A stretch of DNA of 58,847 bases, taken from Candidatus Berkelbacteria bacterium (lineage in GTDB: Bacteria > Patescibacteriota > UBA1384 > XYA2-FULL-43-10 > 1-14-0-10-43-13). This document shows, in pieces, positions 1 through 58,847 of the stretch; within the stretch, counting starts at the first letter, position 1, and every line of letters starts with the position of its first letter. The notes under the pieces are model-generated. The model saw nothing but the letters and a program-made list of their open reading frames with translations. It searched no databases and was not told where the DNA came from. The stretch is from contig JAPLVL010000060.1 of the NCBI GenBank assembly GCA_026397135.1, positions 8,458 to 67,304 of the forward strand, written 5' to 3'. Made by a program: the position numbers and the translations under genes.

Positions 1-2329
1 AGATGTCTTCCAGCTTCATCACTTCGCGGATCGCTTCTCTGGTCACCTCTGGAACTCTGACTCCACCCTTCCCGAATTCACCTGCCTTGGACTTCAAAAT
101 CCCGAGCAACCTCTCCTCTTCGGCAAGATCGCGTCGATTTTTGCGGAATTTATTACCATTTAGCTCATCTTCTATTTTCTTGAGGCGTTTTTCCCGAGCT
201 CTCTGCCTCTGTAATTTCTTCAAAAATTTCTTGTAACCACGAAGTTCCTTGATTGAATCAGGCTCTTCTTCATCACCTTCTCCCTCGACATCGTCTTCAC
301 CCTCCTTGCCTTCATCTTCGGAATCGTCTTCGTCTTCAGAATCACCCTCATCGTCGTTCTTGTCTTCTGAGCCTTCCTTATCTTCAGATTCGTCGTCTCC
401 ATCTTTTGGCTTCTTGTCATCCTTCTCATCCGAAGGAACTCCGTCACCACCGTCTTCGTCTTCGTCTTCGTCGTCATCCTCTTCATCATCGTCGTCTTCG
501 TCTTCGTCATCATCGTCGTCTTTGTATTCTTTGTCACGAGGATCTTTCTTCTTCGGAATTGGGCCTTTAGGCGGTTTCTTGCCCTTTTTCGGCTTGTTCA
601 CAAGTAATATCAAATTCTTATCTGGATCAAATATTGTTTCTATTTCACCACTAAAGAGTCCTTCGTCAATACCGCTCGCCATATCAAGACTACCAGTGTT
701 CTTGTTCTTGGACGATCCATCACTGCGCTTGTCCCAGACAACGACGACAGAACTGACACCGCTTCCACTGTCTTTGTTCACCGTAACAATACGACCAGTT
801 CGACTCGGCGGCGGATCACCAGCCTCTTTGGCTTTGAAACTATCATCCAAGATCAGAAGGAGAGAGAATATCGGCTCCAGAGTTTCTCTGATTACCTGTG
901 TTCGCTTCAACAAGTTATATTTAAACGGTATGGTACCACTAGCTGGTGCCCGGAAATTCAGCTCTTTGAACTGGTTGAATACTTGGAGGAAGGTCAGACT
1001 GGTAATATCTCCTTCCAAACCATATTGATTGATCATATTGGAAAGTGGTCCATATTCATAATTGAGTGCAGCACGATCAAAGTTTATTTTGAGATCAGTG
1101 ACACAAGTCTCACTCATGACATTCAGGACCTTGTGACTCTCTGTCTCCACGACTTCTCCATTCTTCTCACCCCAGGTCTGGATTTTTTGGAAAGTAGTCA
1201 TAAACTTAAGATAGGAGAGATATTTCTCGGGATCATTTTTGTATTTCTCAGCCACCTTTTGAAGTAATGTCTTGTAAACTTCTACAAGGGGTCTCGTGAA
1301 AATCATCGCAACGTCAGGGTCGAGAATATGTTTTCCATCTGGCTGCTTCTCGGGGTCAAAAACTGACTTTTCCGAGAGGCCGATCATTTGATTTTTCATC
1401 AGGTAGGTTGTGAACTGCGAAGCCCGCCGCATTGGCACAGGTAATTTGGTCCAGTCAAAACCGCGATCATAGTCCTCCTTTGCCGCTCTCTTGTAATCAC
1501 CTTGTCCTTGCTCAATTTTCACAAATTCTTCGCCATTCAGGGTGTAATCGCCCTGACCCGCACCTGCAGGGAGATGAATCGCAAAGAATTTTTCAGTATA
1601 GAGATCGGTTACTTCCTGGCGATTTTTCTTGCCCTCAGTAAAATTGGCACCATAAAGTTCTGTGTTCTCCACCATCGTGTTTACGATCACATCTTCCAAT
1701 ATATTGTAATAAAATGCGTAAATACCGCCAGCCGAATAGAAGGCTGGCTTGCCGTCTTCCCCCGGCTTGGCGAATTTCTTGTTCTGGACATAGTCAAATT
1801 GTCGTAACATATTCTGGAGACCCGCGTCATTGAGCTCAATCATTGCCTTCAGATGAGCAAATTCGTGCATCGCTCCAAATATGAATTGCATCGGCGTCAT
1901 CTCCATGCCAACCTTTTCCTTCATCTCCTTGTAAAACGGTGTACTGACTGAAATTATGCCATCGGCCGGTGAGAAATAAAATCCGTTGCCAGGAATAATC
2001 TTGAACTTTGTGTTGCGGTACTGCAAGAAAGAGACCAGGGTATTATAAACTGGTGTCGGGTTTTCGTGGCTCCCAATCCACTCTATCAACTCTGCACCAT
2101 AGGGTTGCAACTCAGGTGGGAGTTTGGCTATCTCTTCGAGTTGCTCATCCTTGAATGTCTTTTTCTTTTTTTCTGGAGCAATCGGCACTTTCGGCTCTAG
2201 CGGAATTGGGTTTGGTCTAGGATTCGAGTCGGGATTAGTTCGGCGAGCCATCTCCAAAACAGCCTCGTCTTCCAGGTTTATTTCATCGGGCCAGCCTGCG
2301 CCCGTAGGATCTCCATTCATTGGTGACAT
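1..2329 (-). CDS. HExxH zinc-metallopeptidase-like protein with long D/E-rich tract (C-terminus lies beyond window start)
   Basis: Missing from the ORF track because no stop lies inside the window. Hand translation of the minus strand from ATG 2329 (GGAGGGAG 5 nt upstream) stays open to nt 1 (776 codons): MSPMNGDPTGAGWPDEINLED... HEFAH is encoded at 1853-1867. The acidic D/E run at about 240-560 gives, on its complement, the Ser-rich plus-strand shadow ORFs 249..1028 and 253..570. Confidence 0.75.
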   Translation of the reverse strand, partial: MSPMNGDPTGAGWPDEINLEDEAVLEMARRTNPDSNPRPNPIPLEPKVPIAPEKKKKTFKDEQLEEIAKLPPELQPYGAELIEWIGSHENPTPVYNTLVSFLQYRNTKFKIIPGNGFYFSPADGIISVSTPFYKEMKEKVGMEMTPMQFIFGAMHEFAHLKAMIELNDAGLQNMLRQFDYVQNKKFAKPGEDGKPAFYSAGGIYAFYYNILEDVIVNTMVENTELYGANFTEGKKNRQEVTDLYTEKFFAIHLPAGAGQGDYTLNGEEFVKIEQGQGDYKRAAKEDYDRGFDWTKLPVPMRRASQFTTYLMKNQMIGLSEKSVFDPEKQPDGKHILDPDVAMIFTRPLVEVYKTLLQKVAEKYKNDPEKYLSYLKFMTTFQKIQTWGEKNGEVVETESHKVLNVMSETCVTDLKINFDRAALNYEYGPLSNMINQYGLEGDITSLTFLQVFNQFKELNFRAPASGTIPFKYNLLKRTQVIRETLEPIFSLLLILDDSFKAKEAGDPPPSRTGRIVTVNKDSGSGVSSVVVVWDKRSDGSSKNKNTGSLDMASGIDEGLFSGEIETIFDPDKNLILLVNKPKKGKKPPKGPIPKKKDPRDKEYKDDDDDEDEDDDDEEDDDEDEDEDGGDGVPSDEKDDKKPKDGDDESEDKEGSEDKNDDEGDSEDEDDSEDEGKEGEDDVEGEGDEEEPDSIKELRGYKKFLKKLQRQRAREKRLKKIEDELNGNKFRKNRRDLAEEERLLGILKSKAGEFGKGGVRVPEVTREAIREVMKLEDI

Positions 2330-2368
2330 TGATTCTCCCTCCACAATTGACTCATCGCATTTACCAGT

Positions 2369-2454
2369 CTGTCATTTCGACCCCTCGATGTGCCATCGAG
2401 GTCGGAGAAATCTTGTAAAATCTCTCATTTGAATAATACCGTTCGAAATGACAG
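2369..2454. repeat. REP/MITE-like palindromic element, family A (GTCATTTCGA...TCGAAATGAC ends)
   Basis: Terminal inverted repeats ctgtcatttcga (2369-2380) and ttcgaaatgacag (2442-2454) enclose the hairpin cctcgatgtgccatcgagg. Related copies at 44259-44379 and 48303-48349, plus a collapsed end pair at 18689-18706. Confidence 0.6.
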
Positions 2455-2509
2455 CAATATTGTTTCTTTTCTATATTGAAACCAAAAGCAATTACTTGCC
2501 TTTTGTTAT

Positions 2510-2538
2510 ATTTTAATATTTTTTGGGCTTTTGAGCAA
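2510..2538 (-). promoter_or_regulatory. Candidate sigma70-type promoter for the HExxH gene
   Basis: Minus strand reads TTGCTC (2538-2533), 17 nt spacer, TAAAAT (2515-2510), about 180 nt upstream of ATG 2329. Motif match only. Confidence 0.3.
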
Positions 2539-2620
2539 GAAATAATTACTCTCAATTGGTGCATAAGTGAGGGTGTTTTGATCGCATTCTCTTTATGCAA
2601 TACTAGACTATATAATTTCA

Positions 2621-3637
2621 CTATTTCCCTGTCTTGAATTTGTACTTCAATTCAACAATATTACCGCTTTTCTCAAACCCTCCGGCAATTTCATCGGATC
2701 TTTCGAGATAGTAGAAAATGCGTCCGTCAGCGGCATAGAGAAATTCGATCTTCCTCGAACCTTTTGGTAGCCGGATCTGGAAACTTTTGACAATCTCTCT
2801 CCTTGCAACATCGATAATATAACAGTCACCCTCTTTGTTCGAAGCCATAAGCCATTTCTCCCCTGGAGAAAGTTTCAGCACGAAAGGCCCGGGGGTAGGC
2901 ATCAAAATCCATTCATCGGCCGTTTCAGACAAGAAATAAATCCCTTTGGTATTCATCGTCTTGGTATATATTTCTTCGTCTGACTTCGTGGAGAGACCAT
3001 GGCTTCGGTAGTCGTGTAACTCTTCTTCCAGGTCAGATTTAACAATATTCCCCTTCAGATCATATTTCAGAATACCGAGCAAGAATCCGCGTGTAACATC
3101 GAGATGACGAGTCAGGATGATGAGTTCTCTGTTTCTGATTTCAAATGAATGATTTCTGCGGAAACCGGTATCAAATTTCCTCTTAGCTCTGCTCTCCAGA
3201 TCGATCGCTTCTATTCCGTCTTCGTAGAGGACAAACACCTCGGACTCAGTCAGGTGAAAGCTTAGCGGCATCTGTTTGAGAGCCAAAAATTCCCGCGACT
3301 CGCCCGTCTTCTGGTCCAGAATATAAAGTCGGTATTTGTCGCTGTCCTCGGAGAGCAAAACGAAATTATCGGAGAATGGCTGCTGCTCGACTGCAATCAC
3401 ATCGTCGAATCCGCCCGACAGCTTCCACTGCTTTGATTGGACAAGGCTCTGCCAATCGATCCTTTTCTCAAATCGGGGCAAGTCCGCACCTATACAGTGC
3501 GAAATCAGCTTTTCGATCTCCATCTCCGAGATTAGCGCCAGAGATGGGAATTGACGACCGACTGCCATATCAAAATTACGCAGCTCTTTGACGATCTGCC
3601 CCAGGTATTCGGTAAATTTTTGGCATTTAGTTTGCAT
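2621..3637 (-). CDS. NCH-array paralog, class P (N-terminal Cys-helix module + divergent beta-propeller-like repeats)
   Basis: 338-aa ORF. N-terminus MQTKCQKFTEYLGQIVKELRNFD fits the family module. The C-terminal part is beta-strand rich with blade-like segments (LSPGEKWLMASNKEGDCYIIDV); the propeller call is weaker than for other members. Confidence 0.8.
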   Translation of the reverse strand: MQTKCQKFTEYLGQIVKELRNFDMAVGRQFPSLALISEMEIEKLISHCIGADLPRFEKRIDWQSLVQSKQWKLSGGFDDVIAVEQQPFSDNFVLLSEDSDKYRLYILDQKTGESREFLALKQMPLSFHLTESEVFVLYEDGIEAIDLESRAKRKFDTGFRRNHSFEIRNRELIILTRHLDVTRGFLLGILKYDLKGNIVKSDLEEELHDYRSHGLSTKSDEEIYTKTMNTKGIYFLSETADEWILMPTPGPFVLKLSPGEKWLMASNKEGDCYIIDVARREIVKSFQIRLPKGSRKIEFLYAADGRIFYYLERSDEIAGGFEKSGNIVELKYKFKTGK

Positions 3638-3672
3638 ACTTTGTAATGATAAATGGCGACAGAATAATGTTT

Positions 3673-3725
3673 GGATCCTGAATCAAGTTCAGAGCCTGCC
3701 CTCGACCTGATCGAGGGATGACAAC
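3673..3725. repeat. REP-like palindromic element remnant
   Basis: Hairpin ccctcga-cctga-tcgaggg (3699-3717) followed by atgacaa. Minus strand reads gttgtcatccctcgatcaggtcgaggg, the same GTCATCC... style of end as the other small elements here. Confidence 0.4.
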
Positions 3726-3727
3726 TA

Positions 3728-3958
3728 TTATAATTTTGCTCGGTGGGGAAAAATCTGACGCCCAAGCCGATCAATATATGATTTCGATTGATCCTTATAT
3801 AGGATTTGTGCCACGCCCTTATGAAAATAACTTGGTGGGTATGCGTTTTCGGACGACTCCAGCTTCTTCATGTGTCCGGATTTATTGAGCAAGAAATGAT
3901 CAGTATTGATCCCGACAACTGCCACCCCCTCTGAGAACCAGTTGGCATCTTGAAATCG
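3728..3958 (-). pseudogene. WG-repeat coding remnant in frame behind the TAG stop of 3959..5167
   Basis: Same frame as 3959..5167 (3959-3728=231). Hand translation directly after TAG (3961-3959): RFQDANWFSEGVAVVGINTDHFLLNKSGHMKK...YFHKGVAQILYKDQSKSYIDRLGRQIF, i.e. two more WG-type repeats with no further stop for 76 codons. Confidence 0.6.
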
Positions 3959-5167
3959 CTAATATCGCTTCGAAAAACTGCCGAGGTTTTTAATATCATA
4001 CGGATCACCAACTAGTGCAATTCCTTCTGCAAAATGAGAGGACATCCCAAACTTTTTGCCAGGAAAAGCAAATGTGCCATCGGGACGTAAATACTTCCTC
4101 TCGCCTGCGCTCTTTTCAGATTTTATCTGGACATTTGCTAAGCCATCAGAAAAATCCTCTCCCGACTCAAAAGGACCACCGACGATTTCAGCTTTCTGAT
4201 TGATATAATAATGATCCCGGCTGTTACCTCCTGCTAGGGTGGAAATATGATAGATGCCCTCCGGGCTTGGTGCTTTGCTACTGTAGAGAGATTTACCTTC
4301 CACAAAGTGCGGCAGGGGCACTTGTTTTTTCTCCCCACTCTTGCTGACGATATACAAATGGCCAACAGGCGACGAACCGCCATTGCTTGTTGTATCGATC
4401 CCCAGGCAGTAACCATTGTAAAAATTTGTCAGACGAACTAGTGTGTTTTCGTAATGTACTACCCCTCCCTCCTGATTGATCAGACGATATTTGCCATCCT
4501 TGAAATTTTTGACCCAGGCAACCCCTTCGGAGAACAATTCCCCTCTGTCATCGGCAGCACCGATGGTGGTGACCTTGCCCACAGAGTCAATCATTACCAA
4601 GCACTCACCCGACTGATTCTGTCTTTTCAAAATTAGCGGAAAATCCGGCATGCTGGTGGTCACATTGGCAAAATCTAGACCGCTTGGATAGAAATAGTGG
4701 ACATCAGGCTCCTCCATTGCGGGGAAGGCGTTCGTGCCGTCTTTCCGAATAATCTTGCAGGTATAATATTTATCCACCACATCTGTCTGGACCAGCGCCA
4801 AGCCATCTCGAAATTCAGTTACTCGAGAAAATGGTCCGGCTATCAACTCTTCTGTTTTGTTGTTTAGGAGATAAACGTCATAAGTGAGTCCTGCTGGCAC
4901 TCGCCTCATTCGATAACCCCAGACAATCCCGTCCGACTCTGGAACATAGACAAAATCAAGATCAAATTTCTCGGACAAGCGGTTTCTGGCCTGATATTTG
5001 AATCTATTTTCCAAAAAATATGGGATTTCGGTCCAATCGATCAGCTTCTCCTGCAGATCTTTCTGAGCTGCAATCAAATCTCCCACAGCAAAATTATCCG
5101 GCTTGCATAACTTTTTGCCCTGTTCGACCAATTCTTGAATAAATTTTGTTGCTTCAATACATGACAT
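3959..5167 (-). CDS. NCH-array paralog, class W (N-terminal Cys-helix module + WG-containing/KWG-type repeats)
   Basis: 402-aa ORF. N-terminus MSCIEATKFIQELV. Repeats FRDGLALVQ, FSEGVAWVKNFKDGKYRLINQEGG, FSDGLANVQ, FAEGIALVG. Confidence 0.85.
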   Translation of the reverse strand: MSCIEATKFIQELVEQGKKLCKPDNFAVGDLIAAQKDLQEKLIDWTEIPYFLENRFKYQARNRLSEKFDLDFVYVPESDGIVWGYRMRRVPAGLTYDVYLLNNKTEELIAGPFSRVTEFRDGLALVQTDVVDKYYTCKIIRKDGTNAFPAMEEPDVHYFYPSGLDFANVTTSMPDFPLILKRQNQSGECLVMIDSVGKVTTIGAADDRGELFSEGVAWVKNFKDGKYRLINQEGGVVHYENTLVRLTNFYNGYCLGIDTTSNGGSSPVGHLYIVSKSGEKKQVPLPHFVEGKSLYSSKAPSPEGIYHISTLAGGNSRDHYYINQKAEIVGGPFESGEDFSDGLANVQIKSEKSAGERKYLRPDGTFAFPGKKFGMSSHFAEGIALVGDPYDIKNLGSFSKRY

Positions 5168-5267
5168 GAATTAGTTTTTAGTTGGTAGTTTTGTACCGGT
5201 TTCGTATTTAGTGGTTATGTAATTCTTAATTCTTACTTTAGGCTTTATAACTTGCTCACTTGTTCAC

Positions 5268-6728
5268 CTACTCACTTACTTTCCTCATCTCCTCTTCAAC
5301 ATCGACTACATCTGTCGTACCATCACTATTATACACCCGCATCAGAATCAAGCCACCCTTTCTGGTCTGGTCAATCATGGCGTAAACCTGTTCTAATTTG
5401 GCCACCGGATCATCGATCAGCAGAATTCCGCCATCCATCTCGATTCCCAGTTTGAACAGCTCCCCACCATTGATCGCTCTGGCTCGTTGCGACAGCGTTA
5501 GTTTGCTAAACCGCGGGCGCGAGGGTAATTTGCGCAGTACCAAGATTCCCCCCTTCATCCCATAAGACAGTGACTCTTCGGTAAATTGGTCAGGATCTTC
5601 TATTACGGCTAATCCCTTTCGATTGGCAATGAAATGCATCAGCGCATTGTAATTTACAATTCGATGCACTAGCTCGTCACTATGGCAAACATATTCGCCG
5701 CTCTCGTTTTGGTAAAACGCCCCGAAGTGCTTGAATTGTTTTGAGGGGTCAAGATGGCCGCAGAGGAAGGTTGCACCGGAACCGCCCATGATCTGTTCAT
5801 CACGAAGCTGATTGATATAGCAGGTAGCGTACGCGTACTTCATGAATTCTGTGCTGAAATCACCTGAATCACAGCAAAAGGCTGCCTTGCTGAAACTGGC
5901 CATACCGACACCACACCTATCAATCACGAAACTTGCTCCAGCGTCAGCATTCTTGCCGGTATTAACACTGGTTTGGTAAGCTACAAATTTACCACCGGTC
6001 GCAAATTCGCCCAGCCCTTCATCGCAATATCGCACCTCGATCCGACCGGCCTTCTTGTACATCCCTAGCTTGTCACCGGCAGTAATTATTTTTGCCTCCA
6101 CTGCTCCAGTGCTGGCAAAAGCGTAGTCGCCAACACTTCCTATTTCAATTTTGCCCTTTTCCAGAAAAACACCGAAGAAATTCTTGAAATTGATCGGAAT
6201 ATCTCGGCCGATAATTATTTCGTCGCTTTTCTCTAACATTTTTTCCAAAATAACAGAATTGACCAGGTTGAAGAAAAATCCTCTGCCGGCATACAAGCCA
6301 TAACCGGGGGCATAGTGACTGGTAAAAGTCGAAAACTTTTGATGAAGGCTGCTTTGCTCTAGCCGATCGAGGAGATCAATGTATAACTTTTCGACAAATT
6401 TCATCTCTGGCAAAGATTCAGAGAGCTCGGCCCCAAGGAAGTCGAAGAGTCGGCGACCAGACAGAAGATTGGGTGAATCTCTATCCAAGACTCCCATCAT
6501 TTTCTCTTCAAATTTTTGCCACATATTTTCGTCGGCAAGTTTCTCTTCAAATTCGCGATAAGGGTTGCTCAATTCGACCAATTCTAGAATTTCCGCCTTG
6601 ATTTCTCTCAATTCCCTGATTTCTCTGCTCGATGCTGGAAGGTTTTTCGCCAAAATACCATCAAACCGTCTGAAGTAGCCAGAAATCAGAAGTAAATTTT
6701 CGCTAATTGTATGACAATCAAGTTTCAT
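5268..6728 (-). CDS. NCH-array paralog, class G (N-terminal Cys-helix module + GXGXG beta-helix, GltB C-terminal/FwdC-like)
   Basis: 486-aa ORF. N-terminus MKLDCHTISENLLLISGYFRRFD. Gly-rich beta-helix turns GDYAFASTGAVEAKIITAGDKLGMYKKAGRIEV, GMKGGILVL, MDGGILLIDD, KGGLILMRV. Confidence 0.85.
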   Translation of the reverse strand: MKLDCHTISENLLLISGYFRRFDGILAKNLPASSREIRELREIKAEILELVELSNPYREFEEKLADENMWQKFEEKMMGVLDRDSPNLLSGRRLFDFLGAELSESLPEMKFVEKLYIDLLDRLEQSSLHQKFSTFTSHYAPGYGLYAGRGFFFNLVNSVILEKMLEKSDEIIIGRDIPINFKNFFGVFLEKGKIEIGSVGDYAFASTGAVEAKIITAGDKLGMYKKAGRIEVRYCDEGLGEFATGGKFVAYQTSVNTGKNADAGASFVIDRCGVGMASFSKAAFCCDSGDFSTEFMKYAYATCYINQLRDEQIMGGSGATFLCGHLDPSKQFKHFGAFYQNESGEYVCHSDELVHRIVNYNALMHFIANRKGLAVIEDPDQFTEESLSYGMKGGILVLRKLPSRPRFSKLTLSQRARAINGGELFKLGIEMDGGILLIDDPVAKLEQVYAMIDQTRKGGLILMRVYNSDGTTDVVDVEEEMRKVSE

Positions 6729-6894
6729 AAATGCTTTTTCGTTATCCTAATATCGAATCGACCGAAATGACCGAATAATACCTTCGATTCGATTGATGAG
6801 GTATCTTAATTCTTAATCCTTACTGCTTAATTCTTGATGAACTTTATAACCTGCTTACTTGTTTACCTACTCACCTGTTTACTTACTCACTGAT
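6729..6894 (-). repeat. Conserved intergenic module, copy a (full length)
   Basis: Coding-strand order: octamer array, GGTTATAAAGTTCATCAAG, AATTAAG/GATTAAG short repeats, ATACCTCATCAA, stem-loop (plus-strand arms atcgaatcga 6752-6761 and tcgattcgat 6784-6793), ATTAGGATAAC, then ATG 6728. A 57-nt core is identical in copies a, c and e. Confidence 0.85.
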
Positions 6895-6914
6895 TCACTG
6901 ACTCACTGACTTAC
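6851..6914 (-). repeat. Tandem octamer array (8 units; coding-strand unit GTRARYMR)
   Basis: Plus strand in perfect 8-nt register: ctgcttac ttgtttac ctactcac ctgtttac ttactcac tgattcac tgactcac tgacttac. Every unit carries TGA or TAA on the coding strand. The last units encode the ...KSKSVSQ* tail of 6895..7986. Confidence 0.9.
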
Positions 6915-7986
6915 TTTTCCCATACACCAGCACTCTGCCATCCTTCAGTGAAATCACAACTGTATGATCCGGGGTAATTTCGACCGCTCGAATGAAGCCG
7001 GATTCCCGCGCAAGGAGATCACTTGGCAGCGGCAACTTGCGAATTTGTTTTCCCGTTGCCAGCTCGAATACTTTTGCTTCATTGAAGACAGTAGCCGCGA
7101 CCAGATATTTACCTTCGGCATCTGCGGCAATTGATACATAATTGTCGGTCTGATCAAAGGGGATCGGCTCGCTCTCCGATTTGGAGTCTCTCAGATTTTC
7201 CAGCAAATATATTTTGTGATCCCAGCCGATGCAAGCGATGCGATCGTTTGGCAGCGTCACGAACTGAGCAATCTTGAAATTGGGTTCTTGGATAAATTTC
7301 TCACTTTTATAATCCCAAACATAGAGACGAAATAATTTGCTCAACGCATAGACTAGCCGGCCATCTCTGGAGAGTTTAATCTTCTCGATATGGACACTTT
7401 GGTCAGGCAATCGAAATTCTCCAGAGCTCATGAACCCAGATCCAATCTTGGCAATTTTGTTGCCGTAAATTCCAACTGTGTGTTCGTCATCAAGAGTGTC
7501 AAACTCATGAGGTAACTGGCCACCTCGAGTGATACCACTAAATTTCGGATCGTAGAGATCATAATAGATCACCACTCGCTTGCCATTATCAAAATCTGTC
7601 GCAGTCAGGTAGAAAAGCTCGTTTTGCACACTCAATCGGCAAGGCCCGAGATTGTTCTGGGTCTCGTCTCGATCAGTGAAAATACTGGTTGTTCTGGACT
7701 GCGCCGTCTCGAAATCATAAATTTGGAAAGACTTGGAAGCATTGACGATCAACAGCTTTTTGCCGTCTGGAGTTAGTCGAACCGGCCAACTGCCATTTCG
7801 ATAAAAATCGAGCTGATCCTCAGGGATCTCGACCCTGAACTCGGTTAACTTCTCGTAACTTCGCCATCTGATTCTCTCCATTTTTGGCTCCAACAGATGA
7901 TTAATTTCACGAGAGACTTCCAAACCTTTGCCAAAATGGCCGGCTTTTTCAGCTGCTTTCAAATTATTGAAATGAAGCTGAACCAC
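6895..7986 (-). CDS. NCH-array paralog, class P (WD40/PD40-like beta-propeller); true start probably upstream at ATT 8031
   Basis: 363-aa ORF from GTG 7986. Blades LTPDGKKLLIV, LSRDGRLVYAL, ITPDHTVVISLKDGRVLVYG. The family Cys motif (INWIGSCAELTSFLTV) lies in frame upstream of the GTG; see finding. Confidence 0.85.
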   Translation of the reverse strand: MVQLHFNNLKAAEKAGHFGKGLEVSREINHLLEPKMERIRWRSYEKLTEFRVEIPEDQLDFYRNGSWPVRLTPDGKKLLIVNASKSFQIYDFETAQSRTTSIFTDRDETQNNLGPCRLSVQNELFYLTATDFDNGKRVVIYYDLYDPKFSGITRGGQLPHEFDTLDDEHTVGIYGNKIAKIGSGFMSSGEFRLPDQSVHIEKIKLSRDGRLVYALSKLFRLYVWDYKSEKFIQEPNFKIAQFVTLPNDRIACIGWDHKIYLLENLRDSKSESEPIPFDQTDNYVSIAADAEGKYLVAATVFNEAKVFELATGKQIRKLPLPSDLLARESGFIRAVEITPDHTVVISLKDGRVLVYGKSKSVSQ

Positions 7987-8045
7987 AGTCAGGAAACTGG
8001 TTAACTCTGCGCAACTACCAATCCAATTAATCTTGCCCTCCTTAT

Positions 8046-9188
8046 CTACTCCGTTTTATCTGGTATCCCCAAGACCGAGACGACACCGTTTTGGTAACAA
8101 ACAACAATCTTCTTCTCACTATTCATCATCAACTTTTTGACCCGACTGCCGAAGGTCTTGCCTTTGTTGATCTGGATCGTGCCTATTTGTTGATAATTTC
8201 GTAAATTAAATATTCTTAATTCCGAACTAATTGTATCAGTTGCGACCAAGAATCGCCCTGCGGGATCTATCGCCATTTCGGAATAATATCCGGAAATATA
8301 TCTCGAATATTCCTCCCTCTTCATATCATAAACAGCCAAAATTCCAGCACCGGTCAATACCATCAGTTTCTGTCCCGAATCGAAGAGAAGAGCGTCATTG
8401 ATCGTAGACATTTTTTCTTTCTTGTTGCCGGAATACAGTATTGCCTCCTCTTTTTCTTGGTCCCAGATTGTCAATTTACCCTTCTCGCTGATTTCCAAGC
8501 AATTATTTCCATTAACATAAAACTTCCTAATTCTAATATCAATATTAGGCTCGTATAACTTGTTGAGAAACGGTTTGTCGATTTCACCATGTTGATTTAA
8601 ATATCCAACTTTATACGGATAGACAAGACCACAACCCACCAAATTACCCTCTTGATCATAATCAATTAATTTATCAGTCGGTGAATTCACAGTCGCACGG
8701 TCACCGGGTATATCGTATTCAACCAACACAGGCGGTCTGCTTGCTAATTTATCTTCCACTCCCATAAAGGCAATCTTCCTGCCATCGGGAGAAAAGGCCA
8801 GGGATTTATCAAAACTGAACCTCCGTACACCACAGTTTCTTGCAATCTCGCCAAGTTTAATGTGGCGAAGCTCTTCGCCGGTCTCCAAACTCACGGTCAA
8901 TATCTCGTCGTGATGGTAAAGTCCGGCAATCGTCTTCCTGTCCAAAGACAAGACGACGGGCCAATCGTATTTTTCATTGCCAGGAATCATCGCCTTTTCG
9001 GCGTCGAAGAAAGTTCGCCTGATTTCGCGATAATCCTCCCAAGAAATGAGGTACTTGCCCATTATTTCCCTCGCTTCGTTCATAATCGGCCAGGCTTGGC
9101 TGCCATCTTCTGTCTTCAACGCCAAATCAGCCCGCGTTTTCAGATGCTGCAACTTGACAATATCTGTTGTAATATCAATACATTTCAT
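8046..9188 (-). CDS. NCH-array paralog, class P (N-terminal Cys-helix module + WD40/PD40-like beta-propeller)
   Basis: The ORF-track start 9191 is GTG; the adjacent ATG 9188 gives MKCIDITTDIVKL, matching the family spacing. Blades FSPDGRKIAFMG, IDPAGRFLVATD. Confidence 0.85.
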   Translation of the reverse strand: MKCIDITTDIVKLQHLKTRADLALKTEDGSQAWPIMNEAREIMGKYLISWEDYREIRRTFFDAEKAMIPGNEKYDWPVVLSLDRKTIAGLYHHDEILTVSLETGEELRHIKLGEIARNCGVRRFSFDKSLAFSPDGRKIAFMGVEDKLASRPPVLVEYDIPGDRATVNSPTDKLIDYDQEGNLVGCGLVYPYKVGYLNQHGEIDKPFLNKLYEPNIDIRIRKFYVNGNNCLEISEKGKLTIWDQEKEEAILYSGNKKEKMSTINDALLFDSGQKLMVLTGAGILAVYDMKREEYSRYISGYYSEMAIDPAGRFLVATDTISSELRIFNLRNYQQIGTIQINKGKTFGSRVKKLMMNSEKKIVVCYQNGVVSVLGIPDKTE

Positions 9189-9215
9189 CACTGTTCTACT
9201 CTAATATTCAACACT

Positions 9216-9246
9216 ATTTTAACACTCATAATATATCTAACATCAA
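9216..9246 (-). promoter_or_regulatory. Candidate extended -10 promoter for 8046..9188
   Basis: Minus strand TGTTAAAAT (9224-9216) with weak -35 (TTGATG 9246-9241, 19-nt spacer, or GATGTT, 17 nt), 27 nt upstream of ATG 9188. The same TGTTAAAAT occurs at 29604-29596. Confidence 0.3.
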
Positions 9247-9391
9247 ACAAGGCAGAAATTGCCTTACTGATATTTTAGCATTTTTGAGGTTTCTCAAGCA
9301 AATATTTAGCTCGTAATTCCATGTGGTCTCTGCCACAGGGTAATTCATCCAAATATAGTGTTCAAAAATGAAAATAAAATAAGCATAAATA

Positions 9392-9435
9392 TTTTTCTAC
9401 ATAATATCGTCGATCGACGATATTATGTAGAAAAA
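9392..9435. repeat. Perfect 44-bp palindrome centred on CGATCG
   Basis: tttttctacataatatcgtcga|tcgacgatattatgtagaaaaa read directly. 65 nt upstream of plus-strand ATG 9501. Related imperfect copy at 10068-10106. Confidence 0.9.
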
Positions 9436-9500
9436 TAGCAGAATACAGGTACTGCTATTATGTTAAATTTATTTTTTAAGTTAAAATATATTAAAAATTT

Positions 9501-9773
9501 ATGCCTCAAGATGTTCTAGTTTTTTTTCCTACAGGTTTAAATACGCCTGAGGCAGAGGTTTTGTCATCAACTATTCAGTCCCTTCTAGATAAAAAAAAAC
9601 ATGTTACAATTTTAACATGCAGGGGTGGAAAAAATTACTATTGTGCAAAAAATATCTTCTCAATAAATTTAATTTGCATTTTATGTAAAAAAAAAAGAAA
9701 TACAACAGCCAATCTAGCTTTGTTCGTAAACCTGATTGATTCACCTGTATCAGATTTAGTAATTTCAATGTAG
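9501..9773 (+). pseudogene. Possible N-terminal gene fragment on the opposite strand (function unknown)
   Basis: MPQDVLVFFPTGLNTPEAEVLSSTIQSLLDKKKHVTILTCRGG... looks protein-like for about 60 aa, then degenerates. No Shine-Dalgarno site. Its 3' part overlaps the tail of 9638..9973. Confidence 0.2.
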
Positions 9774-9973
9774 CCACTTCTTTTCAGTCTGAAAAATAGC
9801 TTGCTCAAATTTGAGACCGACAATATATTATTATAATTGTCGTTGCCACGCATAATTTTGTATGCTTCTTGGCGGTCAAATGCGCGAAAAATATTCTCTG
9901 GTACTCCTAGAAAGCAATCTAAAATTTCCACAAGAACATCTTTGACTTTCGATTTGATCTCCTTCTTATCCAT
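9638..9973 (-). CDS. Small winged-helix-like DNA-binding protein (hypothetical)
   Basis: ATG 9973 is preceded by AAGGGAGGAG then 4 nt; the ORF-track GTG 10003 extension is rejected. The segment LSKLFFRLKRSGYIEITKSDTGESIRFTNKA resembles a wHTH recognition helix plus wing. The hydrophobic tail VVFLFFLHKMQIKF may be read-through. Confidence 0.5.
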   Translation of the reverse strand: MDKKEIKSKVKDVLVEILDCFLGVPENIFRAFDRQEAYKIMRGNDNYNNILSVSNLSKLFFRLKRSGYIEITKSDTGESIRFTNKARLAVVFLFFLHKMQIKFIEKIFFAQ

Positions 9974-10067
9974 CTCACTCCTCCCTTTCTTCTGAAAGTC
10001 CACTTTTCAATAATCTACTTTTTAAGTATTCACTTTCTTAATATTCAATCTGTTAATTATTTTTAAA

Positions 10068-10106
10068 TTCTACACTTTTTCGTCGATCGACGATATTTTG
10101 TAGAAG
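10068..10106. repeat. Imperfect palindrome centred on CGATCG (relative of 9392-9435)
   Basis: ttctacactttttcgtcga|tcgacgatattttgtagaa. The outer TTCTACA/TGTAGAA and the core CGTCGATCGACG pair; the middle 5 nt do not. 94 nt upstream of ATG 9973. Confidence 0.8.
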
Positions 10107-10199
10107 ATAAATTTATAAACTTGTGCGTGAGGTTAGGTTTTGATATTAAGCTAACAATTCATATTTTATATCTGATTTCATATAAAACCTCTGAACTGA

Positions 10200-11198
10200 T
10201 TATTTTCTCCACCTGGTTTTGAATCGCCTGAGATAGCTACTGTCGTAGCCGACAACGAAGCTGCCGTCAGGGAGGAAGGCAAGACTTGAATGAGGAAGAT
10301 TATCGATGAGATGTGACTTACCTTTGCCATCCCAAAAATACACTTCCTTTTCATTTGATATCAGGAATTTGCCGTCCTGGTGTGCCAGAAGAGTAATCTT
10401 GTCTAAATCCAAGCCCTCTGGTGTGATATCGCGCATAGTTGCGCCAAAATCATTAAACTGAGCTAGGAATAACTGCCCATTTTCCAAGCCTGTATAAACT
10501 GTCTTGTCATCTACTGCAAAAACGCTTGTGATGCGCTGAGGCAGAGAAATCATTTCTCGTGAGGAGACCAAATAGGAGTCCTTCGCATAGAAATAGTTGT
10601 TCGGGGTAGCGGCCAGCAAAGTGGGATTGTAAATCCCAGGTATTCTAGTCGGCCAGTCATCACGGCCAGCATCCCAAGTATAGAGAGAGGGCCCATCACT
10701 GATAATAAAATTATCCTTGGCCGGATCAGGCTGCACCACCTCATATTTTGGACCGTCGACCATATCGTTGAAGGTAAAGGAGTCAGCCACTTCGCCGTCT
10801 TCACCATCCAGATTGACCACTATACAGCCTCGGCCACTGTTGAAGGAGAACATTCTGTTTCCACAAAGCACTCTGTGCGTTCCCTTGGTTTCAGGCAAGT
10901 CCATAAAATCGCTTAACTCCACGGTATCAATATCCCAATGAATTTCAGACCGATCACTCAGTACGAAGACTCGATTCCCTCGGACCGTCACACTATTGAT
11001 TGGAAAGACAGCGCAAAGAATGTTTTCTTTGATGACTTCACTAAATTCGAGAATAACCTTCTCTATTTTCGACTTTATTTTGTTGCAATTTTCCAAATTT
11101 GATTTGAGGTTACGAGGATTTTCGATATCAACAATCTCTCTGGCCAAGCCAGCGATTTCAGAGAGAGCAAGTGTAATTTTTTGACAATTATTTTCCAT
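10200..11198 (-). CDS. NCH-array paralog, class P (N-terminal Cys-helix module + WD40/PD40-like beta-propeller)
   Basis: 332-aa ORF. MENNCQKITLALSEI. Blades GLENGQLFLAQF, FLPDGSFVVGYD. Confidence 0.85.
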   Translation of the reverse strand: MENNCQKITLALSEIAGLAREIVDIENPRNLKSNLENCNKIKSKIEKVILEFSEVIKENILCAVFPINSVTVRGNRVFVLSDRSEIHWDIDTVELSDFMDLPETKGTHRVLCGNRMFSFNSGRGCIVVNLDGEDGEVADSFTFNDMVDGPKYEVVQPDPAKDNFIISDGPSLYTWDAGRDDWPTRIPGIYNPTLLAATPNNYFYAKDSYLVSSREMISLPQRITSVFAVDDKTVYTGLENGQLFLAQFNDFGATMRDITPEGLDLDKITLLAHQDGKFLISNEKEVYFWDGKGKSHLIDNLPHSSLAFLPDGSFVVGYDSSYLRRFKTRWRK

Positions 11199-11213
11199 TT
11201 GAAATTTCGCGAT

Positions 11214-12359
11214 TTAAGCGACTCCTTTCTTGCCAAAGACCTGGAGATTGCCGCTCGCGCCACCAACAACGAAACGACCATTCGGAAGTGCAGCGAGAGA
11301 TTCTACGAAATGACCCTCTGCTTTGCGATTATGAATGTGTGTCCACTTTGGATCAGTGATATCCTCGACAACATAGACAAAAGTTCCATCAGAGAGGGCA
11401 ACCGATTGGTCGCTCAGACGAATAATTGCGAACTTATTGCTTCTCAGAGTCATTATTTCCTCTGTCTTGCTATTTCCCAGATCCCAGCGTACAACCCTGC
11501 CGTCTACTCCGATCACAATCATGTACTGCTCGTTGACCGGGCAAACCTTCGCCAATTTGTCTAGTCCCAAGTCATCGGCCCAAATGTCTATAAAATCGCT
11601 GTGCATTGAATTGACGACCGTATTGCTATATCTAGCATTCGGATCATCGGCAGGATAATTTTTCGGATCATTCAGGATCAGAACATTACTTTCCTGGACC
11701 AGATAGAGCGAGTTGCCCAGACTTTTCATATCAATAATTTCCTCGACCATGCTTTCAAATGGCTTAATCTTCAGCGCCGAGATCGGGAATCGCCTGTTTG
11801 CCTCCTGCCCTTGGCGAAACTTCTTGCACGCAGCCGTGTCGATATACCAAAGGCGATTATCATCAGAGACGATATAGTCTCCCTGGCCAATTTCGACAAT
11901 ACTAGCATTATAATAAATCTCGCCCAAATCAGCAAAAATAGTTTCGTCCTCACTATGACGTAGCGAAAATATTTTACAGAAGGGACGATCAAAAAGAGCG
12001 ACCTTGTTCCCGACCAGTTCGTAGTTCGCGGAGAGATCGAGGAGATCGGAAGAATCAATCAATTCTGTTGGTCGATCGAGATTGTTGACATCCAAAACCC
12101 TGAAGCCAAAATATCCTTCGACAAAAATCTCGTTACCACCAGCCGAAACAGAACTAATTGCATTGCCAGAACACTGAACCTCCTTGACTAGACGGTATGG
12201 CAAGAATTCGTAAAGTTCATTCACTTTCCTCTTGATCCGGTCCATCATTTTCTGCGACTCCTGGATTTTATCTATGTCCTTTGATTGCATGTCAAAATCT
12301 GTGATCATTTTGACCATTCCTGTCAGTTTCTGTGTCATTTTGGAGCATCGCTTCTTCAT
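11214..12359 (-). CDS. NCH-array paralog, class P (N-terminal Cys-helix module + WD40/PD40-like beta-propeller)
   Basis: 381-aa ORF. MKKRCSKMTQKLTGMVKMITDFD. Blades IGVDGRVVRWDL, ALPNGRFVVGGASGNLQVFG. ATGA overlap with the upstream gene at 12356-12359. Confidence 0.85.
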   Translation of the reverse strand: MKKRCSKMTQKLTGMVKMITDFDMQSKDIDKIQESQKMMDRIKRKVNELYEFLPYRLVKEVQCSGNAISSVSAGGNEIFVEGYFGFRVLDVNNLDRPTELIDSSDLLDLSANYELVGNKVALFDRPFCKIFSLRHSEDETIFADLGEIYYNASIVEIGQGDYIVSDDNRLWYIDTAACKKFRQGQEANRRFPISALKIKPFESMVEEIIDMKSLGNSLYLVQESNVLILNDPKNYPADDPNARYSNTVVNSMHSDFIDIWADDLGLDKLAKVCPVNEQYMIVIGVDGRVVRWDLGNSKTEEIMTLRSNKFAIIRLSDQSVALSDGTFVYVVEDITDPKWTHIHNRKAEGHFVESLAALPNGRFVVGGASGNLQVFGKKGVA

Positions 12360-13366
12360 TTTTCGTCTTTTTTCTCTTCATAAATATGAACTTTGGCAGA
12401 ATGCAAGAAAACTTCCCGATAAATGAGTCTGCCCTTGTCCATCAAGATTGAACCATTCGTCCCGATTCGAGACCCGAGACGCGAGCCGTCTGGACTAATC
12501 TTCTTTTTCAGCTCGAAATTCTCTGAATCCAGAGCATAACCCTCTCCACCAATTATTGCCAAAAGAAATTCTTCGCCTGGGCTGAAACTGATTCTTGCAG
12601 TAGTTCCGAGATCGACTTCGCTCATACCAGGAAGAGAATCAACCAACTCCCGCTTCACCACCTTGTTTTCATTCAAGTCCAGGACATTTATATATTCACC
12701 AGTTATAAAAACGACCTGGGCTTTTGACTGCGAGATCGCAAAGCTATTGTAGGCCGGAACCTTTTCTTTGATCTCGAAGATTACTCTGCCCTTGTTGTTG
12801 TCGATTACTATTAGATCAGTCTTGTTCGTTTCTCTGTCCCAAAGCGAGACCAGAGCCCAATTTCGAGAGGTCGCTTTGATATTTGCGATTCTGTTAGGGA
12901 AGAGGGGCACTCTCTCCAAATCATCCACATTTACCATGTAGAGAGCATTGCCCTCTGTCAGCAATATCTTGTTTTCACCAGCCGGACGAGCATTTGTCAT
13001 GCCGGACACAGGAAGCTCTTTCCGAGTGATAAATTTGCCAGGGGATTCCTCTTCCAATATTCGAGGGACGCTGCCAATCTGGTCAACGAAGAGATTTCCG
13101 CCTCTAATTTTGGCAAAACTGGCAAAGTGATTGGAGCTTTCTGCCTCCATTTCAAAACAGCTCGTCTCGACAAAATTATCCAGATTCAAATTCGATTCAA
13201 GCTTCGTCTCAGTCAAGAAGTATGTTTCTGCTATGATTTGATCAATTTCAGCACAAATATCAAGCGCAGCCGAAAAATTACTGGCTTTCTCCAGCTGTTT
13301 TTGCTCCCTCACAAGATAAATAATTTCCTGTAAAGTTGAAGTTAATTTTTGGCAATCAGACGACAT
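12356..13366 (-). CDS. NCH-array paralog, class P (N-terminal Cys-helix module + WD40/PD40-like beta-propeller)
   Basis: 336-aa ORF. MSSDCQKLTSTLQEI. Blades FSPGEEFLLAIIGGEGYALD, ISPDGSRLGS. Confidence 0.85.
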   Translation of the reverse strand: MSSDCQKLTSTLQEIIYLVREQKQLEKASNFSAALDICAEIDQIIAETYFLTETKLESNLNLDNFVETSCFEMEAESSNHFASFAKIRGGNLFVDQIGSVPRILEEESPGKFITRKELPVSGMTNARPAGENKILLTEGNALYMVNVDDLERVPLFPNRIANIKATSRNWALVSLWDRETNKTDLIVIDNNKGRVIFEIKEKVPAYNSFAISQSKAQVVFITGEYINVLDLNENKVVKRELVDSLPGMSEVDLGTTARISFSPGEEFLLAIIGGEGYALDSENFELKKKISPDGSRLGSRIGTNGSILMDKGRLIYREVFLHSAKVHIYEEKKDEK

Positions 13367-13516
13367 AAATTTTAATTCATTAACCTAATATCGAATCGAC
13401 CGAAATGACCTAGTAATGCCTTCGATTTGATTTGTTCGATTGATTCGGTATTCGGTTGATCTTGTTTCTTGGTTCTAACCCTTGCTGCTTAATTCTTGAT
13501 GAACTTTATAACCTGC
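13367..13516 (-). repeat. Conserved intergenic module, copy b
   Basis: Contains atcgaatcga (13390-13399) and the mismatched partner tcgatttgat (13422-13431), cttgatgaactttataacctgctcac, and 3 octamer units from 13513. Confidence 0.8.
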
Positions 13517-14860
13517 TCACCTACTTACCTGACTCACTGTTTTGCTTATTCCTTCCCAATCCGGCTCATCTTCGACATCTACGAGGCGGCCGATTTCATC
13601 ACCAGTATCGTACACCCGGAGCAAGATCGCGCCGCCACTCTTGCTCTCTGCAATTTTCTCTCGGACTTGCTCTATGGTTGTATTTGCCCTCTCAACAATG
13701 ATCACCCCGCCGGTCATATTTTCTCCGAAAATATCTGGTAGACTCCGAAGTAGCAAGATTCCTTTGTACATTCCTCTGGTTATGTTGGTAGAGTAAAACA
13801 TCCCAGCTGCAGATTCTATAAACCCATCGTCATTTAGAAGCTCGCTTACCACAACCCTACTATGCACTACCGGAATGTGACTCGGAGTCGAGTATTGATT
13901 GAGGTAATTGATTTGTCTTCCACCGAAAGTAAGCTCCTCGACTTGCAAATGCCAAACTCTCATCTCGTTTGTCGAATGGTTCACTACCGGTGGCAGGACA
14001 CGGTCGAAGATGACGTTGCCACTTCTGAAACTGGAAATTTGCTCCGTCTTCCTGGTCACAGCCAGGCCACCGCTCATCTCGGAGGCAAAAGCAAATGACG
14101 CTTCACCAACATGGAGATAGCCACCTCTCAAATGATCCCCAGCAAAGACACCGGCCGTCTCTGCAAAAATTTTGCCGCCAGACATTCGATTGCCAAGTCG
14201 CGAATCAGCCTCACTGACCACGATCACTCCGCCTCGCATCTTGTAGCCAAGCGAATTGCCGGCTCTTTCCAGAACAATTTTGCCGCGCGTGAGGTAAGCC
14301 CCGAAAAAATCATTCAAATCAGGCGGCGGCTCCGACAAGGTGACGACACTATCCTTTTCCATCAATTTATCCAGGAAAATAGCGTTCAGAAAGATTGGCA
14401 GATACAGAGTCTCATTCTCCTCCGATAGCCCAGCAAGCTTTTCGATCCGATTTCTGGCAGCAAGATATTCCGGACTCTTCATGAAATTGAGAAAACTTTG
14501 ATATTGTCGCGTACCGAATTGATTGCGCTTCTTGGTGAAATCGGCAAAAATTGTTTGAAATTCCAAATATCCGTCGTCTTCAAATTCCCTAATTTCGTCA
14601 TCTTCGTAATCTCCTATGCCGGCAATATATTTCCTAAGAATCCAACCGAATCTCTCAATTCTATTCGGCTCGAGGAAATGCAGGATGAAATTGTTCACAT
14701 CAACATTTTTCAAATCAAGCTTCTCAATCTCCGTGCTCATACTCTCTTGGAGCTGCCTCAGTTTTTTGACATTTTTCTGATCATAAAATTGATCAAACTC
14801 CTTCTGACTTCTCTGTAAATTCAAAATACCACTGGTCAGACCTTGGCAATCCAGAGTCAC
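13517..14860 (-). CDS. NCH-array paralog, class G (N-terminal Cys-helix module + GXGXG beta-helix)
   Basis: Start moved to GTG 14860 (GGAGGG at 14874-14869, 8-nt spacer), giving MTLDCQGLTSGILNLQRSQKEFD. GXGXG run GNSLGYKMRGGVIVVSEADSRLGNRMSGGKIFAETAGVFAGDHLRGGYLHVG. Confidence 0.85.
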   Translation of the reverse strand: MTLDCQGLTSGILNLQRSQKEFDQFYDQKNVKKLRQLQESMSTEIEKLDLKNVDVNNFILHFLEPNRIERFGWILRKYIAGIGDYEDDEIREFEDDGYLEFQTIFADFTKKRNQFGTRQYQSFLNFMKSPEYLAARNRIEKLAGLSEENETLYLPIFLNAIFLDKLMEKDSVVTLSEPPPDLNDFFGAYLTRGKIVLERAGNSLGYKMRGGVIVVSEADSRLGNRMSGGKIFAETAGVFAGDHLRGGYLHVGEASFAFASEMSGGLAVTRKTEQISSFRSGNVIFDRVLPPVVNHSTNEMRVWHLQVEELTFGGRQINYLNQYSTPSHIPVVHSRVVVSELLNDDGFIESAAGMFYSTNITRGMYKGILLLRSLPDIFGENMTGGVIIVERANTTIEQVREKIAESKSGGAILLRVYDTGDEIGRLVDVEDEPDWEGISKTVSQVSR

Positions 14861-14918
14861 TTCAGCTTCCCTCCAATCAATCTTCGCTTCACTGTTAGAT
14901 GTAAATCCTCGACCTTTT

Positions 14919-16280
14919 CTAATTACCATTTCGATCCTTCCCGCCTCTACCACTTTGACCGAACAATCTCTTGCCGTTTTTGTCTATATAATAGTCGGTA
15001 TATGCGCCATCTTCGAGGTCAGCGACTTTGGCTACGCCGTCCGCAAACGACCAGGCATTCGCGAAAACTTTCGGCCTGCCATCCGAATCCAGGACAGCCG
15101 GTTTGCCGCTGGTATCGATATAAATCCAGCTATCGGTCATATTTGTTTCTGGATCAATAGGACGAACCGCCGCCATGCCATCGGAGAAACTACGGGCGTC
15201 AATGAAAGCTCGGAAGTGGTTAAGCGCAGGGAAACCGTTTCTGTTGATAAAATATTTGTAATAATTTCCAGTATAATCCGCCGACAAATTCACAGATTCC
15301 ACAAGCGCCAAACCTTCAGAGAAATCTTCTGCTTCCTCAAATGTTTTGAACCCAGTCGGAGAATCAAAGTCGGCTTCAATTCCACCCAAGATACGCATCT
15401 CGGCACCAACTAATTCGCCATACAAATATTCACTATCCTGCTCACTGAAAACAATTTGACAGATACCATTGTGTGGGGGATTGATTGATTCGGGATTGAA
15501 GGGAAGAGTAAATTCAACTTTGCTCCCATCAGTTGACACAGCTGCCCAAATCGATCTTCCTCGATCATCAAATGAGCCAGTATCGACAATTGATATTCCC
15601 TCACTAAAAGGGCTAACATTTTCGAGAATATCTTCTGTAATCACATTTCCACTGGTGTCGATCAATTTGAAATTATCATTGATTGTCTCCGCTACCCAGG
15701 CTCGATCATCACGAAAAGGAGTCGCGATCAAATAATATTGCGAGGTCTTGCCATCCGAATCGAGAAAAGTCAGCCTGCCCGATTCAAGTGGCGATACCAA
15801 ATATGGCGGATCAGAATCCTCATCGAGGTAGCGGAAACGTTCGGAAATTGGCTCTCCTTCTCGATCAATTAGTTGATAATTGTCCGTACGCGAAGTCCCA
15901 ATCCATTCTTCCATCTCAAAACTGGTGTGAATCCAAGCCGAGCCCTGCCTGAACTTGCCAACGCCTGTTATCGGCTGATCACGAAAATCTTTGATAATTT
16001 CGCCCTGGCTCGAGACAAGGAGATACGATTCATCGTTTGTGCCGAAGGCCAATCCCTCGTGGAATTTTCCAAGCCAATTAAGCCCTAACTGCTTGGCAAT
16101 CCGATCGCGGATCAAGACTTGGTTCAGGTCGGCCAGCTCGATAATTTCCGTCATCTCTGATTGAATATTTCTATATTTCTCCATCGCCTTGCCGATTCGT
16201 CCAGCTTCAAAGTTATCATCAAACTCCGCGAATAGCTTCGGCAATTTCAGAAGTTTGGTGGTAATTTCAAGACATCTCAT
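14919..16280 (-). CDS. NCH-array paralog, class W (N-terminal Cys-helix module + WG-containing repeats)
   Basis: 453-aa ORF. MRCLEITTKLLKLPKLFAEFDD. Repeats FHEGLAFG, FRQGSAWI, FSEGLALVE, FSDGMAAVR, FADGVAKVA. Confidence 0.85.
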   Translation of the reverse strand: MRCLEITTKLLKLPKLFAEFDDNFEAGRIGKAMEKYRNIQSEMTEIIELADLNQVLIRDRIAKQLGLNWLGKFHEGLAFGTNDESYLLVSSQGEIIKDFRDQPITGVGKFRQGSAWIHTSFEMEEWIGTSRTDNYQLIDREGEPISERFRYLDEDSDPPYLVSPLESGRLTFLDSDGKTSQYYLIATPFRDDRAWVAETINDNFKLIDTSGNVITEDILENVSPFSEGISIVDTGSFDDRGRSIWAAVSTDGSKVEFTLPFNPESINPPHNGICQIVFSEQDSEYLYGELVGAEMRILGGIEADFDSPTGFKTFEEAEDFSEGLALVESVNLSADYTGNYYKYFINRNGFPALNHFRAFIDARSFSDGMAAVRPIDPETNMTDSWIYIDTSGKPAVLDSDGRPKVFANAWSFADGVAKVADLEDGAYTDYYIDKNGKRLFGQSGRGGKDRNGN

Positions 16281-17436
16281 TTTCGCCCCCTTTCTCGAGA
16301 AAGCTGAATTCGAAGCGAGGAGATAGGGTTATTACTTTGCGCTTGATAACTTTGCCCTCAGGGGAAATATCTTCGATCAGCTTGGTAATCCTGCGACCAT
16401 CTCGGCTCACATCTACATTAGAGAGATGTCCTTTGCCGTAATTCATCGAGACTTTCTGACCGGTTTTCCAATTGTAAATAAGAAGGTGGTGGCTGCGATT
16501 GGTATAATCAGCATTGAGCGGGAAGAGAAGGTTGTCGCCAGGCAGGAAAATAGGAGCGAAATGGAGCGAATTATCAGCCACCGGCAGAAAATCAAAGGTG
16601 AATTTCCGAGCAGTAACAGTATCGACGACTTGGATTTTTCCCTCTGCATTTAGAAAAGCATAATGGCGACCATCATCAGCGATCCCAACCTTGCCAATTA
16701 ACTTGCCAAAAAATTTCTGAGGACGCAATCCTTGCTCTAGGTCATAAATTGCCGAAGTACCCTCTGAGCCGTGATATGGAGCTATCATCTTGTCCGAATT
16801 TTCATTGACCGCCCCCTTTGACATATCGCCGAGCATATGACCAGATTCAAACCATTTATCAGGCTCTGTTTTCCTCATTGCCGAATATGCTTTTGAAAGA
16901 TGACCAGCCTCCCTTTTGTGTCCACAGAGCAGAAAACTTTTGGAGAGAATAACATCCTGGAATTCGCTGCAGCTATGGTCCCAAATAAGTTGATCGTTTC
17001 GAAAGCACTGCAAATTTCCCTTGCCGTACTGTCCTTCGCCGACCAGATAGACACTGCCGTCCCGATCGATTACAAAATCGCTCATCAAGATGCTCCTGGC
17101 CGTCGTCTTCCAGCTAACCAGAGGAGACATCGACTGATTCTCTGGATCAATCGCAAATATACCTGCCATATTTATGAGGCAAATGCGGCCATCCCCCAAT
17201 AATTTGGTCTTGTCGAAATAATGAGTCGTCTCGACCTCCATCTCCGCAACCGGACTTAACTCGGAGTAGTCGCTCATGAGCGGCAGGCAGATTTCTCGCA
17301 AAAGCGGATTGACTTTCCTCGTAGTCTCGAAGGCTGCGCCATATTTTCGCACATCAAAATCTCGATCAAAATCAGATTTTAATTTTGCAATCTTTCGCAA
17401 TCCCGCTGTCATTTCTTGGCAATATTTGTCAATCAT
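16267..17436 (-). CDS. NCH-array paralog, class P (N-terminal Cys-helix module + WD40/PD40-like beta-propeller)
   Basis: Start moved to ATG 17436 (GGAGG then 5 nt), giving MIDKYCQEMTAGLRKIAKLKSDFDRDFD. Blades IADDGRHYAFLNAEGKIQVVD, VSRDGRRITKL. 14-nt overlap with the next gene. Confidence 0.85.
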   Translation of the reverse strand: MIDKYCQEMTAGLRKIAKLKSDFDRDFDVRKYGAAFETTRKVNPLLREICLPLMSDYSELSPVAEMEVETTHYFDKTKLLGDGRICLINMAGIFAIDPENQSMSPLVSWKTTARSILMSDFVIDRDGSVYLVGEGQYGKGNLQCFRNDQLIWDHSCSEFQDVILSKSFLLCGHKREAGHLSKAYSAMRKTEPDKWFESGHMLGDMSKGAVNENSDKMIAPYHGSEGTSAIYDLEQGLRPQKFFGKLIGKVGIADDGRHYAFLNAEGKIQVVDTVTARKFTFDFLPVADNSLHFAPIFLPGDNLLFPLNADYTNRSHHLLIYNWKTGQKVSMNYGKGHLSNVDVSRDGRRITKLIEDISPEGKVIKRKVITLSPRFEFSFLEKGGENEMS

Positions 17437-18463
17437 TTTTGCCTCCAAATCTGTCTGGCTTCCAGGTCTCAAATATGTGCTCGATCGGGTCGTTGTTTTG
17501 ATTCAATATATGATAGGAGAAGGAAATTTGACGATCAGCGATATCAATCGCCTCGAGCTTTCCCGTGTAGTGGTTGCTCCAAACGAAACGATCCTTCTCG
17601 AAGTCAAAAACCTTGAGCGAAAATCCATTTCTAGTTTTGCCCGAAAGTAAAACTCTATCCTTGTCCAGTGGTCTCACATCGACTTGGCCGATTGAAACGC
17701 CGTTACCATAGAAATTGCCAATGCCATTGAAATTTGCTTCTCTCTTCGTCGCGGTTTCAAGGTCAGTCAGACAAATTGTAGTCTTGGCTCCTCTCCGCCT
17801 CAAGCAGGCAGCTAAATCTCCATCCGGACCCATGAAAACCTTGTCGATCGTTGCCCCCTGAACTGGTTCATTTTCGATGACGAGATCAATTGCCTTGATC
17901 TCGTCCACCACATCGATCGCCACAAAATCCCTCTTCGAGCTGAAGGCTGCCTCTCGCAAGACGAGATTACTGTCGCGACTAAATAAATATCCACCGTTAG
18001 CAATATCATAGAGATTAATCTCCGTTTTCTTCGGTTGGCGAAATTCGCAGACAATGTAGCTCTTCGTAAGATTAATATCGTAAGCCGCTCCAACCATGTA
18101 TACCTGCCAAAGTTTCTCGCCGTTTTCGAAGCAAACAAGTGTCGGCCTATTGTCTGCAAGATCATTCCCGCACATATAGACCTTGCCGTCACTATTGACT
18201 TCTGTGACTGTTATACTACGAAAAATTTTGTATATTTCCACATTAGGAACGAGAGTTTCTAACTGACCCAAGGAATATTCAGAATCATTCTCCACTTTAT
18301 CACCGTGCCCAATGCGGAAATAATCTTTCCCGGAATTTAGGACCACAGATCCGTCAGCCAAAATTTTCAGATTTTTGAAGGCAAGATGCCGATTCAAGAT
18401 TTTCTTCTCTTCGCAATGCCAATGAGCAAAATCAGGGGGGAATTTCTCTATAATTTCTCTCAT
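17429..18463 (-). CDS. NCH-array paralog, class P (beta-propeller); true start probably upstream (CTG 18595 or ATA 18592)
   Basis: 344-aa ORF from ATG 18463. Blades MGPDGDLAACL, NGFSLKVFDFEKDRFV. The in-frame upstream 44 codons encode IVDCANLSREIISLRKSKFQFDSFFD, i.e. the family module; see finding. Confidence 0.85.
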   Translation of the reverse strand: MREIIEKFPPDFAHWHCEEKKILNRHLAFKNLKILADGSVVLNSGKDYFRIGHGDKVENDSEYSLGQLETLVPNVEIYKIFRSITVTEVNSDGKVYMCGNDLADNRPTLVCFENGEKLWQVYMVGAAYDINLTKSYIVCEFRQPKKTEINLYDIANGGYLFSRDSNLVLREAAFSSKRDFVAIDVVDEIKAIDLVIENEPVQGATIDKVFMGPDGDLAACLRRRGAKTTICLTDLETATKREANFNGIGNFYGNGVSIGQVDVRPLDKDRVLLSGKTRNGFSLKVFDFEKDRFVWSNHYTGKLEAIDIADRQISFSYHILNQNNDPIEHIFETWKPDRFGGKND

Positions 18464-18688
18464 TTTCGTACTGATTTTGTCCGCTAGATCGAGAGCATCT
18501 CTACATTTCTCGGCATCGAAAAAAGAGTCAAATTGGAATTTGCTTTTTCGCAGTGAAATGATTTCTCGGGATAAATTTGCACAATCAACTATCAGAAAAA
18601 CCCCTCTCTTCTAGTGGTAATTTCATTTTACCAAAAAATCCACACTAATACCTGTGGATTATATTTATTGCCAGAAATTGTCTCTTTG

Positions 18689-18706
18689 TGTCATCTCGAG
18701 ATGACA
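18689..18706. repeat. Collapsed family-A end pair (18-bp perfect palindrome)
   Basis: tgtcatctcgagatgaca: the two GTCATCTCGA / TCGAGATGAC ends abut with no internal sequence. Confidence 0.5.
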
Positions 18707-18816
18707 GACTGTTATGACCTTGCTTAACACTTAATCCTTAACACTTAATTCTTAATCCTTGATTCTTGCTTACTCACTGATTTACTGACTTACTAGCTTT
18801 TAGCTTTCGACTTATG

Positions 18817-20175
18817 TCATCTGACTTCCAGAAACTCTGCCTTTTTGCTCTTGATTCCCCATTTGCGTTCGGTCCATTTACGCAAATACAGGATAATTCC
18901 ACCAGAGCGGTCTTTACTAACCATTTTGGTTGCTTCCTCATATGACAAATCCGGTACATCAATAATTATGACGCCGCCACGCTGGCCTTTGCCAATTTCA
19001 TCTGGAAACATTAGTAGATCCATATCCCTGAGAAGCACAATGCCATTTTGCAGCAGCGAAAAATCGGCTTTTTCGGTTGAAGAGAGTATTGAATTTTGAG
19101 TCCGATTGAGCACATAGACACCGGAATCTAGCTGGGTCTGAACAAGCAAGGATTTGAGTCCTGAATAGTGCAAGATGTTTTGACTCGAATTTATCATTTG
19201 GAATGAGTTCTTCGCTTCGTCATAACAGACAATTTGGCCATCAAATATGGAATGAAGCCCCATGTTGCTTTCGATCTGACTTTTCTTGCATTTGACAAGC
19301 ACAGTTGTATCTTCATGGGCCCCAATCTTGAAGTAAGCGTCTGGGGAAACTTCATTTACTACGAAAGTACCGCCCTGAGCGCCAAAACAAAGACTTGTAT
19401 CGTCGACCTCAGAGTTAAACTCGAATTTTTTAACAAAAATAGTTCCGCCAGTGGCGCTCGTGGCCAAATTGGCTCGGCTCATCCTATCAACCACAATTTC
19501 GCCGCCTTTCATCCCCTTTCCGATATTTCCCCCAGCTTCACCAACACTGATCCTGCCCCCAACCATTTCTTCACCAAGCTTAGGGTAGCCATCACTTGGC
19601 TTTTGTTTGCCAAATCGGCCAAGCTTGACCTCACCGCCGCGCATATATGTGAAGGCCTCACTCTCCAGCCGATCTATCTCCAAGTTTCCCTTCTTCAAAA
19701 CATAGCCAAACTTATGGCGCAACGCTTCCGGCAAATCGGTAAAATTAATTTCCAAACCGGGTACGCTCGAATAATTATTGAGAAACAGTCGGTTCAGGTA
19801 TGTGATCGCCCAATCAATGTCAGATAGTTTGTGTCTTTCCAAATATTCAGCACTAGACTGAAGAAATCGGCGATAATTCCAGCTTTTGATCGGATATTCA
19901 CAGTACTTGCCAATTCCAGATTCAAAATTTATAGCCGTGCCGTTCTCGCCATCTTTGAAATATTCGACCAGCATCGGGTATTTCTCCAGATTGGCGAAGA
20001 AATCCTCGACAATTGGCGGATATTCATCATAAAATTCCTGGAAATTTTTGATAATTTCCTGTTGCATCCCCCTCCCTGTCACTGAGATTGGCTTCTCGAT
20101 TTCCAAATACTGCTCCAGCTCTTGCTGGGACGCAATAATCGAGCGAATTAATTGGGTTAATTTCTTGCAGTTCAT
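18817..20175 (-). CDS. NCH-array paralog, class G (N-terminal Cys-helix module + GXGXG beta-helix)
   Basis: 452-aa ORF. MNCKKLTQLIRSIIASQQELE. GEEMVGGRISVGEAGGNIGKGMKGGEIVV, GQRGGVIIIDV, RSGGIILYL. Confidence 0.85.
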   Translation of the reverse strand: MNCKKLTQLIRSIIASQQELEQYLEIEKPISVTGRGMQQEIIKNFQEFYDEYPPIVEDFFANLEKYPMLVEYFKDGENGTAINFESGIGKYCEYPIKSWNYRRFLQSSAEYLERHKLSDIDWAITYLNRLFLNNYSSVPGLEINFTDLPEALRHKFGYVLKKGNLEIDRLESEAFTYMRGGEVKLGRFGKQKPSDGYPKLGEEMVGGRISVGEAGGNIGKGMKGGEIVVDRMSRANLATSATGGTIFVKKFEFNSEVDDTSLCFGAQGGTFVVNEVSPDAYFKIGAHEDTTVLVKCKKSQIESNMGLHSIFDGQIVCYDEAKNSFQMINSSQNILHYSGLKSLLVQTQLDSGVYVLNRTQNSILSSTEKADFSLLQNGIVLLRDMDLLMFPDEIGKGQRGGVIIIDVPDLSYEEATKMVSKDRSGGIILYLRKWTERKWGIKSKKAEFLEVR

Positions 20176-20191
20176 CTTTTGTGATTATTTC

Positions 20192-21031
20192 CTAGAAAAA
20201 AATGCTTTTCTTCTCCGTCCTAGAGTAGGCAGAGAGACGACGAAGGCTTGGCGCATATTCGAGCCCGTCTCCGCAACACATTTTATCAATCTTGACTGGT
20301 TCGGCCTTGGGATTATTCAGATTGACCAGACGAATCGTGGCATCCGACAAGCCAACCGCGATTTTGCCCTCGTCCAGTTCACAGAGAGAAACAACGGGGT
20401 ACGGCAACTGTATTTTTAAACACGGTTTGACAGATCTGCCCTCGCGATATTGTGGGCTTGCGATATTCCAAAAGGCCAGCTGCCCTCCTTCATTCCCTGA
20501 AACTATATAGCCATTTTTCAATACTTTGACCGCCCAGAGATTCTTCTCACAACCAGAGAGGACGAAGCTGGGCTCCGGCTTCTCGGGATAATCGTCAACG
20601 CTGCGTTTCAGCGACCAAATCAAAGCCTCGCCACCCTGGCCCACCGTCACAGCAAATTTCTCGTCGGCAAAAATTGTGAAATCGTAAATCGAGCCCGCCC
20701 CCTGCAAAGTAACTTCACGAAAAACCGCAACTTCACTGATCGTAATCCTTCTTGCTTCGAGATCAAGGTGAGTCATCTTCGCGTACTGGTGCTTTTGCGT
20801 ATAAGAAGGCAAATCGTGTGGCTCAACGTTATGTTTAATTTCCGTATTTTTGATCTTCCGAAATTTTTCGAAAGTCACCGGCGCGAAATACTTCTTCAAA
20901 CGCAAGATTAGCGAATTTTTCTCCTTGCGAGTGGTCGGAACATCATGCTTCTTGAATGCCACATCAAAACCCCGAAGGTTTTTCACAACCTTATTTAGAT
21001 TCTGTGTTAAATTTTCGCAATTAAACGACAT
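20192..21031 (-). CDS. NCH-array paralog, class P, short (N-terminal Cys-helix module + about 4 WD40-like blades)
   Basis: Start moved to ATG 21031 (MSFNCENLTQNLNKVVKNLRGFD). This aligns with other genes fed by the conserved module (...cgattcgatatttggctaac...ATG). Blades GQGGEALIWSL, GNEGGQLAFWNI, LSDATIRLVNL. Confidence 0.8.
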   Translation of the reverse strand: MSFNCENLTQNLNKVVKNLRGFDVAFKKHDVPTTRKEKNSLILRLKKYFAPVTFEKFRKIKNTEIKHNVEPHDLPSYTQKHQYAKMTHLDLEARRITISEVAVFREVTLQGAGSIYDFTIFADEKFAVTVGQGGEALIWSLKRSVDDYPEKPEPSFVLSGCEKNLWAVKVLKNGYIVSGNEGGQLAFWNIASPQYREGRSVKPCLKIQLPYPVVSLCELDEGKIAVGLSDATIRLVNLNNPKAEPVKIDKMCCGDGLEYAPSLRRLSAYSRTEKKSIFF

Positions 21032-21205
21032 AATATTTATTTTGTTAGCCAAATATCGAATCGACCGAATAATACCTTCGATTCGATTTATTCGGTTGAT
21101 GAGGTATCTTAATTCTTAATCCTTACTGCTTAATTCTTGATGAACTTTATAACCTGCTCACCTGTTTACTGACTCACCGATTCACTGACTTACTGATTCA
21201 CTGAT
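21032..21205 (-). repeat. Conserved intergenic module, copy c (full length)
   Basis: Stem-loop arms atcgaatcga 21055-21064 and tcgattcgat 21078-21087 (13-nt loop). Core gaggtatcttaattcttaatccttactgcttaattcttgatgaactttataacctgc is identical to copies a and e. Octamer array 21154-21209. Confidence 0.85.
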
Positions 21206-21209
21206 TCAC
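21154..21209 (-). repeat. Tandem octamer array (7 units)
   Basis: ctgctcac ctgtttac tgactcac cgattcac tgacttac tgattcac tgattcac. The stop of 21206..22606 (TGA, 21208-21206) lies in the first coding-strand unit. Confidence 0.9.
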
Positions 21210-22606
21210 TGTTCACCTTCCACATCGACCAGTCTCGACTTGTCAAGATCAGTCTTGTCCCAGATGCGTAGTAGGATCAGACCGCCAGACTTGGTCTTTG
21301 AAATTTTGGGCCTCACTTCGTCTATAGATACCTTTGGATCGTCAATTATAATAGCTCCACCTGTCATCCCCTCACCAATATCATGATCCGGTATTCTCTT
21401 GAGCACCAAAATTCCGCCTTTCATTGCCTCAACATGATTGTATAGCTTCGGAACATGAGACGGAATTGTATTAAACCCGACTCCACTTTCCAGAAAATTG
21501 GTTAATTGGTCGTTATTTGTGATCACATTTGCAGTGCCGCCTGTACCGTTGAAATAATGAGAACTAGTGGATATATAGGTAGCTATCCCACGAAATTTTG
21601 CCACGGAATAAGAATGATTGGTTTTGTAATGAATGTTAATGTCGGCCTCCTCTCCAGCCAGAAAGGTAGCCAGGCTTGAGATAGAACCCTTGGCAATATC
21701 TTTCGCTTCTTCGCCGATATAGGCACCGTTGGTTGCCCTGGATCCGAGTTTGTCTCCACCGTGATGGACGACAACGACTCCACCTTTTCCTTCAACTCCT
21801 GGTGAATCTCCGGATCTCTCCGCTACTGCGACTCCACCTTTGATTCTGGCGGCGAAGCAATCACCTGCTTTGCCCACACTAATCTTACCACCCATTACGC
21901 CTTCGCCTGCCCATTCTTCAACCTCATCAACCCAGAGCTCCCCGCCCCGAAGGTAGTTCCCAGCACCGCGACCAAGTTTTCTTGATATAATCTTACCATG
22001 ACTTAGCCCGACACCGAAAAAGATGAAAAGACCCATCGGAACTGAATAATTTCTGATATCAAGCGTCTGGTCCTCCCCCAAGAACTCCTCGAGAAAGCAA
22101 CTATTTAGGGCAGCCAGTAATTCGCGAATACCGATTTGATTCACTAAACTATTTTCACTTCTGCCTGAGTGAAAAATTGAAATTTCAGTAATAATCATCT
22201 TCAGATTTTCGTGAATTTCCGGATTTCTGATCAGTCTGTCTAGAAATTTGCCATAGCTCTCTGACTTCAATTTGACCGAACTCCTCTCTCCTTTTAGGAA
22301 TGGGGATAAATATCTTTTTCGATAGTGATCAATAATATAGACCAGAAATTCGTTAAGTGAACTAGAAAAATTCATCGCTTCATGGAGAATTTCGCGGAAA
22401 TGAAAAAGGTTTGTGTCAGAGAGAATTGATTCGATGAAAAGCGACCCCGGTGAGATTTGCTCCAAAACTTCAGTCAATTTCAGGTCAATTCTTTCCTTGA
22501 TTGGCCGAATTTTCGACATGGTCTTGGGCGAATCGTCAAAATCTCTGGCCATATCAGCCAGCTGTGCAATATCTTCTAAAATTGTTAGACAATTAAGCAT
22601 GGTCAT
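21206..22606 (-). CDS. NCH-array paralog, class G (N-terminal Cys-helix module + GXGXG beta-helix)
   Basis: 466-aa ORF. MTMLNCLTILEDIAQLADMARDFDD. GAGNYLRGGELWVDEVEEWAGEGVMGGKISVGKAGDCFAARIKGGVAVA, GEGMTGGAIIIDD, KSGGLILLRI. Confidence 0.85.
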   Translation of the reverse strand: MTMLNCLTILEDIAQLADMARDFDDSPKTMSKIRPIKERIDLKLTEVLEQISPGSLFIESILSDTNLFHFREILHEAMNFSSSLNEFLVYIIDHYRKRYLSPFLKGERSSVKLKSESYGKFLDRLIRNPEIHENLKMIITEISIFHSGRSENSLVNQIGIRELLAALNSCFLEEFLGEDQTLDIRNYSVPMGLFIFFGVGLSHGKIISRKLGRGAGNYLRGGELWVDEVEEWAGEGVMGGKISVGKAGDCFAARIKGGVAVAERSGDSPGVEGKGGVVVVHHGGDKLGSRATNGAYIGEEAKDIAKGSISSLATFLAGEEADINIHYKTNHSYSVAKFRGIATYISTSSHYFNGTGGTANVITNNDQLTNFLESGVGFNTIPSHVPKLYNHVEAMKGGILVLKRIPDHDIGEGMTGGAIIIDDPKVSIDEVRPKISKTKSGGLILLRIWDKTDLDKSRLVDVEGEQ

Positions 22607-22782
22607 TGTTTGAAAATCGGTCCAGTTCGACTATTAATTATTTGGATTACTTTTATTTTATCATCTTACTCACCCGACGGATATATAACGGATCGAGATA
22701 ACAAATTGTGACATTTGATAATATTAAATTCATTATAGCTTGATGAACCTGACGAACTTGATAACTTGATGAACTTTATGGC

Positions 22783-22846
22783 CTGCTCACCTGTTTACCT
22801 GTTTACTTACTCACCGATTCACTGATTTACTGACTTACTGACTTAC
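22783..22846 (-). repeat. Tandem octamer array (8 units)
   Basis: ctgctcac ctgtttac ctgtttac ttactcac cgattcac tgatttac tgacttac tgacttac. Encodes the ...KSKSVSQ* tail of 22827..23969. Preceded by cttgatgaactttatggcc. Confidence 0.9.
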
Positions 22847-23969
22847 TTTTCCCATACACTTCAATATTTTTGTAGCCACAGCCAAAGGCGATCATATCAT
22901 CTGCGCCAACCTCGATCGTACGGACATTGTCTTCGACTATAAATTTATGGACAATTTCGCCGGTAGCCATCTTAATCACGGAAATTTCGGAGGTTTTGTC
23001 CTTGTCGCTGTACGGTTTGCTACTCACGATCAAATTTCCAAATTCTCGATCTATCGCCAGGGCGAAGGCGCGAGCTCGATCCATCACGGTTGACTCTTGG
23101 CCTGTTTCAAGATCATATGAGTAGAGCTCGGCTCTGCGAAAATGCGAGGTATAGATTTTCCTCTTGCCATCAAAGGCATACGATCTGATCGCTTCCAAAA
23201 CCGTCTTGACCTTGCCCGTCTCACAGTCCCAGATTACTAAATGTTTTTCACAATCGAAGCCGAGTAGATATTTACCGTCGTCAGAAAATTCCATTGTTTT
23301 GGGATACCCCATTTCCTCCGGCACATCCTCGAAATTCTGCCAGTCGGCAAGAATTTTCCGATTATATCCACAAGAAGCCATCCGATTGTATTCCTCGTCA
23401 TACGCAAATGCCCCGCTGCAGCCCAGATCTTCCTTTTTGAGCAGCCTATTTTCGTCAAGGTCATATACCGCCATCTTCCTCTGTACCCTTTTGTCGACAG
23501 TGTTGCTATACCGATCGACCAAGATGAAGAGTAAATTCCAATCTGGTCTGAAAACAATATTAAAATCGCCATCAAAGAAATATCCTAGTCTCTGATCTCC
23601 CGTCATATTCGTCGGCGCCTCAAGGTAGCCCGTCACCTCGCCCGTTTTCAGGTCGCAAAATTTCAGCTTGTCTTTGGCTGCCAATGTGACTATACTCCGG
23701 CCATCTGGCGTAATCTTCATCGAAAACCGCATTTTATCACTGAGTTGATTGAGTTCCCAGATTGTTTCAATATCTTTGGTGACCGAGGAAATTTGGCCAA
23801 AATATTTCCAATAAATTGATTCCTTGGCTTCGCTGACTTTTTCGGCCAACGCCACCTTCTTCTCCCTGGCGATTTGGACAGCTGAAGCATTTATTACATC
23901 CGAAAATTCCCTCTCCATTTGGGAGAGATCGTTTACAATTTGGCTAATTTTCTTACAATCAAACGGCAT
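22827..23969 (-). CDS. NCH-array paralog, class P (N-terminal Cys-helix module + WD40/PD40-like beta-propeller)
   Basis: 380-aa ORF. MPFDCKKISQIVNDLSQMEREF. Blades ITPDGRSIVTL, FSDDGKYLLGFDCEKHLVIWD. Confidence 0.85.
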   Translation of the reverse strand: MPFDCKKISQIVNDLSQMEREFSDVINASAVQIAREKKVALAEKVSEAKESIYWKYFGQISSVTKDIETIWELNQLSDKMRFSMKITPDGRSIVTLAAKDKLKFCDLKTGEVTGYLEAPTNMTGDQRLGYFFDGDFNIVFRPDWNLLFILVDRYSNTVDKRVQRKMAVYDLDENRLLKKEDLGCSGAFAYDEEYNRMASCGYNRKILADWQNFEDVPEEMGYPKTMEFSDDGKYLLGFDCEKHLVIWDCETGKVKTVLEAIRSYAFDGKRKIYTSHFRRAELYSYDLETGQESTVMDRARAFALAIDREFGNLIVSSKPYSDKDKTSEISVIKMATGEIVHKFIVEDNVRTIEVGADDMIAFGCGYKNIEVYGKSKSVSQ

Positions 23970-24156
23970 AAATTCTTGATTCGTTAACCTAATATCGAAT
24001 CGACCGAGTAATACCTTCGATTCGATTGATGAGGTATCTTAATTCTTAATCCTTACTGCTTAATTCTTGATGAACTTTATGGCCTGCTCACCTGTTTACC
24101 TGTTTACTGACTCACCGATTCACTGACTTACTGACTCATCTGCTCACCTGTTCGCC
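23970..24156 (-). repeat. Conserved intergenic module, copy d (full length)
   Basis: Stem-loop arms 23994-24003 and 24017-24026. Core as in copies a/c/e except tatgg for tataa. Octamer array 24084-24155. Confidence 0.85.
24084..24155 (-). repeat. Tandem octamer array (9 units)
   Basis: ctgctcac ctgtttac ctgtttac tgactcac cgattcac tgacttac tgactcat ctgctcac ctgttcgc. Begins 1 nt after the stop of 24157..25425. Confidence 0.9.
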
Positions 24157-25425
24157 TCACTTTTTACCGAAGAACCGCTGCCCCCACTCGTTGATCTGGC
24201 CGAACCACTTACCAGGACCGGCAGCATCACAAACATCGACCAAATTATCGTACCGTAGATGATTCGCCGAAATCATTGGTTTCAGATACCGCTGCTCGGA
24301 AATTTCATTGCCACGATGATTAATCAGGTGCCAGCCCCCTTCTCCACTAACGAAGAAGATACCATTGCGGAAATTCTTTATCTCACGATAATTCTTGTTA
24401 TCAATTCTATTACCAGATTTGTCTATCAGAAACCATTTATCACCCTGCTTCACACCAGACACGCCATGATCGAAGAACCCAGGGGTATAATCAAACGGTC
24501 CGGCCAGCTCCGCCCCGGTCTTGTCGATCAGGAAATATTTTTCGTCCAGATAAATTCCTTTCTTGACGAAGGCGCGATCTTCGTGAAACTCAAACGGCTC
24601 GACCACATCCCTCTTCTCGAAGAGAACTTCCCCAGCAGCGTCATAGAGCTGCCAGTACTTCCTCTTGCCGTCTCCAACCCAACTCACGCCATCGGAAAAA
24701 GCTTGGCATTCAAGTGAGAAATTCGAGGGAGTAACTATCTCCTCGTTTGATTGGTCAATCAAACGAATCAGATGGGTAGATGCATCTGAAAAATAGACCC
24801 AGGCCCGACCCTCCCGCATCATCGTCAATGGTTCGTATGCAACTCTCCCCAACTTGAAATTAATCCCTCCGGTGTCATCGAGAAAATATTTTCGACTACC
24901 ACTACGAGGCATCTTCTCATTTACAATGATTAAGCCGGTATTTTCGAAATTTTCCTCGTCAACACCGGAGACATATATCATTTTTTCAGTTACACCATTT
25001 TGGTTGATTAGGCGAAGAAGAGTAGAATTGCTATTTCCAATCGGTTCGCGATCTGACTGTTCCCAAATCCAGGCCGTACCCTGATAAAATGGTGTATGAC
25101 GAAATTTGCCCAAATCTTCTGAAAACTTTGTGCCGGTCCGATCGATAATCCAGAGATGAGATCCGTCAGCATCGTTATATCTAGCCCAGCTCAAGTCTCC
25201 ATGAAACGGCTCGACAAACTGAAATCCCTCCCTTTTTGCAATTTCATCGCGAAGATAATTCTCAAAGGGATCATTGATTTTGCTCATTGTCTCAAGCCAG
25301 CTTTCCTGAAATTTTGATTTGTGAACCTTGCAATCAGAAATCTTGACCAAATCAAAATCACGATCAAAATTATCAATCAAATCCCGAAAACTCATTATCT
25401 TGTCGCTGACTTCTCTGCAATTCAT
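24157..25425 (-). CDS. NCH-array paralog, class W (N-terminal Cys-helix module + WG-containing repeats)
   Basis: 422-aa ORF. MNCREVSDKIMSFRDLIDNFDRDFD. Repeats FYQGTAWIW, MREGRAWVY, FSDGVSWVG, FHEDRAFVK, FDHGVSGVK, FRNGIFFVS. Confidence 0.85.
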   Translation of the reverse strand: MNCREVSDKIMSFRDLIDNFDRDFDLVKISDCKVHKSKFQESWLETMSKINDPFENYLRDEIAKREGFQFVEPFHGDLSWARYNDADGSHLWIIDRTGTKFSEDLGKFRHTPFYQGTAWIWEQSDREPIGNSNSTLLRLINQNGVTEKMIYVSGVDEENFENTGLIIVNEKMPRSGSRKYFLDDTGGINFKLGRVAYEPLTMMREGRAWVYFSDASTHLIRLIDQSNEEIVTPSNFSLECQAFSDGVSWVGDGKRKYWQLYDAAGEVLFEKRDVVEPFEFHEDRAFVKKGIYLDEKYFLIDKTGAELAGPFDYTPGFFDHGVSGVKQGDKWFLIDKSGNRIDNKNYREIKNFRNGIFFVSGEGGWHLINHRGNEISEQRYLKPMISANHLRYDNLVDVCDAAGPGKWFGQINEWGQRFFGKK

Positions 25426-25449
25426 ACTGCTTTCTTTTGACTTTATAAC

Positions 25450-25513
25450 TGACTCACTGATTTACTTATTTACTTATTTACTTGCTCACTTACTTACTCA
25501 CTTACTCACCTGC
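25450..25513 (-). repeat. Tandem octamer array (8 units, 3' units degenerate)
   Basis: tgactcac tgatttac ttatttac ttatttac ttgctcac ttacttac tcacttac tcacctgc. Contains the stop of 25502..26689. Confidence 0.85.
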
Positions 25514-26689
25514 TAACTTCCCTTTTCCATTGTTCAGTCTCACATAGCGACCATCGGGTGAAATGAACCAAACCGAGCGGTCAGGCGTCAAGAAAACCTC
25601 TTTTGGGGTAATCCGCAGATTGAGAGGAGTTTTGAAAACAGCTTTACCGTCTTCGACCCGAATTATTCTGAAATTACTGTCATAATCAATGGCAAAGAGA
25701 AATTGACCAGTCGGATCAACGCTGAGTCGATCAGTTTCGAGACCGGAAGCGATCATCACTTTCTCACTACTATCAATATTAAATTCACTAATCCTACCTC
25801 CACGGGCATAGAAAATCAGGTTTGGCTCCGCCTGACTGGTAGCAAAGGCTGTTACATCATTGGCAATAGTTTTCTCGAAACAGCGTCCCTCAATATTCCA
25901 CAAACACAAGCTATGAGTATATGAGGTCGAGACAACATATTTTCCATCTCTCGTAACCTCAAATTGCCTTGTCCCGTCCGGCATCATGTTGAGTTTTTTG
26001 GCCGATACTCCCTTTTCAGAGATTGGCCCACCAGAAAAACTATCAGCGCTTCGGTCCAAACTTTCAAGTAAGTCAGCAACAAGCTCGCGCTCCATGTTCA
26101 GCGCTATAACCAAAGCTTTGTTTCCCGGAATTGGACGAACAGAATGATTCTCCTCAAACGGAAGTCTCGGCGTGCCGAGTATTTCGCCGTCCTTTATCCC
26201 AATGACGGAAATTCTCTTGTCGCTACCATAATCATCGGTTTGAATTATCATCAAGGTCTCATCATCGAGACAAACCATCTCCCTCACCATGTCGTTTTTG
26301 AATGTACGAACCAATTGGTAGGCATTGGTAATTATCGGCGAACTCTGGGGCATGTCAATCAGTCTTGTCTCTGGCTCCCCTCCACCCTCGCCAACAAAGC
26401 GAATGGCTAGTTTTTCCCGATTCAAGGCATAAATCAGAAAATTTCGATCCGGTGTAACGGCATACAGGCTCGGATCATCAGCCTCGGTATCCTGAGGATG
26501 GATCGAACCGGACTCCTGCTCCTTCAATCCAAGCCAGAAAATTTGCCTGTAAATATGCTCAATATTTTCCGTTATTTTGGCTATTTCGTCGAAGCCGTCC
26601 TTGTACTGACCTCCAGAAACAAGCCGATCAAAATCGGATATAGACTTGCACAAATTCTTGATATTTTCTGAAATTTCTCTGCAATTCAT
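25502..26689 (-). CDS. NCH-array paralog, class P (N-terminal Cys-helix module + WD40/PD40-like beta-propeller)
   Basis: 395-aa ORF. MNCREISENIKNLCKSISDFD. Blades VTRDGKYVVSTSYTHSLCLWNI, VDPTGQFLFAIDYDSNFRIIRV, ISPDGRYVRL. Confidence 0.85.
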   Translation of the reverse strand: MNCREISENIKNLCKSISDFDRLVSGGQYKDGFDEIAKITENIEHIYRQIFWLGLKEQESGSIHPQDTEADDPSLYAVTPDRNFLIYALNREKLAIRFVGEGGGEPETRLIDMPQSSPIITNAYQLVRTFKNDMVREMVCLDDETLMIIQTDDYGSDKRISVIGIKDGEILGTPRLPFEENHSVRPIPGNKALVIALNMERELVADLLESLDRSADSFSGGPISEKGVSAKKLNMMPDGTRQFEVTRDGKYVVSTSYTHSLCLWNIEGRCFEKTIANDVTAFATSQAEPNLIFYARGGRISEFNIDSSEKVMIASGLETDRLSVDPTGQFLFAIDYDSNFRIIRVEDGKAVFKTPLNLRITPKEVFLTPDRSVWFISPDGRYVRLNNGKGKLAGE

Positions 26690-26713
26690 ACTGCTTTCTT
26701 TTGACTTTATAAC

Positions 26714-26777
26714 TGACTCACTGATTTACTGATTTACTTATTAACTTATTAACTTGCTCACTTCTTTACCTGCTCAC
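26714..26777 (-). repeat. Tandem octamer array (8 units)
   Basis: tgactcac tgatttac tgatttac ttattaac ttattaac ttgctcac ttctttac ctgctcac. Contains the stop of 26758..28203. Confidence 0.85.
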
Positions 26778-28203
26778 TATTATATTTCACTTCCAAAAGC
26801 TTCGTCTTCTTCGGATTATCAGGGTCACGCTCTCGGATGAAGATTAGACCGCCTTCCCGCTCTGGACAAAGTCTCGCCCGAGCGTCTTCCTGTGTCAGAC
26901 CGGGCACTTCCAAAATCAGAATTCCGCCAGTCATGCCCTCGCCAATCAGAGACTTCGGCATTATTTTGCTAACACGGATACCATGATCCATTTGATATGT
27001 TGGATTGGCCAAGAGCCCATCATTGCTCGCAATCATAACGAGTCTCGGCATTTTCTTCTCCAGATGTTTCCTGAATTCACGCTCCGAAGTGACAAATCTG
27101 GCCTGGCTTGCTCTCGGAGAAGATAATTCGAAATATCTCCCGACACTTTCGTCATAGAAATAAATATTTCGCCACTCACCTCCCATGATTGTGTTTGGAC
27201 CATATTCACCGAGAAGGATCTGAGCCATGGCTCCCGTATCTGTGCGAATATTCGAACTATGAGCAGTCAATAGACTCTCACCGACTTTGTTTAGTCGCAA
27301 ACTCTTGATATAGAGAGTCGGCGTCTTGCCCCTTAGCCCGAGAATTTTGACATTGGCATCAGTATATCGAATATAGAAGGTTGCACCGGAGTCGGAAATT
27401 TCAATGTTACTCCGAGCCGTACCAATTTCAAACACTACCTTGCTCTCGGCCATAGTTCCGATTGCCCGTTCTGATTGATTGTCAGAGAGCAGTTCCAGGT
27501 CATAAATTTTGATTCGGCCTTTGATCGCTGCATATCCGGTATCTGGCCCAGCTCCAATCGCTTCGATGCTACCGCCGTTTAATTTGTAACCAAAAGCGAA
27601 GTCAGACTCATTGAAAATAATGTTTTCCTTGGCATTCAATCCGATCCCGAAATACGCTGGCGCCTTGGTATCAGCGAAAAGCGATTTGCCCTTTTCTATA
27701 TATTTCTCTATGAAGAGTGTGTGAAAAATAGAAATTAGCTTTTCACCCATATCAACAAAAGGAGATTGGCCAAGTAACGATTCCCAAATCAGTCGGGAGA
27801 CTCGGCCACTCTCCAAGCGAGAAGCAAAATCCTTGTAAGCCCTCGTCGTTAATTTGCCGGGGACAAAATCTTTGCCATTTAGAATTTCTCTGATTTTGTC
27901 ACGGTAGAGGAGCTCCACATCGTCACTTGTCATTTTCTTCAGCATCACTGATTCTATTTCATCACAAACCTTCATGATCTCACCCCAGGTCTCGTCGTCC
28001 TCTAGTACCTTGATAAATTGGCGCCCCAAATAGATGAATTCGCCTTCTATTTCGGCAACATCTTGATTTATCTCCGATTTCTTGTCGAAAAGTCTCCTCA
28101 CTTTGTCCGTGCTGTTCACCTCACCAAAAATAGAGTTAAAGAATTTAACCTTTTTCTCTAATCCCTGAATTTTCTGGCTGATTTTTTGGCAATGATCCGG
28201 CAT
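26758..28203 (-). CDS. NCH-array paralog, class G (N-terminal Cys-helix module + GXGXG beta-helix)
   Basis: 481-aa ORF. MPDHCQKISQKIQGLEKKVKFFN. AFGYKLNGGSIEAIGAGPDTGYAAIKGRIKIY, GEGMTGGILILEV, REGGLIFIRE. Confidence 0.85.
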   Translation of the reverse strand: MPDHCQKISQKIQGLEKKVKFFNSIFGEVNSTDKVRRLFDKKSEINQDVAEIEGEFIYLGRQFIKVLEDDETWGEIMKVCDEIESVMLKKMTSDDVELLYRDKIREILNGKDFVPGKLTTRAYKDFASRLESGRVSRLIWESLLGQSPFVDMGEKLISIFHTLFIEKYIEKGKSLFADTKAPAYFGIGLNAKENIIFNESDFAFGYKLNGGSIEAIGAGPDTGYAAIKGRIKIYDLELLSDNQSERAIGTMAESKVVFEIGTARSNIEISDSGATFYIRYTDANVKILGLRGKTPTLYIKSLRLNKVGESLLTAHSSNIRTDTGAMAQILLGEYGPNTIMGGEWRNIYFYDESVGRYFELSSPRASQARFVTSEREFRKHLEKKMPRLVMIASNDGLLANPTYQMDHGIRVSKIMPKSLIGEGMTGGILILEVPGLTQEDARARLCPEREGGLIFIRERDPDNPKKTKLLEVKYNSEQVKK

Positions 28204-28331
28204 AAATCCCTTGATTTGTTAACCTAATATCGAATCGACCGAAACGACCTAATAATGCCTTTGATTCGATTGATGAGGTATCTTAATTCTTAATCCTTAC
28301 TGCTTAATTCTTGATGAACTTTATAACCTGC
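28204..28331 (-). repeat. Conserved intergenic module, copy e
   Basis: Stem-loop arms atcgaatcga 28229-28238 and ttgattcgat 28261-28270 (one mismatch). The 57-nt core is identical to copies a and c. 3 octamer units from 28328. Confidence 0.85.
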
Positions 28332-29552
28332 TTACTTACTCACCTGCACACTATTAATTCTTGCTGACTGTCCGTAAACGATGATTTGGCCATTGGAGAG
28401 TCCCACAATAACTTTGCCATCGATACCAAAACTGAAATGATCTATCTTGATTACATCATTTGCCGAAGTGACATTCGCAACATTCTGATTCAAAAGGTTT
28501 GTGAGATCAGCGATCATATGTCTGGGGGTACCATAGCGTTTGTGCTCAATTATCTCGATTTTGAAATCCGCAGTTATCGCGGCCAGAAGCTCGCCATCCG
28601 GACTAGCCGCCAAGTGTAAATACTGCTCATCTGACTGAACATCTGCGCATTCATAACCACGGCAATAATCTCCATCGCCTCGATCCATTTTGTAAATTTG
28701 GATCCGGCCCAAAAACTCAGTATTTCTGTTGGTGATGAAGACAAATGTATCGTCCTCCGGCAAGAGAGCCCAATCCACCACCTTGCTGCCCGGTTCGGCA
28801 ATCATCTCATGAGTATTGAAGTCAAAGATCAGCAATTTCATATCCAATGTATCAACATATACATATTTGGCTTCTCTAGAGAGTTTGATTTTGTCAAAAC
28901 CAGCATATTGAAGTTGCTCTGGGATATCGAATTCACGCCTGTCCCGCCTACCATAGAGCCAGAGATTCGAAGTCATTTCATTGACCGAGCGGACGCCGAC
29001 AAATTCAGTGTTATAGTCAGAGGCCGCAAATACCCTCGGCACTTCGTCTCCAAATTGATTCAATTTCAAATTATCTCCGCCAACACAGTCCAAGACATAT
29101 TTATTGGGTCCTTTGCCACCTTGGAAAATCTCGGCCACTCGGACGATAGCGCCACCGTCTCGCGGTACCAAGAAGCCGTCAAATAGAAACTTTTCGCCGT
29201 TGCAAACTAGCGGCAGATCAGTAGCTGTACCATCAGACAAATCAATAATTTTGAGCATCGAAGAAGACTCTTCGAAGACGAGCGATTTGCCGTCGTCAGA
29301 GATCTCTATTCTTTTATCCCTCGGATTTGACCAGCGCTCAACCTTGTGTTCGAATTCATAGAGTGGTTTGTAGAGCGCGAAACGCAAAGATTCTCTGAGT
29401 TTCTTTAGGTCTAGATTGATCGCCCCCGAGAAATAGCGGCAGGACTGAACATGGAATTTCTCCGGCTTCATGTAGTCGTCAAAAGAGCGCAGATTCATAC
29501 GAATTCTACGAAGTGTCTTGATCATCTCAGTGCAATTTGGCGCCTCCTCCAA
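28332..29552 (-). CDS. NCH-array paralog, class P (N-terminal Cys-helix module + WD40/PD40-like beta-propeller)
   Basis: 406-aa ORF from TTG 29552 (GGAGGG 3 nt upstream). MEEAPNCTEMIKTLRRIRMNLRSFDD. Blades ASPDGELLAAI, FGIDGKVIVGLSNGQIIVYG. Confidence 0.85.
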   Translation of the reverse strand: MEEAPNCTEMIKTLRRIRMNLRSFDDYMKPEKFHVQSCRYFSGAINLDLKKLRESLRFALYKPLYEFEHKVERWSNPRDKRIEISDDGKSLVFEESSSMLKIIDLSDGTATDLPLVCNGEKFLFDGFLVPRDGGAIVRVAEIFQGGKGPNKYVLDCVGGDNLKLNQFGDEVPRVFAASDYNTEFVGVRSVNEMTSNLWLYGRRDRREFDIPEQLQYAGFDKIKLSREAKYVYVDTLDMKLLIFDFNTHEMIAEPGSKVVDWALLPEDDTFVFITNRNTEFLGRIQIYKMDRGDGDYCRGYECADVQSDEQYLHLAASPDGELLAAITADFKIEIIEHKRYGTPRHMIADLTNLLNQNVANVTSANDVIKIDHFSFGIDGKVIVGLSNGQIIVYGQSARINSVQVSK

Positions 29553-29595
29553 TATCCCTCCTACGATAAAAATAAACGGGCTTTCGTATGTCTAT

Positions 29596-29624
29596 ATTTT
29601 AACAAAAAATTTGTGCGTTGTATA
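29596..29624 (-). promoter_or_regulatory. Candidate extended -10 promoter for 28332..29552
   Basis: Minus strand TATACA (29624-29619), 17 nt spacer, TAAAAT (29601-29596) with TGT immediately upstream (TGTTAAAAT), about 45 nt upstream of TTG 29552. Motif match only. Confidence 0.35.
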
Positions 29625-29736
29625 TTTCCCATAAAAATTCTATTTATTGATTCGCCACCCAAAGCCAAAACGAGCGAGCTGTCTCGCTGATTTACTGACT
29701 CACTTGTTTGCTTCCCCACCATTCCTCCCTACTTCA

Positions 29737-29782
29737 ATCTGTCGTGAAAAATGGGACGATCGTCCCATTTTTCACGACAGAT
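29737..29782. repeat. Perfect 46-bp palindrome centred on CGATCG
   Basis: atctgtcgtgaaaaatgggacga|tcgtcccatttttcacgacagat read directly. Lies in the 411-bp gene-free gap 29553-29963. Confidence 0.9.
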
Positions 29783-29963
29783 ATTAGAAGATATAGACAT
29801 CATATTTGAGCATTGGAAGTACTATTTATTTTCCGCAGCTTTTTGTTCTGGTTTTGTTTGCTAAGTCTCTCGGTGTAAAGATTACCGCAACAGACATCAT
29901 TTCAAATTACTTTCAACTACGAGACCTCATAATTGTTTTACTTGATCCTTAATCCTTAATCCT

Positions 29964-31100
29964 TCATTTTATTTTCCCAAATACCGAATATCCCTGTGCG
30001 CTTCCGGTTACGACGAAACCTGCCTTCGAAATGAGGATCGATTCAGTCACGCCGAAGGCCCCGCCCTTTAGCTCCCCAACCTTCCCGCCTGTCTCAGTAT
30101 CAAGGATTACGGCTCCACCGGTTGAGAGTGAACCGGCCAGCAAAAATTTGCCGCTCGGGTCACAGCGAAGTGCACTCGTCAGAGCAATATCGTCAGAGAG
30201 TCGACGATCTTCTAGGGTTTTAATGTCAAAGACTCGAATGTCTGCGGCCGGACAGTAGAAAATTTCAGCCGGCTTGACAGGATTGACCGCAAATTCCCGA
30301 CTCATTATCGGCAGTCGGCTTACTAGTTTCTTCTGTTCGAAGTCCCAGAGATACATCTTGAAATTTTCATGAAGAGAGACCAAATATCTGCCACCGGGCA
30401 AAAACTCCAGTTTTCGTGTCCCTGACTTGATCTCCTCGCCATCATGGGCAAAGGGATCGATATTGGCCGGATGATTTGAGAAGGTAAACTGACCAACTTC
30501 GCCACTGGTCGAGCCGGCGACCATTAGATCTGCTCTGTCGGGATTGAGCCTGAAGATTTGAAGATCCTGCACAATCTCAATCGAGTAACCACTGCCATAC
30601 TCTTTGCCAAAATTTTGCTGATACAAATGCAGAGAGCGGTAATTGCTCATATTTGTGCCGACGATTGCAACCAGATATCTCTTGCCTGCTTGATCAACGA
30701 AAGGAAGTACTGGCGCCTTTAAAACATTCTGATTGAAATTCGGGCCGGAACCCAAATTGATTTCAGCGGATTCAGATTGAGACTGATTCTTGTCTAGTCC
30801 AATGTTTTCGATAACGATCCTACTACCATAACTGTTGCATCTAATTAATTGTTTCCCATCATCACTTAGGGATATAGCGATTTCATCATTATCGAGCGTC
30901 ATACTCTGTTGCTCTTGATATTTGCACTCAAAATCACGCCAATAGCAAAAAGCAAAGGCAGGTGAAATTTCTTTCAGCATTTTTTTCTGCAAATTGAAGA
31001 GCTCTGTCGCTTTGTTTCTCTCAAGTAATTTATCAAAATCAGCCTTCGTTTCCCTCGAGGATTTGATCAAATCAGTTAATTTTTGGCAATCATATTTCAT
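29964..31100 (-). CDS. NCH-array paralog, class P (N-terminal Cys-helix module + WD40/PD40-like beta-propeller)
   Basis: Start moved to ATG 31100, giving MKYDCQKLTDLIKSSRETKADFD. The first 27 nt are identical to the 5' end of 32300..33379. Blades FLPGGRYLVSLHENFKMYLWD, CDPSGKFLLAGS. Confidence 0.85.
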   Translation of the reverse strand: MKYDCQKLTDLIKSSRETKADFDKLLERNKATELFNLQKKMLKEISPAFAFCYWRDFECKYQEQQSMTLDNDEIAISLSDDGKQLIRCNSYGSRIVIENIGLDKNQSQSESAEINLGSGPNFNQNVLKAPVLPFVDQAGKRYLVAIVGTNMSNYRSLHLYQQNFGKEYGSGYSIEIVQDLQIFRLNPDRADLMVAGSTSGEVGQFTFSNHPANIDPFAHDGEEIKSGTRKLEFLPGGRYLVSLHENFKMYLWDFEQKKLVSRLPIMSREFAVNPVKPAEIFYCPAADIRVFDIKTLEDRRLSDDIALTSALRCDPSGKFLLAGSLSTGGAVILDTETGGKVGELKGGAFGVTESILISKAGFVVTGSAQGYSVFGKIK

Positions 31101-31158
31101 AAATTCTTGATTTGTTAAACTAATATCGAATCGACCGAAATGACCGAATAATGCTTTT
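31101..31158 (-). repeat. Conserved intergenic module, copy f (promoter-distal half missing)
   Basis: aaattcttgatttgttaaactaatatcgaatcgaccgaaatgaccgaataatgc. Only one stem-loop arm remains, and the module abuts the stop of 31159..32313. Confidence 0.7.
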
Positions 31159-32313
31159 TTATTCTTCCGCGCTAAAAACCCTGACTCTGCCATCGGCGCA
31201 GCCGCAAAATATTTTTCCGGCGGCGTATGATATTTTCATAACTTTTGTTTCTGGTGTCCCGTTGTAAAACTTACTCAATCGGCCAGTCACTGCATCAAAG
31301 ACAGCACCATTTCCCAACTCATCTGCCAAATATGCTTTGTCCGTCGCCGGGTCAAAACAGAAATGCGTCGGCAAAAACCCTTCCGGAATTTTCATGACCG
31401 GTCGTACTTCATAGAGTGCATTCAAGCTGCAGATCCAACGCTCTTTTTCATCTCCGGCCAGAATTATGGCACTTTTTTGATCGTTATAAAATTCTATCCC
31501 GTAGAATTGAAAATGTTCGTTTGGATGGTCGCATTGCAAGTCTTCAAGAAAACCGTCTTTTGCTCGATTCCAAATCTTGAGCTGATGATTTGTGTGCAGA
31601 GTGAAGACATAGTCGCGTAGGACCTCAATCTTCAACATTTTGCTGCGAACAAAGCCGAGCCTCCGATTCATCTCAGCCTGACCGGAGACATTATCCCAGA
31701 TAACACTGAGGCCGTTTTTATCCGATTCGAATATAATTGCTTTTTCTTTCGGCAAGAGATTGTAAGCCCCCTTAGCTTTAGCCAGTTTCTTGTGAAAATT
31801 AAAGTTTTCAACAATATGCCCCAAAGTCGCCGTTTCAAATGTAAATATACGAGATAGAAATGTGTCAGAGGAGGTTGCGAAAACCTGCAAGGAGTCACCG
31901 GTCTCATCGAAGCCAAAATCTCCTCGGACTGAATATTCAATCGGGAGAAAAATTTGTGACAATGTGCTCCGATCCGAAACGGACGTAATAGTGATAATGG
32001 AAGAAACATTAGTAATTTGAGACAAGACTGCCAATTTTTCTCCATCTGGCGAGACTGCCATCGGGAAATGATATTGAGCAAATTCCAGTTTCTTCCCACC
32101 TCTATCATAAACTTCAGTATCGGCAATCATAATCTTGTGAAATTTTTCCAGCTCAATGCTCTCAATAATCTTTTCAATTTTTGATTTGGGAATATATGCA
32201 GACTTGGGCTGCTCGACCCGAACCGACTGATCGAAATCCCTCGAAATAGTCAAAATCTCCCCGATTTTCCTGGATATGGAATTACAATTTTCTTTTTGTC
32301 TATTCACTGTCAT
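31159..32313 (-). CDS. NCH-array paralog, class P (N-terminal Cys-helix module + WD40/PD40-like beta-propeller)
   Basis: Start moved to ATG 32313 (MTVNRQKENCNSISRKIGEILTISRDFD), a 14-nt overlap with the upstream gene. Blades VSPDGEKLAVL, GCADGRVRVFS. Confidence 0.8.
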   Translation of the reverse strand: MTVNRQKENCNSISRKIGEILTISRDFDQSVRVEQPKSAYIPKSKIEKIIESIELEKFHKIMIADTEVYDRGGKKLEFAQYHFPMAVSPDGEKLAVLSQITNVSSIITITSVSDRSTLSQIFLPIEYSVRGDFGFDETGDSLQVFATSSDTFLSRIFTFETATLGHIVENFNFHKKLAKAKGAYNLLPKEKAIIFESDKNGLSVIWDNVSGQAEMNRRLGFVRSKMLKIEVLRDYVFTLHTNHQLKIWNRAKDGFLEDLQCDHPNEHFQFYGIEFYNDQKSAIILAGDEKERWICSLNALYEVRPVMKIPEGFLPTHFCFDPATDKAYLADELGNGAVFDAVTGRLSKFYNGTPETKVMKISYAAGKIFCGCADGRVRVFSAEE

Positions 32314-33379
32314 TTTTGCGATAAATCTTAATTCTCCCCCCAGAGTCGCCAGCGATAATCGATTCTGATCTCTCGTCCCAGGCAATATTGGTAATTGCCA
32401 CGCCGTCATTCCGGAATGTTTTCTTCGCCTTGCGACTTTCCAGATCGTAAATATTGATCTCACCATTTCGGTCGCCAGTACAGATGAACTTTGATTTTTC
32501 GTCGATACAGAGAGCTATCACCGGATTCTTGAGCAGAATTATTTCGGGCTCTCTGTGTAAGTCCATTGTATCATAGAGACGAATTCCTTTCTCCCCCGCC
32601 ACCACCATATTTTGTGTATTTGTTGTCAGAGCAGTGATCTTGTCTTCGTATTTATACGAAACTTCTGTTACGATCGGCCTATTAACAAACATCCCCATTT
32701 CCCCAATATCATGGATCTTGATTCTGTTCTGACTTGCAACAACAAACTTATCATCTGGTAAGAAGCTGATCCAGTGGATTGGTATCCCGATGTTACCAAC
32801 CAGCCGACATGGTGCACCATTTGAATAGAAATATCCAAGCTCCCCCTTGTCTGTCCCAGCCAGGAAAGTTTGGCGCTTCGGGTCTTCTGGCATTGCCAGC
32901 GCCACCTTGCCATAAGGATTTTTGAACCTCAAAGTATCTCTGAAACCATTGTTGACTCGATCAGAAAGATTAATTGTCCCCTCGCAGGTTGCGAAAAGCA
33001 TTTGTCTGGAAGTAGAATCTATGGCGATTTGATTGAGCGGAAACTCAACCGAAAAATCACTGATTATCTCTCCGCCAACATCACCGAGGCAGACATGGCT
33101 TCTATCGCAAAAGACAAAGAAATTGTTACCATCTTCAAAATCAGGTAGCGTGATTGAAACAATCTCTCCCATATTTGGAGCCAAAATTTCAGCTGTCTTC
33201 GCGTATCGAGCATAGGGATTGAGACTGTCCATTATCGGACTAATGATCAACTCAATATCAGCCACCACCTTTTTCTTGGCGGAAATATTTGAAATCAAGG
33301 AACCGTCTTGATCGAATTGCGATATCAATGGCACAGCTTGTCCCAAGGCCTCAGTTAATTTTTGGCAATCATATTTCAT
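32300..33379 (-). CDS. NCH-array paralog, class P (N-terminal Cys-helix module + WD40/PD40-like beta-propeller)
   Basis: 359-aa ORF. MKYDCQKLTEALGQAVPLISQFD. Blades TGDRNGEINIYDL, AGDSGGRIKIY. Confidence 0.85.
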   Translation of the reverse strand: MKYDCQKLTEALGQAVPLISQFDQDGSLISNISAKKKVVADIELIISPIMDSLNPYARYAKTAEILAPNMGEIVSITLPDFEDGNNFFVFCDRSHVCLGDVGGEIISDFSVEFPLNQIAIDSTSRQMLFATCEGTINLSDRVNNGFRDTLRFKNPYGKVALAMPEDPKRQTFLAGTDKGELGYFYSNGAPCRLVGNIGIPIHWISFLPDDKFVVASQNRIKIHDIGEMGMFVNRPIVTEVSYKYEDKITALTTNTQNMVVAGEKGIRLYDTMDLHREPEIILLKNPVIALCIDEKSKFICTGDRNGEINIYDLESRKAKKTFRNDGVAITNIAWDERSESIIAGDSGGRIKIYRKNDSE

Positions 33380-33396
33380 AGAGTTAAACTAATTGC

Positions 33397-33425
33397 TGTC
33401 TTTCCCGCGGAGGCGGGAATCCAAT
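33397..33425. repeat. REP-like hairpin (TTCCCGC-GGAG-GCGGGAA)
   Basis: ctgtctttcccgcggaggcgggaatccaatcc: a 7-bp stem at 33402-33419 with GTC...GGAATCC-type flanks typical of small bacterial palindromic elements. Confidence 0.45.
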
Positions 33426-33487
33426 CCTTATTCTATAATTTTATAGCTTGCTCACTATTTAATTTTTGCTTTTAACTTTTCACTATT

Positions 33488-34630
33488 TTAGGCTTTTCCG
33501 AAATCCGAAACTAATTTCTCTGATCGCTTCGGATCGCCGAAGAAAACAACGCCATATGTCGTCTCTCCGGTCTTGTCAATGCTGGAGAGGCAAAAGATAA
33601 GCGTCCCTGTCTCTTTGTCCTCAATAATATCGCTTCGAAGCTGGCTTGGAATGTTGCATTTGGCCACCAATTTACTTTTGTGCGTATCATAAATAAGTAG
33701 AGTCAAATCACTATATGGCGTACCAGAATAGAACAGGAAGTTTCCATCACTGAGTTTCTTCGGCCGTAGCATCCCAGGGAGGCTAGTTCCAAGGGGGTCA
33801 TCGCTAATTTGCTGATAGAGAGTGACTGGCACCTCCTCTATCGTTTTTTGCCTAAGCCAACCATATGAATAAAAGACCAGATGTGGCACACCGTTTTTGT
33901 CTTTGTAAATTTCGTATTTCTGTCCTGGATGGCTAAAAACCTTCGACTCCCCACTCAAGATGTCGTAAAGCACCGTGACATCTCGCGCTTTCCGATAGGT
34001 GATGCAATCAGAATCGAAGTGGTAAATTGCCGGAATCGTCTTGCCCTGGCAATCAGCTTCTTCAAGCAACTGACCGTCTCTGGAATAAATCCGGATCGCA
34101 CTGTTATTTTCAGTGCAAACGAAATTTTTGGTTAGTCCGATATTGCTAGCATCGGGATCGATCTCTGTATGCCAAACAGTGCCGAGATTGCCTGCATCAG
34201 TGCAGTAGAGTTGTTTGGAACCATCAATCGCTTTGATTACGGAATATAATTGGTTGCCATCGATTTTGGAAAACTCAATATTTTTGCGAAGTTCGTCGTT
34301 TTTCATATCTATTGTAAATTGCTCCTGCTTTTTGTCGTAGCGACAAACATACTTCTCATCTGAAATTTCACACTCAGAGTAGAGCTCTCCATTTGCAAAA
34401 CCAATGTCATGTATCGGGTATTTACTCGCTCCGAGACGCATAATTTCAGTGTATCGAGAATAATCGCGACGACAATTCTCCAATAGTCTGGAGACCTCCA
34501 CCCTGATTGAGTTTTGTAACGCAAAAGCAAGAGGATACGATTTTGGATTTTGAATTAATTTATCAAAATCTGCCGTGCTTTGACGGATTTCGAGAATCTT
34601 TTGGCTAAATTCAATACATTTCATTGTCAT
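33488..34630 (-). CDS. NCH-array paralog, class P (N-terminal Cys-helix module + divergent beta-propeller-like repeats)
   Basis: 380-aa ORF. MTMKCIEFSQKILEIRQSTADFD. Beta-rich C-terminal region. ATGA overlap at 34627-34630. Confidence 0.8.
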   Translation of the reverse strand: MTMKCIEFSQKILEIRQSTADFDKLIQNPKSYPLAFALQNSIRVEVSRLLENCRRDYSRYTEIMRLGASKYPIHDIGFANGELYSECEISDEKYVCRYDKKQEQFTIDMKNDELRKNIEFSKIDGNQLYSVIKAIDGSKQLYCTDAGNLGTVWHTEIDPDASNIGLTKNFVCTENNSAIRIYSRDGQLLEEADCQGKTIPAIYHFDSDCITYRKARDVTVLYDILSGESKVFSHPGQKYEIYKDKNGVPHLVFYSYGWLRQKTIEEVPVTLYQQISDDPLGTSLPGMLRPKKLSDGNFLFYSGTPYSDLTLLIYDTHKSKLVAKCNIPSQLRSDIIEDKETGTLIFCLSSIDKTGETTYGVVFFGDPKRSEKLVSDFGKA

Positions 34631-35817
34631 TTTAACGATTTCTTGTTTTGTTTGTTTTTGATCGGGTCGCCCAGAACCAGCAGAGAGAGGCTCTCATCAG
34701 AAGATTGTTGGAAGAGGACAACATTGCCGGTCGTCTTGTCCCTGGTCACAACCTTAATCACTACCTCTGTTTTGTCACCAAAATTTGATTTCTTCTCATA
34801 AACCAAGCCCTTCTCGAGGTCACAGAGATAAAAACAAAGCGTATTGTCTTTCGTGCCGCTCAAGGCTACCAGATTATTGTCCAGAAACCAAACTTGCATC
34901 TGTTTGGGAAAAGCACTACCTCTGAAAATGCCGGACTTCTTCTCTATTGGAATTACCTTTTGCGCCAGAGACGAGCGAGGCATCCGCGCATCGTCAATAT
35001 AAAGTTTGCCATCGTGGTAGAAACCGACCTGGAAATTCGGGCCAAAACCAACCGACTTCACAGTCTTGGGAATTCGCTTCTTCTCTACTACTCCTGCAAT
35101 TCGCCGTCTGGCAGGCTCAACAAAAACATACGACCCCGTGCCTTCATATATTATAACATCTTCCTCCGGTAAGCAGCCAATTATTTTTGCTTTCCGTTCA
35201 AATGTATTTAGAAAATCTTTCTCGAAAATCTTGCCTTTGGTACCTCTCTCGTCGATCACCAAGTACTCTGGTTTCGACTGATCGTAGAAGAAAACAAAAT
35301 TTTGAGTAGCAGCAAATGCATCAGCATCGCCATTAAATGTAGTTGCTTTGACTTGCTCTGTGTCCAAGTCCGCCTCCACGAAGCATACTTGGTCGCCTTC
35401 GCCTTTTCGCATTAGGAATATTTTTTCGTCAAAACTCTGGGAGGCAATCAATGGCAGAGGTTGAGCCAGAAACTCGTTTCCCGTTTCCGAGAAGTCCCGC
35501 GTATTTGATTTTTCCAAATCGATCGATCGGACCGATATCCTCTTGCCTTCATTGATCACACTGAACAGAAGCTTGTTCTTGTCAAAAGTCAGAGTACGAA
35601 GATCGCCTCGACCGGCTGAGAAAACGAAAAGTTCTCTGAATCGGCCAAAACTTAACTCTATGTTTTCGCAAATCCGGTCGATTATTGAGTCAATCACTTG
35701 TTTGGAATCGAAGCAATTGCCATATTGGCCTTTTTCGAAATCATTGTCAAAAATCTTCCGCTTGTACATACGGATCAGTTTGATTTCCTCTGTAATTTTC
35801 TGACATTCTGATGACAT
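34627..35817 (-). CDS. NCH-array paralog, class P (N-terminal Cys-helix module + divergent beta-propeller-like repeats)
   Basis: 396-aa ORF. MSSECQKITEEIKLIRMYKRKIFDNDFE. Beta-rich C-terminal region. Confidence 0.8.
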   Translation of the reverse strand: MSSECQKITEEIKLIRMYKRKIFDNDFEKGQYGNCFDSKQVIDSIIDRICENIELSFGRFRELFVFSAGRGDLRTLTFDKNKLLFSVINEGKRISVRSIDLEKSNTRDFSETGNEFLAQPLPLIASQSFDEKIFLMRKGEGDQVCFVEADLDTEQVKATTFNGDADAFAATQNFVFFYDQSKPEYLVIDERGTKGKIFEKDFLNTFERKAKIIGCLPEEDVIIYEGTGSYVFVEPARRRIAGVVEKKRIPKTVKSVGFGPNFQVGFYHDGKLYIDDARMPRSSLAQKVIPIEKKSGIFRGSAFPKQMQVWFLDNNLVALSGTKDNTLCFYLCDLEKGLVYEKKSNFGDKTEVVIKVVTRDKTTGNVVLFQQSSDESLSLLVLGDPIKNKQNKKSLK

Positions 35818-35979
35818 AAGTTCTTGATTTATTGACTTAGTATCGAATCGACCGAATCGACCGAATAATACCTTTGGTTCGATTTATTCGATTGATTCGA
35901 TTGATTCGGTATTCGGTTAGTCTAACTGGTTAATCCTTGCTTCTAGCTCTTTCAGACTTCTTTGGACTCTTTTGGACTT
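35818..35979 (-). repeat. Conserved intergenic module, copy g (divergent)
   Basis: tatcgaatcgaccgaatcgaccgaataatacctttggttcgatttattcgattgattcgattgattcggtattcgg: the same building blocks with extra cgaccgaa and gattgattc duplications. No clean octamer array. Confidence 0.65.
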
Positions 35980-37479
35980 TTAATCTTCTTCGTCCGGCTC
36001 AGCAGTATTGATATATCCGAAGACTGATCTGCCATACCGGTCAAGATAGTGAGGTGAATAGTCACTCTCAAATCCCATCATTACACCGCCATTATATCCG
36101 ATGGCGGTATCACCATAATAAAAATCGACAATATTACCTGCCGTATCAATAATAATTTGGGAGCCAGATTTGTCATCAGAGACGATCGCCCTACCTTCAC
36201 TGAAGAATGCCGGACCGCTGGAGTAGATAATTTCACCGTTTGGAAATCGAAGCGGCTCACCCTTCTTGTCTATGAAGTAGTATTGTGATTCATTTGAGTC
36301 AATATCCGCGTCTTTGTCATCAGCAAATTCAGAAACTATGGCAAATCCCTCGGAAAATTCAGAGCTTTCGGCGAAAATCTTGTTACTAATTGGCCCAAAC
36401 TCCGAATTTAGGAATATCTTGCCTCGGCTGTTTTGCTGCCTACCATCGACCGACCGATCGACTTGGAATATACCCTCGGACTCGGCTATCACGAACCAGT
36501 TATTCGGCATCTTGTGTGACCATCCGTTGGTTTTGAGGAGAGTTTCGGTCCAGCCATTGGTAATCAGATAATATTGTGAATTCTGGATTTCCCGCAATCC
36601 AACACCGAAGGATGGGAGCAGCTTCCTCACTCTACCTTCGCGATCAATCTGGCAAACCCTGAATCTTTCGCCCTCTGAAATGTTTGCCAGAGCAAAACCG
36701 TCACGAAATTCAGTAATATTATGAAATTTATCAATAGATTCATCAATCATAAATTTGAAGTTGCCTTCCATATCGACACACCAAGTATTTCCATCTTTCT
36801 TGACCCAAGCTAGCCCCTCATGAAAGCCGACCAGCAATTCAGAGTGCTCCAAGATCCTTTGACCCGTCTCAGTCAGGAAGAAATGGCCCTCCATCTTCTT
36901 CATTTTTGATTGTGCTGTCTGTGTCATCTTGTGCACGTAGATCGGAAATTCACACTTGTCCGCGTGAAGGCTGGAGAGACAATCATAATCTTTGGCCGAG
37001 AATTCCTGGCCAATCGGTTTGCCGGTAGTATCGACCAATTGGTAGTTGGATTCGGATACCACAACCAATACTTGATCGAAGGAGCGCTGCGCTTCCCTGA
37101 AGGGTCCGGCGACCAAGCTCTGGTCTATAATATTGACAAGATAAAATTCCTCCCGCTCGAAGCGTTTATCCCGTCCACCATCCTGATCAAGATTAACAAT
37201 TTCCCTAGCCGTTGCAATCCCGGACTTGTTGGGTGGCCAAATATATTCGAAACCAAATTTACCAGCCATTGCCTCTCTCTCATCGATATATCTATCGAAA
37301 CGAAAATCCCGTGACAAGGCTAGAACTTTTTCCGTTTCCGACTTGAGCTGACGAATAGCCAAAACTTTCTCACTTGTCCTGGATAAATCAAGGTTTCGCT
37401 CAGCCAAAACCTGGTCTCTTGCCCTGACCAAGAAATTTGAGATTTCAACGCAACCAATTTTTTGTTTCACGCGTTTCAT
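35980..37479 (-). CDS. NCH-array paralog, class W, long form (N-terminal Cys-helix module + WG-containing repeats, acidic C-tail)
   Basis: ATG 37479 gives MKRVKQKIGCVEISNFL, with Cys at position 10 as in the neighbouring paralog; the ORF-track TTG 37497 is possible but unsupported. Repeats FHEGLAWVKKDGNTWCVDMEG, FRDGFALAN, FSEGFAIVS, FSEGRAIVS. Tail EPDEED. Confidence 0.8.
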   Translation of the reverse strand: MKRVKQKIGCVEISNFLVRARDQVLAERNLDLSRTSEKVLAIRQLKSETEKVLALSRDFRFDRYIDEREAMAGKFGFEYIWPPNKSGIATAREIVNLDQDGGRDKRFEREEFYLVNIIDQSLVAGPFREAQRSFDQVLVVVSESNYQLVDTTGKPIGQEFSAKDYDCLSSLHADKCEFPIYVHKMTQTAQSKMKKMEGHFFLTETGQRILEHSELLVGFHEGLAWVKKDGNTWCVDMEGNFKFMIDESIDKFHNITEFRDGFALANISEGERFRVCQIDREGRVRKLLPSFGVGLREIQNSQYYLITNGWTETLLKTNGWSHKMPNNWFVIAESEGIFQVDRSVDGRQQNSRGKIFLNSEFGPISNKIFAESSEFSEGFAIVSEFADDKDADIDSNESQYYFIDKKGEPLRFPNGEIIYSSGPAFFSEGRAIVSDDKSGSQIIIDTAGNIVDFYYGDTAIGYNGGVMMGFESDYSPHYLDRYGRSVFGYINTAEPDEED

Positions 37480-37525
37480 TTGTTCTTGTGTACTCAATTA
37501 CTTCCACAGACTTTATAAACTTTCG

Positions 37526-37581
37526 ACCTGCCTACCGATCATCGACTCCGAGACCGCTCAGGCTCGAGGAGCAGGCAGGCT
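37526..37581. repeat. Imperfect long hairpin / REP-like element
   Basis: gacctgcctaccgatcatcgactccgagaccgctcaggctcgaggagcaggcaggc: outer arms cctgcct and aggcagg, partial inner pairing around ctcgag. Sits just after the stop of 37594..39081. Confidence 0.4.
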
Positions 37582-37593
37582 TTATGGACTTTT

Positions 37594-39081
37594 TCAGTCT
37601 ATTTCATCTTCTTCCTGATCATCCACTTCGCCGATGACTTCACCGCCGTAGCCAAAAACATCTTCGCCATAACGGTCGATATAGCTAGGTGCTATGTCAG
37701 AATCAACACTTCTGGCGACACCATCTTCGAAATCGGTAATATCATTGGAAAAGTAGCCACGGACATTGCCTTTGGTATCGATAAGCACATTTCTCCCGTC
37801 ACTGGCCAAAGAAATAGGAGCTCTCCCCTCCGAGAAATGGCTGAGATGGTCGAAATAGATAATTTCACCTTTGTCATCGCAAAGTGGCTTGCCTTCTCTG
37901 TCGATGAAGAAGCTTCCGGGATCGTTTATTTCGTTGCTTTCGGTTACAGCGACAAATCCTTCATGAAAGTCTCCAACAGCATAAAATCCTTTGCCCCCAC
38001 AGAGAGGTTTACCTTCTGTGTTTTGGAAGCAGTTGACATAACCAACCGAATCAGAATTAGGTATCTCACCCCCGACAGCTGGCCTCTCTATGTGGACAAT
38101 TCCATCCGAAATACCAAGTACAAAATGATCTTTTGGCACCTTTCGGCTCCATCCCGAAGTTTTACAAATCACGGATATATAGTCAGTTGCATCCCTGAGG
38201 GAATATATGCCCGACTCGTTTGTTCCCAGTTTGTCGCAGGTTACTAAATCCAGCTTGGTAATATTGCCCCCTTTGTCGATTCGATACAATCTGAAGTTAT
38301 TTCCCTCCAACTCTGTTGCCAGGGCAAAACCGTCCGAAAATTGCCTGACTTCGTTGAAAAATTTGGCTTCTTCGCCGAGAGTGAAGAGAATTTTCCCAGT
38401 CTGATCGATGAGGGAAATATTTTCCTTGTTTTTGACCCAAGCGACACCATCTGAAAAATCAGAATGCAGTTTGAATCCTTCCAATATTTTCTGACCAGTT
38501 TTGGTCAGGAAGAAAGAGGTATATAAATCTTTGTCACGGCTATAAATACAGATTGGAAACTTTAGTTTGTCAGAGTAGAGATTGTCGCAATCGTAGTCAA
38601 GATTGTAAAAACGCTCAGAAATCCGCACACCTTTCGTATTAATCAGATAAAAATCTCCACCATTGGACACTGGTAGTACATCGTCAACAATTTCTCCCAT
38701 CTTCTCAAACGGTCCGCAAATTACTTTGCCAGTATTCAGCTCGACCAAGAAATGTTCTTCCAGATTTATATAATCTCCACCCTGGACATAAAATGTTTCC
38801 TTTCGGGCTGTCGAAACACCCTCTCTATTGGGAGCCCAGACATAATCAAAGCCAAATTTCGCCGCCACCCTATCTCTCTTTTCGATCTGCTTATCCAATA
38901 TCAGGTCACGACTCTCGAAAAAGATGGCTTCGACCTCTTCTTTTAGTTTTCGCAGGTCCTCGACTTTTCTTTTCGTTTCAAATTTTGAATCCAGGTCTGC
39001 GTTCGCCAAAATCGAGGCAAATCTCCTAATCTGCTCCGTCGTCTCCGCACAAGAAATTTTTGGCCTTCCCCGACTTTTCAA
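37594..39081 (-). CDS. NCH-array paralog, class W, long form (N-terminal Cys-helix module + WG-containing repeats, acidic C-tail)
   Basis: Start moved to TTG 39081 (GGAGGG at 39090-39085), giving MKSRGRPKISCAETTEQI, parallel to MKRVKQKIGC of 35980..37479. Repeats FSDGVAWVKNKENISLIDQTGK, FSDGFALAT, FHEGFVAVT, FSEGRAPIS, FEDGVARSV. Tail DDQEEDEID. Confidence 0.8.
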   Translation of the reverse strand: MKSRGRPKISCAETTEQIRRFASILANADLDSKFETKRKVEDLRKLKEEVEAIFFESRDLILDKQIEKRDRVAAKFGFDYVWAPNREGVSTARKETFYVQGGDYINLEEHFLVELNTGKVICGPFEKMGEIVDDVLPVSNGGDFYLINTKGVRISERFYNLDYDCDNLYSDKLKFPICIYSRDKDLYTSFFLTKTGQKILEGFKLHSDFSDGVAWVKNKENISLIDQTGKILFTLGEEAKFFNEVRQFSDGFALATELEGNNFRLYRIDKGGNITKLDLVTCDKLGTNESGIYSLRDATDYISVICKTSGWSRKVPKDHFVLGISDGIVHIERPAVGGEIPNSDSVGYVNCFQNTEGKPLCGGKGFYAVGDFHEGFVAVTESNEINDPGSFFIDREGKPLCDDKGEIIYFDHLSHFSEGRAPISLASDGRNVLIDTKGNVRGYFSNDITDFEDGVARSVDSDIAPSYIDRYGEDVFGYGGEVIGEVDDQEEDEID

Positions 39082-39134
39082 ACACCCTCCAAGACTATTT
39101 AAACTAATCAATACCAATAACCAGTTGCTAAATA

Positions 39135-40260
39135 CTAGTCACCAGCCTTTTTCTTCGTTAATATCCGTACCTCTCCCTTCCGACTCAGGGTGACAATGTC
39201 GCCATTGTCCTTCAGAACAATCTGCTGGATCCTACCAGAAGCTGCCGGAATAGTATTGTGCATTCTCTTTGCCAAAGCTTGGTCCTTGTGACTGATGTCG
39301 GTGCAGGAGACTACCCCATCCACCTCTTCGGTCAGGCAGAAACGACCGTCATCGACAAGTGTCGTCGCGTCGGAATAATAGACAGTATCAAGCAGCTTCT
39401 TCTGACCTGTCTCAAATGAATATTCCATGAGATTACCGTCCTGGTAAATCAAACGATTACTCTCTCTATCGACAGAGATACTGGTCGCATCCGCCGAGAG
39501 TGATTTGACTTTCCCGCTTTCGATATCAATCAGGGAGAGCGGTCCCTCACCCAAAACGCGAAAGCTCAATTTTCCGAGGGGAGATGAAGACAAAAGGAAG
39601 TCTGATGATTTGCGAAGCAGAGTATCTCAAGATTGCCCTCGGAGAAAAACAATAGAGGCGATTTTCACACAAGAAAAAACTTTTCTTGCGACTCTCGAAA
39701 TAGAGCCTGGCTAAAATAGTAAAGAAACTGCCGCCACCTTCAATCCATTTTTCCGTCTGATTAGTCTCCATGTTATGTATGTAGTAAGCTCCTCGTGCTC
39801 CATTTCCATAGTAAAAGACCATTTCCTTGCCATCGGGCGAGAAAACTAATTCGGGACGAATCCCTGCATCAAAACCAAGATCTAAATTTCTAAAATCAAT
39901 CCGATACTCTTCCCTTGGCGCCGTCAGCTCTAATCCATTTTCCTTTATGCTACTAATATCGATGATTTTATCACTCATAATATTGACAAATTTACCGCTC
40001 TTGGGCACAATCGCCCCCGGATATTGGGTGAAACCGACGCTTGGCTGCTGGATATTTGAATAAAACTTCACACTTTTTTCGAGACTGTGATATTGCGACC
40101 AATCAAACTTAAACGATAGCCCATATTCAATCAGCGAACAAATTTCAGCATGCAGTTTCAGAAGCTGAGGCAAATTTTGTTTCTTGATTTCACCAAAATC
40201 GCTCATCTTCCTCTGAATTTCGAGCAAATTCTCTGTTAAATTTTGGCAACTTTTCTTCAT
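39135..40260 (-). pseudogene. NCH-array paralog, class P, split by a +1/-1 frameshift (ORFs 39547..40260 and 39135..39593)
   Basis: The upstream ORF has MKKSCQNLTENLLEIQRKMSDFGE and FSPDGKEMVFYYG. The downstream ORF continues with propeller-like sequence (GPLSLIDIESGKVKSL...). The two frames overlap at 39547-39640. Joined length of about 375 aa equals that of intact class P members. Confidence 0.7.
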
Positions 40261-40273
40261 ACTTCAATGTTTG

Positions 40274-40337
40274 TTTCCCAGCCTCCGCCCTTTCGACAAT
40301 GCTCAGGGTCCGAGTAATATTGAAGACTGGGATGACG
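40274..40337. repeat. REP/MITE-like element, family B (GTCATCCCAG...CTGGGA)
   Basis: tcccag (40276-40281) pairs with ctggga (40327-40332). Minus strand reads gtcatcccagtcttcaatattactcggaccctgagcattgtcgaaagggcggaggctggga. Longer copy at 51735-51831. Confidence 0.55.
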
Positions 40338-40387
40338 ACTATTAAAGATAAATCCTTAATCCTTAATAAACTTGATGAACTTTCAAC

Positions 40388-41458
40388 TTACGAACGGAAC
40401 CCTGAAATCTTCATCTTTGCCTTTGGCTTCTGCAATTTGTGCCAAAACCTCTTCTCCTTTGGCTGATTCTCCGGCAAATCCTCACCATTATAGAAGGTCC
40501 ATTTGGAATCATCAGAGAGTACTATCACTCCGCCAGGGCAAGGCATAACATCGCTCATTTCCTTCAAACCTTCCTTTTTGAAAAGCACTTTTTCCTGATT
40601 TAGCACTACTCGCCCATTAGCCTCATCAAATGCTATCAAACCGCCATCGGGGTGAAGCGCAACCTCACACATTCCCTCCCCCTCAAAAACGATCTCCGAT
40701 ATTCCCTTCGAGTAGAATGTCTTCATAATTCTGAAATTTCGCCACTCTTTGGGTTCTTCTTTCTGCATATGGAAAAACTCAAAATAAATTTCGCCATCTC
40801 TTCCTACCTCCCAACCAGAAATCCATGTCGAGTTGGTTGGCTCAGGGAAAAATGGGTTTTGATTGGGAATTTCCAGAATTTTCTCCTCATCGTTAAGCCA
40901 AAACTCACGACTTCGCTGGATCACAAACCCCTTCGGATGCGCTTTCCAGATGAAATGAACCTGATGATTTGGCTCATGATAAACTTCTTGGTCGTTTATG
41001 AAAAGTTTATCACCAACATGGACAATATATCCCCGAGGATGAGGGCGGACATCGAATACTTTCTCTTCTACCATTCCGTACTTGTCTGGTATGTCGCTCG
41101 GCTTCATCGCCGAGAAATCGGCAATCACTTTGCCATTGAGCAATATTTGCCAAACTTTATCATCTTCGAACATTATCCCCTCCGGGTGAGGGTACCAACA
41201 ATGTTTATATTCATCATAACTACAGCTACTTTGGTCGTCGCACCGAAAGACGGTTTCGCCATTTCGATATTTATTCCAGAAAATATAAGGATTGTGTTCG
41301 TAACATTCCTCCCGCATTTTGGCGATTTCCCTCTCGACACCTACCTTTATTCTCAGGGCAGATGCGATGCTCTCAGGTTTGACAAATATATCGAAAATTT
41401 TCATATTCGTCCTGATGCCTGAGATATCTTTTGATAATTTTTCGCAAAAATTTTCCAT
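40388..41458 (-). CDS. NCH-array paralog, class H (N-terminal Cys-helix module + HP[DK]G..LN[GD] repeats, uncharacterised)
   Basis: 356-aa ORF. MENFCEKLSKDISGIRTNMKIFD. Repeats YPHPEGIMF..LLNGK, RPHPRGYIVHVGDKLFINDQ, KAHPKGFVIQRSREFWLNDE, LHPDGGLIAFDEANGRVVLNQE, PCPGGVIVLSDDSKWTFYNG. Confidence 0.85.
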   Translation of the reverse strand: MENFCEKLSKDISGIRTNMKIFDIFVKPESIASALRIKVGVEREIAKMREECYEHNPYIFWNKYRNGETVFRCDDQSSCSYDEYKHCWYPHPEGIMFEDDKVWQILLNGKVIADFSAMKPSDIPDKYGMVEEKVFDVRPHPRGYIVHVGDKLFINDQEVYHEPNHQVHFIWKAHPKGFVIQRSREFWLNDEEKILEIPNQNPFFPEPTNSTWISGWEVGRDGEIYFEFFHMQKEEPKEWRNFRIMKTFYSKGISEIVFEGEGMCEVALHPDGGLIAFDEANGRVVLNQEKVLFKKEGLKEMSDVMPCPGGVIVLSDDSKWTFYNGEDLPENQPKEKRFWHKLQKPKAKMKISGFRS

Positions 41459-41644
41459 TTACCGCCAAAAATGGTTACTACAAATAACCGGAATTAAATA
41501 TAATTTTTACCGCCTTTTCTTGGGTATATTTCTCCCTCCAAAAAATGCTTATCTATATCTTAGCAGATAATCAAAGAAAAAGTTAAATAACTGCTCACTC
41601 ACCCTATTTGTCATCCTGAGGAACCTGACAAGCTTAATAAACTC

Positions 41645-42898
41645 TTAGCCTTTGCTAAAGATTTCCCTACCAAAATGATTGATCAAGATATTTTTACCTT
41701 TACTGTCAACGACGCTTGCGAAGCCGCGAAAAGCATCTTTGAGGGAGAGAATCATTTTGTAACTGTCTTGACCAATTCTGTTGCCCCTGTCATCAATCAG
41801 CCACCATTCACCCTGTGCAGTCTTGGCAAAGAAACTGCCAAAGACAAAATTGGTGATGACTTCGAAATCTTGGCTGATTTTCTTGCCATCAAGATCGATT
41901 AGGTAGCAAGAGGACTGGGCTTTTTGATCCCTCTTCTTTACTGCTCTGACCCAAGCCGCTCTTCCATTGTAATCCCCTGCCTCTTCGAAAGCGCCGGAGA
42001 CTTTTTCGCCTGAAGGATCGATAAACCAGAAAAAACTGCCATAATTCATATCGATGGAATATTGATCGACAATCGCCCGATCGGAATGAAAATCATTAAC
42101 ATTTTTGAACATTGAGCCTGGGGCCTCGAATTTGCATTCACCGTTTTTGTCATATAATTCGGATTTGATTTTGCCCCGTCTGATCCAAGAATACCCACCG
42201 GAAAATTGCTCATAAATTGATCTCTTATCGATCCAATCCCAAGTCTTGATCTTGTGGCCGCTTGTATCGATCAGATAGGTCTCCTTGTAATCGAGCGACT
42301 CAGCCCAAGCGACACCATCGTGAAATAGCGAGAGCGCTAGATATTCAGGGAAGGCATTTTTGCCCAGCTCATTGATGTAAATAGCGCCATTGTCTTTCTC
42401 TGCAACCATCAGGCCAGTTTCAGCAAAACCGGCAGTGTAAATATTGCGAACATGACCTGTGGTGCTCGACTCGCCGTCTGTATTATACACGAAATACCGG
42501 TAGCCGCCATTATTTTGTAATTTGACTGTGTAGATCGAGTGACCGTTTCTGAACGGGGTAAATTCTCCACCCAGATCAGTCGTCCTCGCAATAATACTGC
42601 CAGAACGATCAATCAAATACACATAATGACCTGGCTGCTGATAAGCCCAAGCCAGACCTTCGCTGAAAGGATTGATGAAGTCGAAATTGCATTTTGCGGC
42701 CAAGTCAGAGCGAAAAACAGTTTCAAATTTATCCGTGGCAAAATATTTAAGCTCTCTGACTTCCTGCACAATGGCGGCAAAATCTTGCCAGATTAGGCCA
42801 GGCTTTTCCTCTTCGCAGGCACGCAAAATATGATTGCCCCTTCTATCTGCAAAATCTCGAATCTTTTCGCTCAATTGTTCACAGCGTGAGCTCATCAT
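41645..42898 (-). CDS. NCH-array paralog, class W (N-terminal Cys-helix module + WG-containing repeats)
   Basis: 417-aa ORF. MMSSRCEQLSEKIRDF. Repeats FSEGLAWAY, FRNGHSIY, FHDGVAWAE, FSGGYSWIR, FRGFASVV. Confidence 0.85.
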   Translation of the reverse strand: MMSSRCEQLSEKIRDFADRRGNHILRACEEEKPGLIWQDFAAIVQEVRELKYFATDKFETVFRSDLAAKCNFDFINPFSEGLAWAYQQPGHYVYLIDRSGSIIARTTDLGGEFTPFRNGHSIYTVKLQNNGGYRYFVYNTDGESSTTGHVRNIYTAGFAETGLMVAEKDNGAIYINELGKNAFPEYLALSLFHDGVAWAESLDYKETYLIDTSGHKIKTWDWIDKRSIYEQFSGGYSWIRRGKIKSELYDKNGECKFEAPGSMFKNVNDFHSDRAIVDQYSIDMNYGSFFWFIDPSGEKVSGAFEEAGDYNGRAAWVRAVKKRDQKAQSSCYLIDLDGKKISQDFEVITNFVFGSFFAKTAQGEWWLIDDRGNRIGQDSYKMILSLKDAFRGFASVVDSKGKNILINHFGREIFSKG

Positions 42899-42953
42899 TA
42901 TTGCTTAATCCTTAATTCTTTCTGCTTACTGCTAATCACTTTGTTCTTCAGCC

Positions 42954-44207
42954 TTATTTAAATCTGGAAACAAGTTCCTGGTCAAATTCCCAATTGCCGT
43001 AAAAGTTCTCATTGCCGTGCTTGTCGATATAGCAATATTTGCCGTCGATATTCCGGACACAAGCTAGTCCGTCATGAAAATCGGAGACAATTTCTTTGAA
43101 ATATTTATCGAAGGCTTGCTTGCCGTCTTGGCCTATGAAGTAATATGGAAAATCAACCTCCTCTTTGACTGCCGCCAAACCCTCCGAAAAATGCCTGGCA
43201 TCAGTGTAGCGCCGCCCCGGGAAAAGCTCTTCACCGTCAAGCCCTACGAAATAACGCATTCTATTTTCCCATTGTAGCATTGACCCGCCAAAATATGGCT
43301 CCGGGGCAGAAAATGTCTTTTCGAAAGCCGGCCAACCATCGCGATCTATATATAAACAATTGTCACCAAGCCCTTGGACCGGACAAATACCATCGCTAAA
43401 TTTGTGAACTGGCAATTTGAATATTTCGGAATGTAATCTCCTAATCTCAATTCCAGCTTCATCGATCAGAATAATCTTGTGATAGAGCTCCAGCCAAGCT
43501 CTCCCTTCTGAAAAAGGTTTCAGTATTGCCTGCGTATCATTGCCAAGCAATTTGACTAGATTGCCATTTTCATCGATCAATTTGACATCTCCATCGGTTG
43601 TCTGAACGATTGCCCGATTATTGTCAAAGACTGTCGCTTGTGCATAATCACTATCCAATCCTATGATCCTCTCAGCGTCATTTTCATCATGATAGAAAAA
43701 GACATTTTTCCCAATATCTCGATTGACATACCAAAGGACGCGGCCCGAGCCAAAGCCAATGCAAACTCCCTTGTATGTTCTCGTGCTGTGATCACTGCCG
43801 GTAGGGTAGAACCGCCAATCTACTCTAAATCCACTTTCGGCCTTCCGGGCAGTCCAGAACGCACCGTTTTGGGCATGATGACAGTAGTCAGCGCCAATTA
43901 AGGGAATCGTTTTTTGCTTTTCTTCATCAATAAGATATATCACCATCTTTTCTGCGTCGCTCTGACCCTTCTTTGACCGACCAAAATAGCTCTTCTTGTC
44001 AGGCAAAATTCCGACAAACTTAAAATCGTATTTCCTGGCCAATGTCCTGCGGTGAAAAATAGAAAGAGGACAGTTCTCCATAATTTTTTCGATTTCCGCT
44101 TGTTTGGAGATACACCCTTTCACATCTCTGATCGCCAAAAAATCCGGCAAGAAAATTTCTTTGATGTCAGTGATCAACTTGGTTAAATTTTGGCAATCAA
44201 GTTCCAT
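42954..44207 (-). CDS. NCH-array paralog, class W (N-terminal Cys-helix module + WG-containing repeats)
   Basis: 417-aa ORF. MELDCQNLTKLITDIKEIF. Repeats FSEGRAWLE, FSDGICPVQ, FSEGLAAVK, FHDGLACVR. Confidence 0.85.
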   Translation of the reverse strand: MELDCQNLTKLITDIKEIFLPDFLAIRDVKGCISKQAEIEKIMENCPLSIFHRRTLARKYDFKFVGILPDKKSYFGRSKKGQSDAEKMVIYLIDEEKQKTIPLIGADYCHHAQNGAFWTARKAESGFRVDWRFYPTGSDHSTRTYKGVCIGFGSGRVLWYVNRDIGKNVFFYHDENDAERIIGLDSDYAQATVFDNNRAIVQTTDGDVKLIDENGNLVKLLGNDTQAILKPFSEGRAWLELYHKIILIDEAGIEIRRLHSEIFKLPVHKFSDGICPVQGLGDNCLYIDRDGWPAFEKTFSAPEPYFGGSMLQWENRMRYFVGLDGEELFPGRRYTDARHFSEGLAAVKEEVDFPYYFIGQDGKQAFDKYFKEIVSDFHDGLACVRNIDGKYCYIDKHGNENFYGNWEFDQELVSRFK

Positions 44208-44258
44208 GGATTAAACTGCTCAAACATTATTTGATAAGACTGATGAATAATTTTTGAT

Positions 44259-44379
44259 TTGTCATCTCGACTCCTCGACGTACTGTCGAGGGTGGAGAGA
44301 TCTTGTGGTGCTTTGATCGAAATTAATTCATAAGATTTCTCCAACCGTTCGACAATTCTCACGGGGTCGAAATGACAAA
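44259..44379. repeat. REP/MITE-like palindromic element, family A (full length)
   Basis: Ends ttgtcatctcgac (44259-) and gtcgaaatgacaa (-44378). Internal hairpins cctcgacgtactgtcgagg and ggagagatctt...aagatttctcc. Fills the gap between 44383..45633 and 42954..44207. Confidence 0.65.
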
Positions 44380-44382
44380 CCG

Positions 44383-45633
44383 TTATGTTTTTACTGCATT
44401 ATTACTGATTTCTTTGTTAATTATCTCATACAAATCTCCCCGAACCGAGAGGATTTTTATATTATCGTTTTCGTCGAAGCTGACGGAGCCAACCTTGAAA
44501 TACGGCGCTCTGATCTTGATTTTTCGTCCCGCTTTTCCGTCGCCAAGAAGTCGGATCAGGAAGAAACCCGACTCGGGATATTCATTCAAATCAGAGAGGA
44601 GATATTTTCCATCTGGCGAGAGCTTCAAGAAATTACCACCCCAGGACTGGCCAGTAGCCGGATGTTCTGTTATTTTCTCAATTTTTCCGTCGCGATATGA
44701 ATAAAAAACGGTTTTCTTGTCTTCGTAGGCAGAGAAATAGAGAATGTCTCTCATTTTGTCAAAGCAAAATGAAACTGGATACGCACAGATCTTTTCCATT
44801 TCACCGGTTTCCACCTTAACTGCAAACAATTCACTGTTCATATTACCAATAGCGAAGAACGTGCTTGCGTCTCTGTTGGAAATAATTGTGTTGATATTTC
44901 CTGGCAATTTTGTGCTGCCCCATCGATTCTTTGATTTGTCCCATTTTTGAAATGGTCTTTTCGACCCACCTTCGTTTGGCGAACAGAAGTGGTGCTGACT
45001 CGCAGCAATCCAGCCTTTTTCGCCAAAGTCTGCCACAAATGGCTCTTCCAGATCGTGCGGCCGCTCGTTGTTGTCGAAGACTGGTGTGCTCGGCATGGGG
45101 CTCAATTCTCCGCCAGCTGAAATATCGACTGCCACCCAGCGGCAAAATTCCTGATCGGTTTGTTTGACCACTTTGACTAGCAAAGTGTGATTATCAACAA
45201 ATTTATAACGCCATGGATGAGTGATGTCGAAGAGATATTCATCCCAATTATGGTAGTTCAGAAACCAGCGCAGATTGTAAGGATTGATCGAGGAAACCCA
45301 TTGTCCGGTCGCAATATTAATAGTCATGAGAATATGACGACTTTCTACATAGATCAAATATTTGCCATCAGGGCTTACAACCCCGGGGAAATGTTTGATT
45401 TGCTCGCCGGTCAAGTAATCAAACTTTGTGTTATCAAATGGAATAACCTTGCCAATCTCCCTAAATTTAAGGTCGGCAAATCGCTCAGAGCCCAACATTT
45501 CTGAGACTAAATTTTGCAGCTTCTGACCTGATCGAACTGCCTCCTGATTATTGACTGCCAAAACAGCCCGGTCGTACGCCCGGAGAAGTGGCAAAGATTT
45601 ACTCAAATTTTGATTGTAAGTCTGACAATCCAT
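44383..45633 (-). CDS. NCH-array paralog, class P (N-terminal Cys-helix module + PD40-like beta-propeller)
   Basis: 416-aa ORF. MDCQTYNQNLSKSLPLLRAYD. Blades VSPDGKYLIYV, LSPDGKYLLSD. Confidence 0.85.
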   Translation of the reverse strand: MDCQTYNQNLSKSLPLLRAYDRAVLAVNNQEAVRSGQKLQNLVSEMLGSERFADLKFREIGKVIPFDNTKFDYLTGEQIKHFPGVVSPDGKYLIYVESRHILMTINIATGQWVSSINPYNLRWFLNYHNWDEYLFDITHPWRYKFVDNHTLLVKVVKQTDQEFCRWVAVDISAGGELSPMPSTPVFDNNERPHDLEEPFVADFGEKGWIAASQHHFCSPNEGGSKRPFQKWDKSKNRWGSTKLPGNINTIISNRDASTFFAIGNMNSELFAVKVETGEMEKICAYPVSFCFDKMRDILYFSAYEDKKTVFYSYRDGKIEKITEHPATGQSWGGNFLKLSPDGKYLLSDLNEYPESGFFLIRLLGDGKAGRKIKIRAPYFKVGSVSFDENDNIKILSVRGDLYEIINKEISNNAVKT

Positions 45634-45655
45634 TGTTTTATTTTAACATATTTTC

Positions 45656-46936
45656 TTACCCAAAAACCTGCTCACCCTCGTGATTAATGTAAAAAGTTTC
45701 ACCGTATTTTTCGACCAGAGCAACACCATCTACGAACCCTTCGACAATCTCATCGAAATCCTGTGGAAAAGCTTGCTTAAATTTCTTGTTGATAAAATAT
45801 TTTTTCTCTATAGATATGTCGTCTTGCCAAGTCACTACGCTAACAGGGGCAAGGCCTTCAGAAAAATCGCCTGCCTCCATGAGATGTCCCAAATTGCATC
45901 CGTATTCTTTGCCATTATGATCGATATAAAATCTTACCCCAAATGAGCCGATGAAGGCACTCTCGATTTGCATCACGGTGGCAAATCCTTCATGAAAACT
46001 CTCTGCCCGATCAAAATGTTTTGTGACTCTCTTGCCTGTTTTGTCGACGAAGTAATACGAGTCATCTCCAACTATGGCCCTGCCTTCGTGAAATTCACGA
46101 ATTTTAGACGAGGACTTGAAAACTTCATTGCCATCTCTGTCATAATAAATTCTCCCCTCCCCTGAAGCGTCAGGCATGCTTGAAATTCCACCAGAGAAGA
46201 CGGTCGGACGCAAATATTGCCCCGATATTTCTTTGCCTTTCATTATCGTCTTTACTACTGCAAAATTATGGTCTGCTCGGACCAACTCAAGTTTATCCCC
46301 GTATTCGAGCCAAGCTGCTCCATCGCAAAACGGGGTTGCATACTCACAATCGAGCGAAGTGAGCTTCTGCTTGCCGTCGTGCCCGAGGAATCTAAACCAA
46401 TATTTTAAATTTGTAGCAGTATCAGCGGGAATCAAGACCAACCCACTCTCTTCAAACCCCCTTGGGTCAATTTTGGGGAAAGTGGCGAGGATTTCGCCAT
46501 CTTTGTCAAATAGCTGCCAATGCTCTCTTCTGATTGGGTCGAGACTAACCGTTTGGGCCCACGCACAGCCGTTATAAAATTTGGTTGTCTTGGGAATTGA
46601 CGGCAGTATTTCCTGATGGATTTCCTTCCCCTTACGATCAATCAAAATAAGTAGTTCATTTACTGGTCCACTTTCAACCGGCTTATAAGCCCAAGCTCGA
46701 TCCCCGGAAAAAGCCGAAACGAAATAATAGCCTCGACTTTTGGCAATTTGATCTCGTAATCTGACTTCAAACAAATCCAAAAAAACAGCGAACTCCCGCT
46801 CGAAAAGTAGCAATATTTCCGCCTTGGCCGAGAGTGCCAATGCGGCATTTCCCAAACTGGTTGCTCGCCAGAAAACCTTTTCTGCCGTTACCACTTTGGC
46901 TAAATTTTGATTAATCTCGCTGCAATTCATCTTCAT
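45656..46936 (-). CDS. NCH-array paralog, class W (N-terminal Cys-helix module + WG-containing repeats)
   Basis: 426-aa ORF. MKMNCSEINQNLAKVV. Repeats FSGDRAWAY, FYNGCAWAQ, FCDGAAWLE, FHEGRAIVG, FHEGFATVM, FSEGLAPVS, FVDGVALVE. Confidence 0.85.
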   Translation of the reverse strand: MKMNCSEINQNLAKVVTAEKVFWRATSLGNAALALSAKAEILLLFEREFAVFLDLFEVRLRDQIAKSRGYYFVSAFSGDRAWAYKPVESGPVNELLILIDRKGKEIHQEILPSIPKTTKFYNGCAWAQTVSLDPIRREHWQLFDKDGEILATFPKIDPRGFEESGLVLIPADTATNLKYWFRFLGHDGKQKLTSLDCEYATPFCDGAAWLEYGDKLELVRADHNFAVVKTIMKGKEISGQYLRPTVFSGGISSMPDASGEGRIYYDRDGNEVFKSSSKIREFHEGRAIVGDDSYYFVDKTGKRVTKHFDRAESFHEGFATVMQIESAFIGSFGVRFYIDHNGKEYGCNLGHLMEAGDFSEGLAPVSVVTWQDDISIEKKYFINKKFKQAFPQDFDEIVEGFVDGVALVEKYGETFYINHEGEQVFG

Positions 46937-46955
46937 ATATTATAGCAAATATTCC

Positions 46956-48230
46956 TTAGGCTAGACGAATTAATTTGCAATAAACGACCCGCGGTTTGCC
47001 CATACCATAGAACGATTTCTCGAAACGCTTGTCCAAATAAAAGACCAGTCCACCCCTCTTTTCCCCACTAACTCGCTTCTTCGCCTCTTCGAGTGAGATC
47101 GCTGGATCATCGATGATAATAACGCCACTTTCCATACCTCGGCCAATATTTGTGACTTGACCAATATTTTTCAAAATCAGAAATCCGCCATTGACTCGCC
47201 ATTCATCTGCCGGTAATTTGTCGGTTGTTAAAATCTCCAGACCGTATCGCTGCGTCTGTTTCCAGGGCAGAGCTGTCGTATGTGTCGTCGGCTCTCGAAC
47301 ATCAGCAGAGAGGGCTCCCTTACCTTCCCGTCGTCGGAAAGAGTCGGAATTAGGATCATAATAATAGAACGAGCGAAAATTTTGATCTGAAAAACTTGAC
47401 CAATTCTCCGCCATCACCAAGACTCTGGTTGCACTATCGTGTATATCGACAACAACATTCTTGCCCCCAATTAGGACTGTTCCACCACCGGCATTTCGGC
47501 CAATTTCTATCTCATCGCTGAAACCAAGATTTTGGCACCAAATCGTTCCTCCCCACATCGCCTCACCGAGTGAACCTATGTGATTTTCTGCGATTATGTT
47601 TCCGCCGGTCTGCCACGAGCCCAAACTGCCAGAAGATTTCTCGACTGTGACTTCACCAAACGACCATTGCTCGCCAAAATCACGAACTTCGCTCCCAGCA
47701 AGTCTGATATTTTCGCCATTGTAGAAAATTTTGAAAAACAGACCACAGAGGAAATTCCGAATCGTCGTCTCCAATTTGTGCTTGCTATAATAGCCAGTTT
47801 TGCGAATCGCTTTTTCGTGAAAAATCGCTGCCACTTCGCGAATTTTCAGATTGAGAGAGTTAAAGGCAGCATATTCATTCTCGGTACTGGCAACGAATTT
47901 ATTGGCTACTCTGTTTGTTAGACTTTGACCGGGCTTTTTCAGAAAACTTAGTTTTTCCGCCATCACTTCGAGATGATTTCCCTGTCTCGCCAAAACAGGA
48001 TCGTCGTCTGTCATCTCCAGAAAATCTAGCCAGAAAAGATCCGACGAAATTTCATCGAGAAATATTTCGTCAAATCGAGGACAAATTTGGTCAAAATTAT
48101 TTATTTCCACCAAAATTTTGCCCTGATTTGCGAAAGCAATATTTGGTTTCGAAGATTTAATCGCCACATCAAGAGTCGGGTAAATTTTCCTAATATTTGT
48201 AATAATTTTTGTCAGATTCTGACAGCTCAT
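46956..48230 (-). CDS. NCH-array paralog, class G (N-terminal Cys-helix module + GXGXG beta-helix)
   Basis: 424-aa ORF. MSCQNLTKIITNIRKIY. GSLGSWQTGGNIIAENHIGSLGEAMWGGTIWCQ, GRGMESGVIIIDD, KRGGLVFYL. Confidence 0.85.
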   Translation of the reverse strand: MSCQNLTKIITNIRKIYPTLDVAIKSSKPNIAFANQGKILVEINNFDQICPRFDEIFLDEISSDLFWLDFLEMTDDDPVLARQGNHLEVMAEKLSFLKKPGQSLTNRVANKFVASTENEYAAFNSLNLKIREVAAIFHEKAIRKTGYYSKHKLETTIRNFLCGLFFKIFYNGENIRLAGSEVRDFGEQWSFGEVTVEKSSGSLGSWQTGGNIIAENHIGSLGEAMWGGTIWCQNLGFSDEIEIGRNAGGGTVLIGGKNVVVDIHDSATRVLVMAENWSSFSDQNFRSFYYYDPNSDSFRRREGKGALSADVREPTTHTTALPWKQTQRYGLEILTTDKLPADEWRVNGGFLILKNIGQVTNIGRGMESGVIIIDDPAISLEEAKKRVSGEKRGGLVFYLDKRFEKSFYGMGKPRVVYCKLIRLA

Positions 48231-48302
48231 ATTTGTGATTGGTACTAATTATTATGTATCGCGTATCAAGAATCAAGGATTATGAATTCATTCCACTGAT
48301 TT

Positions 48303-48349
48303 AAGATTTCTCCAACCTCGATAACACATCGAGGGGTCGAAATGACAAA
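48303..48349. repeat. REP/MITE-like element, family A (half copy)
   Basis: aagatttctccaacctcgataacacatcgaggggtcgaaatgacaa matches the right half of 44259-44379. Confidence 0.55.
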
Positions 48350-48416
48350 TTGCAATTTTCACTACACCAACCTTATAACTTTGTGAACCTTGGTCTTGCC
48401 ACCCGCTTTTAGACTT

Positions 48417-49445
48417 TTAACTTTTGGCTGTCCCCTTTTCGCCGTAAAAAATCCAGGCTTTCTCTCCCCAATCATAAATCACTACGCCGTCGGGATGGAC
48501 GAGACAATCGTACTCGAAATCAAAATCCAGATTCTCAATTGCGTTGTAGATTTCCTTCTTCCCGTTCAGATAAATTTTGCCATCAGCAAATGTAATGAAA
48601 CCTTGTGTATGGGCTTTCCATGATCCAGCATAGGAGAGGTCAAAAAGCGTTTCTCCCTTTTCGTTGACCAGGGATTTTACCTTCTTTTGATCTATATATC
48701 CTTCTACTTCAAATATGATATTGCGATGAGAGACTTCAACTTTTTCAATGTTGTCTTCAATCTTTGGAAACGGAATACTCTCTTCGGTATGGTCAGCATG
48801 AATTATGGTAATCGTCCTATACTGGAAAAAGTCAATTATAACGACACCATCACCCCACGGAGCACGGGAATCGCCATTCTGTATTTTGGCAAATGATTTA
48901 CCGAAATAGAGCTTGCCATCATCAAGATATATTATTCCACCTTCATCATTGACCTGGAAGAACGGATCAAAATATCTATCCGGTTCCCAGATTTGATTGT
49001 CGTCCAGTTTCACCCACCAAGGCTCGCTTTGGAAAATATGGGTGAACAGCTCCTGATTCCGCAAAATCGGACTATCATCAGGAACTTCGAGATTTCCCTC
49101 CGGGTTGAGATAAATATTGAGAACTCCCTCCGTCGGAATACCGCACAGCACACCCTTCGGATGAGATTCCCATATCGGGCGCGATGGGTCGTATTCTTGT
49201 TTCTGATTCTCCACCGACCGATCGACTTTTGTAATAATTTCGCCTGTTTCGTAATGTTTCCAGGTGTTATAATATTTGGTCTCGAGTAATATCGGCGACA
49301 TCTCACCGCGAAAGGAATCGACCGATTTAGAGATCGATTTGATATTATCGGCCGGTTTGTCGCTACCAAGAATATCATCAATCCGGCGGTTAATTTTGAC
49401 CGCACTCGACAGAAATTTCGTCAATTTTTGGCAATCTATTTTCAC
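48417..49445 (-). CDS. NCH-array paralog, class H (N-terminal Cys-helix module + HP[DK]G..LN[GD] repeats)
   Basis: 342-aa ORF from GTG 49445, 1 nt after the upstream TAG. MKIDCQKLTKFLSSAV. Repeats ESHPKGVLCG, KAHTQGFITFADGKIYLNGK, LVHPDGVVIYD. Confidence 0.85.
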   Translation of the reverse strand: MKIDCQKLTKFLSSAVKINRRIDDILGSDKPADNIKSISKSVDSFRGEMSPILLETKYYNTWKHYETGEIITKVDRSVENQKQEYDPSRPIWESHPKGVLCGIPTEGVLNIYLNPEGNLEVPDDSPILRNQELFTHIFQSEPWWVKLDDNQIWEPDRYFDPFFQVNDEGGIIYLDDGKLYFGKSFAKIQNGDSRAPWGDGVVIIDFFQYRTITIIHADHTEESIPFPKIEDNIEKVEVSHRNIIFEVEGYIDQKKVKSLVNEKGETLFDLSYAGSWKAHTQGFITFADGKIYLNGKKEIYNAIENLDFDFEYDCLVHPDGVVIYDWGEKAWIFYGEKGTAKS

Positions 49446-49446
49446 C

Positions 49447-50223
49447 CTATTCCTTTTCCTTCACAAAATCTTTCAATCTGCTGCCATCATAAAAAACGAA
49501 TTTATTTTCGAACCCGACAACCACGCCGTCAGGGTGTAAGAGAAGTACCTTGTCCTCCATGAATCTAACCCGATGAAGCGGTTTTTTGTCATTCAGGTAG
49601 AGAATTCCGTCCCGCATATTCACAAATCCCTTTGGATGCGGCCAAATTTTGGCTTCATACCCTTCTGCCAATCGCGTGACAGAATTGGCATTATTTTCGC
49701 TCCAAAACGGATCGCCGTTGATCGGTTTGGTAATTTTGACCATATCGTAGGTAGTTTTGCTATATTCGTCAGTTCCAGAAAAAATAATGCCAAGACGAGT
49801 CGGGAACCAGTCAAATTGATCGAAACTGCTCGAATCACTAAGTTTGTGCTGGAAGAGAAATTTTTCAGGGTCCCCGTTCAAGCAAAAATTGCCGCTTTTC
49901 TTCCCGTAAGTGACAAATGAGCTGCCAACCATGCGAAATTCGAAGTCGTCGTCGTTCTCGTAGACCAACTGATTTCCCTCCCTGGCACAAAAAGTTATGC
50001 AATATTTGGACCCAACTTTACTCTTGAAATATAGTCCTTTTGACCCGAGTTGCCAGACTCCGGTTTTCAATTTTTCGTGATTATCATCAGTAAGTCGGAA
50101 TAATCCGCTTGGACCGAATCGCCAAGATTTCGGCTTGTCCATCGGCGCAAATTCGGACACTATTTCGCCATCTTTGTATTTCGGCCAATCCTTGTAATCG
50201 TTGACTTCGTCAAAATTAATCAA
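49447..50223 (-). CDS. Class H repeat protein lacking the N-terminal Cys-helix module
   Basis: 258-aa ORF from TTG 50223 (GGAGGTGGA directly upstream). It starts at the segment DYKDWPKYKDGEIVSEF that follows the N-module in the other class H genes. Repeats WPHPKGFVNMRDGILYLNDK, LLHPDGVVVGFENKFVFYDG. Confidence 0.8.
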   Translation of the reverse strand: MINFDEVNDYKDWPKYKDGEIVSEFAPMDKPKSWRFGPSGLFRLTDDNHEKLKTGVWQLGSKGLYFKSKVGSKYCITFCAREGNQLVYENDDDFEFRMVGSSFVTYGKKSGNFCLNGDPEKFLFQHKLSDSSSFDQFDWFPTRLGIIFSGTDEYSKTTYDMVKITKPINGDPFWSENNANSVTRLAEGYEAKIWPHPKGFVNMRDGILYLNDKKPLHRVRFMEDKVLLLHPDGVVVGFENKFVFYDGSRLKDFVKEKE

Positions 50224-50457
50224 TCCACCTCCACAAATTTGATTCTGCCTTTATTTTACCCCACCGACCCACATTTGTCATCCCAAACAACAACATGCTA
50301 ATAATTAACTTCAGCAAACTAAAGTTAGTTCTCCGTTTAGTTTGTAGCTCAAGATTCAGATTGGCCAAGCAGACCCAAGTCTGGTTTCTGATCTATTACC
50401 GGAGCTCAAACTTCAGTTTGTTTTCGAATAAATATGAATTTTAATATTTTTGTTTAA

Positions 50458-51720
50458 TTACAGTACTACAAATTCTGCTTTTTTCTTCTTGAACATTTTG
50501 CCTTCGGTATCGTCCAGAATTATGACGCCACCAGCCAGATCATTGCCGATCACTGGAATATTGGCCTTCTTCAAGATCACAATTCCGCCTTCGATGCCAG
50601 CAAAGAATTCAGACAGCCCTTTGCCCTCTAGCCTCGTCTCGATTATGCCACATTTGGAGCGACGGAAAAAACCGAATTGCCCATGACTTTCGTCATCGAT
50701 AAGTTTCTGACCACTAATCATGATAAATTTATCCAGCGATTCGTCATAGACAGCCGCCGACGCCCTATTTAAACTTGGTAATTTCATGAAGGTATTGCTT
50801 GTCAAACTCTTGGCCTTTCCCTTGATCAAGACAGTAGATTGTTCCCCATTCCAGCCAATCTCCGTTTCCTTGACACCGAGAACATTCTCGACCACGACTG
50901 TCGCACCAGATTCAGAACTTAGAAATTCACCAACAGCGTTGTCGTCATCATCCATGCTAGGAAGAAGCCGCTCGAAATTCTTGACGAAAATCGTACCGCT
51001 TTTCGCCGCAACCCCCAGGTCGGAGCCGTATCTCAAATTCTCTGCAATTATCGTAGCGCCGTTTAGGCCCGAGCCCAGGTCGCAGGTGGCTGAGTCAATG
51101 TGAATATAGCCGCCAGTTGCGTCCTCGCCAACATAGCTTAGAGTACTTTCTGGTTTGATTATTTCCCGAATGAAGACGCGTCCCGATCTCATCCTTGTAC
51201 AGATATCGCCATAAATTGCCCGATTGATACTGACTTCGGAGCCGTAAAAATTTCTGGCAAAATCATCATAGAATTCATCTGGGAAATCATCAGGAATTTT
51301 GAAAATTGGATTATCTTTGCTGCAATATGCAAAGTGATACATTATTCTCGTGACAACCTGCCCTCTCGTCTCAGGATCAGCATCATACTGCCTGAAGAGA
51401 TCACAGAGTTTGTTGGCAAAACGGCGGAAAATATATGAATTTGAGACATTGACAATTTTATTAAAAGGTGAGATGGAAAAACTATTGAAAGAATCGTTTT
51501 TACTTGTGCCAAGACTCTCGCTTGCTTTAATAACCGATTCATACTGTTTAAAAAAATCATTGATCGGTTTCAGCATCATCTCAAAAGGGGCTGCCATTTC
51601 AATTATCTCCGCCTTGACCGACTGAATTTGAGCAACTGAATTGGTCTTCAAAACCCCGTCATAGACAGTCAGCTTGATGGAGAAATCATTTATCAATTTT
51701 GTTAATTCGGTACAATTCAT
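50458..51720 (-). CDS. NCH-array paralog, class G (N-terminal Cys-helix module + GXGXG beta-helix)
   Basis: Start moved to ATG 51720 (MNCTELTKLINDFSIKL); the ORF-track extension to 51777 reads through REP element B. GEDATGGYIHIDSATCDLGSGLNGATIIAENLRYGSDLGVAAKSGTIFV, GNDLAGGVIILDD. Confidence 0.85.
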   Translation of the reverse strand: MNCTELTKLINDFSIKLTVYDGVLKTNSVAQIQSVKAEIIEMAAPFEMMLKPINDFFKQYESVIKASESLGTSKNDSFNSFSISPFNKIVNVSNSYIFRRFANKLCDLFRQYDADPETRGQVVTRIMYHFAYCSKDNPIFKIPDDFPDEFYDDFARNFYGSEVSINRAIYGDICTRMRSGRVFIREIIKPESTLSYVGEDATGGYIHIDSATCDLGSGLNGATIIAENLRYGSDLGVAAKSGTIFVKNFERLLPSMDDDDNAVGEFLSSESGATVVVENVLGVKETEIGWNGEQSTVLIKGKAKSLTSNTFMKLPSLNRASAAVYDESLDKFIMISGQKLIDDESHGQFGFFRRSKCGIIETRLEGKGLSEFFAGIEGGIVILKKANIPVIGNDLAGGVIILDDTEGKMFKKKKAEFVVL

Positions 51721-51734
51721 TGTTTTAATGTTTG

Positions 51735-51831
51735 AATCCCAGCCTTCCCACTTCGCTCCAAGAGCTACGAGGGACAAGTCACCCTTTCGATAATGCTCAG
51801 GGTCTTAGTAATATCGAAGACTGGGATGACA
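51735..51831. repeat. REP/MITE-like element, family B (long copy)
   Basis: tcccag (51737-51742) pairs with ctggga (51821-51826). It shares ctttcga[c/t]aatgctcagggtc..agtaatat[t/c]gaagactgggatgac with 40274-40337 and carries an extra about 35-nt insert. Confidence 0.55.
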
Positions 51832-51952
51832 GCTATTAAGGAGTAATACTTTATAACTTGTTCACTATTTAATCCTTAATTCTTACTTTCTTACTCACCT
51901 GCTCACCTGTTTACCCCGACCAGGCTCAAGGCGGGGCGAGCTTGCTCACTAT

Positions 51953-53290
51953 TTAATTCTTGCTTTTAGCTTTTTCAGACTTATTTAGACTATTTTCGAC
52001 CTTTTCAAACACTTCTCTCCCGCTCTTGTCGATATAAAATATCCGCGATTTGCTTCCGACTTTGGCGAGACCGTCCTCGAAATCGCAAGCCATTCCAAAC
52101 CTTTTTTTGAAAATATCTTTGCCCTCTTTGTCGATGAAATAATATTCACTCCCTCTGTCAGAAACGATAGCCAAGCCTTCGTGAAAATCACTCGCCGTAA
52201 ACCATTCCCCCGAGAACGCCTCCCCTCCATCGGTTCGTATGAATCTAGCTTTGCGCGGTTTCCCACCATCGATTCTGGGAACTGATCTGTCCGAGACAGC
52301 GGCCAGCCCTTCACTAAAATCGCTTGCTTTGCTGTAATTACCGGCAATCGATTTGCCTGATTGATCGATATAATATGAATAGCCAACACCTTCATCACCC
52401 AGAGATACAACTCGAGCCAAACCGTTGTGAAACGGGTGCGGTGCATGATATTTCGGCAAGGTGAAGAGGTATTTACCAGTGCAGTCGTAGAGCGAGGCCG
52501 CCTCAGAGCTGGTGGCGTGCCGGAGCCAGACAAGCCCCTCCGTGACTTCGCCGAAAAACATCATGCAGTCCGCCGCTTCAGACTGCCCCACGATATTCTC
52601 GTTTTCATCGAAAAACTTAGTCGTGCTACCATCTTTGACCCAGGCAATTTCATCACTAAAATCTTTGGCAATACGATAAAACCCAGTCTCTCCCTGCTTG
52701 CTTGCAAAAAGCCGCCGCAACTTGCCATTTTCAGCTTTCAGAAAGAATGTTTCCCTTCTAGAGCCGGCCATCGTCCGAGAAATCATAATAATTCCGTTTC
52801 TTTTGAAACCGTCGAGCTCAGTTTGATCGGCATGAAATTCAATCATGACCTGGCCTGTCTTGGCACTGACCGCGCGCAAAAGCATTTGGTTTAGACCATC
52901 GTATCCCCGCCTTGAATACACCCAGGCGATTCCATTGTGGAAATTGGTCCAGATCAGGTCAGAATAGTATTCACCGATCTTCTCGCCCTCTGTGTTTACG
53001 ACAAAATTAATTTCATCAACATTATTTTTGGAATTCTGGGTTGCCCAGGCGACACCGTCAGAAAATGGCGAGACGAAATCAGCGTCAACTTTCCTGGCGA
53101 CCCTCTCCCGCAAGAAAATCTGATTGGGATCAATTTTTTCCAAAGTTTCAAGGCAAAAATCTTGCAATTCCTTCTGTTTTTCCAGAGCCTTGAGGACATT
53201 TCCCGCGTCAAACAGTTTGTCAAAATCACGAAAAACCGCCAGCTTGCTAGCCAGTTTGTCTGTAATCTCAAGGCAATTTGGTTCAATCAT
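51953..53290 (-). CDS. NCH-array paralog, class W (N-terminal Cys-helix module + WG-containing repeats)
   Basis: 445-aa ORF. MIEPNCLEITDKLASKLAVFRDFD. Repeats FSDGVAWAT, FHNGIAWVY, FSDEIAWVK, FHNGLARVV, FSEGLAAVS, FHEGLAIVS, FEDGLAKVG. Confidence 0.85.
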   Translation of the reverse strand: MIEPNCLEITDKLASKLAVFRDFDKLFDAGNVLKALEKQKELQDFCLETLEKIDPNQIFLRERVARKVDADFVSPFSDGVAWATQNSKNNVDEINFVVNTEGEKIGEYYSDLIWTNFHNGIAWVYSRRGYDGLNQMLLRAVSAKTGQVMIEFHADQTELDGFKRNGIIMISRTMAGSRRETFFLKAENGKLRRLFASKQGETGFYRIAKDFSDEIAWVKDGSTTKFFDENENIVGQSEAADCMMFFGEVTEGLVWLRHATSSEAASLYDCTGKYLFTLPKYHAPHPFHNGLARVVSLGDEGVGYSYYIDQSGKSIAGNYSKASDFSEGLAAVSDRSVPRIDGGKPRKARFIRTDGGEAFSGEWFTASDFHEGLAIVSDRGSEYYFIDKEGKDIFKKRFGMACDFEDGLAKVGSKSRIFYIDKSGREVFEKVENSLNKSEKAKSKN

Positions 53291-54783
53291 TTTTGCCCTC
53301 CAGTTGAGACCGAAAAATCTTCAAATAGACGCCGACCTGTTTTGTCGATAAAATAGACACCGTTGTGCTCTCGAGACGGATTAATTTCGGCAATGCCACA
53401 GTCGAAGGAGCCAGCAAGATAGCAATCAAAGGATGGCATCAGCTGTTTTCCTGTTATGTCGGCATATGTATGTTTCCCATTCGTCAGCTCGAGACAAATT
53501 ACCCCGCTCCAGATCTCTCGAACCGTTTTTACCGATAATTCAGTCTCGAAGGGAATTTGTTTCAGATCTTTGTCCAGCAAATAGCAGCGACCATCATGCT
53601 CTCTCACAACAGCAAAACCGTCACGAAAATGCGAAAACTGATAAACATTGTGAAAAGCCCTCTTGCCTTCTTTGTCGATTAGGAAATTCTCGCTTTTGGA
53701 CGAATTTTTGTCTCTGACCAACACTGTTGCATAGCCATTCGAAAAAAATTCGAAATGATAATTGCTTCTTTGCTCTCTGGGATAAATTGTCTTGCCTGCC
53801 AGATTAAAATAATATTCTCCTTCTCCGAAGGTGGCACGATAAAAGCCTTCGCCGGCCCACCAGTCACATTTGGGTGAGTCGCTCCTGCTGTCAATATCGA
53901 CGAGCGCCCCAGGAATTTCCTTCATCTCTCCGTTTTTGGATATTGCGAAGGCCTGTAAACAGGGCTGGCTGCGGGTGGCATAGAATTTGTTTTTGAATCC
54001 AAGTGCAACTCCCTTGTCGAATCGATAAAGATGATCGAGGTTTTCCGGAAGTGTAAATTCAACTTCACCCTTGCGGTTAAGGGCTACCTGCTTGCCATCC
54101 TTCTCCGACCAAACCAAGCCTTCACTGTATTTATAAAGAGCAAAAGGAGCATCAGGATTGGCTGAAAATTCTTGCCCGTCCAAGCCAATATATTTTCCTG
54201 AAAATTTAGCACTTCCGTCGGATGCACCATGAACAATATCTAACGCTATCGGTTCACCCTCGAAAAGTGTCGAGACTTTACCCCTAAACAAAATCGGGGA
54301 GTGATAGGTAACTTCGGAATATTCCTTCGATATTTTCTCTCCCGAAGTATTGATCATGTAAAATGCCTCCGATTTGTCTGATACGAAGGCAACTCCGTTT
54401 TTGATTTCGGAGACGCCTTGATATTTCTTGGAATTTTCTTCAAAATCAGAAACTCCGTCCGTCTCGATCAGGTAAAACTCGGCATTTTCGGTGTCACCGT
54501 AATTTCGAGCTCCCCAAGCGACATATCCGCCCTGCGAAGCTGGATAAAGTTCGCTTACATAGTTGAATTTAAGTTTCTTGGCGATTTCAACCCTGAGTGG
54601 TAAGTCGTTCTTGATTTTCTCAACTTCGGAAAAAAGTATTTCACAGTCGCGTTTGATGGTGATTGCGGATGCCAAAGTTTGCACCGAGAGAGCAGGAAAA
54701 TTTGCGATCTTGCTCGCGAGATCGAGAACAATCTGACTTAATTTTTGGCATTTACTTGCTTTCAAAATATTCTTTGTTACCAT
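53287..54783 (-). CDS. NCH-array paralog, class W (N-terminal Cys-helix module + WG-containing repeats)
   Basis: The start is ambiguous: TTG 54792, ATG 54783 or TTG 54765, the last giving MKASKCQKLSQ and a 14-nt overlap. Module ...KASKCQKLSQIVLDLASKI. Repeats IKNGVAFVS, YSEGLVWSE, FDKGVALGF, FRDGFAVVR, FDCGIAEIN. Confidence 0.8.
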   Translation of the reverse strand: MVTKNILKASKCQKLSQIVLDLASKIANFPALSVQTLASAITIKRDCEILFSEVEKIKNDLPLRVEIAKKLKFNYVSELYPASQGGYVAWGARNYGDTENAEFYLIETDGVSDFEENSKKYQGVSEIKNGVAFVSDKSEAFYMINTSGEKISKEYSEVTYHSPILFRGKVSTLFEGEPIALDIVHGASDGSAKFSGKYIGLDGQEFSANPDAPFALYKYSEGLVWSEKDGKQVALNRKGEVEFTLPENLDHLYRFDKGVALGFKNKFYATRSQPCLQAFAISKNGEMKEIPGALVDIDSRSDSPKCDWWAGEGFYRATFGEGEYYFNLAGKTIYPREQRSNYHFEFFSNGYATVLVRDKNSSKSENFLIDKEGKRAFHNVYQFSHFRDGFAVVREHDGRCYLLDKDLKQIPFETELSVKTVREIWSGVICLELTNGKHTYADITGKQLMPSFDCYLAGSFDCGIAEINPSREHNGVYFIDKTGRRLFEDFSVSTGGQK

Positions 54784-55993
54784 TTTTCTCAAAAATTATT
54801 TTGCCCTTCTTGTCGATATGGATCACTCTACCGAAGCTGTCTGTCGCAACTGCCACACCATCTTCAAAGGGAGTATGAATTTCCTCAATTTCAACTAGTT
54901 TCTCACTGGCCGTACCATTGATATCGACCAAGACATAGCTGTTACTACCAAAAGGTTTGGCTGCAGCAACTTCCTCCGAAAAACCGTAAGTTTGGCGAAA
55001 TTCGCCACCAATTGGCTGACCATTTTTGTCTATAAAGTAGCTAGTTTTTCTCCTGAATTTTGTCTCACTCACCCAAGCTCTACCACACTGGAAATCGCCA
55101 GCCTCTTCATACGGGCCGAGCACAGTTTTGCCGCTGTGGTCGAGAAAGTACCACTGATCCTTCATCTTGACGACGGCTAATCCCTCCGAAAACGGCCTTA
55201 TTTCCTGATAATTACCGGTGAAAAGCTCGTTGCCATCACTGTCATAGGCAGCATCGAGCATCCCCTTGGTTGATTTGACAACCCAGGCGACGCCGTCTGA
55301 ATATCTGACAATTTTCCTAATTCCCTTTATCATCTTTTCTGTCATCGTCGCCTTGTCCAGAAGGACAATTTCACCCTTCTCCTTCTCTGCCCAAGCTCGT
55401 CCATTCTCAAACGGAGTCGTTATTTTGTAGCCTACTTTGTCGAAAAGAGTTTGGCCACTGGCATCAAAGAAGAATTCAGTCTTGGAATTACCGACCAAAC
55501 GGCCGGCAAAAATCCCGTCGCGCTGCGAATCCGGCGTCACACTTCGGAGCATTTCAACGAGAACTGGGGCAGCCTCGCCCTTCCTGTCAACAATCCGGTA
55601 AAAACTCTGATCGTTTTTGACGAAAGAGACACCGTTTACAAACGGGTAAGCCACGGCATGATGAACATCTCTGAAAGTCTTGATGACAGTTCTCTCGGCT
55701 GCATCAATTAATATCTGATAGCCTTCCTTGCTGACACCCCAAGCCAGCCCTTCGTGCACGCCAGAAATATAGTCAAGATTAAATTTCTCGACCAAACTCT
55801 GACGCAGATTAATCTGATCAGGATCAAACTCAAGTATAGTAAGTTCGACTTCCTTGGCCGTCAGCTTCTGCCAAAACTTAGCATGATCGATATCCTTTTG
55901 GTCTGATGTTTCGTCAAAGACGGTTAGGATTTTCAATATTTTTGCCAGGCTCTGGCTGATTTTGACACAACTGACTTGATTGTATATTTCCAT
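54752..55993 (-). CDS. NCH-array paralog, class W (N-terminal Cys-helix module + WG-containing repeats)
   Basis: 413-aa ORF, GAGGGATAGGGA before the ATG. MEIYNQVSCVKISQSLAKILKILTVFD. Repeats VHEGLAWGV, FVNGVSFVK, FENGRAWAE, YSDGVAWVV, FSEGLAVVK, FQCGRAWVS, FEDGVAVAT. Confidence 0.85.
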   Translation of the reverse strand: MEIYNQVSCVKISQSLAKILKILTVFDETSDQKDIDHAKFWQKLTAKEVELTILEFDPDQINLRQSLVEKFNLDYISGVHEGLAWGVSKEGYQILIDAAERTVIKTFRDVHHAVAYPFVNGVSFVKNDQSFYRIVDRKGEAAPVLVEMLRSVTPDSQRDGIFAGRLVGNSKTEFFFDASGQTLFDKVGYKITTPFENGRAWAEKEKGEIVLLDKATMTEKMIKGIRKIVRYSDGVAWVVKSTKGMLDAAYDSDGNELFTGNYQEIRPFSEGLAVVKMKDQWYFLDHSGKTVLGPYEEAGDFQCGRAWVSETKFRRKTSYFIDKNGQPIGGEFRQTYGFSEEVAAAKPFGSNSYVLVDINGTASEKLVEIEEIHTPFEDGVAVATDSFGRVIHIDKKGKIIFEKNGNKEYFESK

Positions 55994-56117
55994 TCCCTAT
56001 CCCTCACTTATTTTTGTTTTAATCGATCAGTTTATTCGGAGCCCAAACTTATGTTTGTTTATTCATTCATTATCCCAAAAAATGGCAACAATTTTTGCTT
56101 CTACTGATATTTTAGCG

Positions 56118-56157
56118 CAAAAACAAAAACAACAGAAGACCAGTTGTCCGCTGTTTG
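56118..56157 (-). terminator. Weak candidate intrinsic terminator after 56184..57449
   Basis: Minus strand CAAACAG-cggacaactggtctt-CTGTTG (bulged 6-bp stem with an inner GAC/GTC pair) followed by TTTTTGTTTTTG. Confidence 0.3.
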
Positions 56158-56183
56158 GGGGAAGCAGAACGATAATATTCAAT

Positions 56184-57449
56184 CTATACGAAAGGCTCAA
56201 CCTCGAAGGGATTGGTTTTGCTTGTTCTCGAAATTCGCTCAATTTTGTGCCCAAAGACTTGACGGCCCTGATGATCGAGAAAGGATTTTTCACCGCTATA
56301 ATCGGTCGCCTCCGATACACCAGATCTGAATTCTTCAATATATTGATATTTTTTGACTTTAGTTATATTACCCTGAGTATCCAAAAGCGAATATTGATCT
56401 TTGGCTGTTTCGACGACAGCATAACCTTCGGAAAAATCCAACGCTGAAACAAATGGCCCAAATTTTTCAACACCGTTTGCGTCTATGAAATATTGCTTTG
56501 ATTCCCGACCCACAATCGCGAAACCATCTGAAAATGAACGAGCTCCTTTGTACGGTCCAAGCTTGAAATGGCCTTCCTTGTCGAGATAATAGAAATGGAA
56601 ATCATTATATTTTTGGACCAGTAATAGACCATCTTTGTAGCCATTTGCCAAAACTGTACCTTCGAATGTAAATTTGGTTTTACCTTGGGTATCAACCACA
56701 ATATATTTTTCTGGTCCAGTGTAAGACACGGCCAAACCCTCCGAAAACATCTTGGGAGATTTGACATCCCTTATGTAGGTATTGTTACCGTTTTCATCCA
56801 CCAGATACCACCAACCGGTCGCCTCGCCCCAGCCAAAGCCTTCCGAGAAATCAACAATCCTGCCATAGGTTGAATCATTTAGAGGTTCTCCTGTACTTTT
56901 GATAAACCGATAATGCTCTCCACTCTCATCAAACGCTCCGAGTATATCGCCTTGTTGTTGATCTGGATTGGAGGAATATGTCGCGAAAGTTCCCCTTTCT
57001 TCACCCTGAGATGAAAAAAGATGAGTTTCTCGGTTGTTGTCATCATCATAAACCGAAATAATTGCCACTCCCGATGTTGTTATCCCAAGATACCCAGTAT
57101 CCAAAATTTCCTTTAATAGCTTTCCATCTCTATCGACCAAAACAACTTTGACATCAGCTTCGTTGCCCCGTATGTTTCCCTGAACAGCTTCGGCCCAAGC
57201 CGTCCCTGCCTCGGAAAATTCACTAATCCAGTACAAATTGTTTTTGCGACATATATAATCGCGGTGACGAATCGTGCTATCGTAGTCAGTCTTCTCTTTC
57301 AAAATTTTGATTTCCACATCGAAGACAACTCGATCAATTGAAGCTGCCAATTCCTTCGCTTCCTTGATATGGCGAGGCAAGAGAGAATCAAATTCATTTA
57401 GCTTGGTCGCTAAATATTTCAACATAAATGAAATTTGACCGCATTTCAT
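56184..57449 (-). CDS. NCH-array paralog, class W (N-terminal Cys-helix module + WG-containing repeats)
   Basis: 421-aa ORF. MKCGQISFMLKYLATKLNEFD. Repeats FSEAGTAWAE, FSEGFGWGE, FSEGLAVSY, YKDGLLLVQ, FSDGFAIVG, FSEGYAVVE. ATGA overlap at 57446-57449. Confidence 0.85.
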   Translation of the reverse strand: MKCGQISFMLKYLATKLNEFDSLLPRHIKEAKELAASIDRVVFDVEIKILKEKTDYDSTIRHRDYICRKNNLYWISEFSEAGTAWAEAVQGNIRGNEADVKVVLVDRDGKLLKEILDTGYLGITTSGVAIISVYDDDNNRETHLFSSQGEERGTFATYSSNPDQQQGDILGAFDESGEHYRFIKSTGEPLNDSTYGRIVDFSEGFGWGEATGWWYLVDENGNNTYIRDVKSPKMFSEGLAVSYTGPEKYIVVDTQGKTKFTFEGTVLANGYKDGLLLVQKYNDFHFYYLDKEGHFKLGPYKGARSFSDGFAIVGRESKQYFIDANGVEKFGPFVSALDFSEGYAVVETAKDQYSLLDTQGNITKVKKYQYIEEFRSGVSEATDYSGEKSFLDHQGRQVFGHKIERISRTSKTNPFEVEPFV

Positions 57450-58774
57450 ATTTCTGCTCCCTTTTCAAAAACTGCTTTCCCTTTCTGATCAATATAATGC
57501 TTGAGACCATTCAACTCAGTGACCAGGGCGACACCCTCCTTGAATTCGGCAGCCTCCTTGAAACTTCGGTCAAAGAGAATATGCCCTGTCCAATCAATGA
57601 ATCGAGAGAACTTATTGTATTTCACAAGCGCAATTCCATTATGATAATCGCCGGCATCAATCGCGCTAATCAAGCTCAAAACTTCTTTGCCTGCCGAATT
57701 TATAAAATAATATCGTCCCCAATTGTGAATCAGGGCCACGCCTTCATGAAAATCATGGGCCATATCGAAGGGACCTAATTTTTTGTGGCCGAATTTATCG
57801 AAGAAATATGTCTCGTAATTTTCTCCCCTGAAGACAGTTGCAAAAAACAATCCCTCATCAGAAACACTTTTTCGGGGGGACAAATTCTCTTGGGCAAAAT
57901 TTTTGATTCGAGCCGTTCTTTTGACCTTTTTGCCCGAAAAATCATAAATTGATAGCTCGTTACGAGTGACATTCATAATCATGGCCAGTTTGCTGTTAAA
58001 CCCAAGAGCTGAATATTCAATCCTATCAATCTTGCCAATATCAAAAGTGCTTACCACCTTGCCATATTCATCATCCAGGAAAATCAAGCCGCCATTTCGG
58101 ACTTCCCGCAGAGTGTATCCGTGAGAGAAGGGTGTTGCATTTGAATATCCGGTATGCATAGGAACACCGTCAGCATCCAGATAATGATAGCCATATTGTT
58201 CGACACCTTGTTCTCCCAGGAGACGGCCAAAGGCCAGATATGTCACCCTCTCGCAAGCCTCACTCTGTTCTACATGGGAAAAATCGCTTTTCAGCACCGG
58301 TTCCCCCATCATATCCACCAGAGTATAGCTCCAACTCTGAGCATAACTGCCATCAGAATCTTCGTATCCGCCGGTTGATTTGGCAATCCAAGTCTTACCA
58401 TTTATTATCGGCTTACTTCCCCGAAATTCAGGTGGAAATTGATGGATAATTCTCCTCGATTCAGTATCGACAATTGAATACACTGGTTCTGAATATTTGC
58501 CTTTTGCTTGTCCGAAAGCATAGCGCTCTTCGTAGATTTCACCAACATAATCAAGATTTAATTCGGCCGCCAAATTTTGCCTCCGGAGCAGTTGCAAGTG
58601 ATCTGTAATCTCGCACGCCTTTTCCATCTCCAAAACAATCAGCCGTTTCGTTCTCTTCGCCTGCGCTATTTCTTGGCTTTTGCAGTATGTCGAAAACACT
58701 CCATCGTAAAAATGGATTTCATTTACAAAACCGGTGAGCACCGGGCATTTTGCCTTTTCTCCCTCACTTGTCAT
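57446..58774 (-). CDS. NCH-array paralog, class W (divergent N-terminal module + WG-containing repeats); first gene of the array in this window
   Basis: 442-aa ORF. MTSEGEKAKCPVLTGFVNEI. Repeats FSHGYTLRE, FHEGVALIH, YHNGIALVK, FKEGVALVT. Confidence 0.85.
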   Translation of the reverse strand: MTSEGEKAKCPVLTGFVNEIHFYDGVFSTYCKSQEIAQAKRTKRLIVLEMEKACEITDHLQLLRRQNLAAELNLDYVGEIYEERYAFGQAKGKYSEPVYSIVDTESRRIIHQFPPEFRGSKPIINGKTWIAKSTGGYEDSDGSYAQSWSYTLVDMMGEPVLKSDFSHVEQSEACERVTYLAFGRLLGEQGVEQYGYHYLDADGVPMHTGYSNATPFSHGYTLREVRNGGLIFLDDEYGKVVSTFDIGKIDRIEYSALGFNSKLAMIMNVTRNELSIYDFSGKKVKRTARIKNFAQENLSPRKSVSDEGLFFATVFRGENYETYFFDKFGHKKLGPFDMAHDFHEGVALIHNWGRYYFINSAGKEVLSLISAIDAGDYHNGIALVKYNKFSRFIDWTGHILFDRSFKEAAEFKEGVALVTELNGLKHYIDQKGKAVFEKGAEI

Positions 58775-58780
58775 AATTCT

Positions 58781-58809
58781 ATTTTATCAGAAATATTTTT
58801 AATGGCCAA
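58781..58809 (-). promoter_or_regulatory. Candidate sigma70-type promoter giving a (near-)leaderless transcript for 57446..58774
   Basis: Minus strand TTGGCC (58809-58804), 17 nt spacer, TAAAAT (58786-58781, preceded by TGA, i.e. extended -10 TGn), then only AGAATT before ATG 58774. No Shine-Dalgarno site. Confidence 0.4.
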
Positions 58810-58847
58810 AATTAATAATAAAATTAGCGCATTACTTTGAATGAATT

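Follow-up and report, generated by a model that had tools for sequence, protein, structure and literature searches.

The genes at the locus

The window, a 58,847-nucleotide stretch of contig JAPLVL010000060.1 from a Candidatus Berkelbacteria bacterium, carries 42 co-directional ORFs on the minus strand, which encode proteins of 237–507 aa and either overlap or are separated by small gaps (Table 1). The ORF listing of the whole window bears out the 56-kb array of 42 minus-strand genes described in an earlier note on this DNA. Its further statement that nothing else is interspersed except one AT-rich island and one 411-bp scar needs correction, as many gaps contain a common repeat cassette. In the example of Table 1, tandem stop-rich octamers are followed by GCAGGTTATAAAGTTCATCAAG, an AATTAAG-rich block and ...GGTATTATTCGGTCATTTCGGTCGATTCGATATTAGG... 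directly before the ATG, with similar copies upstream of g12356, g20192, g22827, g26758, g29964 and g34627. This cassette has no match in Rfam and shows no promoter enrichment. Similarities of about 25 nt are also found around some start codons (DNA families D5 and D9-D13). A frameshift or a lost start codon is apparent in three genes or more, namely g3959 with 3638-3958, g39547 with 39135-39593, and g17429. As claimed earlier, the array proteins have no signal peptide or transmembrane segment, the highest 19-residue Kyte-Doolittle mean being 1.51.

Table 1. Coordinates of the array, its members and the adjoining candidate partner gene
Feature	Position	Strand	Remarks
Whole array	2621..58774	-	42 co-directional genes, Cys-handle at the N-terminus in 41
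Handle-coding segments (examples)	3500-3637, 6573-6728, 53156-53284, 58622-58756	-	High-coordinate end of each gene
HExxH-acidic linker-(vWA) partner, 5' part	1..2329	-	776 codons; cut at the window/contig end before the vWA domain
WG representative, 445 aa	51953..53290	-	BLAST cluster of 13; Pfam WG_beta_rep in 12
Other WG members	14919-16280, 24157-25425, 35980-37497, 37594-39117, 41645-42898, 42954-44207, 45656-46936, 53287-54792, 54752-55993, 56184-57449, 57446-58774	-	
WG-class g3959_5167 with frameshifted continuation	3638..5167	-	Gap 3638-3958 still codes WG repeats (RFQDANWFSEGVAVVG...)
GXGXG-like beta-helix representative	5268..6728	-	BLAST cluster of 7; Pfam GXGXG in 2 of 7
Other GXGXG members	13517-14953, 18817-20175, 21206-22606, 26758-28203, 46956-48230, 50458-51777	-	
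Best-supported WD40-type propeller	32300..33379	-	Pfam WD40 29.2 bits (cut-off 27) and many propeller models
Other propeller members	2621-3637, 6895-7986, 8046-9191, 10200-11198, 11214-12359, 12356-13366, 20192-21052, 22827-23969, 25502-26689, 28332-29552, 29964-31193, 31159-32466, 44383-45633	-	
Claimed propellers, fold unverified	16267-17472, 17429-18463, 33488-34630, 34627-35817, 39547-40260	-	
Propeller-type gene split by a frameshift	39135..40260	-	39547-40260, handle and N-terminal part; 39135-39593, C-terminal blades
HP[DKE]G-repeat member	40388..41458	-	Motif positions
Other HP[DKE]G members	48417-49445, 49447-50223	-	Motif positions
Member with handle VDCANLSREIISLRKSKFQFD	17429..18586	-	Handle precedes the called ATG in the same frame; no canonical start codon ahead of it
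Member with degenerate handle GSCAELTSFLTVVQLHF	6895..8016	-	Handle precedes the called GTG start in the same frame
Intergenic cassette (example)	6729..6894	-	Shared with gaps upstream of other genes

Scaffold classes

The C-terminal parts had previously been assigned to four unrelated scaffolds. BLAST clustering returns 13 WG and seven GXGXG members, the numbers counted before, and the GXGXG architecture recurs in another locus (L002, 8374-9741). The HP[DK]G class of three is defined solely by its motif; its members have no match in Pfam or NCBIfam, and two of them (g40388 and g48417) share N-terminal similarity (E 3e-6). Of the 19 claimed WD40/PD40-like propellers, 11 are united by a local iterative HMM and three more have weak matches to Pfam propeller models, while the remaining five are unverified. 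“Unrelated” is too strong a word, as Foldseek also matched a WG member, in its AF2 model, to β-propellers in the PDB, so that the scaffolds are not all mutually unrelated. In the model of the WG representative (pLDDT 79.5), helices at residues 6-28, 32-53 and 58-67 precede the β structure; the third helix, which joins the N-terminal module to the scaffold, is confined to the WG class. Scaffold identity among array members is 11-30%.

The common N-terminal module

All members but one (g49447_50223, which may be a 5'-truncated copy) begin with the same module, here called the Cys-handle, in which a Cys located 2–6 residues from the start is followed by an amphipathic helix and a second helix. 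The motif C-x-x-[ILM]-[TS]-x-x-[IL]...F-D, with the second helix after it, is present in 39 called ORFs. In g6895 and g17429 the handle is encoded a little ahead of the called start in the same reading frame, where no ATG, GTG or TTG is found, so that the earlier figure of 41 out of 42 stands. The handle is statistically common to the scaffold classes: profiles built from a single class rank members of the other classes above shuffled sequences: with an HMM from the 13 WG-class N-termini only, 18 non-WG members scored higher than all 2100 shuffled decoys, and the HMMs from GXGXG-only and “other”-only N-termini gave the same outcome. The handle is therefore a real module shared by several scaffolds.

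The Cys is the only invariant residue of the handle, being present in 41/41 handles of the window and in 91/91 from nine loci (the window and eight others). Positions +3, +7, +10 and +17 are hydrophobic in 85-100% of the window handles, a heptad-like spacing. In AF2 models, helices 6-28 and 32-53 stand ahead of the β domain (pLDDT 73-85), and the handle is thus predicted to be a folded two-helix hairpin of about 50 residues. The earlier note did not recognise it as a named domain, and it has no counterpart in Pfam, NCBIfam, PADLOC or PDB.

The candidate HExxH-vWA partner and its neighbourhood

The HExxH ORF at the low-coordinate end of the window had been put forward as a candidate partner. 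Its translation contains HEFAH, YYNILEDVIVN and a D/E-rich tract, and is 40% identical over 437 aa (E 2e-93) to a 1022-aa protein of locus L001; P0122 ends at the same residue as the ORF. The family is rare: a set of 1.84 billion representative proteins contains 35 clusters of it. In full-length relatives, the HExxH domain and a small β domain are joined by an acidic linker to a vWA domain at the C-terminus, whose MIDAS motif is intact. Across 24 cluster representatives the HExxH, N..D..VN and vWA DxSxS..T..D motifs are near-invariant, and Pfam VWA matches four of the 24. The HExxH domain has no Pfam model and its AF2 model reaches a pLDDT of only 40; by its motifs it appears zincin-like with a Zn-type site, its peptidase fold being putative.

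Eight of the nine other loci, all from uncultivated bacteria, were retrieved solely by homology to the HExxH ORF (L002, L003, L004, L008/9, L011, L012/13, L015 and L016), and L001 solely via a WG-class match. Cys-handle genes adjoin the HExxH-vWA protein in 8/8 of the other loci with enough flank, and in L001 it sits inside the handle array. This supports the ORF as the candidate partner. The survey of co-occurring genes suggested earlier also revealed an ATPase of about 1000 aa adjacent in seven of the nine loci, with a single AAA domain of the AAA_5 (MoxR) class (Pfam 32 bits, cut-off 22). Its Walker A, Walker B and sensor motifs are intact, and it partially matches GvpN. The 21 kb covered in L001 contain no AAA_5 gene. 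Handle binders, HExxH-vWA protein and AAA_5 ATPase are thus syntenic in other genomes. The candidate partner is more specific than first guessed, namely an HExxH-acidic linker-vWA (MIDAS) protein that forms a pair with an AAA_5/MoxR-class ATPase. Synteny of co-inherited genes can, on the other hand, reflect shared regulation rather than binding.

The scaffolds that carry the handle in these loci include WG, canonical WD40 (E 2e-58), GXGXG and others. Within one genome, handles are much more alike than scaffolds (for example in L001, L002 and L015), and the handle type tracks the phylogeny of the HExxH partner. The partner proteins of other genomes are only 35-51% identical, yet the handle and its invariant Cys are retained. 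Together with the cross-class HMMs, this recurrence in nine other loci bears out “one handle, many binders” as far as sequence goes. An acidic residue at +18 of the handle (“FD”) is found in 66% of cases in the window vs 28% elsewhere, which leaves a simple contact of this carboxylate with the MIDAS unsupported.

Comparison with known systems

In eukaryotic pre-60S maturation, Midasin/Rea1 joins an AAA_5-type ATPase related to dynein to a D/E-rich linker and a MIDAS/vWA domain, and acts on the WD40 propeller clients Rsa4 and Ytm1, which are recognised via a small dedicated N-terminal domain that is ubiquitin-like and places a conserved Glu on the MIDAS ion. All six AAA modules of Midasin belong to a single giant polypeptide, which has two clients and no HExxH domain. 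The comparison shows a likeness in working principle only, with no sequence similarity to the handle. The arrangement described here also resembles CbbQ-CbbO, NorQ-NorD, RavA-ViaA, BchI-BchD and GvpN (to which the ATPase gives its partial match), in which a MoxR-class ATPase and an adjacent vWA/MIDAS adaptor serve a specific client. In BchD, an acidic linker precedes the vWA domain. These bacterial chaperone pairs serve one metabolic client complex, whereas here a large tagged family of binding scaffolds is found and an HExxH domain has been added to the vWA protein.

In MoxR-vWA pairs, the client is captured via the vWA protein and then remodelled (PMC7159879). Ternary conflict systems built on such pairs include VMAP, iSTAND, FtsH and β-propeller-containing subsystems (Kaur, Burroughs, Iyer & Aravind, eLife 2020, PMC7159879); the candidate phyla radiation (CPR) was left out of the multicellularity statistics of that study. 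The present system resembles them in its core of a MoxR-class AAA+ and a vWA protein with a fast-diversifying further component, in the β-propellers among the variable parts, and in the peptidase domain fused to the vWA protein, for which they offer a rare precedent (PMC7159879). It differs from them in having no VMAP-C, iSTAND or FtsH component, no membrane segment and no propeller on the vWA protein, which instead carries the N-terminal HExxH domain; in an ATPase of about 1000 aa whose P-loop is a normal GxGKT, not GXXXTAKS; and in a variable component that keeps its N-terminal handle constant while the C-terminus varies, and that is multiplied up to 42-fold. F-box, BTB or SOCS-box proteins fused to WD40, Kelch or LRR likewise join a single docking module to many recognition scaffolds in large paralogous families, but the handle, a Cys-initiated helical hairpin, has no sequence match to F-box, BTB or SOCS-box, and its partner would be the MoxR-vWA-HExxH pair instead of a cullin ligase. 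The likeness to F-box and SOCS-box families is no more than an analogy, and the MoxR-vWA client systems and ternary conflict systems (PMC7159879) are the closer relatives in concept.

Possible functions of the array

On balance, we lean towards the array being the much-expanded variable arm of an undescribed three-part system centred on a MoxR-vWA pair. Its parts would be the large protein with HExxH, small β domain, acidic linker and vWA with complete MIDAS, of which the window carries the first 776 residues; the ATPase with one MoxR-class domain, encoded off the window; and one to dozens of soluble proteins in which the Cys-first hairpin precedes an interchangeable repeat scaffold. We infer the full system in this organism from its relatives because the vWA and AAA parts lie off the window, the contig ending inside the HExxH ORF. 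We also infer docking and a role for the Cys: the HExxH-vWA co-chaperone would engage every binder through the handle as common docking or recognition element, and the AAA+ ring would then spend ATP to remodel, load or release it, as in other MoxR-vWA pairs. The thiolate of the Cys may contact the HExxH site, serving either as a tether like a cysteine switch or as the place of processing. This contact is preferred over binding of the MIDAS ion because the Cys is the sole invariant handle residue and a Zn-type HExxH site is conserved in the partner.

A fairly unlikely alternative is that the handle is a cleavable leader or targeting signal, cut at or before the Cys by the HExxH protein as processing peptidase, with the MoxR-vWA pair aiding export or surface display of extracellular binders, for instance in epibiont-host attachment. 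The strictly N-terminal handle, with its Cys 2–6 residues from the Met in most members, the conserved, apparently catalytic HExxH always nearby, one relative labelled Saccharibacteria, an epibiotic group, and the frequent use of β-propellers and WG repeats as surface binders all fit such a leader, but the handle lacks a hydrophobic segment and a lipobox context, none of the 20-kb neighbourhoods showed genes for transporters or secretion, and a predicted folded hairpin of some 50 residues is not a short peptide. It is also unlikely that the handle serves self-association (coiled-coil) or as an intramolecular cap, the MoxR-vWA pair being merely a dedicated folding or assembly chaperone that does not specifically recognise it. 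While this would agree with the heptad-like spacing, the general role of MoxR-vWA pairs as maturation chaperones and the WG-specific third helix, it leaves unexplained both the invariant Cys at the extreme N-terminus and the retention of one module on unrelated scaffolds of such low identity.

Cargo of a virus or mobile element, such as a host-takeover or anti-defence repertoire, is a very improbable description of the locus: IMG/VR lists the L003 contig as a viral genome of 57.6 kb and the window contig has no housekeeping genes, but the system adjoins such genes (CTP synthase, ribosomal protein L9, likely Cys-tRNA synthetase) in L001, L012/13 and L015, no homologues occur among 50,697 records of phages and 72,556 of plasmids, and the window has no tRNA genes and no integrase or phage structural genes that were noticed. 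Mere descent or DNA-level homogenisation of the 5' ends, of the cassette or phase-variation type and with an incidental HExxH linkage, is about equally improbable and already disfavoured. The intergenic cassettes, the short similarities around start codons and the frameshifted or start-less members would suit it, but the handles of the window share a mean protein identity of only 23%, which rules out homogenisation of the DNA; the module and its Cys persist alongside strongly diverged partners, and synteny holds in 8/8 loci.

The three-part system thus remains the favoured reading, and the earlier interpretation is supported overall within the reach of sequence analysis. Its role might be that of a diversified intracellular recognition repertoire in biological conflict, defence or host-cell interaction; this is a guess, because the components searched in PADLOC (the HExxH protein, the AAA+ ATPases and four array members) match no defence model beyond a weak TRIP13-type ATPase. 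The recurrence of tagged genes beside the same two large proteins suggests a machine that has not been described before and whose many clients are interchangeable.

The N-terminal handle of the array

The array consists of 42 minus-strand ORFs of 237-507 aa in DNA of about 43% GC, with a GC skew that is negative throughout the window. Anchoring the called ORFs on their N-terminal Cys brings out a common pattern in 39 of them, C-x-x-[ILM]-[TS]-x-x-[IL]-...-F-D followed by a loop and a second helix, and it is this module that is called the handle here. The earlier count of 41 handles among 42 genes is correct because a six-frame scan with a handle HMM recovered two further copies, in frame and directly ahead of the starts called for g17429 ('VDCANLSREIISLRKSKFQFD') and for g6895 ('GSCAELTSFL...'), neither with an ATG, GTG or TTG before it. 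The sole array gene without a handle is g49447_50223. The Cys is invariant in all 41 window handles and lies 2-6 residues past the nearest Met in 32 of them, and positions +3, +7, +10 and +17 are hydrophobic in 85-100% of the 41, positions +14 and +21 in about 60%. With an HMM built from the 13 WG-class N-termini alone, 18 non-WG members outscore the full set of 2100 shuffled decoys, and HMMs built from the GXGXG class only or from the 'other' class only likewise recover classes unseen in training. This shows that the N-terminal module is real and common to the scaffold classes, with a similarity beyond that of generic helices.

A profile of 39 handles has no credible match in Pfam, and in the PDB it finds designed PPR arrays only, with scores summed over repeats and no significant single stretch. 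A word-indexed search of 5.8 billion proteins with the handle gave no matches, and full-length array members searched against NCBIfam and PADLOC gave nothing N-terminal. As judged from these sequence comparisons, the handle has no named homologue, as the first reading had it. Its shortness and rapid divergence put it out of reach of database profile searches; on the other loci described below, the window handle HMM scores 20-32 bits for the handles of L002 and below 13 for others.

Several readings of the handle were weighed and rejected. If it were an adaptor domain of the F-box, BTB, SOCS-box or U-box kind, such a domain should be found among the Pfam matches of the 39 handles, and none is present there at E values up to 10. 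A lipoprotein or signal peptide is at odds with the 1-8 mostly polar residues ahead of the Cys and the lack of a hydrophobic stretch; no array member has one fit for a signal peptide or TM helix, in line with the impression first gained by eye. As a homotypic domain of its partners the handle should recur in them, and the handle HMM has no match to the HExxH-vWA or AAA proteins. The only named family that touches a handle is VMAP-M5, a helical middle domain of vWA-MoxR-associated proteins, which in Pfam matches one of the 39 handles below threshold (E 0.011-0.056; 13.8 bits against a cut-off of 27), probably by chance.

Scaffold classes

BLAST clustering yields 13 proteins in the WG class and seven in the GXGXG class, the same numbers as counted before. 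Tandem WG repeats (Pfam WG_beta_rep, PF14903) are matched by 12 of the 13 WG members, with a best E value of 3.1e-21, and the profile of this class returns hundreds of WG proteins. The assignment of the cluster of seven to GXGXG beta-helices is tentative: two members match Pfam GXGXG (PF01493; best E 3.6e-7), and the cluster contains hardly any literal GxGxG string; the relative in locus L002 reaches 29.6 bits against a Pfam cut-off of 32.5. Among the 19 proteins first read as propellers, g32300 alone lies above the Pfam WD40 cut-off and 10 more have sub-threshold propeller matches, and 11 of the 19 fall together under a local iterative profile that shows zero leakage into other classes; beyond g32300, the support is weak or indirect for about 13 members and missing for the remaining five. 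The HP[DK]G motif is present in the trio named after it and is the single line of evidence for that class.

The AF2 model of the WG member g51953 (pLDDT 79.5) has helices at residues 6-28, 32-53 and 58-67 and then an all-beta domain, which Foldseek relates to beta-propellers, BamB among them (probability 1.0, TM 0.35-0.5). As modelled, the WG scaffold is propeller-like, and the earlier wording of four unrelated scaffolds appears overstated since two of the classes would be propeller-like.

Handle arrays in other genomes

Among the hundreds of ordinary WG proteins returned by the WG-class profile, two have handle-like N-termini, P0017 and P0046. The locus of P0017 (L001) is a co-directional array of at least nine genes starting M-x-K-x-C-P-Q-L-R, with a 1022-aa HEFAH protein inside it. 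The remaining loci were reached with the HExxH domain as the sole query, with L008/9 and L012/13 counting as one entry each.

Loci with HExxH genes, their sources and the handles seen in them
Locus	Source	Query	Handle	Copies seen	Adjacent AAA_5 gene
L001	P0017 locus, NCBI assembly GCA_964992075.1	WG-class profile	M.K.CPQLR	9	
L002	MAG titled 'uncultured Candidatus Saccharibacteria'	HExxH	MNCQEIT	9	yes
L003	'bacterium ELA025'	HExxH	M.N.NCPQLK	13	yes
L004	contig with P0121	HExxH	MTKCEE(L/M)K	3	yes
L005-L007	contigs with P0121	HExxH			
L008	metagenome contig	HExxH			
L009	metagenome contig	HExxH	MDCGEIT	10	yes
L011	metagenome contig	HExxH	MNCPQLK	1	
L012	metagenome contig	HExxH			
L013	metagenome contig	HExxH	MINHCKIW	1	yes
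L015	metagenome contig	HExxH	MPQLCPELT	4	yes
L016	metagenome contig	HExxH			yes

In every locus with a usable flank, Cys-handle genes adjoin the HExxH gene, which supports the choice of the window's HExxH ORF as candidate partner in the earlier note. The survey of co-occurring genes suggested there finds the handle genes accompanied by the HExxH-vWA gene and, in seven loci, by an AAA_5 gene. With the window included, all 91 handles have the Cys. Conserved synteny between the handle genes and the genes for an HExxH-vWA protein and an AAA_5 ATPase is thereby shown.

Canonical WD40 is the scaffold behind the handle in L015 (E 2e-58), WG repeats in L001, L002, L009 and L013, and GXGXG in L002; several further domains joined to it in other genomes match nothing. 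The handles of one genome are far more alike than their scaffolds, and the handle type (C-x-E-I-T versus C-P-Q/E-L) tracks the similarity of the partner protein. In L004 a handle of the form MTKCEE(L/M)KT.LE.IETLKKEFD stands on tandem units of about 33 residues each, 'KILDP.YDLKLG.E.W.GME..L..YR..G.W..F..QA'; this fifth scaffold type is probably helical and finds no counterpart in Pfam. A ClpP-like ORF (…NLNTRGGGTKAGFGIYDLIS…, recognised by eye) lies directly upstream of the handle-WD40 array of L015, in this locus only.

The Saccharibacteria label was assigned by the depositor and is found on one relative only. L003, L014 and L017 are identical 21,275-bp loci on a MAG contig, a JGI metagenome contig and a 57.6-kb IMG/VR 'UViG'. 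The viral label may be false, prompted by ORFan density, or a mobile element may at times carry the system; in other loci the system sits among housekeeping genes. A phage or plasmid origin was rejected, as no homologues were found in 50,697 phage and 72,556 plasmid records.

The HExxH-vWA protein and the AAA_5 ATPase

The HExxH ORF of the window is 40% identical over 437 aa (E 2e-93) to the HEFAH protein of L001. Full-length proteins of the family consist of the HExxH domain, a small beta domain, a charged acidic linker and, at the C-terminal end, a vWA domain ('LLVDNSGSM ... QISDG'). Near-invariant in 24 cluster representatives are the HExxH motif, a downstream N-x-x-x-D-x-x-V-N and the MIDAS pattern D-x-S-x-S...T...D (D802, S804, S806, T910 and D946). 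Pfam VWA matches four of the 24 (best E 4.9e-5), and PDB searches give weak vWA and integrin I domain matches. The HExxH domain has no match in Pfam or the PDB, the best being proabylysin at E 0.44 by the motif only, and its AF2 model, from an alignment of two sequences, has a pLDDT of 40; a relation to the DUF2201_N metallopeptidase-like domain is one we take to be possible. The family is rare, with 35 clusters, the window's own included, found by an exhaustive HMMER search among 1.84 billion representative proteins.

The window copy ends ahead of the vWA domain. Its database copy, P0122 (773 aa), stops at the residue encoded by window positions 1-3, so the left end of the window is the contig end, and because this end falls inside the HExxH ORF the vWA and ATPase genes are not captured on the window. 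About 10 kb of the 69,184-bp source contig lie beyond position 58847, possibly with more array genes. A very long, low-complexity D/E-rich tract in the window copy lies just ahead of where relatives begin a helical region and the vWA domain; it is reminiscent of the acidic linkers that precede the MIDAS domains of Midasin and BchD.

The ATPase is a protein of 950-1120 aa with a single AAA_5 domain, scoring 32-32.7 bits in L002 and L003 against a Pfam cut-off of 22. It keeps the motifs GxGKT, IIDEAN and WTGNTG in the seven loci, with Walker A, Walker B and sensor motifs intact, and has a partial GvpN match. The ATPase, apparently of the MoxR type by its AAA_5 domain and motifs, is seen in the relatives, the window ending ahead of any such gene.

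Gene damage and intergenic elements

Signs of decay or assembly error are seen in about five of the 42 genes: two are split by frameshifts, two have handles without a canonical start (g17429 and g6895), and g49447, preceded by a stop-rich gap of 234 bp, has no handle.

Coordinates of features in the window and in two other loci
Sequence	Feature	Position	Detail
Window	Array	2621-58774	minus strand
Window	HExxH ORF	1-2329	minus strand
Window	D/E-rich tract	220-700	minus strand; DDDDDEDEDDDDEEDDDEDEDED...
Window	VMAP-M5 match	34627-35817	handle residues 6-51
Window	Gene damage	3638-3958	g3959 runs on into it out of frame
Window	Gene damage	39135-39593	ORF; g39547 runs on into it out of frame
Window	Gene damage	18464-18586	
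Window	Gene damage	7987-8016	
Window	Gene damage	49447-50457	
Window	Cassette	5243-5284	
Window	Cassette	6833-6927	
Window	Cassette	18720-18799	
Window	Cassette	21105-21230	
Window	Cassette	22757-22859	
Window	Cassette	24035-24160	
Window	Cassette	25432-25534	
Window	Cassette	26696-26790	
Window	Cassette	28279-28352	
Window	Cassette	51855-51915	
Window	AT-rich island	9192-10199	GC about 0.38 in its 2-kb window
Window	38-nt palindrome	9395-9432	TTCTACATAATATCGTCGATCGACGATATTATGTAGAA
Window	38-nt palindrome	10068-10105	TTCTACATAATATCGTCGATCGACGATATTATGTAGAA
Window	Hairpin repeat	3638-3958	near 3700-3750
Window	Hairpin repeat	40261-40387	
Window	Hairpin repeat	44208-44382	
Window	Hairpin repeat	48231-48416	
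Window	Hairpin repeat	51778-51952	
Window	Repeat family D16	40288-40360	85% identity to next copy
Window	Repeat family D16	51782-51854	
L004	Handle on tandem repeat	175-1615	
L004	Handle on tandem repeat	8104-9108	
L015	ClpP-like ORF	904-1467	

A modular cassette is common to many intergenic gaps of the array. Its first part, in coding-strand orientation, is made of 8-nt units in tandem, (A/G)TCAGT(G/A)A, GTAAGTAA, ACAGGTGA, which place stop codons in all three frames, and it continues with GCAGGTTATAAAGTTCATCAAG, an AATTAAG-rich block and then ...GGTATTATTCGGTCATTTCGGTCGATTCGATATTAGG... directly before the ATG, in 5-7 copies. Rfam finds no RNA family in the window, cassettes included, and sigma-70 promoters are not more frequent in the cassettes than expected from shuffling. 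The cassettes may be sub-operon boundaries or regulatory elements. The AT-rich island carries the palindrome twice and, between or beside the two copies, an ORF on the minus strand (about 110 aa; MDKKEIKSKVKDVLVEILDCF...; no Pfam match); it may be an inserted small element or regulator. Short hairpin-forming repeats of the forms 'TTGTCATTTCGACCCC...GGTTGGAGAAATCT' and 'GTCATCCCAGTCTTCGATATTACT..GACCCTGAGCATTGTCGAAAGGG' look like a small dispersed repeat of the REP/MITE type.

Comparison with known systems

MoxR-vWA pairs are widespread and, to our knowledge, their recognition of clients is poorly understood. Midasin combines an AAA_5-type ATPase, an acidic linker and a MIDAS domain and acts on Rsa4 and Ytm1, propeller clients recognised by a small N-terminal domain; the likeness to the present system would be functional, by analogy only. 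In MoxR-vWA systems, the client is captured by the vWA co-factor and then remodelled by ATP hydrolysis (PMC7159879). Unlike the VMAP/iSTAND/FtsH ternary systems, the present one has no VMAP, iSTAND or FtsH third component (PMC7159879), and no STAND or FtsH protein is found in the neighbourhoods seen. It differs from the beta-propeller MoxR-vWA ternary system in that no propeller is fused to the vWA domain, there is no TM segment, and the P-loop, G(T/S)GKTALA, is normal (PMC7159879). Compared with MoxR-vWA ternary systems in general, the third components are here multiplied and swap scaffolds behind a constant N-terminal tag, and the vWA protein bears an HExxH domain (PMC7159879). For the HExxH protein, the AAA+ ATPases and four array members, PADLOC defence models give nothing beyond a weak TRIP13-type ATPase match, and literature searches found no publication on the system.

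Proposed mechanism and significance

The system is best read as one of the MoxR-vWA client type, with two apparently undescribed domains: the handle and the HExxH domain, neither of which matches the sequence libraries searched, are candidate new domain families. The shared handle and the syntenic HExxH-vWA and AAA_5 genes support and sharpen the original reading of one handle with many binders, and we infer that the handle is a candidate element by which this pair recognises many clients. Docking of the 'FD' of the handle at the MIDAS could be imagined; handles of other loci do not conserve this Asp, which makes a simple MIDAS-carboxylate contact unlikely as a general feature. As the N-terminal Cys is the sole invariant residue and the Zn-type HExxH site is kept in the partner, we speculatively favour a mechanism in which the Cys thiolate would contact that site or the handle would be processed there.

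As to the role, our favoured guess is a recognition repertoire in defence or host interaction, suggested by how extremely the family has diversified, by its binder-type scaffolds and by its parallels with MoxR-vWA conflict systems. Tentatively, and with a confidence well short of even, this may be an unrecognised prokaryotic recognition machine, in which a MoxR-type ATPase and an HExxH-vWA co-factor service dozens of propeller and beta-helix receptors through the Cys-handle, innate-immunity-like or host-targeting in ultra-small, uncultivated (possibly Patescibacteria) cells. If so, bacteria would have an equivalent of Midasin-MIDO or cullin-F-box logic, and at 56 kb the array would take up a very large part of such a genome. 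The putative clients exist in dozens of versions, each marked by a short tag in which one Cys is invariant, so client recognition by MoxR-vWA pairs becomes directly testable. Should the relatives prove to be Patescibacteria, a large part of a minimal genome would be devoted to diversified binders, which would matter for understanding how hosts and phages are sensed or dealt with by these cells.

Follow-up and report, generated by a model that had tools for sequence, protein, structure and literature searches.

Long simple sequence repeats, in the account of Mrazek, Guo & Shah 2007 that is given in PMC4679880, are tandem arrays of 5-11-nt units that are longer than expected by chance and mainly intergenic; according to the same account, the preferred units are specific to each genome and slippage has been proposed for them. 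TAACTGA repeats have been described in marine Beggiatoaceae, some Cyanobacteria and Bacteroidetes (MacGregor 2015, PMC4679880). The forward TAACTGA repeats contain stops in all three frames and are therefore necessarily located at the ends of ORFs, with 13 sets overlapping the upstream stop; the function of the repeats is unproven, and a post-transcriptional binding site has been proposed (PMC4679880). The GGGAATC heptamers of Xanthomonas and Nostoc are found preferentially between aligned ORFs and, when on the sense strand, are located at most 50 bp from a stop codon or overlap it, with most of them being transcribed (Rehm et al. 2015, PMC4692102).

The arrays examined in this study, which are built from the octamer GTRARYMR, lie in a window of 58,847 nt (the whole stretch of DNA that was analysed) from a putative CPR genome. 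In agreement with long simple sequence repeats, they consist of head-to-tail units in the 5-11-nt range, extend beyond chance, and change in copy number by whole units at paralogous junctions. In agreement with stop-anchored forward repeats, the unit contains a stop, is not a multiple of three in length, and lies on the sense strand between co-directional genes. Compared to the TAACTGA repeats, the arrays share an intergenic location with a fixed orientation to the flanking genes, a unit length that is not divisible by three, a stop within the unit, an overlap with only the last few upstream codons, and downstream genes that lack a Shine-Dalgarno site (as is often the case for TAACTGA). However, TAACTGA is one fixed heptamer whereas GTRARYMR is a degenerate octamer, and TAACTGA repeats are usually positioned a few nucleotides before a start codon whereas the GTRARYMR arrays abut the upstream stop and are separated from the next ATG by 29-146 nt; the arrays are thus of the same kind as the TAACTGA repeats but belong to another family. 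In addition, unlike TAACTGA, the GTRARYMR arrays have been seen only within a single paralog gene array of the putative CPR genome. The position between co-directional ORFs, the proximity to a stop and the sense-strand orientation are shared with the GGGAATC repeats, but those repeats are G-rich and form G-quadruplexes, while the GTRARYMR arrays are without G-runs and display no significant structure. With respect to long simple sequence repeats and the STRR heptamers of cyanobacteria, octamers are less commonly reported than heptamers and, unlike in those systems, the GTRARYMR array belongs as a module to a larger conserved spacer.

A search for three consecutive GTRARYMR units, allowing at most one mismatch, returned 40 overlapping matches in the window, all on the minus (coding) strand, compared to zero matches in 100 dinucleotide-preserving shuffles, such that none are expected by chance. 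An in-register scan of the window resolved 12 arrays of 3-9 units each, all on the minus strand and in strict 8-nt phase, and TRF reported a period of 8 or 16 at the octamer array sites. All large ORFs of the window are likewise encoded on the minus strand, and the octamer arrays lie between these co-directional genes. Every array that had been located in the earlier note was recovered by the in-register scan, with revised extents for three of them (at 13513, 25450 and 51883), and an array absent from that list was identified at 18770-18793. Independent Logan unitigs from two runs (X1 and X2) showed zero differences to the array flanks, indicating that the arrays are real and not an assembly artefact. 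The unitigs of both runs end inside the repeated spacers; therefore, the number of units and the order of genes in these regions are those given by the original assembler.

The nine-unit array J24 (24084-24155, minus strand, as are all arrays and spacer elements described below) reads gcgaacag GTGAGCAG atgagtca GTAAGTCA GTGAATCG GTGAGTCA GTAAACAG GTAAACAG GTGAGCAG, and the TGA stop of gene 24157..25425 is located 2 nt upstream of it. In J22 (22783-22846, eight units), the TAA stop of gene 22827..23969 (22827-22829) falls in the third unit and the protein tail SKSVSQ is encoded by the array; the eight-unit array J68 (6851-6914) contains the stop of 6895..7986 in its third unit and encodes the same SKSVSQ tail. 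The TGA stop of 21206..22606 is in the first unit of J21 (21154-21209, seven units). J25, which had been placed at 25450-25513, was confirmed with an extent of 25450-25517. Its seven units fit either of two registers (25450-25505 or 25462-25517), part of the array can also be read with a GTRA period of 4 nt, and the stop of 25502..26689 lies inside it. J26 (26714-26777, eight units) contains the stop of 26758..28203, and its 3' flank is the same as that of J25, to the ATG and beyond. Among the shorter arrays, 5252-5283 (four units) contains the TAG stop of 5268..6728, and 28328-28351 (three units) contains the stop of 28332..29552. The array at 13513, which had been given an end at 13536, was found to extend to 13544; it comprises four units with one 9-nt slip and encodes the tail KTVSQVSR* of 13517..14953. 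The three units at 18770-18793 begin 24 nt past the stop of 18817..20175 and lie upstream of a terminator-like site at 18660-18637, while the orphan array at 29688-29711 (three units) follows no ORF and runs straight into a terminator-like hairpin at 29688-29673. Finally, the interrupted array that had been placed at 51884-51913 is present with slightly wider limits (51883-51914, four units); it begins 39 nt past the stop of 51953..53290 and is followed by heptamers, a GTTATAAAG motif and an Ssn-type GTCAT hairpin.

It had been claimed that each unit contains a stop, that consecutive units close all three reading frames and that genes terminate inside the arrays. A stop codon (TAA, TGA or TAG on the coding strand) was observed in 64 of the 68 units, with the remaining four lacking one. 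The arithmetic of frame closure is right: 8 = 2 mod 3, and three units cover all three frames. For nine of the 11 upstream genes the stop falls within an array or immediately next to one, and the other two stop earlier, at distances of 24 nt (18817..20175) and 39 nt (51953..53290). The protein tails that had been quoted were also found to be right (...VYGKSKSVSQ* in both 6895..7986 and 22827..23969, ...ISKTVSQVSR*, ...RKVSE* and ...SEQVKK*), and the arrays do supply stop codons and short protein tails. In contrast, the idea of a designed all-frame stop cassette was not supported, as the property arises automatically whenever a unit holds a stop and its length is not a multiple of three, and a random octamer unit of the same composition has a computed 46% chance of holding a stop. 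The all-frame stops are an arithmetic consequence and not a design. Furthermore, since 7-9 units provide highly redundant stops, the conservation of every unit cannot be due to frame closure, and arrays that come after the stops are unable to shift the reading frame within a gene body. The all-frame stop property was previously noted for TAACTGA repeats (PMC4679880). As both this property and the position after stops have already been published for heptamers, the present case alone changes nothing that is known. Its significance is that it documents the stop-anchored repeat class in a putative CPR genome, a small genome in which non-functional DNA is expected to be scarce, and that the repeat belongs here, as a module, to a composite spacer whose conservation far exceeds that of the genes on either side of it.

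The 68 units comprise 26 distinct sequences. Positions 1, 2 and 4 are occupied by G, T and A in 65, 62 and 66 units, respectively, and positions 3, 5, 6, 7 and 8 (R, R, Y, M and R) are each divided approximately 50:50 between two states. It is at exactly these five two-state positions that GTGAGTCA and GTAAACAG, the commonest of the extreme units, differ from each other. Rare changes to a third state occur with about equal frequency at the 'invariant' positions and elsewhere, and the combination C6-C7 was never found among the 68 units. Two readings accommodate this pattern: selection on a GT-R-A core, and a mixture derived from two founder units, GTGAGTCA and GTAAACAG. A binding site would be favoured if the GT-A core were under selection. 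Invariance at positions 1, 2 and 4 combined with two states at the rest is not predicted by simple slippage followed by neutral decay, and it counts against the explanation preferred below.

Differences in copy number between otherwise similar spacers, which had been proposed from the sequence, were confirmed, as paralogous junctions share the order of their units and differ by whole 8-nt units. For example, J21 corresponds to the 3' part of J24 minus exactly one GTAAACAG. These whole-unit differences are behaviour of the slippage type and point to slippage or unequal exchange. The proposal that the arrays are recombination joints did not fare as well: no rearrangement breakpoints were found in the arrays, and the likeness among spacers runs from the array to the next ATG.

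The octamer array is not free-standing but is the 5' edge, variable in length, of a composite spacer, which on the coding strand is ordered as stop, octamers, GYYATAAAG, GTTCATCAA, TAAG-heptamers, hairpin, AU-rich stretch and ATG. This spacer is anchored at the downstream start codon and is found at about ten junctions of the paralog array, while most junctions (overlaps or short gaps) are without an array. In the spacer of J24, the motif RGYYATAAAGY (24074..24084) is in 8-nt register with the array and is followed by a block of TAAG-heptamers (AATTAAG, CAGTAAG and GATTAAG; 24037..24068) and by a hairpin with a 10-bp stem (ATCGAATCGA-N13-TCGATTCGAT; 23994..24026) that lies inside the conserved leader. 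RGYYATAAAGY is present in 10 copies in the window (at 5242, 6841, 13503, 21144, 22773, 24074, 25440, 26704, 28318 and 51848), compared to 0.28 expected, and each copy is located directly 3' of an array. The core of the heptamer block has four exact copies in the window, at 6804, 21107, 24037 and 28281. The copies of the hairpin are nearly invariant and covariation is absent; because of this invariance, covariation gives no information. In the copies at 13367-13514 and 35818-35935 the arms of the hairpin are extended by 9-nt units, and GTCAT...ATGAC hairpins are found in several spacers. The distance from array to ATG ranges from 29 to 146 nt overall and from 114 to 146 nt in the long spacers.

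The conserved part of the J24 spacer outside the array (23970..24083) ends exactly at the ATG of 22827..23969. Among the five long copies (J24, J21, J68, J28 and J13), this non-array part is 69-92% identical, compared to an identity of 0.51-0.55 for the flanking 90-nt coding pieces and 0.49 for random 90-mers. The similarity among spacers starts at the array and stops at the ATG, and the genes upstream and downstream belong to different fold classes according to Pfam (WD40-like, WG repeat and GXGXG). A functional leader, instead of recent spread, could account for conservation that ends precisely where the genes do. The spacer of J22 contains additional GTTCATCAA-like units (a tandem expansion) and is chimeric, with a left part like that of J24 and a different right part; the breakpoint is within the GTTCATCAA segment and not in the octamers. 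With five near-identical spacers carrying 3 to 9 units before different genes, the locus represents a compact test bed for whether unit number affects termination, re-initiation or transcription.

In run X1, the unitig containing the spacer core has a depth of 20-21, compared to 6.8 for single-copy sequence, which corresponds to approximately three copies and agrees with the four exact copies in the window. This depth of about three times single copy indicates that the exact spacer is not abundant elsewhere in this genome. The paralog gene family is extremely rare, with one relative (33% identical to the query, 21206..22606) detected among 5.8 billion proteins, and a search for related loci with the WG protein found nothing. 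The locus of the relative, on a 971-kb contig, contains a similar co-directional array of Cys-module genes. No octamer arrays are present at that locus, which contains a (TAAGCAA)20 heptamer array, Ssn hairpins and TATAAT boxes approximately 7 nt before start codons. A metagenome scan for an array combined with GYYATAAAG identified only unrelated (GTAA)n microsatellites. When one genome per species was scanned for five perfect units, similar octamer arrays were found at at least 120 loci in many phyla, and the matches listed include Planctomycetota, Bacteroidota, Chloroflexota, Acidobacteriota, Nitrospirota and others, with no CPR genomes among them. Many of the matched genomes contain several arrays of one preferred unit, and these arrays frequently lie beside further short tandem repeats and frequently begin at a stop codon. 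The gene upstream of the arrays in these other phyla is on the same strand in 54 cases and on the opposite strand in 30, a ratio that is indicative only, being derived from naive ORF calls in a query-biased sample. A general link to four-helix-bundle (PF05635) genes, for which there is one clear case, was rejected, as such genes accompany 2 of 120 loci among the matches listed and none are found in the window. Judging from these sequences, the octamer-array kind is widespread and the GTRARYMR version is lineage-specific and labile. An exact-string literature search for these octamers returned nothing relevant.

A promoter-like site (TATACA-17-TAAAAT with TG; 29596..29624, minus strand) precedes gene 28332..29552, which has a strong Shine-Dalgarno site, and a terminator-like hairpin followed by a T-run (18637..18660, minus strand) marks the putative end of a transcription unit. 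Between the sites at 29624-29596 and 18660-18637 lies a putative transcription unit, inside which there are six array junctions. The additional terminator-like site at 29688-29673 abuts the orphan array only. Consensus scans of the array-bearing spacers identified neither promoter-like nor terminator-like sites, Rfam gave zero matches at gathering thresholds in the whole window, and the arrays folded as RNA no better than shuffles (z = -0.6 to -1.6). The arrays are accordingly not intrinsic terminators, a reading that the earlier note had named as one that would refute its own, since a G+C-rich hairpin with a T-run is absent from the array-bearing spacers and array folding is not significant. 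The candidates intrinsic terminator, sigma-70 promoter, Rfam RNA and stable RNA structure were thus all negative for the arrays. The genes downstream of arrays are without a Shine-Dalgarno site, as are most genes in the window, and strong Shine-Dalgarno sites occur at the first genes after promoter-like sites. The first 40 nt past the stops have a mean purine content of 61%, compared to approximately 55% in coding DNA. At other genes of the window and in the relative, -10 boxes are located approximately 7 nt upstream of the ATG, a spacing suggestive of leaderless transcripts.

With moderate confidence, we consider the arrays to be a lineage-specific member of the known 5-11-nt repeats that follow stops and vary by slippage-sized steps, carried on a spacer that was spread by recombination and acting as a transcribed linker. 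The spacer would have been spread or homogenised recently through recombination between junctions of the paralog array, and the arrays would lengthen and shorten in 8-nt steps via slipped-strand mispairing or unequal exchange. Given T-R-A at positions 2-4 and 8 = 2 mod 3, any entering frame would be closed within three units, and it is because frames close this early that genes appear to end in arrays, with tails of up to approximately 10 residues. Frame closure would then be a consequence of the repeat and a condition for its toleration at this position, and not a demonstrated purpose. Within a polycistronic mRNA, the array would form an unstructured, purine-rich and C-poor linker leading from the upstream stop to the conserved leader, which in turn would belong to the next gene, itself without a Shine-Dalgarno site. 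A role as linker, with co-transcription in a polycistronic mRNA, appears most likely from the arrangement of the genes and signals. The interpretation in the earlier note is partly supported.

There are several potential alternatives to a transcribed linker of this type. The arrays may be a periodic binding platform, as had also been suggested, in which each unit (the GT-R-A core, repeated every 8 nt) is occupied by one subunit of a cooperative nucleic-acid-binding protein and the number of units tunes the downstream paralog. A protein of this kind would account for the invariant G1, T2 and A4 core among positions that otherwise vary freely (26 distinct units among 68), for the strict 8-nt phase, and for the fixed partner GYYATAAAG, with its -10-like TATAAA, after every array; moreover, arrays that are unstructured as RNA would suit single-strand binders. 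Models exist among DNA-binding proteins (MetJ on tandem 8-bp met boxes, the omega repressor on 7-bp heptads and ParG on tetramer boxes spaced 8 bp apart) and RNA-binding proteins (TRAP and HutP on spaced triplets). In the MetJ met-box, omega and ParG operators, 2-10 units with a period of 7-8 bp are arranged in tandem beside a promoter-like element, and the number of units sets cooperative binding. The period and phase of the GTRARYMR arrays fit these operators, but Pfam detected no ribbon-helix-helix match, nor an RNA-binding one, on the 20 window ORFs scanned, and met boxes are palindromic while GTRARYMR units are not; the likeness is used here as a working analogy, and membership is not claimed. 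Three further points weigh against a binding platform: the single relative found to share the gene family has none of these arrays, two founder units sharing exactly the core positions would also explain the invariance, and, because every copy is descended from a single spacer, the common orientation of the arrays does not count as independent evidence. Overall, this reading is considered unlikely. It is more doubtful still that the GT-R-A core is a recognition code, with the arrays as cooperative platforms for a protein that would bind nucleic acid in single- or double-stranded form and set the expression of individual Cys-module paralogs or, more broadly, that the 7-9-nt stop-anchored arrays of many phyla share one dedicated generating or reading mechanism as opposed to independent slippage.

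We assign a low probability to the view that the arrays were selected as all-frame stop cassettes and recombination joints, which would permit the shuffling and duplication of cassettes with termination in any frame. The stops in all frames are real and genes of three fold classes end in arrays, but the arithmetic behind the stops would apply to 46% of random octamers, and 7-9 units are kept where three suffice. Deletions or duplications could arise between near-identical direct-repeat spacers, which are 1.2-1.6 kb from one another, and one X2 unitig joins 21135 to 26682, although this junction is weak, with 28 nt on its shorter side. The chimeric nature of J22 would also be in line with such joints, yet its breakpoint is in the GTTCATCAA segment and outside the octamers; most junctions of the paralog array are without an array, and the gene array of the relative manages without octamers. 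Equally improbable is a function as upstream elements of internal promoters, with the TATAAA of GYYATAAAG as the -10 element and the number of units tuning or phase-varying the next gene. Heptanucleotide repeats in promoters are a known precedent, for example the 7-bp repeats in the Haemophilus hmw promoters, and the TATAAA here occupies a fixed position after every array and lies 19 nt before the ATG in J25 and J26, in a window where other genes, like those of the relative, have -10 boxes approximately 7 nt before the ATG. However, on inspection no match to a -35 element was seen and the extended -10 is incomplete, the spacers gave no promoter in the consensus scan, the clearer promoter-like sites of the organism read TGNTAAAAT, and in long spacers the motif is located approximately 105 nt from the ATG. 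Finally, it is possible in principle, and in our estimation extremely unlikely, that rows of weak Shine-Dalgarno-like sites (AGGUGA in the octamers and UAAGGA in the heptamers) hold or re-capture ribosomes and feed them to the downstream start. The absence of a Shine-Dalgarno site from the downstream genes would agree with this, as would the complementarity of AGGTGA and TAAGGA to adjacent parts of the canonical 16S 3' end (assumed, and not the organism's own). The resemblance to anti-16S (GGTGA) sequences that had been pointed out is present in approximately 14 of the 68 units (counted from the array sequences) but in none of those of J25 (25450) or J26 (26714); in addition, most genes in the window are without a Shine-Dalgarno site regardless of a preceding array, and in long spacers 114-146 nt separate the array from the ATG.

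Two further resemblances were rejected. Integron attC sites were dismissed because GTTATAA misfits the GTTRRRY core, only about 10 of 44 junctions carry the spacer whereas an attC would follow every cassette, and no integrase domain was detected in the 20 window ORFs scanned. The units also resemble eukaryotic splice sites (CAG|GTRAGT), a likeness treated as coincidental because the genes are dense, intron-free and equipped with bacterial signals.

The conserved C-terminal codons of the GXGXG-class genes (window 21195-21215) read GGT GAA CAG TGA, encoding G-E-Q-stop, so that the gene end already contains a GTGAACA(G) unit. A gene end that was duplicated in tandem, together with its stop codon, may thus have given rise to the octamer array. 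No octamer arrays were found in the locus of the sole relative found with the same gene family (L121). The relative's locus contains a perfect (TAAGCAA)x20 heptamer array (L121:7588-7726), which is preceded by a GC-rich hairpin and lies immediately upstream of a GIY-YIG (Ssn-type) gene.

A 44-nt core of the spacers between the paralog genes occurs as four exact copies in the window (at 6804, 21107, 24037, and 28281). Because Logan unitigs end at these copies, the gene order of the assembly between those junctions rests on paired-read evidence. Both arms of the spacer hairpin at 13367-13514 and 35818-35935 are made up of 9-nt tandem units (CGAATCAAT, TCGGTCGAT), and the arms are longer in these two copies, which appears to reflect parallel expansion of both arms. 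The spacer J22 is a chimera (22739-22780): it has the octamer array and GCCATAAAG in common with the spacer J24, while beyond GCCATAAAG the place of the heptamer-hairpin leader is taken by tandem units of the GTTCATCAA type, together with a TATAAT box and a hairpin of the GTCAC type.

Many Cys-module genes have a TATAAT or TGNTAAAAT box approximately 7 nt upstream of the ATG, as seen at the L121 gene starts and at window positions 58774, 46936, and 45633; the position of this box suggests that these genes have individual promoters producing leaderless mRNAs. Strong Shine-Dalgarno sites were observed for only a few genes in the window (55993, 50223, 29552, and 16280); three of these four are each the first one downstream of a promoter-like site, and the majority of the internal genes of the paralog array have no Shine-Dalgarno site.

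Among the matches listed, only two of the 120 octamer-array loci contain a gene for the PF05635 '23S rRNA intervening sequence' four-helix bundle. In one Planctomycetota MAG (L093:5986-6718), this gene lies between two inverted octamer arrays (GTGAGTCG/GTGAATCG units, 15 and 24 copies), and the convergent neighbors are chorismate synthase and secretin genes, with the stop codon of each forming the start of one array. At four other loci, from Acidobacteriota, Desulfonatronovibrio, and Kapaibacterium MAGs (L014, L112, L003, and L019), a GTGAATCG-type array is immediately followed by a second array of short tandem units of another kind (GGGAGACG, CAGAGGTC-like, or CATAAATCC). Two of these loci, L014 and L112, lie on the same Acidobacteriota contig, and both have a CTCTGTGTCCTCTGTGCCTCTG motif after the arrays.

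Follow-up and report, generated by a model that had tools for sequence, protein, structure and literature searches.

The identical 56-nt block that two adjacent genes of a tandem array share across their start codons is best read as recent copying between neighbours by short-tract gene conversion, a reading that the sequence suggests with a probability of roughly 0.6. In a self-comparison of the window, i.e. the whole 58,847-nt stretch of DNA analysed here, positions 25411-25466 and 26675-26730 were identical at 56/56 nucleotides. On the coding (minus) strand the block consists of AGTAAATCAGTGAGTCAGTTATAAAGTCAAAAGAAAGCAGT|ATGAATTGCAGAGAA, 41 nt of spacer followed by codons 1-5 (MNCRE), and it spans -41..+15 both of a WG-repeat gene (24157..25425) and of the adjacent propeller-like gene (25502..26689), as the original prediction had stated for these genes of class W and class P. 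All 20-mers of the block are confined to the two block sites within the window; copies outside the window were judged from unitig depth. The 56-mer is the longest exact repeat across a start codon in the window, but not the longest exact repeat overall, as six tracts of 55-75 nt run from spacer to spacer.

The class W gene, on the minus strand, encodes a protein of 422 aa with an N-terminal Cys...F-D module followed by WG repeats (Pfam WG_beta_rep, E=3.9e-7); it belongs to a 13-gene W cluster, has 27% identity to its best paralog, and showed no close homolog among 5.8e9 proteins. The class P gene, on the same strand, encodes 395 aa with the same N-terminal module and a propeller-like body, which gives a weak propeller match and is linked to a cluster of propeller-like paralogs (g31100, g23969, g29552, and g8028); a homolog search with the P protein returned itself alone. 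Neither an orthologous array nor orthologues of either focal protein were found in the homolog searches. Both genes lie in an array of ~42 co-directional paralogs, all on the minus strand, in which the family Cys is at residue 3-6 without a hydrophobic signal sequence before it, and in which the bodies of the closest paralogs are 25-35% identical in protein. The window self-comparison gave no nucleotide match within any gene body, and each of the 32 self-matches seen at the nucleotide level in these 58.8 kb lies in a spacer and takes in no more than 36 coding nt. These matches, together with the comparison of gene bodies, uphold the view that nucleotide identity is limited to the 5' ends across unrelated body classes. 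The shared sequence is mostly intergenic, and the phenomenon is mainly one of repeated spacer/leader elements.

Upstream similarity of the two block loci covers the whole spacer (108 nt at 88%). By segment, identity is 78% (21/27) at -68..-42, 100% at -41..+15, 55% (28/51) at +16..+66, 39% at +67..+150, and 30% at +151..+400, compared with a background of 26%; the step at +15 (56/56 versus 28/51) has a Fisher P=1.4e-9. Since nucleotide identity is down to 30% at +151..+400 and the W and P proteins can be aligned over residues 1-22 only (11/22 identical), the rest of the two genes is unrelated, as had been claimed. Identity over whole genes, the case that would have spoken against recombination, was looked for; identity drops at codon 6 from 100% to 55%. 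Codons 2-5 are the same in both genes, including the six-fold degenerate Arg codon AGA, whereas past codon 5, in a count over very few codons, four of the six conserved residues have different codons (e.g. Ser AGC versus TCA). Two features of gene conversion are therefore present: a sharply bounded tract that is far more alike than its diverged flanks, and synonymous and non-coding sites that are the same inside the tract and diverged outside it, the latter at few sites in the focal pair.

The source is a metagenome assembly and its de Bruijn graph branches at both block ends, which raises the question of whether a collapse or a chimeric join via the repeat made one of the copies. Public assembly graphs (unitigs) of two samples, runs X1 and X2, were therefore compared with the block. 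In X1, a 56-nt unitig corresponds to the block alone and has a depth of 16.7 versus 6.8-7.4 in the flanks (~2.3x), the flanking unitigs overlap it by exactly k-1, and the depth of the P gene unitig equals that of its neighbours. X2 has the same breakpoints and no differences, and runs of the same study carry identical sequence. A unitig of its own, with a depth roughly double that of the flanks, shows that the block is truly present in two copies. Moreover, the four flanks can be paired in only one other way, which would turn the P unit into a circle, and both genes are intact, each starting with the family motif. An assembly artefact is extremely improbable on this evidence and already largely refuted.

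The original prediction had placed recent recombination or gene conversion at the boundary of the N-terminal module, as a means of swapping this 'handle' onto new binders or of homogenising it. Recombination stands as the best explanation, given the abrupt drop in identity, the codon contrast, and the related genome described below; its proposed location does not. The N-terminal module reaches at least the F-D motif at codon 20-21 (Cys+17/18), and the breakpoints lie inside the module, at codon 5/6 in the focal pair and at codon 9/10 in a second pair of genes that begin with MKYDCQKLT. Beyond the block, the N-modules of the focal pair have 54% nucleotide identity, with a family maximum of 61% and a mean of 37.5%; beyond codon 9, those of the MKYDCQKLT pair have 44%, which at rank 185/820 is the family background. 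Since identity falls well inside the N-module and the codons then differ, copying took in the intergenic leader and five codons rather than the handle, and since both breakpoints are inside the module, neither tract moves or homogenises the whole handle. Nothing shows a handle swapped onto a new binder, and the whole N-module was not transferred. The 56-nt block most likely represents familiar concerted evolution and not a protein-module swap.

In the MKYDCQKLT pair, positions 31072..31101 and 33351..33380 (minus strand) are identical at 30/30 nucleotides. The tract covers -1..+29 at the start of the gene at 29964..31100, where the flanks are unrelated on both sides, and its second, exact copy lies at the start of the gene at 32300..33379; the identity reported before is thus real and extends over 30 nt, not 28 nt. 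Variants of TTAATTTTTGGCAATCA with at most 3 mismatches recur at 9 sites in place of the 0.7 expected, every one at a gene 5' end, which agrees with the earlier observation. These recurring 17-mer variants need no recombination, since the conserved D-C-Q-K-L(T) motif and the AT-rich early codons account for them: the first 12 codons have a GC3 of 0.315 versus about 0.47, and Leu within them is encoded by TTA in 11 of 16 cases versus 7.5% in gene bodies. At the motif, a general neighbour effect is absent among the window genes (0.499 versus 0.515, P=0.87), and runs of Cys codons are likewise negative as a neighbour signal.

The spacers of the array are of several types, all on the minus strand. 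The short-type spacer before the W gene (25426..25501) is homologous over its full length to 26690..26757, the short-type spacer before the P gene. On the coding strand, both have the same layout, with one octamer unit differing: a stop-rich octamer array, a TTATAAAGT box, and a 22-nt leader without a Shine-Dalgarno match. Exactly two copies of the short-type leader exist in the window, a number at which constraint and recency are inseparable column by column. Long-type spacers with self-matches and exact tracts lie at 6729..6894, 21032..21205, 23970..24156 (directly downstream of the W gene), and 28204..28331, and the first of these matches 28263-28337 exactly over 75 nt, 24009-24080 over 72 nt, and 21096-21158 over 63 nt. 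Self-matches also mark a long-type spacer at 13367..13516, which is older and more diverged, a diverged one at 35818..35979, and a truncated leader with the proximal part only at 31101..31158. The exact tracts of 55-75 nt lie wholly in non-coding spacers, and the genes behind the spacers that they connect are as much as 21.5 kb from each other. The octamer/box part of 23970..24156 (24066-24136) is 97% identical over 71 nt to 22765-22835 in the next spacer, and these adjacent spacers have a private GGCC variant in common. In the sharing of octamer-array 10-mers, the top three pairs each lie within 3 kb; distance and array similarity are not significantly related overall (rho=-0.15, P=0.38). The six full-length long leaders were put through a PHI test, in which 55% of site pairs were incompatible and the recombination signal was not significant (P=0.21). 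A spliced-leader reading and the 5' splice-site-like GTRAGT units were considered and set aside, because the 4-nt ATGA overlaps and Shine-Dalgarno sites of the locus are characteristic of bacteria.

Under purifying selection alone, an old duplication would have kept all 56 nt for a function as promoter, operator, translation-initiation region, or common site of an RNA or protein regulator. The spacer grammar is in part strongly conserved: a 33-nt stretch around the TTATAAAGT-like box is exact in four long-type spacers, the box itself is found in many spacers, ATAAAGTTCATCAAG, the core of that stretch, recurs in seven, and four dispersed long-type spacers have the same 55-nt core. Strong functional constraint on spacers therefore also exists and could contribute, and selection at the nucleotide level favours AT-richness in the first 12 codons. 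However, synonymous sites just past the block are saturated, and an old origin therefore requires that nothing changed at 41 non-coding and 4 synonymous sites. Conserved leaders precede 9 of the ~42 genes, and most family members have leaders quite different from the short type (long-type, SD-type, or overlapping starts). In the long leaders, the start-proximal part, i.e. the last ~45 nt before the ATG and the first codons, is clearly more diverged than the distal core. Since other leaders differ and start-proximal parts diverge more than distal cores, constraint does not normally keep 56/56 in this family. Leader RNA folds no better than its shuffles (z = -0.7 to +1.1), and Rfam gave no family match. 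Pattern scans for the long-leader core in genome, metagenome, and viral contigs, and for the short-leader core in viral contigs, returned nothing or single chance matches of at most 25 nt, so that a leader relative was not seen in other genomes. A scan for sigma-70 and terminator consensus sequences made no call in the short leader and was uninformative. Overall, selection as the only cause is an unlikely account of the block.

A related array in another genome, GCA_964543385.1, repeats the 5'-anchored tract pattern independently. One adjacent gene pair there is identical at 83/84 nt from the ATG; within this tract 26 of 27 codons are the same, versus 80 of 175 in the rest (P=1.6e-7), and synonymous sites are near-saturated outside it. 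Neighbours with unrelated bodies have exact starts of 26-27 nt, including a private CAG codon, and motif similarity is higher between adjacent genes (0.693 versus 0.602, P=0.0002). Clustered differences between the MAG and Logan versions of this related array were considered as conversion patches and rejected; they are probably MAG errors, because they have no paralogous donor and the MAG version introduces a stop. Recent copying by gene conversion or another form of homologous recombination is the best explanation of the 5' identity.

Recombination might also have acted at the level of whole cassettes, in which case the block-bearing genes would be products of module shuffling and the 56-nt direct repeats the joints of a cassette exchange. 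Either the P body with its 3' array was inserted between the block copies by a single crossover of an excised circle, or a duplicated leader and start gained a different body. Indeed, a unit of 1,264 nt (the rest of the spacer plus the P body) is flanked by the two identical direct repeats. The same N-module occurs on at least three unrelated body types, and therefore fusions must have occurred at some time. The octamer arrays have stops in all frames and overlap the final codons of the genes upstream, an arrangement under which a join could be accepted whatever its frame, and the spacers are mosaic, e.g. the g22606 spacer resembles that of its neighbour in the first part only. However, the window holds no donor copy of either body and no nucleotide match between gene bodies, the downstream joint is at codon 5/6, within the module and not at a domain boundary, and neither joints nor deletion variants are present in the unitigs of the two runs. 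Furthermore, no recombinase was seen in the window, and the short spacer is without attC-like inverted repeats. This explanation seems rather unlikely. A broader form of it, which we regard as quite improbable, holds that the conserved spacers are recombination joints of an integrase-free cassette array, in which homologous exchange deletes, duplicates, reorders, and re-heads bodies, and that the 56-nt repeats around the P gene are a fresh footprint of this process. If this were true, frame-independent stops would let any incoming body end cleanly, and a bacterium of the candidate phyla radiation (CPR) would have a dedicated route to diversify its repertoire of N-module binders.

The preferred reading, short-tract gene conversion, can be potentially described as follows. 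The 56-nt block would be the start-proximal core of a short intergenic leader cassette, composed of the stop-rich octamer array, the TTATAAAGT box, the 22-nt leader without a Shine-Dalgarno match, and ATG AAT TGC AGA GAA. One neighbour's cassette was most likely copied recently onto the other by short-tract homologous recombination, in which the octamer arrays would have offered the homology upstream and the family motif, through its conserved first codons, the homology downstream. The outcome would be identical expression signals and the same first five residues on two anciently diverged genes. The conversion mechanism, the direction of copying, and a promoter or leader role for the cassette are inferred.

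The concept of a promoter or leader region carried by unrelated ORFs and kept by recombination is already well known from Borrelia erp, Mycoplasma vsp/vlp, and Staphylococcus aureus lpl genes. In the vsp, vlp, vpma, and vsa lipoprotein families of Mycoplasma, the 5' UTR and signal-peptide region are conserved, the remainders are divergent, and the 5' region is a target of recombination. As here, a near-identical 5' non-coding region and first codons are found on paralogs that are otherwise divergent. The Mycoplasma families rely on site-specific inversion with a dedicated recombinase, oppositely oriented genes, and one promoter, whereas the ~42 genes here are all on the minus strand, each with its own leader, the repeats are direct, and neither inverted sites with oppositely oriented copies nor a recombinase were seen in the window. 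Chromosomal integron arrays have attC/VCR repeats between unrelated ORFs and resemble the present array in being long and co-directional, with unrelated ORFs parted by conserved repeats. However, no integrase-like ORF was noticed within the window, and the short block (25400-25520) has no inverted repeat or attC-like hairpin; a 10-bp inverted repeat is present in the long leaders. Unlike integron cassettes, the genes are related to each other as paralogs at the 5' end, because the repeats take in the start codon and the opening codons of a protein motif that the genes have in common.

The 'upstream homology box' of the Borrelia burgdorferi erp genes (ospE/ospF/elp) provides another parallel (Marconi et al. 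1996; review PMC10016077). There, too, paralogs have one promoter/operator region and the ORF start in common while the ORF remainders are of independent origin, and recombination among members was inferred. An upstream region and first codons common to otherwise unrelated ORFs are likewise found here, with the promoter role as a candidate. The shared coding part of the erp genes is a lipoprotein signal peptide and sorting signal, and their loci are on separate cp32 prophage plasmids. In the present array, only 5-9 codons of a Cys-containing N-terminal module are shared, and a signal peptide with lipobox is absent, as the Cys at residue 3-6 has no hydrophobic stretch before it. Moreover, the genes lie in a single tandem array on the chromosome of a CPR-type bacterium, with spacers of stop-rich short tandem repeats. 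The lpl cluster of tandem paralogs in S. aureus (Tsuru and Kobayashi 2008, PMC2568036) also has a highly conserved nucleotide segment that is a site of homologous recombination, and its evolving unit spans the intergenic region instead of the ORF. In lpl, this segment lies mid-ORF in every member and rearrangements were shown across >10 genomes (PMC2568036), whereas here it consists of the spacer and first codons, is present in some members only, and is known from one strain.

The block therefore bears on the DNA-level evolution of a very large, lineage-specific paralog array in a CPR-type genome. The gene bodies are past nucleotide similarity, while the spacers and the opening codons have stayed or become similar, in some cases without a single difference. 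The idea that whole N-terminal handles are moved onto new binders is attractive but unsupported, and it is corrected here. The block also provides candidate expression signals for the family, in leaders that lack a Shine-Dalgarno match and carry the TTATAAAGT box. With short 5'-anchored tracts in two independent genomes, it appears that recombination is active in these small uncultured genomes.

The window holds approximately 42 consecutive genes, all on the minus strand and encoding 240-510 aa. Almost all begin with the motif M-x(1-4)-C-x2-[ILMF]-[ST], with F-D at exactly Cys+17; this shared N-terminal region is here termed the N-module, or handle, and the remainder of the protein the body. 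Even the closest paralogs have bodies merely 25-35% identical. The product of 24157..25425 is a WG-repeat protein (Pfam E=3.9e-7) of the 13-member W cluster, and that of its neighbour 25502..26689 falls in a propeller-like cluster (class P). These two focal products can be aligned over residues 1-22 only (11/22 identical), in agreement with the original prediction that the rest of the two genes is unrelated. The predicted identity across both start codons is equally real: the plus strand has the same 56 nt at 25411-25466 and at 26675-26730. On the coding strand they read AGTAAATCAGTGAGTCAGTTATAAAGTCAAAAGAAAGCAGT followed by ATG AAT TGC AGA GAA, covering the first five codons of both genes and the 41 nt of spacer before them.

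Relative to the ATG, identity between the focal genes is 78% at -68..-42, 100% at -41..+15, 55% at +16..+66, 39% at +67..+150, and 30% at +151..+400, against a random-offset background of 26%. Upstream, homology of the focal spacers reaches back to the stop of the gene before; a single octamer unit and a small number of variant units account for most of the differences. Downstream, the step in identity lies between codons 5 and 6. Codons 2-5 are the same in both genes, including the six-fold degenerate Arg AGA; after codon 5, six residues are conserved, and at four of these the codons differ (Ser AGC/TCA, Ile ATA/ATC, Ile ATT/ATA, Arg CGT/CGG). Nucleotide identity in the remainder of the N-module (Cys+3..Cys+21) is 54%, which ranks 10 of 820 pairs and lies inside the range of the family (mean 37.5%, maximum 61%). 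Since, beyond the block, codons differ and the module lies inside the family range, the recent part of the focal pair appears to be only the leader and five codons, joined to N-modules that diverged anciently. The proposal that handles are swapped onto new binders is thus not borne out. Folding showed the focal leader RNA to be unstructured, and Rfam gave zero family matches. In both focal mRNAs, leader GUCAAAA (25432-25438 and 26696-26702) can base-pair with the UUUUGAU in the D-F-D codons approximately 80 nt downstream (25361-25370 and 26625-26634); this 7-bp helix is present in both minimum-energy folds, and overall fold energies are not significant.

The window stretch is present in two public sequencing runs, X1 and X2, of one freshwater study. 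In the X1 assembly graph, the block is its own 56-nt unitig with a depth of 16.7; the flanking unitigs have depths of 6.8-7.4 and overlap it by exactly 30 nt, and the P-gene unitig (25437-26704) has a depth of 7.1, the same as its neighbours. The X2 graph has the same breakpoints and zero differences. Because of these depths, and because the sole alternative pairing of the four flanks circularises the P unit, the block is a genuine two-copy repeat, and an origin as an assembly artefact is hardly credible. A 2,542-nt X1 contig of similar depth (6.0), which matches window 26711-26754, has a related octamer array in another context, followed by GGAGAAACATG; therefore, octamer arrays probably also occur outside the gene array.

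The identity at the two starts encoding MKYDCQKLT (29964..31100 and 32300..33379), predicted as 28 nt, measures 30 nt (31072-31101 = 33351-33380). It spans -1 to +29, the flanks are unrelated on either side, and the N-module past the tract is at background level (rank 185). Variants of the 17-mer TTAATTTTTGGCAATCA do recur at many 5' ends (nine occurrences with up to three mismatches vs 0.7 expected). However, they are the conserved D-C-Q-K-L motif in the AT-rich codons usual at 5' ends, and do not count as evidence of recombination, since the first 12 codons of the array genes are AT-rich (GC3 0.315 vs ~0.47 in the rest; about 32 genes) and the motif is conserved. Leu at Cys+3 is TTA in 11/16 genes vs 7.5% of body Leu codons (P=1.3e-9), Gln is CAA in 12/15, and Lys is AAA in 14/14. 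Motif similarity within the window is 0.499 for neighbours vs 0.515 for non-neighbours (P=0.87), and no clustering of Cys codons was found along the window array.

When the window was compared with itself (blastn), all 32 matches fell in intergenic spacers; their overlap with coding sequence was limited to 36 nt or less of the downstream gene or a short part of the upstream gene's 3' end. Gene bodies contained none, so the predicted restriction of nucleotide identity to 5' regions holds. On the coding strand, a spacer runs from the stop codon through an octamer array (units GTGAGTAA, GTCAGTGA, ACAGGTAA and similar) and a (G)TTATAAAGT box to the ATG. Long-type spacers, found before seven genes (starts 6728, 13366, 21031, 23969, 28203, 31100, 35817), have three further elements between box and ATG: heptamer repeats (ATTAAG), repeats of ATCGAAT, and an inverted repeat of 10 bp whose loop varies. 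The short type, with the box 22 nt ahead of the ATG, is restricted to the two focal genes. Exact tracts of 75, 72, 63, 63, 62, and 55 nt are found between long-type spacers (6786-6860 = 28263-28337; 6776-6847 = 24009-24080; 21096-21158 = 28270-28332 = 6793-6855). They lie at -131..-47, are wholly non-coding, and connect class G and P genes separated by as much as 21.5 kb. Longer exact repeats than the 56-mer thus exist in the window, but none of them crosses a start codon; the 56-mer does so because the conserved part of the short leader abuts the ATG.

Parts of this spacer grammar are strongly conserved, as would be expected if constraint by itself had kept the block identical; that explanation is nevertheless quite improbable, as most of the family has leaders of other kinds, and the long leaders have clearly diverged further near the start codon than in their distal cores. 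The 55-nt core is identical in four long-type copies; in the 45 nt closest to the start, these copies are distinguished by substitutions and by a repeat-unit indel of 9 nt. Adjacent spacers have private variants in common (22765-22835 and 24066-24136, 97% identical, both with a GGCC change), and the top three pairs in octamer-array 10-mer sharing are each at most 3 kb apart. For the long leaders, a PHI test gave a non-significant P=0.21.

Several further features were observed in the spacers. The long-type leaders (23994-24026, 28229-28270, 6752-6793) carry a perfect 8-10-bp inverted repeat (ATCGAATCGA...TCGATTCGAT) whose loop, 13 to 26 nt, changes by gained or lost TCGGTC units (DNA-fold z-scores -1.2 to -2.7). 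Octamer arrays extend into coding 3' ends (25502-25525, 26758-26790), where octamer units supply the final 5-8 codons in the P gene (..KLAGE*) and in a GXGXG gene (..NSEQVKK*). Hairpin elements of GTCAT... type are copied in other spacers (40288-40360 / 51782-51854, 44331-44379 / 48302-48349; 84-85% identical). Two 38-nt palindromes (9395-9432, perfect, and 10068-10105; 87% mutually identical) bracket a 121-aa ORF (9638..10003; no Pfam hit) within the only 1-kb gap of the array.

Overall, a recent copy between neighbouring spacers, likeliest by short-tract gene conversion, is the favoured origin of the block, with a probability of about 0.6. It best explains 56/56 identity, across non-coding and synonymous positions, between genes whose bodies are no longer recognisably related and whose synonymous sites beside the block are saturated. 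Conversion may have been seeded upstream by the octamer arrays and downstream by the conserved first codons. Exchange of a whole cassette, or replacement of a body, might be suggested by the direct repeats enclosing a 1,264-nt unit, but it is unlikely, given that the window contains no donor body and the joint lies inside the module. Recombination is therefore likely, as originally predicted, though not at the N-module boundary, since the breaks at codon 5/6 and past +29 fall within the module.

Among 5.8 billion proteins, no close homolog of either focal protein was found, and leader-core scans of other sequence collections gave chance matches only. A profile built on positions 1-112 of the 13 W-class proteins matched 137 proteins, of which ~120 lie outside the window; almost all are similar in length and matched from their own N-terminus, and one is annotated as Candidatus Berkelbacteria. 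In GCA_964543385.1 (pieces L019 and L022), a 29-kb stretch of a related array comprises 19 genes that run in one direction and carry the Cys motif; they are tightly packed without long spacers and have no nucleotide similarity to the window. Tracts at 5' ends, alike in kind to those of the window, occur here too: two adjacent paralogs have 83/84 nt from the ATG in common (L019:13491-13574 and L019:14813-14896), with 26/27 codons the same vs an unchanged codon at 80/175 conserved residues in the rest (Fisher P=1.6e-7); their upstream sequences differ, and the proteins are just 43% identical overall. An independent Logan assembly is broken within this repeat on both sides. Neighbours with unrelated bodies have 26-27-nt exact starts in common, including a private CAG codon, and motif similarity is 0.693 for adjacent vs 0.602 for non-adjacent genes (permutation P=0.0002).

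In the same array, six consecutive genes (L022:14059-21325; merged coordinates 21687-28953) start ATGAA(C/T/A)TGCCA(A/G)GAAATAACA (M-N/K-C-Q-E-I-T); their sizes vary, their bodies are partly unrelated, and neighbours have private synonymous variants in common. Ahead of this related array (L019:3-2722) lie genes that match Pfam CTD10, MC6, and DUF2326, which are domains reported in conflict or defence systems. All 13 differences between L022 and an independent contig from the same sample (L023) lie in two patches of 58 and 33 nt (L022:11666-11723 and 14348-14380), where the MAG version adds a stop splitting a 423-aa gene; they are probably MAG base errors. In a third genome that has members of the family (L024), stop-rich short tandem repeats follow each gene directly 3' of the stop (790-860, 2286-2381, 3765-3837, 5137-5239), with GGAGG sites before starts. 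Their units, GCTAACCT and GGTCGTAA, are quite unlike those of the window; the feature type is conserved and the sequence is not.

Three known cases come closest, one of them the Mycoplasma variable lipoprotein families. In Borrelia erp/upstream-homology-box genes, one promoter/leader sequence is found on ORFs of many origins, with frequent recombination (PMC10016077). Recombination in the S. aureus lpl tandem cluster takes place at a conserved segment, and the unit of evolution extends across an intergenic region (PMC2568036). The window differs from all three in lacking a signal peptide, in the very short coding part of the tract, in spacers made of stop-rich tandem repeats, and in its CPR-type host. 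The block may act as a promoter or leader, and the effect of the copying would be to give both genes one leader and start region in common.
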